19,506 nt of DNA from a bacterium (GCA_041497675.1 JBGQGY010000070.1:1-19506); one strand, 5' to 3'; counted from the first letter of the stretch, positions 1 to 19,506 are shown. Notes: a model not told the origin generated them from the sequence alone. Numbers and translations are program-made.

Positions 1-1164
1 AACACGTACATTGACTTCTCGTCCGGCATCTATGTGACGAGCCTGGGCCACTGTCATCCGAAGGTCACCGAGGCCGTTCGCCGGTATGCCGGCACCCTCA
101 TGAACTGCCACGACTTCACGACGCCCGTGAAGACTCGCCTCCTCGAGCGGCTGGCTGAAATCGCTCCCGGCGATCTGCACGGGGCGCAATTCTACGACAG
201 CGGCACAACGGCGGTGGAGGCGGGGCTGCGCATCATGCGCGCCGCCACGGGCAAAATGGAGTTTATTTCCTTCTATAATGCGTTCCACGGCAAGACCCTG
301 GGGGCGGCCAGCCTCGGCCACATGGACGCGTCACAGGGTCTGCGGGCGCCGGGTTTTCACCGTGTGCCTGGCCCGTATCCGTACCGCTGCCCCTGGGGCG
401 ACGAGTGCCGGGACTGCGGGACGCGGGCGGTCGAGCACTTGCGCGACGTGCTCAGACAGCAGACCGCGGGGCGGGTTGCCGGGGTCGTGGTCGAGCCGAT
501 CCAGGGCTGGGCGGGGTCGATCGTGCCGCCGGACAGTTTCCTGCCGGCGTTGCGCGCGCTGTGCGATGAGTATGGGCTGCTCCTGCTCGCCGACGAGGTG
601 CTCTGTGGCATGGGCCGGAGCGGCAAGATGTTCGCCGTCAATCACTGGAACGTCGTGCCGGACGTGCTGACGGTGGGGAAGGGGCTGGGAAACGGATTTC
701 CCGTCACCGCCGTGCTGGTCACCGACCGGCACAAGGACGCGGTCGAAAAGATCAGCGCGTCGACCTCGTACGGCGGGAATCCGATGGCGTGCGCCGCGGC
801 ACTGGCGTCCATCGAGGTCATCGAGGAAGAAGATCTCGTTCGGCGCTCCGCCGACTTGGGCGATTACCTCCTGACCCGCATGCGCGGCATGGCTGCGGGC
901 CACCCGATCATCGGCGAAGTACGCGGCAAGGGCTGCATCCTGGCCATAGAACTCGTCAAGGACCGGACCACGAAGGAGCCGTTCACGAAGGCGGGCGAGA
1001 TGGTCTATCGCAAGGCGTTTGAGCGTGGCCTGGCTTGGATCCCGGCCGGGCACATCTTGCGGATGTCGCCGCCTCTCATCATGGAGAGGGCTGTGGCGTC
1101 TAAAGCCCTTGACGTGATTGAAGAGGCGATTGCGGAGACGGAGCGAGAACTCGGCGTCGCCTGA
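1..1164 (+). CDS. Class-III PLP-dependent aminotransferase (GabT/ArgD-like family), 5'-truncated
   Basis: Frame is open from base 1 (NTYIDFSSGIYVTSLGHCHP), so the real start lies upstream of the window. Motifs: FHGKT, EPIQG, ADEVLCGMGRSGK, TVGKGLGNG (PLP Lys), SYGGNP, EVRGKG, LRMSPPL. Confidence 0.93.
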   Translation, partial: NTYIDFSSGIYVTSLGHCHPKVTEAVRRYAGTLMNCHDFTTPVKTRLLERLAEIAPGDLHGAQFYDSGTTAVEAGLRIMRAATGKMEFISFYNAFHGKTLGAASLGHMDASQGLRAPGFHRVPGPYPYRCPWGDECRDCGTRAVEHLRDVLRQQTAGRVAGVVVEPIQGWAGSIVPPDSFLPALRALCDEYGLLLLADEVLCGMGRSGKMFAVNHWNVVPDVLTVGKGLGNGFPVTAVLVTDRHKDAVEKISASTSYGGNPMACAAALASIEVIEEEDLVRRSADLGDYLLTRMRGMAAGHPIIGEVRGKGCILAIELVKDRTTKEPFTKAGEMVYRKAFERGLAWIPAGHILRMSPPLIMERAVASKALDVIEEAIAETERELGVA

Positions 1165-2480
1165 TGCCCGGCGGTCACGAATCGTCCAGCATCCGCTGCG
1201 GCGTCGCCCGCGTCGATATTAGCCCCGCTCCCGGCACCGAGCTGGCCGGCTACCCGTTCGTTCGTCGCCCCTGTCGCGGGACGCACGACCCGCTCTACGC
1301 CACGGCGATGGTCTTTGACTCGAACGGGGCGTCGGCGGCCATCATCGCCCTTGACGTGCTTGCCGTCGGTCCCTCGCTCGTCGGGACCATCCGGGAGCAC
1401 ATCCACCGCCGTCTCGGGATTCCTCCCGACCATGTCCTGGTGTGCGCCACGCACACCCATTCGGCGCCGGCGCTGCCGCTGGGCCCGGCCGCGGATCCCG
1501 GCGTGTACGGGGCCGCCGATCCGGCCTACACGGGCGGGCTTCCGGCCTGCGTGCACGAGGCGTGTGACGCGGCGGCGGCCGCGCGTCGGCCCATCGCGCT
1601 GACACTTGGTCATGCCTGGGTCGACGGTGTCGCATCCAATCGTCGCCATCCCGGCGGCGTGACCGACTCGCGCGTGACGGCGCTCTTCGCCCGTGATCCT
1701 ACCGGACAGGTCGTCGGCGTCGTCTTGAACTTCGCGTGCCACCCGACCGTCCTGCACGCCGACAACGCGCTCGCGTCGTCGGACGTTGTCTGGGCGGCGC
1801 GTCGTGTCGTAGAAGAGCGCCTGGGCGGCATCGCCCTATACACGACCGGGGCCGCAGGGGACCAGAGCACACGGCATACGCGGCGCGCGGCCACCTTTGA
1901 CGAGGCCGACCGGTTGGGATCGATCGTGGGTGAAGAGGCTGCCGCCTGCGCCCCGCGTGCGAACGCGCTGGCCGGAACCCGAGTTGGCGGCAGACGCCGC
2001 CACGTGACGCTGCCGTTTCGACGTCTGCCATCCCGCCAGGACGCGGAACGACACCTCGCGCGCGCCGAGGATCATCTGGCGGCATTGACGGCCGCCGGCA
2101 CCCCAGGCCCCGCGCTTCGTACCGCCGAGGTCGAGGTGTTCGGAGCGCGCCACACGGCGCGGTGGGTCAAGGACGACGCCGGCGCCTCGGGTGCCGCCGC
2201 CTCGGGCGCCCGAGCCGAGGTGCAGGTACTCGCGATCGGCGACCTGAGGATCGCCGGCTTGCCGGTCGAGCTATTTGCCGAGGATGGGCTGCGCCTGCAG
2301 GCCGGCACCAAAGCCCCGCTGATCGTCGTCTGCTACGCGAACGACATGCTTGGATACGCCCCGCCGCCGGCAGCATTTCACGAAGGCGGTTACGAGCCGT
2401 CGTCGACGCTCTTGGGGCCGGAGGCGAAAGACCGTGTACTGGATGCCGCGCTCGAACTCCTCCAGGCGGTGCAGGTCTGA
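1164..2480 (+). CDS. Neutral/alkaline ceramidase N-terminal-domain-like metallo-amidohydrolase
   Basis: Motifs DISP..G..LAGY, THDPLYA, ATHTHSAP, NFACHPT, GAAGD, LPVELF, YAND..GY and GGYE are typical of bacterial ceramidase-like proteins. TGATG coupling to the upstream gene. Confidence 0.82.
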   Translation: MPGGHESSSIRCGVARVDISPAPGTELAGYPFVRRPCRGTHDPLYATAMVFDSNGASAAIIALDVLAVGPSLVGTIREHIHRRLGIPPDHVLVCATHTHSAPALPLGPAADPGVYGAADPAYTGGLPACVHEACDAAAAARRPIALTLGHAWVDGVASNRRHPGGVTDSRVTALFARDPTGQVVGVVLNFACHPTVLHADNALASSDVVWAARRVVEERLGGIALYTTGAAGDQSTRHTRRAATFDEADRLGSIVGEEAAACAPRANALAGTRVGGRRRHVTLPFRRLPSRQDAERHLARAEDHLAALTAAGTPGPALRTAEVEVFGARHTARWVKDDAGASGAAASGARAEVQVLAIGDLRIAGLPVELFAEDGLRLQAGTKAPLIVVCYANDMLGYAPPPAAFHEGGYEPSSTLLGPEAKDRVLDAALELLQAVQV

Positions 2481-3964
2481 CGCGCGCGGTGCTGGGGATC
2501 GACCTCAGCACGACCTCGGCGAAGGCCGGCGTACTCGCCGCCGACGGGCGGCTTGTCGCTGTTGAGATCATCGACTACGAATCCCGCTACGGCCCCGGAG
2601 GCATCGTTGAGCAGGATGCGTTCGCCTGGTGGGATGCTGCGACGCGGGCGGTGCGCGCGGTGCTCGCGCACGTGCCGGACGCGGCCGTGGAGGGCGTCTC
2701 GATTTCCTCCCAGGGGATCACCGTGGTGCCTGTCGGCGACGACAACCAGCCGATCCGGGCGGCCCTGACGTGGCTGGATCTGCGCGCGACCGCCGAGGCC
2801 GGCGCGCTGGCCGCCGCCGGCGCGCCGGAGGCCATCTTTCGCCTGACCGGCCGCCGGCCCAGCGCCGCGTACACGCTGCCGAAACTCATGTGGCTTCGAA
2901 TGCACGAGCCGGACGTTTTTGCGCGCGCGCGCGCCTTCTTGCTGCCGATGGATTTTCTGCTGGCCCGTCTGACGGGCGTCCCGACAACCGATCACACGAT
3001 GGCGTCGGGGACCCTGTGCTACGATCTCACGACCCTTGGCTGGTCGCCCGCGTTGCTGCAGCACGCGGGTCTGGATGCGACGCGGCTCCCGCCGATCCAG
3101 TGGGCGGCGTCTCTCGCCGGGTCGGTCAACCGCGACGCCTCTCGCGCGACAGGACTGAGAGAGGGGACGCCCGTGTTCGTCGGGGGGCAGGATCAGAAGT
3201 GCGCGGCGCTCGCGGCGGGACTGGAATCTGATGTCGTCACCATCTCATTGGGGACGGCGGCGGCCATCATCGCGCTGACCCGCGAGGCGACGCTCGATCC
3301 CGCGATGCGCGTGCCGGCGTGCCCGTACCTGTTTCCGGGCGGATGGCTGCTGGAGGGAGTGGTCGGAACCGCCGGCGCCAGCCTCGCCTGGCTGCGCCGC
3401 ATCCTCGAAGGGGCCGGTGGGATGCCTCTCGACTACGATGTGATCACGTCGCGCGCGGGACAGTCGCCCATCGGGGCGCGCGGCGTCCGCTTCTACCCGC
3501 ATCTCTCCGGGGCGACGGCGCCTTCCTGGCACGCGGATGCACGCGGGGCGTTCTGCGGGCTCGCGTTGAGCACCACGCTCGACGATTGCGCGCGCGCAGT
3601 CCTCGAAGGCGTCGCGTTGCAGGTGCGCGCCAACCTGGACGCCATGACGGAGCTGGGGGTGCGCCCGTCTTCGCTCCGCGTCTTCGGCGGGGGCGCGAAG
3701 AGCAGCCTCTGGCGCGAGATCCTGGCTGCGGCGACGGGATTGCCGATCATGCACTCTGACCTCGTCGAGGCCGCTGTCCTGGGAGCCGCCGCCCTGGCCG
3801 CCCTGGGCGCGGGTCTGTGGACGTCGCCGTCTGCCGGCGTCGCCGCGTTGCGGCGGTGGGGCGGCGAACAACGAGTGCAGCCGGCGGCTGCGGCCGTCGA
3901 GGCATACGATCGCGTGTACACGGAGTACTGCGCCACAGAGGCGCGAGTGATTGGGCACGCCTGA
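2477..3964 (+). CDS. FGGY-family carbohydrate kinase (xylulokinase-like)
   Basis: Motifs VLGIDLSTTSAK, EQD, WLDLRA, PKLMW, TDHTMASGT, GGQDQ, SLGT, EGVA, FGGGAKS. The ORF-track start at 2162 overlaps the upstream gene by more than 300 nt. The real start is probably CTG 2477 (CTGA overlap) or GTG 2489. Confidence 0.92.
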   Translation: MTRAVLGIDLSTTSAKAGVLAADGRLVAVEIIDYESRYGPGGIVEQDAFAWWDAATRAVRAVLAHVPDAAVEGVSISSQGITVVPVGDDNQPIRAALTWLDLRATAEAGALAAAGAPEAIFRLTGRRPSAAYTLPKLMWLRMHEPDVFARARAFLLPMDFLLARLTGVPTTDHTMASGTLCYDLTTLGWSPALLQHAGLDATRLPPIQWAASLAGSVNRDASRATGLREGTPVFVGGQDQKCAALAAGLESDVVTISLGTAAAIIALTREATLDPAMRVPACPYLFPGGWLLEGVVGTAGASLAWLRRILEGAGGMPLDYDVITSRAGQSPIGARGVRFYPHLSGATAPSWHADARGAFCGLALSTTLDDCARAVLEGVALQVRANLDAMTELGVRPSSLRVFGGGAKSSLWREILAAATGLPIMHSDLVEAAVLGAAALAALGAGLWTSPSAGVAALRRWGGEQRVQPAAAAVEAYDRVYTEYCATEARVIGHA

Positions 3965-3991
3965 AGACGCTCGCGGGTGGCGCGGGGCCGT

Positions 3992-4789
3992 TTACCAGAT
4001 GGTCCAGCCGCCGTCCACCACGAGGTTGTGCCCCGTGATGAACGCGGAGGCATCGGAAGCGAGGAAGACGATGACCCCTCGTAGGTCGTCGGGTTCTCCG
4101 AGCCGGCCCAACGGCGTCCGTGCCACAAGCCGAGCCCTGACGTCCGGCGGGATCCCTCGATCCGCCACGTCGATCCGGCCAAACATGCCGGGGCTGATGG
4201 CATTGACGGTGATCCCGTGACGCGCCCAACCGGCGGCCAGATCCCGCGTCAGGCTGAGTAGGGCGCCCTTGCTCGTCGCGTAAGGCAATGACTGCGCGGT
4301 ATCGAGATCGCCCTCTGCGTACAGGGACAGGTCCCGGCCCACCGATCCGTAGACAGACGACACGTTGATAATGCGGCCGCGGCGCCGCGCGATCATGTGG
4401 GGACCGGCCGCGCGGCAGCAGAGAAAGACGCCGGTCACGCTCACGTCCAGCACGCGCTGCCACTCGGCCAGCGGCTGAACGGGCACCGGGGCGCGATGAT
4501 ACCCGACGGCGTTGTTGACCAGCACGTCGATGGCACCGAACGTGGAGAGAATCTGGTCGAAGGCCGTACCGACCGCCGATTCGTCGGTCACGTCGGCGCT
4601 GATCGCCAGCGCCTGGCGGCCCAGACGCCGGATCTCCTCCGCTGTCGACTTCAGCGGTTCCGGTCTGCGGCCGATGACCGCGACCGCCGCCCCGGCCTCG
4701 GCGAGCGCCAGCGCGAAGACCCGGCCGAGACCTGATCCCCCGCCGGTCACCACGGCGGTCCGGCGGTCAAGACGGAACATGTCCATCAT
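3992..4789 (-). CDS. Short-chain dehydrogenase/reductase (gluconate 5-dehydrogenase/KduD-like classical SDR)
   Basis: Motifs TGGGSGLG, DVTD, LVNNA, SS, YATSK (YxxxK), VNAISPG, ITGHNLVVDGG. Start at ATG 4789 forms an ATGA overlap with the upstream stop. GRR after beta-2 suggests NADP(H) preference. Confidence 0.92.
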   Translation of the reverse strand: MMDMFRLDRRTAVVTGGGSGLGRVFALALAEAGAAVAVIGRRPEPLKSTAEEIRRLGRQALAISADVTDESAVGTAFDQILSTFGAIDVLVNNAVGYHRAPVPVQPLAEWQRVLDVSVTGVFLCCRAAGPHMIARRRGRIINVSSVYGSVGRDLSLYAEGDLDTAQSLPYATSKGALLSLTRDLAAGWARHGITVNAISPGMFGRIDVADRGIPPDVRARLVARTPLGRLGEPDDLRGVIVFLASDASAFITGHNLVVDGGWTIW

Positions 4790-5988
4790 GCCGTTCCCTG
4801 CGCGGCGCCGCCGGGTTGATGCGACACCTTCCACGGCCGCGGCGCGAACGGAAAGCGCTCAAGCGTTTCGCGTGTGAGCCGGACCCCAAATCCCGGGACC
4901 GTCGGCGGGTGGAGATACCCACCGCGGATATCGAACGGCTCGATCAGCAATTCGTCAAACAACGGATTCTGCTCGACCTGGTATTCGACGATCGTGCAGT
5001 CCGGCTGCGAGAACGCAAAGTGGTAGTTCGCCGCCCGCGCGACCGCCGTGCCCGCGACATGCAGCGTCGAGCGTATGCCGTGCGCGCGCGCCAAGGCGAA
5101 GGTTTTTTGGGCCGCGCCGATGCCCATCCAGGCGACATCGGGTTGAATCACGTCGAGCGCGTCTTTCTCCAGATACCGTTCGATCTCGTGCACGGTCGTC
5201 GCCTCTTCGGCGCCCGCGATCGGCGTCGTCACCTGGGCCCGTAGCCGTGCGTACCCTTCGACATCGTCCGATGCGCAGGGTTGCTCGAACCACATCAGAC
5301 GGTACTGATCAAGCGCCTGGATGATGTGAATGGCCGCGTCGCTCGACCACGGGTGGGGGTTGTTCGCGCCGTGATGGTCGAGCGCGAGATCAATGCGGCT
5401 GCCGACGGCGCGCCGAATCGCCTCCACCTTGGAGCACTCTTCATCGATCACCTGCGCAATGGGCGTGTCGTGATCGCGGGGTTTGCCCCAAAACCCTGTG
5501 GCGAGCTTGACGGCGGTGAATCCCTGCGCGACGTAGTGAAGGACCTTCTGTGCGGACTCCTCCGGTGGAAACAGCGAGGCATACGCGCTCGCGTACAGGC
5601 GCAGTGTGCCTTGCGCCAAGCCGCCCAGCACCTGATAGGCGGGCAGATTGAGTCGCTTGGCGTGCAGGTCCCACAACGCCATCTCGATACCGCTCATGAC
5701 TTGCACGGGCAGCCCGTGCATGCCCCAGCGCATCGACCGCAGGCGCATCGTGTCCATCAGCCGCCCGATGTCGTGGGGGTCTTGTCCGAGCAACAAGGGG
5801 CGATACAGATCAACACACGGCGGCACCAGCGGCGCCACGTATAGCCCGGCGTAAGTCTCGCCCAATCCGGTCGCGCCATCGTCGGTCGTGATGTGAATCA
5901 GCGCTGCAGAGCGCTGCGTATCCGGCATGCCGATGTGTGTGCCCGGCGCGGTCAGCAGAAAGGTCGACACGTCGGTGATACGGGTCAT
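4786..5988 (-). CDS. Mandelate racemase/muconate lactonizing enzyme family protein (probable acid-sugar dehydratase)
   Basis: Motifs TDDG.TG.GE and SGIEMALWDL.AK; metal ligands in LDHH, FEQP and GAEE; IQPD, LH, VEY, P..PGFGV. Confidence 0.92.
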   Translation of the reverse strand: MTRITDVSTFLLTAPGTHIGMPDTQRSAALIHITTDDGATGLGETYAGLYVAPLVPPCVDLYRPLLLGQDPHDIGRLMDTMRLRSMRWGMHGLPVQVMSGIEMALWDLHAKRLNLPAYQVLGGLAQGTLRLYASAYASLFPPEESAQKVLHYVAQGFTAVKLATGFWGKPRDHDTPIAQVIDEECSKVEAIRRAVGSRIDLALDHHGANNPHPWSSDAAIHIIQALDQYRLMWFEQPCASDDVEGYARLRAQVTTPIAGAEEATTVHEIERYLEKDALDVIQPDVAWMGIGAAQKTFALARAHGIRSTLHVAGTAVARAANYHFAFSQPDCTIVEYQVEQNPLFDELLIEPFDIRGGYLHPPTVPGFGVRLTRETLERFPFAPRPWKVSHQPGGAAQGTA

Positions 5989-6965
5989 GGTGCGACCTGC
6001 GGATTGACCAGATTGATCGGAGGACCGCCCGCGCGGTACGAGTCAATGATGCGTAGCCACTCGTCAACGAGGGCATGAATGCTCTCCACAGTGCTGCCGG
6101 CCGTGTGTCCGGTGATGATCACATGATCCATCTGCAGCAGGGGATGATCGAGTGCAGGCGGTTCCTGTTCGAGGACGTCCAAACACGCCCCGGCGATCTG
6201 GCCGCGCTGCAGGGCATCGGTCAATGCGCGTTCGTCCACCAAACCACCGCGGCTGGTGTTCAAGAGATAGGCGGTCGGCTTCATCGTGGCGAGTTCGCGC
6301 GCGCCGATGAGGTGTCGCGTGGTGTCGTTCAAGCGCAGGTGGAGGGAGACAAAGTCCGCGCGCGCCAGCAGCTCGTCACGTGTGACAGGGTCGCCATGAT
6401 CTGTACGGATGTCGTGCGCCGAGACATACGGATCGCACACGAGCACGTGCATGCTCAACGCGTGTGCCCGCCAGGCCACGGCGCGAGCGATCTTGCCAAA
6501 CCCGATCAGACCGAGCGTCTTGCCGGCGAAACGATAGCGAGGCTGGGCGCGGGGCGCGAGGGGCCATGCGCCGGCGCGCACCGCCGCTTCGAGCGCCCGC
6601 AGCTTGCGGGCACATGCCAGGAGGAGCATGAGCGTATGTTCGGCCACGTCTTCGACGTTGTAGGTGGCCGCGTTGCAAACCATGACGCCGCGCTCGGTGG
6701 CCGCCTGAACGTCGATGTGATCGTAGCCGCTCCCCGACGAGATAATGAGGCGGAGGCGTGGGAGGTGGTCGAGCACAACGCGGGTCACCGGGAAGCGATA
6801 CGCGAGGTAGATGCTGGCGTTCGTCGCGCGCGCAATGACCTCCTGTTCGGACATGCACTGTTCAAGCGCCAAGGTGATGCGTCGCTCGGCCAGACGTTGC
6901 CGCAGGATGTCGTACGCCCACATGACATCGCGTTCGTAGTTGGAGGCAAAGACGTGGTCGATCAT
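5985..6965 (-). CDS. D-isomer-specific 2-hydroxyacid dehydrogenase (CtBP/SerA-like, NAD-dependent)
   Basis: Motifs GSGYDHIDV, VAEHT, GLIGFGKIA, CDPY, DFVSLH, NTSRG, LDVLEQEP, TGHTAG (Arg/Glu/His catalytic set). GGAGG lies 8 nt before ATG 6965, so this start is preferred over GTG 6974. Confidence 0.92.
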   Translation of the reverse strand: MIDHVFASNYERDVMWAYDILRQRLAERRITLALEQCMSEQEVIARATNASIYLAYRFPVTRVVLDHLPRLRLIISSGSGYDHIDVQAATERGVMVCNAATYNVEDVAEHTLMLLLACARKLRALEAAVRAGAWPLAPRAQPRYRFAGKTLGLIGFGKIARAVAWRAHALSMHVLVCDPYVSAHDIRTDHGDPVTRDELLARADFVSLHLRLNDTTRHLIGARELATMKPTAYLLNTSRGGLVDERALTDALQRGQIAGACLDVLEQEPPALDHPLLQMDHVIITGHTAGSTVESIHALVDEWLRIIDSYRAGGPPINLVNPQVAP

Positions 6966-7005
6966 GCCGTGCACCTCCGATCACGCACCGCGGCGATCGT
7001 CGGAC

Positions 7006-7035
7006 TTGACAGTGCAGCCGAGCCACGCCTAGAGT
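7006..7035 (+). promoter_or_regulatory. Sigma70-type promoter for the ABC transporter operon
   Basis: Perfect TTGACA (7006-7011), 18-nt spacer, TAGAGT (7030-7035), in an AT-richer divergent intergenic region. Confidence 0.7.
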
Positions 7036-7037
7036 AG

Positions 7038-7060
7038 ACTGTGTAAGTGTATTGCATAGT
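7038..7060. promoter_or_regulatory. Putative repressor operator, site 1 (ACTGTGTAA-GTGTA-TTGCATAGT)
   Basis: Imperfect palindrome with 7/9 arm symmetry directly after the -10 element. Related copies at 14625-14647 and 18375-18397. Confidence 0.72.
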
Positions 7061-7101
7061 TTGCACCCTCTTACCTTCCTACAGGCACAAGGAGCGAGGA
7101 G

Positions 7102-8664
7102 ATGCGTAGAGTGCGGTGGGCCGCGTATACGGTCGTGGCGTTGGCGAGTCTGCTCGCAAGTTCCTTTGCGCCCGCGGTGTCGGCCCCGCAAGCACCACAG
7201 GTGCTCAGGGGAGGACAGGTTGGAGATCTCCTCAGCCTGGAGCCCTATCGGTTTGTCGTACAGAACTACGTCTTCCTGGAGCAGGTGTTCGACCAGTTGC
7301 TCGTCAACGACAAGAACGAAAAGCTGGCCGGCGAGGCTGCAGAGTCCTGGGAACTCGCGCCCGACAGCATGAGTGTCAAGATGAAGCTCCGGCCCAACAT
7401 GGTAACGCACGCCGGGACCCCCGTGAATGCCGAGATGCTGCGCTGGGCGATTACGAACCGGATGATGAGACCCGACCGCGGCGGCGTGATGTACAGTTTC
7501 CTTCGACCGTACTTCAAGTCCGTTGAGGTTCTCGACCCGCTCACGCTGGTCATTAACTTCTCGATTCCGACGCCACAAGCCCTGGATCTGCTGGCGCTGA
7601 TGCCGATTGCCGATCCCAAGATGTTTGTCCGCGACGACGGTACCGAGGCGCTCCTGAACCAGGCCGACAAGCTCATTGGGAGTGGACCCTTCCGGCTGGC
7701 AGAGTACGTCCGGAACTCTCATGTCGTGTTCGAGCGGTTCGACCGGTACTGGGAGCGAGAGTCCCCCAAGCTGAGCCGGGTTGAGATGCGGATCTTCGGT
7801 GACTCGGCCTCGATGATCGCCGCCCTCGAGGCCGGTGAGATCCAGTATGCATTCGACCCTCCGTACCGGGATGCGGCCCGGCTCGCACGAAACCGCAACT
7901 TTACGGTACACGTGCCGAAGACCTTTGGGATTGTGCACGTCCTGATGGTGAATCCCAGGGTTGCGAAGCTGCGCGACGCGCGGGTGCGTCAGGCGATCAA
8001 CTACGCGATCGACCGAGGCGCGATCAATACGGCGGCGTTCGAAGGGCTCGGGATCCCGACGGGTGTGTGTTTCCCGCGTACCTCACTCGCCTACACCGCC
8101 GCGCATGACATCGGCACCTCGGCCAACGTGTCCCGGGCAAAAGCGTTGCTCAAGCAGGCTGACGTCACGAATCTGGATATCGCGATCACCGTACCGAGCA
8201 ACCGTCAGGATATGACCACGACCGCCCAGATTCTCGTCGCGAACCTGCAGGCTATTGGGATCACGGCGCGCGTGGACTCGGTCGAGGCCAACGTGTGGAC
8301 CCAGCGGCGGCTGAGCCAACAGTTCGAGCTCATGCTGTCGCTGGTGTCTCAGACCAACATCCACCCGGCGATGATGGAAGGGAGCTTTGTTTTTTTCAGC
8401 GACAACAATCCGTTCTTCCGCGACATCGCCCCGGACCAACGGTATCTCGACTATCAGGTCGCCTTCCGGCGGGGGCTGACGGCCAAGACGGTCGGGGAGG
8501 CGCGGGCCGCGTGGTCATCGGCCTCGAAGGCGCTGGTCACGGGAGCCTGGGTGGATTGCACGGTCGCCGCGCCATTCCTGCATATCACGTCGTCCAAAGT
8601 CAAGGGCTTGACCTGGACTGAGGCGGACAAACCGGTGCTCAAGCACGTCACGATAGAGCGATAG
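7102..8664 (+). CDS. ABC transporter substrate-binding protein, family 5 (OppA/DppA-like)
   Basis: N-terminal signal peptide (MRRVRW...AVSA); motifs AESWE, GSGPFRL, FERFDRYW, ALEAGEI, DARVRQAINYAIDR, NLQAIGI. AAGGAG/GAGGAG RBS upstream. Confidence 0.93.
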   Translation: MRRVRWAAYTVVALASLLASSFAPAVSAPQAPQVLRGGQVGDLLSLEPYRFVVQNYVFLEQVFDQLLVNDKNEKLAGEAAESWELAPDSMSVKMKLRPNMVTHAGTPVNAEMLRWAITNRMMRPDRGGVMYSFLRPYFKSVEVLDPLTLVINFSIPTPQALDLLALMPIADPKMFVRDDGTEALLNQADKLIGSGPFRLAEYVRNSHVVFERFDRYWERESPKLSRVEMRIFGDSASMIAALEAGEIQYAFDPPYRDAARLARNRNFTVHVPKTFGIVHVLMVNPRVAKLRDARVRQAINYAIDRGAINTAAFEGLGIPTGVCFPRTSLAYTAAHDIGTSANVSRAKALLKQADVTNLDIAITVPSNRQDMTTTAQILVANLQAIGITARVDSVEANVWTQRRLSQQFELMLSLVSQTNIHPAMMEGSFVFFSDNNPFFRDIAPDQRYLDYQVAFRRGLTAKTVGEARAAWSSASKALVTGAWVDCTVAAPFLHITSSKVKGLTWTEADKPVLKHVTIER

Positions 8665-8692
8665 CAGCGGGCATCACCGCGATTCACACACC

Positions 8693-9637
8693 ATGCACGG
8701 CTATGTGCTACGCCGGATGGGGAGTGTCGTGCCGGTGCTGTTTCTGTCCTCCATCCTGGTGTTTTTACTGATTTATCTGATTCCCGGGGACCCGGTGCTC
8801 GCGGTGCTGCCGCCGGATCCCAGACCCGAGCAGATCGAGGCCACCCGCAGGTACTACGGGTTCGACCGGCCGCTCGTCGAGCAGTACACCCGCTGGCTCT
8901 TGCGTGCGGCCAGAGGGGACCTGGGCCAGTCGATCTCAAAGGGCGTGGCCGTTGGCCGGCTGCTCCGCGAGAGCTTTGGCGTCACCGTCCAGCTGGCCGC
9001 GAGCGCGTTCCTGCTCGCACTCGTGATCGCGCTTCCTCTGGGCATCGCAGCGGGCCTGCGACCGCACGGCCGTCTGGCAACCTTCCTCAGCTTTTACGCG
9101 ACGATGGGCTTGGCGGTCCCCGCGTTTTGGGTGGGGATCTTGCTCATCCTGGCGTTCGGCGTCTGGCTGCACGTGCTTCCGACGTCGGGCTTCAGAGGGG
9201 TGCTGCGTGACCCGGTCCAGGCCGTGCGCTTTCTCATCTTGCCGGCCGTGACCCTGAGCTTGTCGCAGTCGGCCGTGCTCGCGAGTTTCCTCCGCTACTC
9301 GGTGCAGGCCGTCACGGGCGCCGACTACGTGACCGCCGCGGTGGCGAGCGGGCTTCCTCGGCGGGTGATCCTGTTCAAGGTCATCCTCAAGAACGCGCTC
9401 ATCCCCGTGGTGACGGTGGCCGCCCTTCAGCTTGGTCACATGCTGGGCGGGACAGTGGTCGTCGAGAGCGTGTTCAGCATCCCGGGCCTGGGACGACTTT
9501 TGGTCGACTCGATTGCCGGCCGCGACTACCCGGTCATTCAGGGCGCGCTGCTCTTGATTCTCAGCGTGTTCATCCTCCTCAACTTTGCGACCGACCTGCT
9601 CTACTCGTGGCTCGACCCAAGGATCCGCGTCCATTGA
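8693..9637 (+). CDS. ABC transporter permease (OppB/DppB-like)
   Basis: Motifs LIPGDP, GFDRPL..QY, GDLGQS, LILPA, EAA-like DYVTAAVASGLP, LKNALIP, VESVFSIPGLG, RDYPVIQG, DLLYSWLDPRI. Confidence 0.95.
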   Translation: MHGYVLRRMGSVVPVLFLSSILVFLLIYLIPGDPVLAVLPPDPRPEQIEATRRYYGFDRPLVEQYTRWLLRAARGDLGQSISKGVAVGRLLRESFGVTVQLAASAFLLALVIALPLGIAAGLRPHGRLATFLSFYATMGLAVPAFWVGILLILAFGVWLHVLPTSGFRGVLRDPVQAVRFLILPAVTLSLSQSAVLASFLRYSVQAVTGADYVTAAVASGLPRRVILFKVILKNALIPVVTVAALQLGHMLGGTVVVESVFSIPGLGRLLVDSIAGRDYPVIQGALLLILSVFILLNFATDLLYSWLDPRIRVH

Positions 9638-10437
9638 CGGGGCTGCCGTCCGGCCGCGTCAGCCGGGGCATGAGCCTGGTGGTCCTGGTCGCGTTCGTTC
9701 TGCTGGCGGCATTTCCCGGGGTCATCTCGCCGTTTGATCCGGTGGCGCAGGACATCCCCCACCGGCTGCAGTACCCGTCGACGGGACACGTATTTGGGAC
9801 CGATGAATTGGGTCGTGATATCTTCAGCCGGATGGTGTACGGAGCGCGCGTGTCGCTCGGTACGGCGTTCGTGGCGGTGGTGTTGAGCCTGGCGGCGGGC
9901 GTGCCGCTTGGGCTGTTAAGCGGCTATGTGGGTGGGGCGCTCGACGAGGTGATCTCTCGTCTGACAGACGTCGTCCTCGCGCTGCCCGCGATTCTGGTGG
10001 CCATGACGATCATCGCCATCACCGGACGCAACCCGTTGATGGTGGCCGTCGTGATCGGCATCGTCTATATGCCCGCGCTGATCCGCATCACCCGGTCGGT
10101 GGCGCTGAAAATCCGTGTGCTGCCGTACGTCGCCGCGGTCCGGACGGCGGGGGCGTCCGACGCCTACGTCATGTTTCGGACGATCCTGCCGAACTCGCTC
10201 AACGAGATCTACGTGCAAATGCTGCTCATCGCCTCACAGGCCATCGTCATCGAGGCGAGTCTCAGCTTTCTCGGGCTCGGGATCGCCCCACCGGCGCCAT
10301 CATGGGGCGCGATGCTGCAGACGGGCCGGTCGTATCTCCACGCGATGCCCTGGTACGGTGTCTTCCCCGGCCTGTGCATCGTCGCGCTGGTCCTCTCGCT
10401 GCAGTTGCTGGCCGGCGACGTGCGACGGAGGCTCTGA
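9634..10437 (+). CDS. ABC transporter permease (OppC/DppC-like)
   Basis: Motifs HVFGTDELGRDIFSRMVYGARVSL, YV.A....GAS, ILPN, EASLSFLGLG, PSWG. Start is likely TTG 9634 (TTGA overlap, AAGGA upstream); ATG 9670 is an alternative. Confidence 0.94.
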   Translation: MTGLPSGRVSRGMSLVVLVAFVLLAAFPGVISPFDPVAQDIPHRLQYPSTGHVFGTDELGRDIFSRMVYGARVSLGTAFVAVVLSLAAGVPLGLLSGYVGGALDEVISRLTDVVLALPAILVAMTIIAITGRNPLMVAVVIGIVYMPALIRITRSVALKIRVLPYVAAVRTAGASDAYVMFRTILPNSLNEIYVQMLLIASQAIVIEASLSFLGLGIAPPAPSWGAMLQTGRSYLHAMPWYGVFPGLCIVALVLSLQLLAGDVRRRL

Positions 10438-10439
10438 AC

Positions 10440-11432
10440 ATGCACCCGGGTCCGTTGCTGGCCGTCGAGAGCCTCCGCACTGAGTTTCTAGGCCCCCACG
10501 GCGTCCTGGCCGCCGTGAACGGCGTGTCGTTTACGATCGGGCGAGGAGAAGCCGTGGGCATGGTTGGGGAATCCGGCTGCGGGAAGACGATGACGGCGCG
10601 CTCGATTCTGCGGATCCTCCCGCCGGCCGGGAGAATCGCCGGTGGCCGGGTTGTGCTCGATGGTCGGAACCTGCTGGCCTTGAGCGAGGCCGAGATGGCC
10701 GGGATCCGCGGGCGACGAATCGCTATGATCTTCCAGGAGCCGGGTGCCGCGCTCAATCCTGTGGTCACTGTCGGCGAGCAGATCGTCGACGTGCTCCGCG
10801 CGCACCACGGGCTGAGCCGGGGCGAGGCGCGCGCGCGGGCCGTTGGGCTGCTCCGCGATGTCGGTATTCCCGAGCCGGCCACGCGGCTCGCGGCCTTTCC
10901 GCATCAACTGAGCGGGGGGACCCAGCAGCGGGTCGCGATCGCCATCGCGCTCGCGTGCGAACCGCACCTGCTCATCGCCGACGAGCCGACAACGGCGCTC
11001 GACGTCACCATCCAGGCCCAGATTCTCGAGCTCCTGCGGCGGCTCACGAGTGAAAAGGGACTCGGGCTCCTATTCATCACGCACAACATCGGCGCCGTAG
11101 CGCAGATCGCCGACCGGATCATCGTGATGTACGCCGGCCGCGTTGTCGAGGATGGGCCGGTAGACGCGGTGATTGATACTCCCCAACATCCGTACACGCG
11201 CGCCCTGCTTCGCGCCATGCCCACGATGGCGGCCCGGCGTGAGGAGCGGCTGCTGGAAATCGAGGGACAGGTGCCCGATCTCGCCGGGCTCCCGTCGGGA
11301 TGCGCCTTCCACCCGCGCTGCCCGTCCGTCATGCCCCACTGCAGGATACAAGAGCCGGTTCTGCGCGAAACTGAACTGGGGCGCCGAGTGGCGTGCTGGC
11401 TCTACGACGAAGCCCCGGCGAGGCCCACATGA
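10440..11432 (+). CDS. ABC transporter ATP-binding protein (OppD/DppD-like)
   Basis: Walker A GESGCGKT, signature LSGG, Walker B IADEPTTALD, H-loop ITHN, HPYT, and C-terminal GCAFHPRC..C..VAC motif. GGAGG precedes ATG 10440. Confidence 0.95.
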   Translation: MHPGPLLAVESLRTEFLGPHGVLAAVNGVSFTIGRGEAVGMVGESGCGKTMTARSILRILPPAGRIAGGRVVLDGRNLLALSEAEMAGIRGRRIAMIFQEPGAALNPVVTVGEQIVDVLRAHHGLSRGEARARAVGLLRDVGIPEPATRLAAFPHQLSGGTQQRVAIAIALACEPHLLIADEPTTALDVTIQAQILELLRRLTSEKGLGLLFITHNIGAVAQIADRIIVMYAGRVVEDGPVDAVIDTPQHPYTRALLRAMPTMAARREERLLEIEGQVPDLAGLPSGCAFHPRCPSVMPHCRIQEPVLRETELGRRVACWLYDEAPARPT

Positions 11433-12442
11433 CCGGCGTCGAGTCCCTGCTGGAGGTCCGCGACCTCCGGAAATACTTCCCGGTGGGGCGGTGGCGCCCG
11501 GGCGGGCGTCAGCCCAACGTGCGGGCCGTCGATGGCGTGAGCTTCGCGATCCCAAACGGCGGCACGCTTGGCCTTGTGGGGGAGAGCGCGTGCGGCAAGA
11601 CGACGACTGGATGGATGATCGCCCGCCTGCTCGATCCAACCGGAGGCGCGATCGTCTTCAGCGGTCAGGATATCACCCGGCTGCGCGGGCAGGCGCTGAG
11701 GCGCTTCCGGCCCAACATACAGGTGATCTTCCAGGATCCGTACACGTCGCTCAACCCGCGGCTGTCGGTCAGCCAGATCGTTGCGGAGCCGCTCCGCATT
11801 AATCACCGGGGCACGGCGTCGGAGGTCGGTCGCAGGGTGGACGCGCTCCTTGACGCCGTGGGATTGCCGGCCGAGGCCGCGCGCCGACTGCCCCAGGAGT
11901 TCAGCGGCGGGCAGCGGCAGCGCATCGCGATCGCCCGGGCCTTGGCACTCGAGCCCAGGCTGATCATCTGTGACGAGCCGGTCTCCGCGCTCGACATGTC
12001 CGTGCAGGCCAAGATCCTCAACCTCCTTCGGGACCTGCAACGGCGGCTCGGTGTCAGCTATCTCTTCATCTCGCACGACCTCAGTGTCGTCCGGATCGTC
12101 TCGGATGTCGTCGCCGTGATGTATTTGGGCCGGATCGTGGAGAGTGGGCCCGCCGACGCCGTATTCGCCGATCCGCGACACCCCTACACGCAGGCGTTGA
12201 TGGCCGCGGTCCCAGACCCTTACCGTCGGACCGGTGTCACCGCTCTCCCCGGTGAGGTGCCGAGCAACATCACCCCGCCACGCGGCTGTCGCTTTGCTCC
12301 GCGCTGTTCGGCGCGGATGGCGATCTGCGAGGCGAGCCCACCGGCTCTTCACGAGGTGGAATCGGGACGCCGCGTCGCCTGTTTCCTCCATCATTCACTG
12401 ACCGACGAGACTGCCTCGGTCGAAAAGGAGAGCGCCGCGTGA
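11429..12442 (+). CDS. ABC transporter ATP-binding protein (OppF/DppF-like)
   Basis: Motifs GESACGKTT, FQDPY, FSGGQRQR, CDEPVSALD, ISHDL, HPYT, GCRFAPRC..VAC. ATGA overlap at 11429-11432. Confidence 0.95.
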   Translation: MTGVESLLEVRDLRKYFPVGRWRPGGRQPNVRAVDGVSFAIPNGGTLGLVGESACGKTTTGWMIARLLDPTGGAIVFSGQDITRLRGQALRRFRPNIQVIFQDPYTSLNPRLSVSQIVAEPLRINHRGTASEVGRRVDALLDAVGLPAEAARRLPQEFSGGQRQRIAIARALALEPRLIICDEPVSALDMSVQAKILNLLRDLQRRLGVSYLFISHDLSVVRIVSDVVAVMYLGRIVESGPADAVFADPRHPYTQALMAAVPDPYRRTGVTALPGEVPSNITPPRGCRFAPRCSARMAICEASPPALHEVESGRRVACFLHHSLTDETASVEKESAA

Positions 12443-13611
12443 CGATCACGGACCTGAAGACCTTCGTCGTCAATCCAGGCCACCGCGTGTCATTTGGGAC
12501 CGGGTGGGGCAAGAACTGGATCTTCGTCAAGCTCTACACCGATCAAGGCCTCGAGGGCGTCGGGGAGGCGTTCTCGACCGGGCAGGATCTCGCCACGGTG
12601 GAGGTGCTCGAGGGGTTCAAACGGTGGCTCGTCGGCCGCGACCCCACGCGCGTGATTCACCACTGGCAGGCCCTGCATCGCTCGGCGCGATACCCGATGG
12701 GCACGGCGTCGATGGCCGCCCTCAGCGCCGTGGAGGTCGCCTTGTGGGACCTGACCGGCAAGGTGTTCGGGGCGCCCATCTACCGCCTGCTTGGCGGTCC
12801 GTGCCGCGATCGCGTCCGTGTGTACGCCGGCGGTCTGCTGGTGCCGGGCGCCGACGATCAAGTGGCAGCCGCCCGCGCGCTCGTGCAGGGTGGGTTTGGG
12901 GCCATCAAGTTTTGGCCGCAGCCGTTGAGGTATGCGGGTGAGAGCGGAGCGGCGCTCGTCGAGCACGCCGTGGGTCTGACGCGGGCCCTCCGGGATGCCG
13001 TCGGAGAGAGCGTGGACCTCTGCATCGACTATCATGGCCGCAGCTTTAGCCCGGCCGAAGCGCTCCAGACCATCAAAGCCTTGGAAGGATTTCATCTGCT
13101 GTTTCTGGAGGAGCCGACGCTCTACGACAATGTCGACGCGCTGGCCGAACTGAAGGCCAAGACCACCATCCCGATCGCGGCGGGCGAGAAGATCGTCGGT
13201 CGGGCCCAGTGGCGCGAGCTGATCGCCCGGCGCGCTGTTGACATCATCCAGCCCGACCCCGTCGTGTGTGGCGGCATCACAGAGACGCTCAAGATCGCGG
13301 CCATGGCAGAGGCATATCAGATCCTCTTGGCGCCACACCACGCATCGGGCCCGGTCGCCATGGCGGCGTGCGCACACATTGCCGCGTGTGCGCCGAACTT
13401 CCTGATCCAGGAATTCGGAGTGATCGATTCTGAGTGCGCCCGGGCAATCGTCCCTGACCCACTGCGACTTCGCGACGGGTTTCTCGATTTGCCCGAGAAA
13501 CCCGGGCTGGGGATCGAGTTCAACGAAGAGGCGGCGGGGGCGTATCCGTATCGTCCTTTCGATCGGCCCGTCGTCATCGATCGGAGGGATGGATCGGTTG
13601 GACTCGAGTAG
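12439..13611 (+). CDS. Mandelate racemase family protein, D-galactonate dehydratase (DgoD)-like
   Basis: Motifs WIFVKLYTD, ALWDL.GK, LGGPCRDRVRVY, DYHGR, FLEEP, PIAAGE, IQPD..CGGITE..KIAAMAEAY, APH, IQE resemble DgoD. GTGA overlap, with AAGGAG RBS upstream. Confidence 0.9.
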   Translation: MTITDLKTFVVNPGHRVSFGTGWGKNWIFVKLYTDQGLEGVGEAFSTGQDLATVEVLEGFKRWLVGRDPTRVIHHWQALHRSARYPMGTASMAALSAVEVALWDLTGKVFGAPIYRLLGGPCRDRVRVYAGGLLVPGADDQVAAARALVQGGFGAIKFWPQPLRYAGESGAALVEHAVGLTRALRDAVGESVDLCIDYHGRSFSPAEALQTIKALEGFHLLFLEEPTLYDNVDALAELKAKTTIPIAAGEKIVGRAQWRELIARRAVDIIQPDPVVCGGITETLKIAAMAEAYQILLAPHHASGPVAMAACAHIAACAPNFLIQEFGVIDSECARAIVPDPLRLRDGFLDLPEKPGLGIEFNEEAAGAYPYRPFDRPVVIDRRDGSVGLE

Positions 13612-14599
13612 CGTTCGTCGATTCGTCGTCGTTGGCGCGGGCGGCGTCGGCAGTGTGCTGGCCGGGTTTCTAGCGCGGGCGGGTGTGCCCGTGGTGATCG
13701 TGGCCCGTCGCGCCCATGTGCAGGCCGTGAACGAGCGCGGGCTGCAGGTGGTAGGAGAGGGTGGAGCGACGTGGACGGTCCCGCTCCGCGCGGAGACCAC
13801 CGTCGCCGATTGCGGGTTGCGGTCGGACGACGTCGTGATGTGCACCGCCAAGTCCTATGATACGCACGCCATCGTCGAGAGTGTTGCGGCCGCGCTCCCG
13901 TCCGGACCGGCGGCGTTCGTGTGCGCGCAAAACGGAGTACGGAACGAAGCGGTCGCGGCGGCGCGTCTGCCCCGCGTCTACGGCGCGATGGCGCGGTTCC
14001 GGGGCCGCCTCCTGGAACCCGGCCGCGTGTACGCCCCCGGGACACACCACCTAACCTTTGGCCGGTACCCGGACGGGACGGACGACCTGATCGACGAGGT
14101 TGCCCGCCGCTGCGCCGGGGCGGGCATCGGCGCCACGACGACGCCTGATGTGATGCGACTCAAGTGGTCCAAGCTGGTGGCCAACTGCGCCAACGCCGTC
14201 TACGCTGTGGCCAACGTCCAGGTCGACCAGGTATGGGGCGACGCCGCGTTGGGGCTCCTGGTGAATCGCATCTGGGCTGAGGCGGAGTCCGTCCTACGTG
14301 CCGCCGGCATCGCGTTCGAGCCGGTCCCGCCGGTCCCGCCGCCCAGCGCGTCGGCGCCCCGCCGAGGACCCGGTACGATCGAGTTCTATGGGTCGACCTG
14401 GGACGACCTCGCGCAGCGAAAAGGCCGGACCGAGGTTGACTGGTTCAACGGCGAGATCGTCCGGCTGGGGCGGGACACCGGGCGACCGACCCCGCTCAAT
14501 GCGCTGCTGCTCCGAGCATGTACTGAGATGACCGCGCAGCGCGCGGATCCGGGGCGCTTCACCGTCGCGCAGTTGCTCGCGATGGCAGACGGCAATTGA
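13589..14599 (+). CDS. Ketopantoate reductase (PanE/ApbA) family 2-keto-acid reductase
   Basis: Motifs VVGAGGVG, TAKSYD, AQNG, KWSKLVANCAN, GSTWDD, TEVDWFNGEIV, PTPLN. TTG 13598 is an alternative start that is better spaced from GGAGG. Confidence 0.88.
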   Translation: MDRLDSSSVRRFVVVGAGGVGSVLAGFLARAGVPVVIVARRAHVQAVNERGLQVVGEGGATWTVPLRAETTVADCGLRSDDVVMCTAKSYDTHAIVESVAAALPSGPAAFVCAQNGVRNEAVAAARLPRVYGAMARFRGRLLEPGRVYAPGTHHLTFGRYPDGTDDLIDEVARRCAGAGIGATTTPDVMRLKWSKLVANCANAVYAVANVQVDQVWGDAALGLLVNRIWAEAESVLRAAGIAFEPVPPVPPPSASAPRRGPGTIEFYGSTWDDLAQRKGRTEVDWFNGEIVRLGRDTGRPTPLNALLLRACTEMTAQRADPGRFTVAQLLAMADGN

Positions 14600-14623
14600 C
14601 ACGCTGTGTCCCCGTGTTAGAGT
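14596..14623 (+). promoter_or_regulatory. Sigma70-type internal promoter for the lyase/aldolase/isomerase genes
   Basis: TTGACA (14596-14601, overlapping the upstream TGA stop), 16-nt spacer, extended -10 TGtTAGAGT (hexamer 14618-14623). Both hexamers are identical to those of the 7006 promoter. Confidence 0.72.
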
Positions 14624-14624
14624 T

Positions 14625-14647
14625 GGTGTAAAAGTGTATTGCACAGT
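14625..14647. promoter_or_regulatory. Putative repressor operator, site 2 (GGTGTAAAA-GTGTA-TTGCACAGT)
   Basis: AAGTGTATTGCACAGTT (14632-14648) matches AAGTGTATTGCATAGTT (7045-7061) at 16/17 positions and has almost the same position relative to the -10. Confidence 0.72.
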
Positions 14648-14685
14648 TGCTCCCACTAGCAGCGATGCCAAAGGAGACCGCATCC

Positions 14686-15639
14686 ATGTCTGTGACAACC
14701 GCTGAACTCCGCGATCGGCTTCGCGGCCCGGTCGTGGCCATGACGACACCGTTCAACCGGGACCTCTCCCTCGACCTCGGCGGCCTGCGACGCCTGACCG
14801 AGTTCTACGTGGAGTCCGGCATCCGGACGGTCATCGCCGCCGGCAGCACCGGCGAGTTTGCCGCGTTGTCTGATGACGAGCGCCGCCAGGTCATTCAAAC
14901 GGTCGTGGAGCACGGTAGGGGACGGGTGACGGTGGTCGCCGGATGCGCGCATTCCGGAACGAAGCTCACCAGCGACCTGGTGCGATTCGCTGAGGAGATC
15001 GGCGCGGACGGGGCGATGATCACGCCGCCGTACTATGGCTTCGATGGCACCGACGGATTGCGCCGTCACTTCGAGCTGATCGCCGAGGCGTCGCCGCTCC
15101 CCGTGGTGATCTATTTCAGCGGGGCGGTGCTGAGCAAGGTCACCAACATCATCGCCGATCCGCGGCTGCTCTACCGGTTGTGCGAGGTGCCCACGATCGC
15201 CGGGTTCAAGGATGCGACCGGCAACTGGGCGTTCCACCGTGACATCGCCCTGGCCCTCAAAGGACGCGTAGCTGTGATGGGGAGCGCGGGCATGAACCAC
15301 TACCTCTGGGGGCACATCTTTGGCGCTCCGTGTTTCCTCACCGGGTTGGGGAACATCTGGCCCAAGGTGGAGCTGGAATTCTACCAGGCGCTCGAACGCG
15401 GCGATCGCGTCACCGCGGAGCGCATCGCCATCGAGCAGGACGTCCCGTATCTTCGCGCGGCGACCAAGCACAACTACTTTGCGGCGGTCAAGGTGCTGCT
15501 TGACGCGGCCGGGCTTCCGGGCGGCCCGGTGCGGCCCCCGCTGCTTGATTGGCCAGAGCAATCAGCGGAGGGGCTGCGCCAGGCCATGGTGGGCATCGGC
15601 GTGCTGCCCCCACGTACCGCGTCCGCTCGGAGGGGCTGA
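14686..15639 (+). CDS. Dihydrodipicolinate synthase/N-acetylneuraminate lyase family protein (probable 2-keto-3-deoxy sugar-acid aldolase or dehydratase)
   Basis: Motifs AMTTPF, AGSTGEF..LS..ER, VVAG, GADG, TPPYY, VIY, FKDA (Schiff-base Lys), GPVRPPL. AAGGAG lies 9 nt before ATG 14686. Confidence 0.9.
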   Translation: MSVTTAELRDRLRGPVVAMTTPFNRDLSLDLGGLRRLTEFYVESGIRTVIAAGSTGEFAALSDDERRQVIQTVVEHGRGRVTVVAGCAHSGTKLTSDLVRFAEEIGADGAMITPPYYGFDGTDGLRRHFELIAEASPLPVVIYFSGAVLSKVTNIIADPRLLYRLCEVPTIAGFKDATGNWAFHRDIALALKGRVAVMGSAGMNHYLWGHIFGAPCFLTGLGNIWPKVELEFYQALERGDRVTAERIAIEQDVPYLRAATKHNYFAAVKVLLDAAGLPGGPVRPPLLDWPEQSAEGLRQAMVGIGVLPPRTASARRG

Positions 15640-15663
15640 ACCGCCACACACATTGAAGGGGAG

Positions 15664-16497
15664 ATGCTGACGGTGGGTCCGCGTCTAGGCCGGCTGCTTG
15701 GCAGCGACAACCGATGTGTCAACGTCGCCGTCGACCACGGATTGTTCAACGAGCGGGTGTTCCTGACCGACATCGAGGACATGCCACGTGTGGTCCACTC
15801 TATCGCGACCGCCGATCCCGATGCCATCCAGCTCACGCCGGGACTGGCGCATCTGCTGCAAACCATCCCCGGGCGCAGGAGGCCCGCGTTGGTCCTGCGG
15901 ACCGATGTGGCCAACGTGTACGGCAACTCGCTGCCGCGCGTGTTGTTCAGCCGCGTGCTCGATCACGCGGTGGAGCGCGCCGTCCGGCTGGACGCTGCGG
16001 GCGTCGTCGTCAACTTGCTGTGGCTGCCGGATCAGCCGGAGCTTCACGAGCAGTGCGTGGCCAACGTGGCACGGCTGCGCGCCGCGTGTGATCGCTACGC
16101 GATGCCCCTGATGGTCGAACCCCTGGTGATGCGCCCCAACCGTGAGGGGGGTGGGTACATGGTCGACGGCAACCTCGATAGGATCATGACCCTCGTGCGG
16201 CAGGCCGTTGAACTCGGTGCGGACGTGGTGAAGGCCGACCCGTGCGACGATCCCTCCCAGTACCATCAGGTGATCCGGATCGCCTGCGGCAGGCCGGTGC
16301 TGGTGCGCGGCGGCGGGAAGGTGCCGGACCTCGAGATCCTCACCCGGACATGGGAAGTCATGAAGCAGGGCGCGGCCGGCGTCGTGTACGGTCGGAACAT
16401 CATTCAGCACGCCCACCCGGCTGGGATGGTGCGCGCGCTGATGGCCATCGTGCATGAGACGGCAACCCCGGAGCAGGCCCTTCGCCTGCTGGGGTGA
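15664..16497 (+). CDS. Class I aldolase, DhnA/LsrF/FbaB-like family
   Basis: Motifs AVDHG, AVRLDA, PLMVEP, ELGADVVK (Schiff-base Lys), VLVRGG, GAAGVVYGRNI.QH. Confidence 0.88.
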   Translation: MLTVGPRLGRLLGSDNRCVNVAVDHGLFNERVFLTDIEDMPRVVHSIATADPDAIQLTPGLAHLLQTIPGRRRPALVLRTDVANVYGNSLPRVLFSRVLDHAVERAVRLDAAGVVVNLLWLPDQPELHEQCVANVARLRAACDRYAMPLMVEPLVMRPNREGGGYMVDGNLDRIMTLVRQAVELGADVVKADPCDDPSQYHQVIRIACGRPVLVRGGGKVPDLEILTRTWEVMKQGAAGVVYGRNIIQHAHPAGMVRALMAIVHETATPEQALRLLG

Positions 16498-17570
16498 ACG
16501 CCTTCCTCCGGAGGCCGCTTCGCCTCCCACCCAATCGCATCCGGGTGTTTTATCAAGGCGGCGCGCTGATCGACCGCCTGCGCGGCATTCCCAACCCTCA
16601 GGATGACGATCGTCCCGAGGATTGGGTGGGATCAGTCACGGCCTTGGGGTGGCCGGGTCGGGATCCGGCCGAGGGCGTGAGCGTTGTCGAGATCGACGGG
16701 CGTCGCGTCCTGCTCACCGATCTGGTGCGTGCGCATCCTGAAGAGATGCTCGGCGCAGAGCATCTCCGGCGATTCGGCCCGACGCCGTCGCTCCTGGTCA
16801 AGCTCCTCGACACATCGATCCGGTTGCCCGTCCACAGTCATCCCCCACGGGTGTTTGCGCGCCAACACCTTGGATCGCCCTACGGCAAGACCGAGGCGTG
16901 GATCGTGGTCGGCACGCGACAGGTGGGTGGGGAGGCGCCGTCGGTGTACCTGGGCTGCAGCCGGGATGTTTCGAAAGAAGAACTGCTGACGTGGATCCGA
17001 GGGCAGTCCGTCGTGCATCTGCTCGGAGTCCTGCATCGACTGCCGGTCCGGGCCGGGGACGTCATCTATGTCCCGGCCGGTCTACCCCACGCCATCGGTC
17101 CCGGTGTGTTCATCGTCGAACTTCAAGAACCGACGAGCTTCTCCGTGCTGATGGAGTACCAGGGCTTTCCCATCGATCCGGCCGCCGCGCATCTCGGCCT
17201 CGGATGGGATCTTGCCGTCCAGTCTGTCGACCGTACAGCCTATGGGCGCGACGAGTTGATGCGTCGTTTTGTCAGCCGGCTTCCCGAGACCGTGGGGAGT
17301 GTGGATCTCTTCGGTGCCGCCGGCGGCCCGTATTTTGGCGCGTCCCGCATTCGCGTGCATCCCGAGACGGACGTTGCGATTGCCCCCGGATTCGCGATCG
17401 GGATCGTTCTCGACGGAGCCGGCTCGCTCGCCGGTCCGGATGGACCGTTCCCTTTGGGGCGCGGCGATCAGTTTCTGATTCCCTTTGCGATGGGACCCCA
17501 CCGCGTCCATGCGGGGGCCGCTGGGATTGAGCTGATCAGATGCCTGCCTCCCTCGGTTACCATGGTTTGA
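16494..17570 (+). CDS. Type I phosphomannose-isomerase-like cupin (sugar-phosphate isomerase)
   Basis: Motifs PEDW, LLVKLLD, LPVHSHP, GKTEAW, GDVIYVPAG.PHAIG, ELQEPT. GTGA overlap with the aldolase. Confidence 0.85.
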   Translation: MNAFLRRPLRLPPNRIRVFYQGGALIDRLRGIPNPQDDDRPEDWVGSVTALGWPGRDPAEGVSVVEIDGRRVLLTDLVRAHPEEMLGAEHLRRFGPTPSLLVKLLDTSIRLPVHSHPPRVFARQHLGSPYGKTEAWIVVGTRQVGGEAPSVYLGCSRDVSKEELLTWIRGQSVVHLLGVLHRLPVRAGDVIYVPAGLPHAIGPGVFIVELQEPTSFSVLMEYQGFPIDPAAAHLGLGWDLAVQSVDRTAYGRDELMRRFVSRLPETVGSVDLFGAAGGPYFGASRIRVHPETDVAIAPGFAIGIVLDGAGSLAGPDGPFPLGRGDQFLIPFAMGPHRVHAGAAGIELIRCLPPSVTMV

Positions 17571-18336
17571 ACCCGGGAACGTTGTCGAGGTGATGCAGGA
17601 TGAGCGTCCTGAGTGTCTCGGCGTCCCGGCGGCGCAGCGCGCGGACCAGCGCGCGATGCCGTTCCAACTGATCGGCCACGCCGTTGGTTGAATGACCGGC
17701 CAGCGCGACGTCAGGCCTCGCCATCGCCGTCAGCCTGAAGAACTGTCGCAAGAGGCCGTCGCCGATGTGGATCAGGGCGGGATTTCGCGTGATCTGCAGC
17801 AACCGCAGATGGAACTCCAGATCGGTGTGGACGGTGAACGACTCTCCCGTCGTCGCCCGCGCCAGAACGGCATCAAGCGCGTCGCAATCCGCGTCTGTGA
17901 CCCTGGCGCACATGAGATCGACGGTCCCGAGCTCGAACGCGACGCGCGCGGTGGCCAGTTCGGCCGTCGTCGTGTCTGCGAGCAGGCCGCCACGGTCGCT
18001 TCCGCTGCGGGCCTGGGCTGGATCGCGGACGAAGATGCCGCGGCCGTGGTAGGTTCGCAGCATACCCTTCGTTTCGAGTATCCTGAGCGCTTCCCGGACC
18101 ACTGGAATACTGACCTGAAAACTCTGGCTGAGGTTTCGCTCCGAGGGGAGTCGGTCGCCGGCGTGCAACCGTTTTTGCGCCACAAAATTCTCAAGCGCCT
18201 GTGCAACACGTACCGACAACGTCTCTCGCGTGATCGGCCCGATGGGCGCGTCGGACACCCGGTGCCCAGCGCCGGCGCGACCCGCGGGAGCTCGAGGCGG
18301 CCGCCGCGTTGTCCGCTTCTGAAGCCTGTTCGCCAT
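17557..18336 (-). CDS. GntR-family transcriptional regulator, FadR subfamily (wHTH + FCD)
   Basis: wHTH motifs GDRLPSER.L...FQVS..VVREALRIL...G and HGRGIFV; FCD motifs ARVAFE, DLEFH, RNP, ERH, HHL. Alternative start at GTG 18258. Its 3' end overlaps the convergent cupin gene by 14 nt. Confidence 0.93.
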   Translation of the reverse strand: MANRLQKRTTRRPPRAPAGRAGAGHRVSDAPIGPITRETLSVRVAQALENFVAQKRLHAGDRLPSERNLSQSFQVSIPVVREALRILETKGMLRTYHGRGIFVRDPAQARSGSDRGGLLADTTTAELATARVAFELGTVDLMCARVTDADCDALDAVLARATTGESFTVHTDLEFHLRLLQITRNPALIHIGDGLLRQFFRLTAMARPDVALAGHSTNGVADQLERHRALVRALRRRDAETLRTLILHHLDNVPGFKPW

Positions 18337-18374
18337 GTGCGCCGTCCGTCGATCCCGCGGGTGGTGAGTGCTCT

Positions 18375-18397
18375 ACTGAGCAACTCACTTGAACAGT
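18375..18397. promoter_or_regulatory. Putative repressor operator, site 3 (ACTGAGCAA-CTCAC-TTGAACAGT), likely autoregulatory
   Basis: On the minus strand it reads ACTGTTCAA-GTGAG-TTGCTCAGT, aligning with sites 1 and 2, with 7/9 arm symmetry. It lies upstream of the GntR gene. Confidence 0.68.
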
Positions 18398-18404
18398 CTC
18401 GCCA

Positions 18405-18413
18405 AGTTTACCA
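18405..18413 (-). promoter_or_regulatory. Candidate extended -10 promoter (TGgTAAACT) for the GntR gene
   Basis: The minus strand reads TATGGTAAACT, ending 7 nt upstream of operator site 3. No clear -35 element. Confidence 0.45.
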
Positions 18414-18436
18414 TAGATCGCGACGACGGGGGGATT

Positions 18437-19279
18437 TCAGCGGGTCGATTGCAGGAACGAGGTCACGATCTCGGTCCAACGTTCGGGGTGCTCCGTCTGG
18501 ACGTGGTGACGCGCGTTGGCAAGAACGTGCAGCTCAACGTCGGCCAGCCGGCCGGCAAATGCGGCCGCGTCGGCCGGGCTCGCCCCCGTATTCTCGCGGC
18601 TCCAGGTCAGCAGGACGGGCATCGCGAGGCGGCCGGCATGCTCCGAGATATGCCTGCCTTTGTACGATAGATTGCGGTTCCACTCGGCCGGCGTCTGGCC
18701 CAGGACGGCGCGCCGCGCCTTGGCGAACTCAAAATTCGTTGTCGACATCTCGAGTGTACGGTGCAGGCGCGATTCAGTGACGATCTCTTTGTTGAAGTAG
18801 AACTCCCGCAGATACTGCCGTTTGCTCTCAATGGTGGGATACGTATCAGTGTCGCGCGGCAGCGGATAGTCCGCGGGAACCGGCGACGTGCCGTTCAGGC
18901 TGTTGATGATCACGAGCCGCCGCACCAGTTCAGGCGCTTCGTGTGCGATGTACTGGATCAGCCAGCCGCCGTGGGAGTTGCCGGCCAGATGGGCCGGCGT
19001 GCCCAGTGCTCTGAGGAACCGGATGAGAACATCACCCTGGGCGCTCGCGGAGAAGTCCTGTGGCCCGCGGCCCGGCGTGAGCCCGAATCCCACGACGTCG
19101 ACCGCGACCACGCGGAAGCGGCGGGAGAGCGGCTCGATCACCGCACCATAGGTCAGTTCGGCGCAGCACCAGACCAGCCCGCCGTGAATCAGGACGAGCG
19201 TGTCGCCCTTACCGGCTTCCAGATAGTGGGTGCGGATACCGTCGACATCGATGTAGCGATCCTGCCAGGCCGCCGGCAT
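18437..19279 (-). CDS. Alpha/beta-fold hydrolase
   Basis: Motifs THYLEAGKG..LVLIHGG and VAVDVVGFGLT; nucleophile elbow GNSHGG; C-terminal ARHHVQTEHPE. Confidence 0.92.
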   Translation of the reverse strand: MPAAWQDRYIDVDGIRTHYLEAGKGDTLVLIHGGLVWCCAELTYGAVIEPLSRRFRVVAVDVVGFGLTPGRGPQDFSASAQGDVLIRFLRALGTPAHLAGNSHGGWLIQYIAHEAPELVRRLVIINSLNGTSPVPADYPLPRDTDTYPTIESKRQYLREFYFNKEIVTESRLHRTLEMSTTNFEFAKARRAVLGQTPAEWNRNLSYKGRHISEHAGRLAMPVLLTWSRENTGASPADAAAFAGRLADVELHVLANARHHVQTEHPERWTEIVTSFLQSTR

Positions 19280-19281
19280 CG

Positions 19282-19506
19282 TTACCCGCGCCCCGGGCGC
19301 GCGTAGAATTCGGCCATTTGATCCAAGACGACCTCGATGCCATCGCCCATCTCGGGGTGCGATGGGAGGGTGACGATCTCTTCCACCAGCCGGTCGGTCA
19401 CCGGTCGCGGCCCGGGGTCCTCACCGGCACGCGCGACGTAGGCCGGCGCCCGGTAGACGGGCTGCCGGTAGTGGATCGCGCACTCCGTGCCCTTCGCCGC
19501 CAGGAA
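19282..19506 (-). CDS. DegT/DnrJ/EryC1/StrS-family PLP aminotransferase, C-terminal 74 aa (truncated by window edge)
   Basis: Manual translation: FLAAKGTECAIHYRQPVYRAPAYVARAGEDPGPRPVTDRLVEEIVTLPSHPEMGDGIEVVLDQMAEFYARPGRG*. The G....IHY..P and LP..P pattern is typical of the DegT C-terminus. The stop lies 2 nt before the hydrolase ATG. Confidence 0.8.
   Translation of the reverse strand, partial: FLAAKGTECAIHYRQPVYRAPAYVARAGEDPGPRPVTDRLVEEIVTLPSHPEMGDGIEVVLDQMAEFYARPGRG

Follow-up and report, generated by a model that had tools for sequence, protein, structure and literature searches.

A conserved importer, dehydratase and aldolase unit resembling a rare sugar-acid utilisation system, set among neighbouring catabolic cassettes of an uncultured bacterial lineage

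The stretch of DNA analysed here (the window, 19,506 nt) represents the whole of contig C70 from a 272-contig assembly. Its genes and promoter-like sites are presented in Table 1. A preliminary description of the sequence had counted 20 genes; its own list sums to 19, and 19 genes matched the families it named, all of which were present where it had placed them (Pfam, NCBIfam, ORFs). The tight packing it reported was also apparent, with eight junctions consisting of start/stop overlaps or gaps of ≤2 nt and gaps greater than 50 nt occurring only at 6975–7101, 14600–14685 and 18337–18436. Composition was uniform along the contig and no Rfam family was matched in the window.

Table 1 Genes and promoter-like sites identified in the window.
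Feature	Position (nt)	Strand	Evidence and remarks
Class III aminotransferase (AT3)	1-1164	+	PF00202, E=1.2e-94; 5' end cut by contig end
Ceramidase-like protein (CerL)	1164-2480	+	PF04734; 438 aa
FGGY kinase, xylulokinase-like	~2480-3964	+	FGGY_N, FGGY_C (Pfam)
SDR	3992-4789	-	adh_short_C2, E=9e-56; last gene of divergent operon 2
ENO1, enolase superfamily	4786-5988	-	MR_MLE_N 1.4e-11, MR_MLE_C 1.2e-55
D-isomer 2-hydroxyacid dehydrogenase	5985-6974	-	PF02826, PF00389; first gene of operon 2
P1, promoter-like site TTGACA-18-TAGAGT	7006-7035	+	followed by 17-mer AAGTGTATTGCATAGTT at 7045-7061, candidate operator
SBP_bac_5 binding protein	7102-8664	+	Pfam
Importer permeases	8693-9637; 9607/9667-10437	+	BPD_transp_1 (Pfam)
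Importer ATPases with oligo_HPY tails	~10440-11432; 11393/11429-12442	+	Pfam
ENO2, enolase superfamily	12439-13611	+	MR_MLE_N 1.4e-19, MR_MLE_C 1.2e-64
PanE/ApbA ketopantoate-reductase-family oxidoreductase	13589-14599	+	PF02558, PF08546
P2, promoter-like site TTGACA-16-TAGAGT	14596-14623	+	followed by 17-mer AAGTGTATTGCACAGTT at 14632-14648
DHDPS/NAL-family Schiff-base enzyme	14647/14686-15639	+	PF00701, E=9e-41, 139.9 bits
DeoC/LacD (DhnA-type) class I aldolase	15664-16497	+	PF01791, E=2e-35, 122.8 bits
PMI-like bicupin	16494-17570	+	Cupin_2, 32.3 bits
GntR+FCD regulator (FadR subfamily)	17557-18336	-	PF00392 6e-18, PF07729 1.4e-16
Alpha/beta hydrolase, GNSHGG motif	18437-19279	-	Pfam
DegT fragment, 74-residue C-terminal piece	19282-19506	-	sequence reading and overlap with contig C117

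The first three genes (unit A, 1–3964), as judged from their junctions, form a translationally coupled operon (operon 1). The AT3 stop overlaps the CerL start (ATGA, 1161–1164), and the FGGY start probably lies near 2477–2483, coupled to the CerL stop; the Pfam match of this kinase begins at residue 110 of a long ORF (2162–3964). AT3 reached no NCBIfam equivalog cut-off, and the kinase scored 342.6 bits against the XylB model TIGR01312, under the cut-off of 380. The PF04734 match of CerL (50.1 bits) spanned profile positions 3–99 of 509 only, and its score against the neutral ceramidase equivalog NF041649 was ~28 bits (cut-off 1200). The metal-site motifs THTHS, FAxHP and PxE aligned with those of human neutral ceramidase (4wgk). 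Compared to neutral (non-lysosomal) ceramidases of 636–688 aa, CerL therefore keeps the N-terminal catalytic-domain motifs but, at 438 aa, has no C-terminal domain; its closest Atlas clusters consist of ‘ceramidase N-terminal domain’ proteins of 429–454 aa. Five CerL paralogues were found in the genome, all located ≤~5 kb from enolase-superfamily genes and within importer cassettes, which points to a role away from lipids. Among the loci surrounding the nearest CerL relatives, an FGGY gene was nearby in 1/14 and an AT3 gene in 2/14, and none of the loci retrieved conserved the AT3-CerL-FGGY operon together with the central genes of the window.

In the divergent operon 2, the best NCBIfam match of the SDR was the gluconate 5-dehydrogenase subfamily (251.8 bits, cut-off 279), and the likelier start of the 2-hydroxyacid dehydrogenase is the ATG at 6965, with GGAGG upstream. 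ENO1 and ENO2 both carry the N-terminal capping and C-terminal barrel domains of the enolase superfamily. Their candidate active-site motifs (LDHHG, FEQP, GAEE, IQPD and LHVAG in ENO1; IDYHG, LEEP, AAGE, IQPD and PHHAS in ENO2) may correspond to the three carboxylate metal ligands and the His/Asp acid-base pair of the barrel strands. ENO1 is predicted to be a rare dehydratase or cycloisomerase of this superfamily. At E ≤ 1e-60, 41 relatives were found among 5.8 billion proteins, the window's own included, and no match at E ≤ 1e-70 occurred in 93 other genomes of the phylum. Its PDB neighbours included lactone and anhydro-sugar-acid cycloisomerases, with the Gci structure 4ggb among the matches, and it scored 164.4 bits against the galactonate dehydratase model (NF010624) versus 42.5 bits against the Ala-Glu epimerase model. 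Of two pairs of ENO1-type and ENO2-type proteins, P0245 and P0019 each occurred on one Logan contig of 23764 nt, and P0248 and P0047 each on five, the longest being 29254 nt. Judged from these equal sizes only, two further organisms probably have a gene of either type on the same contig.

The importer at the centre of the window is of the Opp/Dpp type, having a family-5 binding protein, two BPD_transp_1 permeases and two oligo_HPY ATPases; no substrate-specific NCBIfam equivalog was reached. The best solved relative of the binding protein was AgaA (E = 1.8e-30 over 330 residues), followed by YliB, AapF and 5yyb/5z99/5za4. ENO2 resembles a galactonate-dehydratase-like acid-sugar dehydratase. 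It scored 308.5 bits against D-galactonate dehydratase DgoD (NF010624), just under the cut-off of 311, and 42.5 bits against the Ala-Glu epimerase model; its best matches had ≤45% identity across the 40 relatives searched. The PanE-like protein exceeded the TIGR00745 subfamily cut-off (173.8 versus 141 bits).

The DHDPS-like protein, whose likelier start is the ATG at 14686 behind AAGGAG, appears to be either an aldolase or a KdgD-like dehydratase. Its translation contains GSTGE, PPYY and GFKDATG, which we take to be the Schiff-base lysine and tyrosine motifs of the DHDPS/NAL family. The best NCBIfam match was the 5-dehydro-4-deoxyglucarate dehydratase subfamily (148.8 bits, cut-off 278), and scores fell below the equivalog cut-offs for DapA (135.2 versus 206), KdgD (123 versus 374), NanA (82.8 versus 281) and archaeal KDG aldolase (54.5 versus 390). 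The DeoC-like protein spanned the full PF01791 profile (positions 1–229 of 229) and had MJ0400 and LsrF as PDB neighbours; the equivalog cut-offs of ADH synthase, LsrF and archaeal FBA were missed. The PMI-like cupin is a probable sugar or sugar-phosphate isomerase. It fell below the cut-offs for type I mannose-6-phosphate isomerase (TIGR00218, 51.5 versus 116; PF21621, MPI_cupin_dom, 26.2 versus 27 bits) and matched Bacillus PMI 1qwr at E = 1.5e-17. In this match and in H114, H116, E134 and H199, invariant across 25 homologues, it resembles a metal-dependent cupin isomerase. No kinase was found within the central unit. The regulator gene is convergent with the cupin gene, with a 14-nt overlap, and encodes a winged-helix GntR domain plus an FCD effector domain, the architecture of the FadR subfamily; the NanR, LldR and ExuR equivalog cut-offs were missed.

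Promoter-like sites P1 and P2 share their hexamers and lie in the only sizeable intergenic gaps of their strand. A whole promoter scan gave two sites against a shuffle mean of 2.1, i.e. no excess. The 17-mer that follows each of them occurred, at ≤3 mismatches, in two places in the window (P1 and P2) compared to 0.01 expected by chance, and elsewhere in the 3.97 Mb genome only as a single 3-mismatch site on contig C83. Within the window it was confined to P1 and P2, the upstream region of operon 1 lying beyond the contig end. The same hexamers together with a genome-unique 17-mer suggest that both promoters answer to one signal, and the FCD regulator probably binds this candidate operator just downstream of P1 and P2.

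The importer, ENO2, the PanE-like, DHDPS-like and DeoC-like proteins and the cupin, with the convergent regulator, are one conserved unit. The stretch from binding protein through cupin, plus regulator, was colinear on metagenome contig L012 at 75–91% identity (ENO2, 89%; regulator, 89%, in the same convergent position), and fragments L013 and L018 matched the central unit at 93–100%. L012 begins inside the binding-protein gene, such that this comparison covers neither operon 2 nor P1; the P2 hexamers and 17-mer are kept at L012 6399–6447. No hydrolase gene is held on L012, which ends 233 nt past the regulator match. ENO2, PanE and DHDPS genes occurred together in 0/80 cupin loci and in 0/61 other ENO2-anchored metagenome loci. 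The combination was thus seen in close relatives only, and the two modules may have come together recently by chance.

The DeoC-like aldolase and cupin pair is a borrowed module, recurring in other phyla. A DeoC homologue (35–62% identity) was located within 10 kb in 7/80 cupin-anchored genome loci, and DeoC-like relatives at 53–64% identity occurred on plasmids and in Actinomycetota, beside cupin isomerases and sugar kinases. Thioclava and Rhizobium plasmids carried the aldolase, Gfo/Idh/MocA, cupin isomerase and kinase together. The FGGY kinases beside cupins elsewhere belong to another subfamily, scoring 117–134 bits against the XylB model versus 342.6 for that of the window.

The hydrolase and DegT genes at the other end of the window form the end of another importer cassette, one that is conserved independently (unit D, 18437–19506 and on into contig C117). 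The ends of C70 and C117 overlapped over 306 nt (98.7% identity) within the third DegT gene of C117, confirming the family of the DegT fragment. The cassette, in the order SBP5, two permeases (PermB, PermC), three DegT genes and hydrolase, was colinear in four genomes of the phylum (G001, G011, G012 and G042) at 70–92% identity. These four genomes contained no match to the cupin at E ≤ 1e-20 or to ENO1 at E ≤ 1e-70, and no match to ENO2 above 44% identity was found in G001, G011 and G012 (G042 was outside that search). Beside hydrolase orthologues in other genomes, no tblastn match to the regulator was found. The independent conservation of unit D leaves room for a functional link, which may exist in the source organism. 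At the genome scale, 113 PF00496 (family-5 binding-protein) matches and ~94 permease pairs were found; with so many binding-protein matches, side-by-side cassettes are normal in this genome.

In our reading (probability roughly 0.6), four or more catabolic units, each organised separately, lie side by side in the window, with units B and C as the central entity; Opp-type importer cassettes make up a large part of the genome around them. The catabolic role put forward in the preliminary description is likely, and the family assignments hold. Of the units, it is the jointly regulated block in the centre alone that resembles a rare sugar-acid utilisation system, and a sugar acid is our best guess for its substrate.

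All chemical steps proposed here are deduced from enzyme families. Units B and C (~3992–18336) would comprise the divergent operon pair and the convergent FCD regulator, the latter presumably repressing both transcripts in the absence of the substrate or an intermediate. The first transcript would supply the importer, ENO2 and the PanE-like reductase, and the second the DHDPS-like enzyme, the DeoC-like aldolase and the cupin. The imported compound would be a small polar acid, with a sugar acid or sugar-acid conjugate as the most likely candidate. ENO2 would dehydrate it to a 2-keto-3-deoxy acid, and ENO1, the SDR and the 2-hydroxyacid dehydrogenase may do likewise for an oxidised or lactone form. 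The DHDPS-like enzyme would then cleave the 2-keto-3-deoxy acid, or dehydrate and decarboxylate it, via a lysine Schiff base, and the PanE-like protein would reduce the keto acid or aldehyde product. Finally, the cupin isomerase and DeoC-like aldolase may convert a sugar or sugar-phosphate fragment to triose phosphate, a step that would require a kinase, possibly FGGY. Unit A would contribute a coupled aminotransferase, ceramidase-like hydrolase and xylulokinase-like kinase, and unit D an importer separate from that of the centre, together with its hydrolase and three DegT aminotransferases.

The preliminary description had joined all of the genes into a single route, its substrate being a sugar or sugar acid that is possibly N-acylated or amino. 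After import, an amide would be hydrolysed by CerL or the alpha/beta hydrolase and the product transaminated by the class III or DegT enzyme, with redox steps, dehydration or phosphorylation, and aldol cleavage to follow. Every family type needed is present and tightly packed in DNA of uniform composition, CerL retains the metal-site motifs of an amidase-type enzyme, the genes of unit A are translationally coupled, and the aldolase/cupin module needs a kinase, the only one in the window being FGGY. However, the parts were not conserved together elsewhere: the hydrolase/DegT cassette, which has its own importer, occurred without the centre in four genomes, the centre occurred on L012 without the hydrolase, and the contexts of the nearest CerL relatives were varied. 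Furthermore, the 17-mer is found at the two central promoters only, and 113 binding-protein genes in 3.97 Mb make neighbouring cassettes expected. Since the hydrolase/DegT genes are separate, CerL contexts varied and the 17-mer central, a deacylation-then-transamination opening would depend on one three-gene operon with a putative link to the rest, and we regard the single route as improbable. A sugar-amino-acid conjugate, or an opine- or peptide-like compound, is also unlikely to replace a free sugar acid as the substrate of the central unit; the enolase-superfamily proteins would then serve as epimerases or racemases, or act on the acid moiety only after cleavage. The importer is of the peptide/opine type; AgaA, which binds agropinic acid, precedes glutathione and other small non-peptide ligand binders among solved relatives of the binding protein; elsewhere in the genome, D-aminopeptidase, S58 peptidase, creatininase and AstE-like genes share cassettes with family-5 importers and enolase paralogues; and the JGI label on ENO1 relatives is ‘L-alanine-DL-glutamate epimerase-like’. 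Yet both ENO1 and ENO2 scored far higher against the galactonate dehydratase model than against the Ala-Glu epimerase model, the central unit contained no peptidase, amadoriase or opine oxidase (Pfam), and the AgaA match is distant.

The centre could itself be two unrelated modules with different substrates (importer, ENO2 and PanE; DHDPS, DeoC and cupin) that became neighbours in this lineage. P2 falls exactly at the boundary of the two, with the PanE-like gene on one side and the DHDPS-like gene on the other. At other loci the pair of DeoC and cupin genes is accompanied by none of ENO2, PanE and DHDPS (0/80 loci), and ENO2 homologues occur elsewhere without the second module. We doubt this explanation, given the identical hexamers and genome-unique 17-mer at both promoters, the retention of the whole block with its regulator on L012 and a second module with no importer of its own. 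More speculatively, and with little confidence on our part, the central divergon and the unit A operon might together degrade a sugar acid that is N-substituted or has a longer carbon chain (e.g. a C7–C9 aldonic/ulosonic acid or a sugar-acid conjugate) by a pathway not yet described, in which the compound is cut twice. The DHDPS-like enzyme would release pyruvate and, after cupin isomerisation and phosphorylation, the DhnA-type aldolase would release triose phosphate; the short ceramidase-like proteins, recurrent beside enolase-superfamily genes in the phylum, would then be a new hydrolase class for sugar-acid amides or lactones.

Under our preferred reading of separate units, the central unit is a bounded enzyme-discovery target, being small and rare and having a binding protein, a regulator and a candidate operator. 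In an uncultured lineage with around one hundred Opp-type importers, pathways appear much larger than they are when judged by gene adjacency alone, and cassette boundaries need to be drawn from conservation and shared regulatory sites. Identification of the substrate would add one compound to what little is known of the nutrition of this phylum.

The preliminary description did not recognise the combination as a described pathway, and our comparisons agree, no gene-for-gene match having been found. Scores stayed below the equivalog cut-offs of galactonate dehydratase, KdgD, NanA, DapA, LsrF, ADH synthase, PMI and xylulokinase. Sulfoquinovose routes were discounted as they use other families. 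The De Ley-Doudoroff galactonate pathway consists of DgoD, DgoK and DgoA, and uronate oxidation in Agrobacterium of Udh, the galactarolactone cycloisomerase Gci, KdgD and 2-oxoglutarate semialdehyde dehydrogenase. Like the central unit, these routes employ an enolase-superfamily dehydratase or cycloisomerase and then a Schiff-base enzyme acting on a 2-keto-3-deoxy acid; ENO2 nears the DgoD model, and the DHDPS-like protein matched the KdgD subfamily best, with PDB 4ur7 among its matches. They differ in that no KDG kinase, Eda-type KDPG aldolase, uronate dehydrogenase or aldehyde dehydrogenase was found in the window (Pfam), and the central unit has in addition a PanE-like reductase, a DhnA-type aldolase, a PMI-like cupin and an Opp-type importer.

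The module of the Thioclava and Rhizobium plasmids and Actinomycetota combines a DhnA-type aldolase, Gfo/Idh/MocA, a cupin isomerase, a kinase and a ribose-type ABC importer; a literature search on DUF4432 found no paper assigning it a function. In Actinomycetota its cupin is PMI-like (41–48% identity), and the Thioclava cupin belongs to the D-lyxose/D-mannose isomerase family. Unlike the window, these loci carry PfkB and/or FGGY kinases, Gfo/Idh/MocA, DUF4432, a LacI regulator and a CUT2-type importer, and they are without ENO2, PanE, DHDPS and the family-5 importer (0/80 cupin loci). The Agrobacterium opine regions (AgaA, agropinic acid; AccA, agrocinopine) likewise have a five-component importer, with a binding protein of cluster C (peptide/opine type), next to genes for catabolic enzymes and for a local repressor, although their enzyme set differs, the window having no opine oxidase or lactamase, and the similarity to AgaA is distant. 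Set against these systems, the central unit represents a new combination of known parts.

The assembly comprises 3.97 Mb in 272 contigs, with a completeness rating of 98.6%; the window takes in one of these, C70, from end to end. ORF listing and Pfam/NCBIfam scans confirmed, in place, every gene family named in the preliminary description, whose count of 20 genes is at odds with its own list, which sums to 19. The first gene, for a class III aminotransferase, is truncated at the 5' end, and the last is a 74-residue C-terminal fragment of a DegT protein. Packing is tight, with many start/stop overlaps and three gaps only above 50 nt; no Rfam family was matched in the window. Its composition is native, with a GC content of 0.66 (genome, 0.659) and a tetranucleotide correlation with the genome of 0.98, within the range of the genome itself. 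There was accordingly no compositional sign of recent gene transfer.

Positions of the features discussed, in the window and in other contigs of the same assembly
Feature	Sequence	Position	Strand	Content
Operon 1	Window	1-3964	+	Class III aminotransferase, ceramidase-like CerL, FGGY kinase
Operon 2	Window	3992-6974	-	SDR, ENO1, 2-hydroxyacid dehydrogenase
Gap 1	Window	6975-7101		Between operon 2 and centre
Centre	Window	7102-18336		Family-5 importer, ENO2, PanE-like, DHDPS-like, DeoC-like, PMI-like cupin, convergent GntR/FCD regulator
Gap 2	Window	14600-14685		Within centre
Gap 3	Window	18337-18436		Between centre and right end
Right end	Window	18437-19506	-	Alpha/beta hydrolase, DegT fragment
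Contig overlap	Window	19201-19506		Shared with C117
Contig overlap	C117	10911-11216		Shared with window, in reverse
Rest of right-end cassette	C117 (L168)	2603-11132		Importer, three DegT/DnrJ/EryC1; divergent amidase beside them
Importer cassette	C9 (L169)	19000-25000		ENO-SDR-CerL-PermB-PermC-CerL-SBP5
Enolase paralogues	C9 (L169, L170)	30000-52000		See text
CerL group	C37 (L171)	15800-25000		SDR-ENO-CerL
Dehydratase pair	C205 (small contig)	10-3998		Two enolase-superfamily genes, then DHDPS-family gene

The centre of the window is a conserved and probably jointly regulated unit. Among the 64 loci recovered by searching metagenome contigs with the enolase-superfamily protein ENO2, a 10.3 kb contig (L012) was colinear with the centre at 75-91% identity, carrying in order the final part of the binding-protein gene, the two permease and two ATPase genes, ENO2, the PanE-like, DHDPS-like and DeoC-like genes, the cupin and the convergent regulator. 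Two further loci (L013, L018) were fragments 93-100% identical, and the remaining 61 held paralogous enolase genes only. The unit is rare. ENO1 and the cupin had no comparable match in the other 93 genomes of the phylum, a search of 40 relatives with ENO2 gave nothing over 45% identity, and all three share one phyletic pattern. Plasmid searches gave matches of 42% or less for ENO2 and none at 1e-30 for the DHDPS-like protein. ENO1 is likewise rare overall, with 41 relatives at E<=1e-60, the window's own protein counted. Two of these (73% and 68% identity) match two ENO2-like proteins (53%) in source, contig count and contig size; such matching attributes fall short of proof, and suggest that dehydratases of the two types occur as a pair. 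Other relatives include P0243/P0244, at 76% identity to ENO1, and P0004, at 72% to ENO2. A further pairing of dehydratase and Schiff-base-enzyme genes was seen on C205.

A promoter consensus scan of the window gave two sites against a shuffle mean of 2.1, i.e. no excess. Both fall in intergenic gaps of the plus strand, which has just two of appreciable size, and have the hexamers TTGACA and TAGAGT in common. Each -10 hexamer is followed, eight to nine bases on, by the 17-mer AAGTGTATTGCAYAGTT, found twice in the window at up to three mismatches (0.01 expected) and elsewhere in the genome at a single three-mismatch site on contig C83. L012 preserves the second promoter together with the 17-mer that follows it. 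The 17-mer contains a merely imperfect palindrome (GTGTA-T-TGCAC), and no inverted repeats were detected in the intergenic regions at seed 6, length 10. The adjacent FCD regulator would be one repressor, through predicted binding, over two transcripts, one for the importer, ENO2 and PanE-like protein and the other for the DHDPS-like and DeoC-like proteins and cupin. Since the divergent operon 2 shares the region that contains the first 17-mer site, that operon (2-hydroxyacid dehydrogenase, ENO1 and SDR) may belong to the same regulon; L012 ends short of it, and inspection by eye of gap 1 gave no convincing hexamers for a divergent promoter.

The right end of the window belongs to another cassette. 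The ends of the window and of contig C117 overlap by 306 nt with four mismatches (98.7% identity), and the assembly probably broke here through strain variation. C117 carries an amidase gene on the opposite strand, then an SBP_bac_5 gene, two permease genes and three DegT aminotransferase genes in tandem. The last of the three continues into the fragment in the window, making the alpha/beta hydrolase the seventh gene of that cassette. Five further genomes of this phylum had hydrolase orthologues (64-79% identity). Four of these genomes (G001, G011, G012 and G042; loci L195-L198) had the binding protein, three DegT genes and hydrolase in identical order, with 70-92% identity. G011, G012 and G042 had both permease genes as well; in G001, where the stretch starts at the contig's start, tblastn gave no permease match. 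These four genomes had no match to the cupin (E<=1e-20) or ENO1 (E<=1e-70), and G001, G011 and G012 had nothing above 44% identity to ENO2, G042 lying outside that search. By tblastn, no match to the window's regulator lay beside the hydrolase in genomes with the cassette. The preliminary description had drawn a single long pathway through all the genes, a reading not supported here, as the hydrolase/DegT cassette is conserved apart from the centre. The hydrolase of the cassette has the GNSHGG motif, as in meta-cleavage-product (C-C bond) hydrolases, and three sugar-aminotransferase-like genes within one catabolic importer cassette are unusual.

Importer cassettes abound in this genome, where a single importer type has expanded to an extreme degree: its 3.97 Mb contain 113 SBP_bac_5 matches and ~94 Opp-type permease pairs, the pairs mostly without adjacent ATPase genes of their own. 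In the parts of PMC11962464 consulted, peptide/nickel and oligopeptide transporters are described as having gained copies in this phylum; the terms 'enolase' and 'ABC transporter' gave no matches in the consulted parts of the CSP1-3 papers including this one. Contigs C9 and C37 are built alike, with importer genes interleaved with those for SDR, enolase-superfamily, 2-hydroxyacid dehydrogenase, class III aminotransferase, ceramidase-like, peptidase and amidase proteins. All five ceramidase-like matches in the genome lay within ~5 kb of an enolase-superfamily match (gaps of 29-5010 nt), where 14 enolase matches in 3.97 Mb would predict roughly 4%. Across the 11 further genomes covered by both searches, at least 12 of 26 ceramidase-like matches lay within 10 kb of one of the enolase matches listed (150 of 240), a lower bound counted by hand; G019, an unpublished genome, contributed three matches to the 26 and none to the 12. 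For the window's own CerL, the closest relatives (40% identity or less) occurred in varied contexts. No relevant literature was found on PF04734/neutral ceramidase with gene clusters. Short ceramidase-like paralogues are repeatedly found with SDR and enolase-superfamily genes within importer cassettes, as on C9 and C37, and G001, G006, G012, G027, G032 and G038 show the pairing too. Elsewhere on C9, enolase-superfamily paralogues lie amid genes for AstE/AspA-like desuccinylase, creatininase, S58 peptidase, M55 D-aminopeptidase, D-glutamate cyclase and proline racemase, a neighbourhood that hints at D-amino-acid or N-acyl-amino-acid chemistry.

A cupin-anchored search of contigs, one genome per species, returned 80 loci, mainly from Actinomycetota. 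A DeoC homologue lay within 10 kb of the cupin in seven (six at 53-62% identity, one at 35%), and an FGGY kinase lay nearby in five loci by tblastn and two more (L119, L152) by Pfam. ENO1, ENO2, the PanE-like and DHDPS-like proteins and the family-5 importer were found at none of the 80. On Thioclava and Rhizobium plasmids, a 63% identical aldolase comes ahead of a Gfo/Idh/MocA oxidoreductase, cupin sugar isomerase and kinase. Recurrence in Actinomycetota and on these plasmids marks the aldolase-cupin pair as a portable module for a sugar or sugar phosphate, one that requires a kinase. Operon 1 provides the window's sole kinase, the xylulokinase-like FGGY protein, rejected as an orthologue of the cupin-adjacent actinomycetotal FGGY proteins on its XylB model score (342.6 against 117-134 bits). 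A widespread, apparently unassigned sugar module was seen at L097, L119, L141, L146 and L152 (Actinomycetota), L186 (Thioclava plasmid) and L188 (Rhizobium jaguaris plasmid), its parts being a DhnA-type aldolase, Gfo/Idh/MocA oxidoreductase, cupin isomerase, DUF4432, FGGY and/or 1-phosphofructokinase-like PfkB kinase, ribose-type ABC importer and LacI regulator; no relevant literature was found on DUF4432.

Family membership of each part (Pfam/NCBIfam) and the operon and promoter layout of the window were established directly. So were the presence of metal-site motifs in CerL and of Schiff-base motifs in the DHDPS-like protein, and the invariance of His/Glu residues in the cupin. None of the proteins reached an NCBIfam equivalog cut-off for a specific enzyme, ENO2 being 2.5 bits short of that for galactonate dehydratase. 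On these assignments, a small polar acid would be imported and dehydrated by ENO2 to a 2-keto-3-deoxy acid, with ENO1, the SDR and the 2-hydroxyacid dehydrogenase performing the equivalent conversion of an oxidised or lactone form. Cleavage of the keto-deoxy acid, or its dehydration in the manner of KdgD, would fall to the DHDPS-like enzyme, the PanE-like enzyme would carry out a reduction, and the cupin and DeoC-like aldolase would convert a sugar fragment. As the ligands of the binding protein's nearest solved relatives are opines, glutathione and other small non-peptide compounds, a sugar-acid conjugate is a possible substrate.

Known systems were compared with this gene set. A sialic-acid-type cluster is raised by the regulator, whose best NCBIfam match was NanR (104 bits against a cut-off of 260), and by the binding protein, whose matches include 5yyb/5z99/5za4, labelled only 'putative ABC transporter periplasmic binding protein', which we take to be the sialic-acid binding protein of Haemophilus ducreyi; it was rejected, with NanA, NanK and NanE below cut-off or absent in the window, and was retained solely within an unlikely reading, an undescribed pathway for a higher-carbon or N-substituted sugar acid. 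Sulfoquinovose pathways do not fit either, at least by the families named in the consulted parts of a review (YihS, FucI-type, PfkA/PfkB, FbaA and YihT; PMC9594981). The centre belongs to none of the described pathways tested and puts known parts together in a new way. It works like the oxidative, non-phosphorylative sugar-acid pathways and additionally borrows a ketose-phosphate aldolase module.
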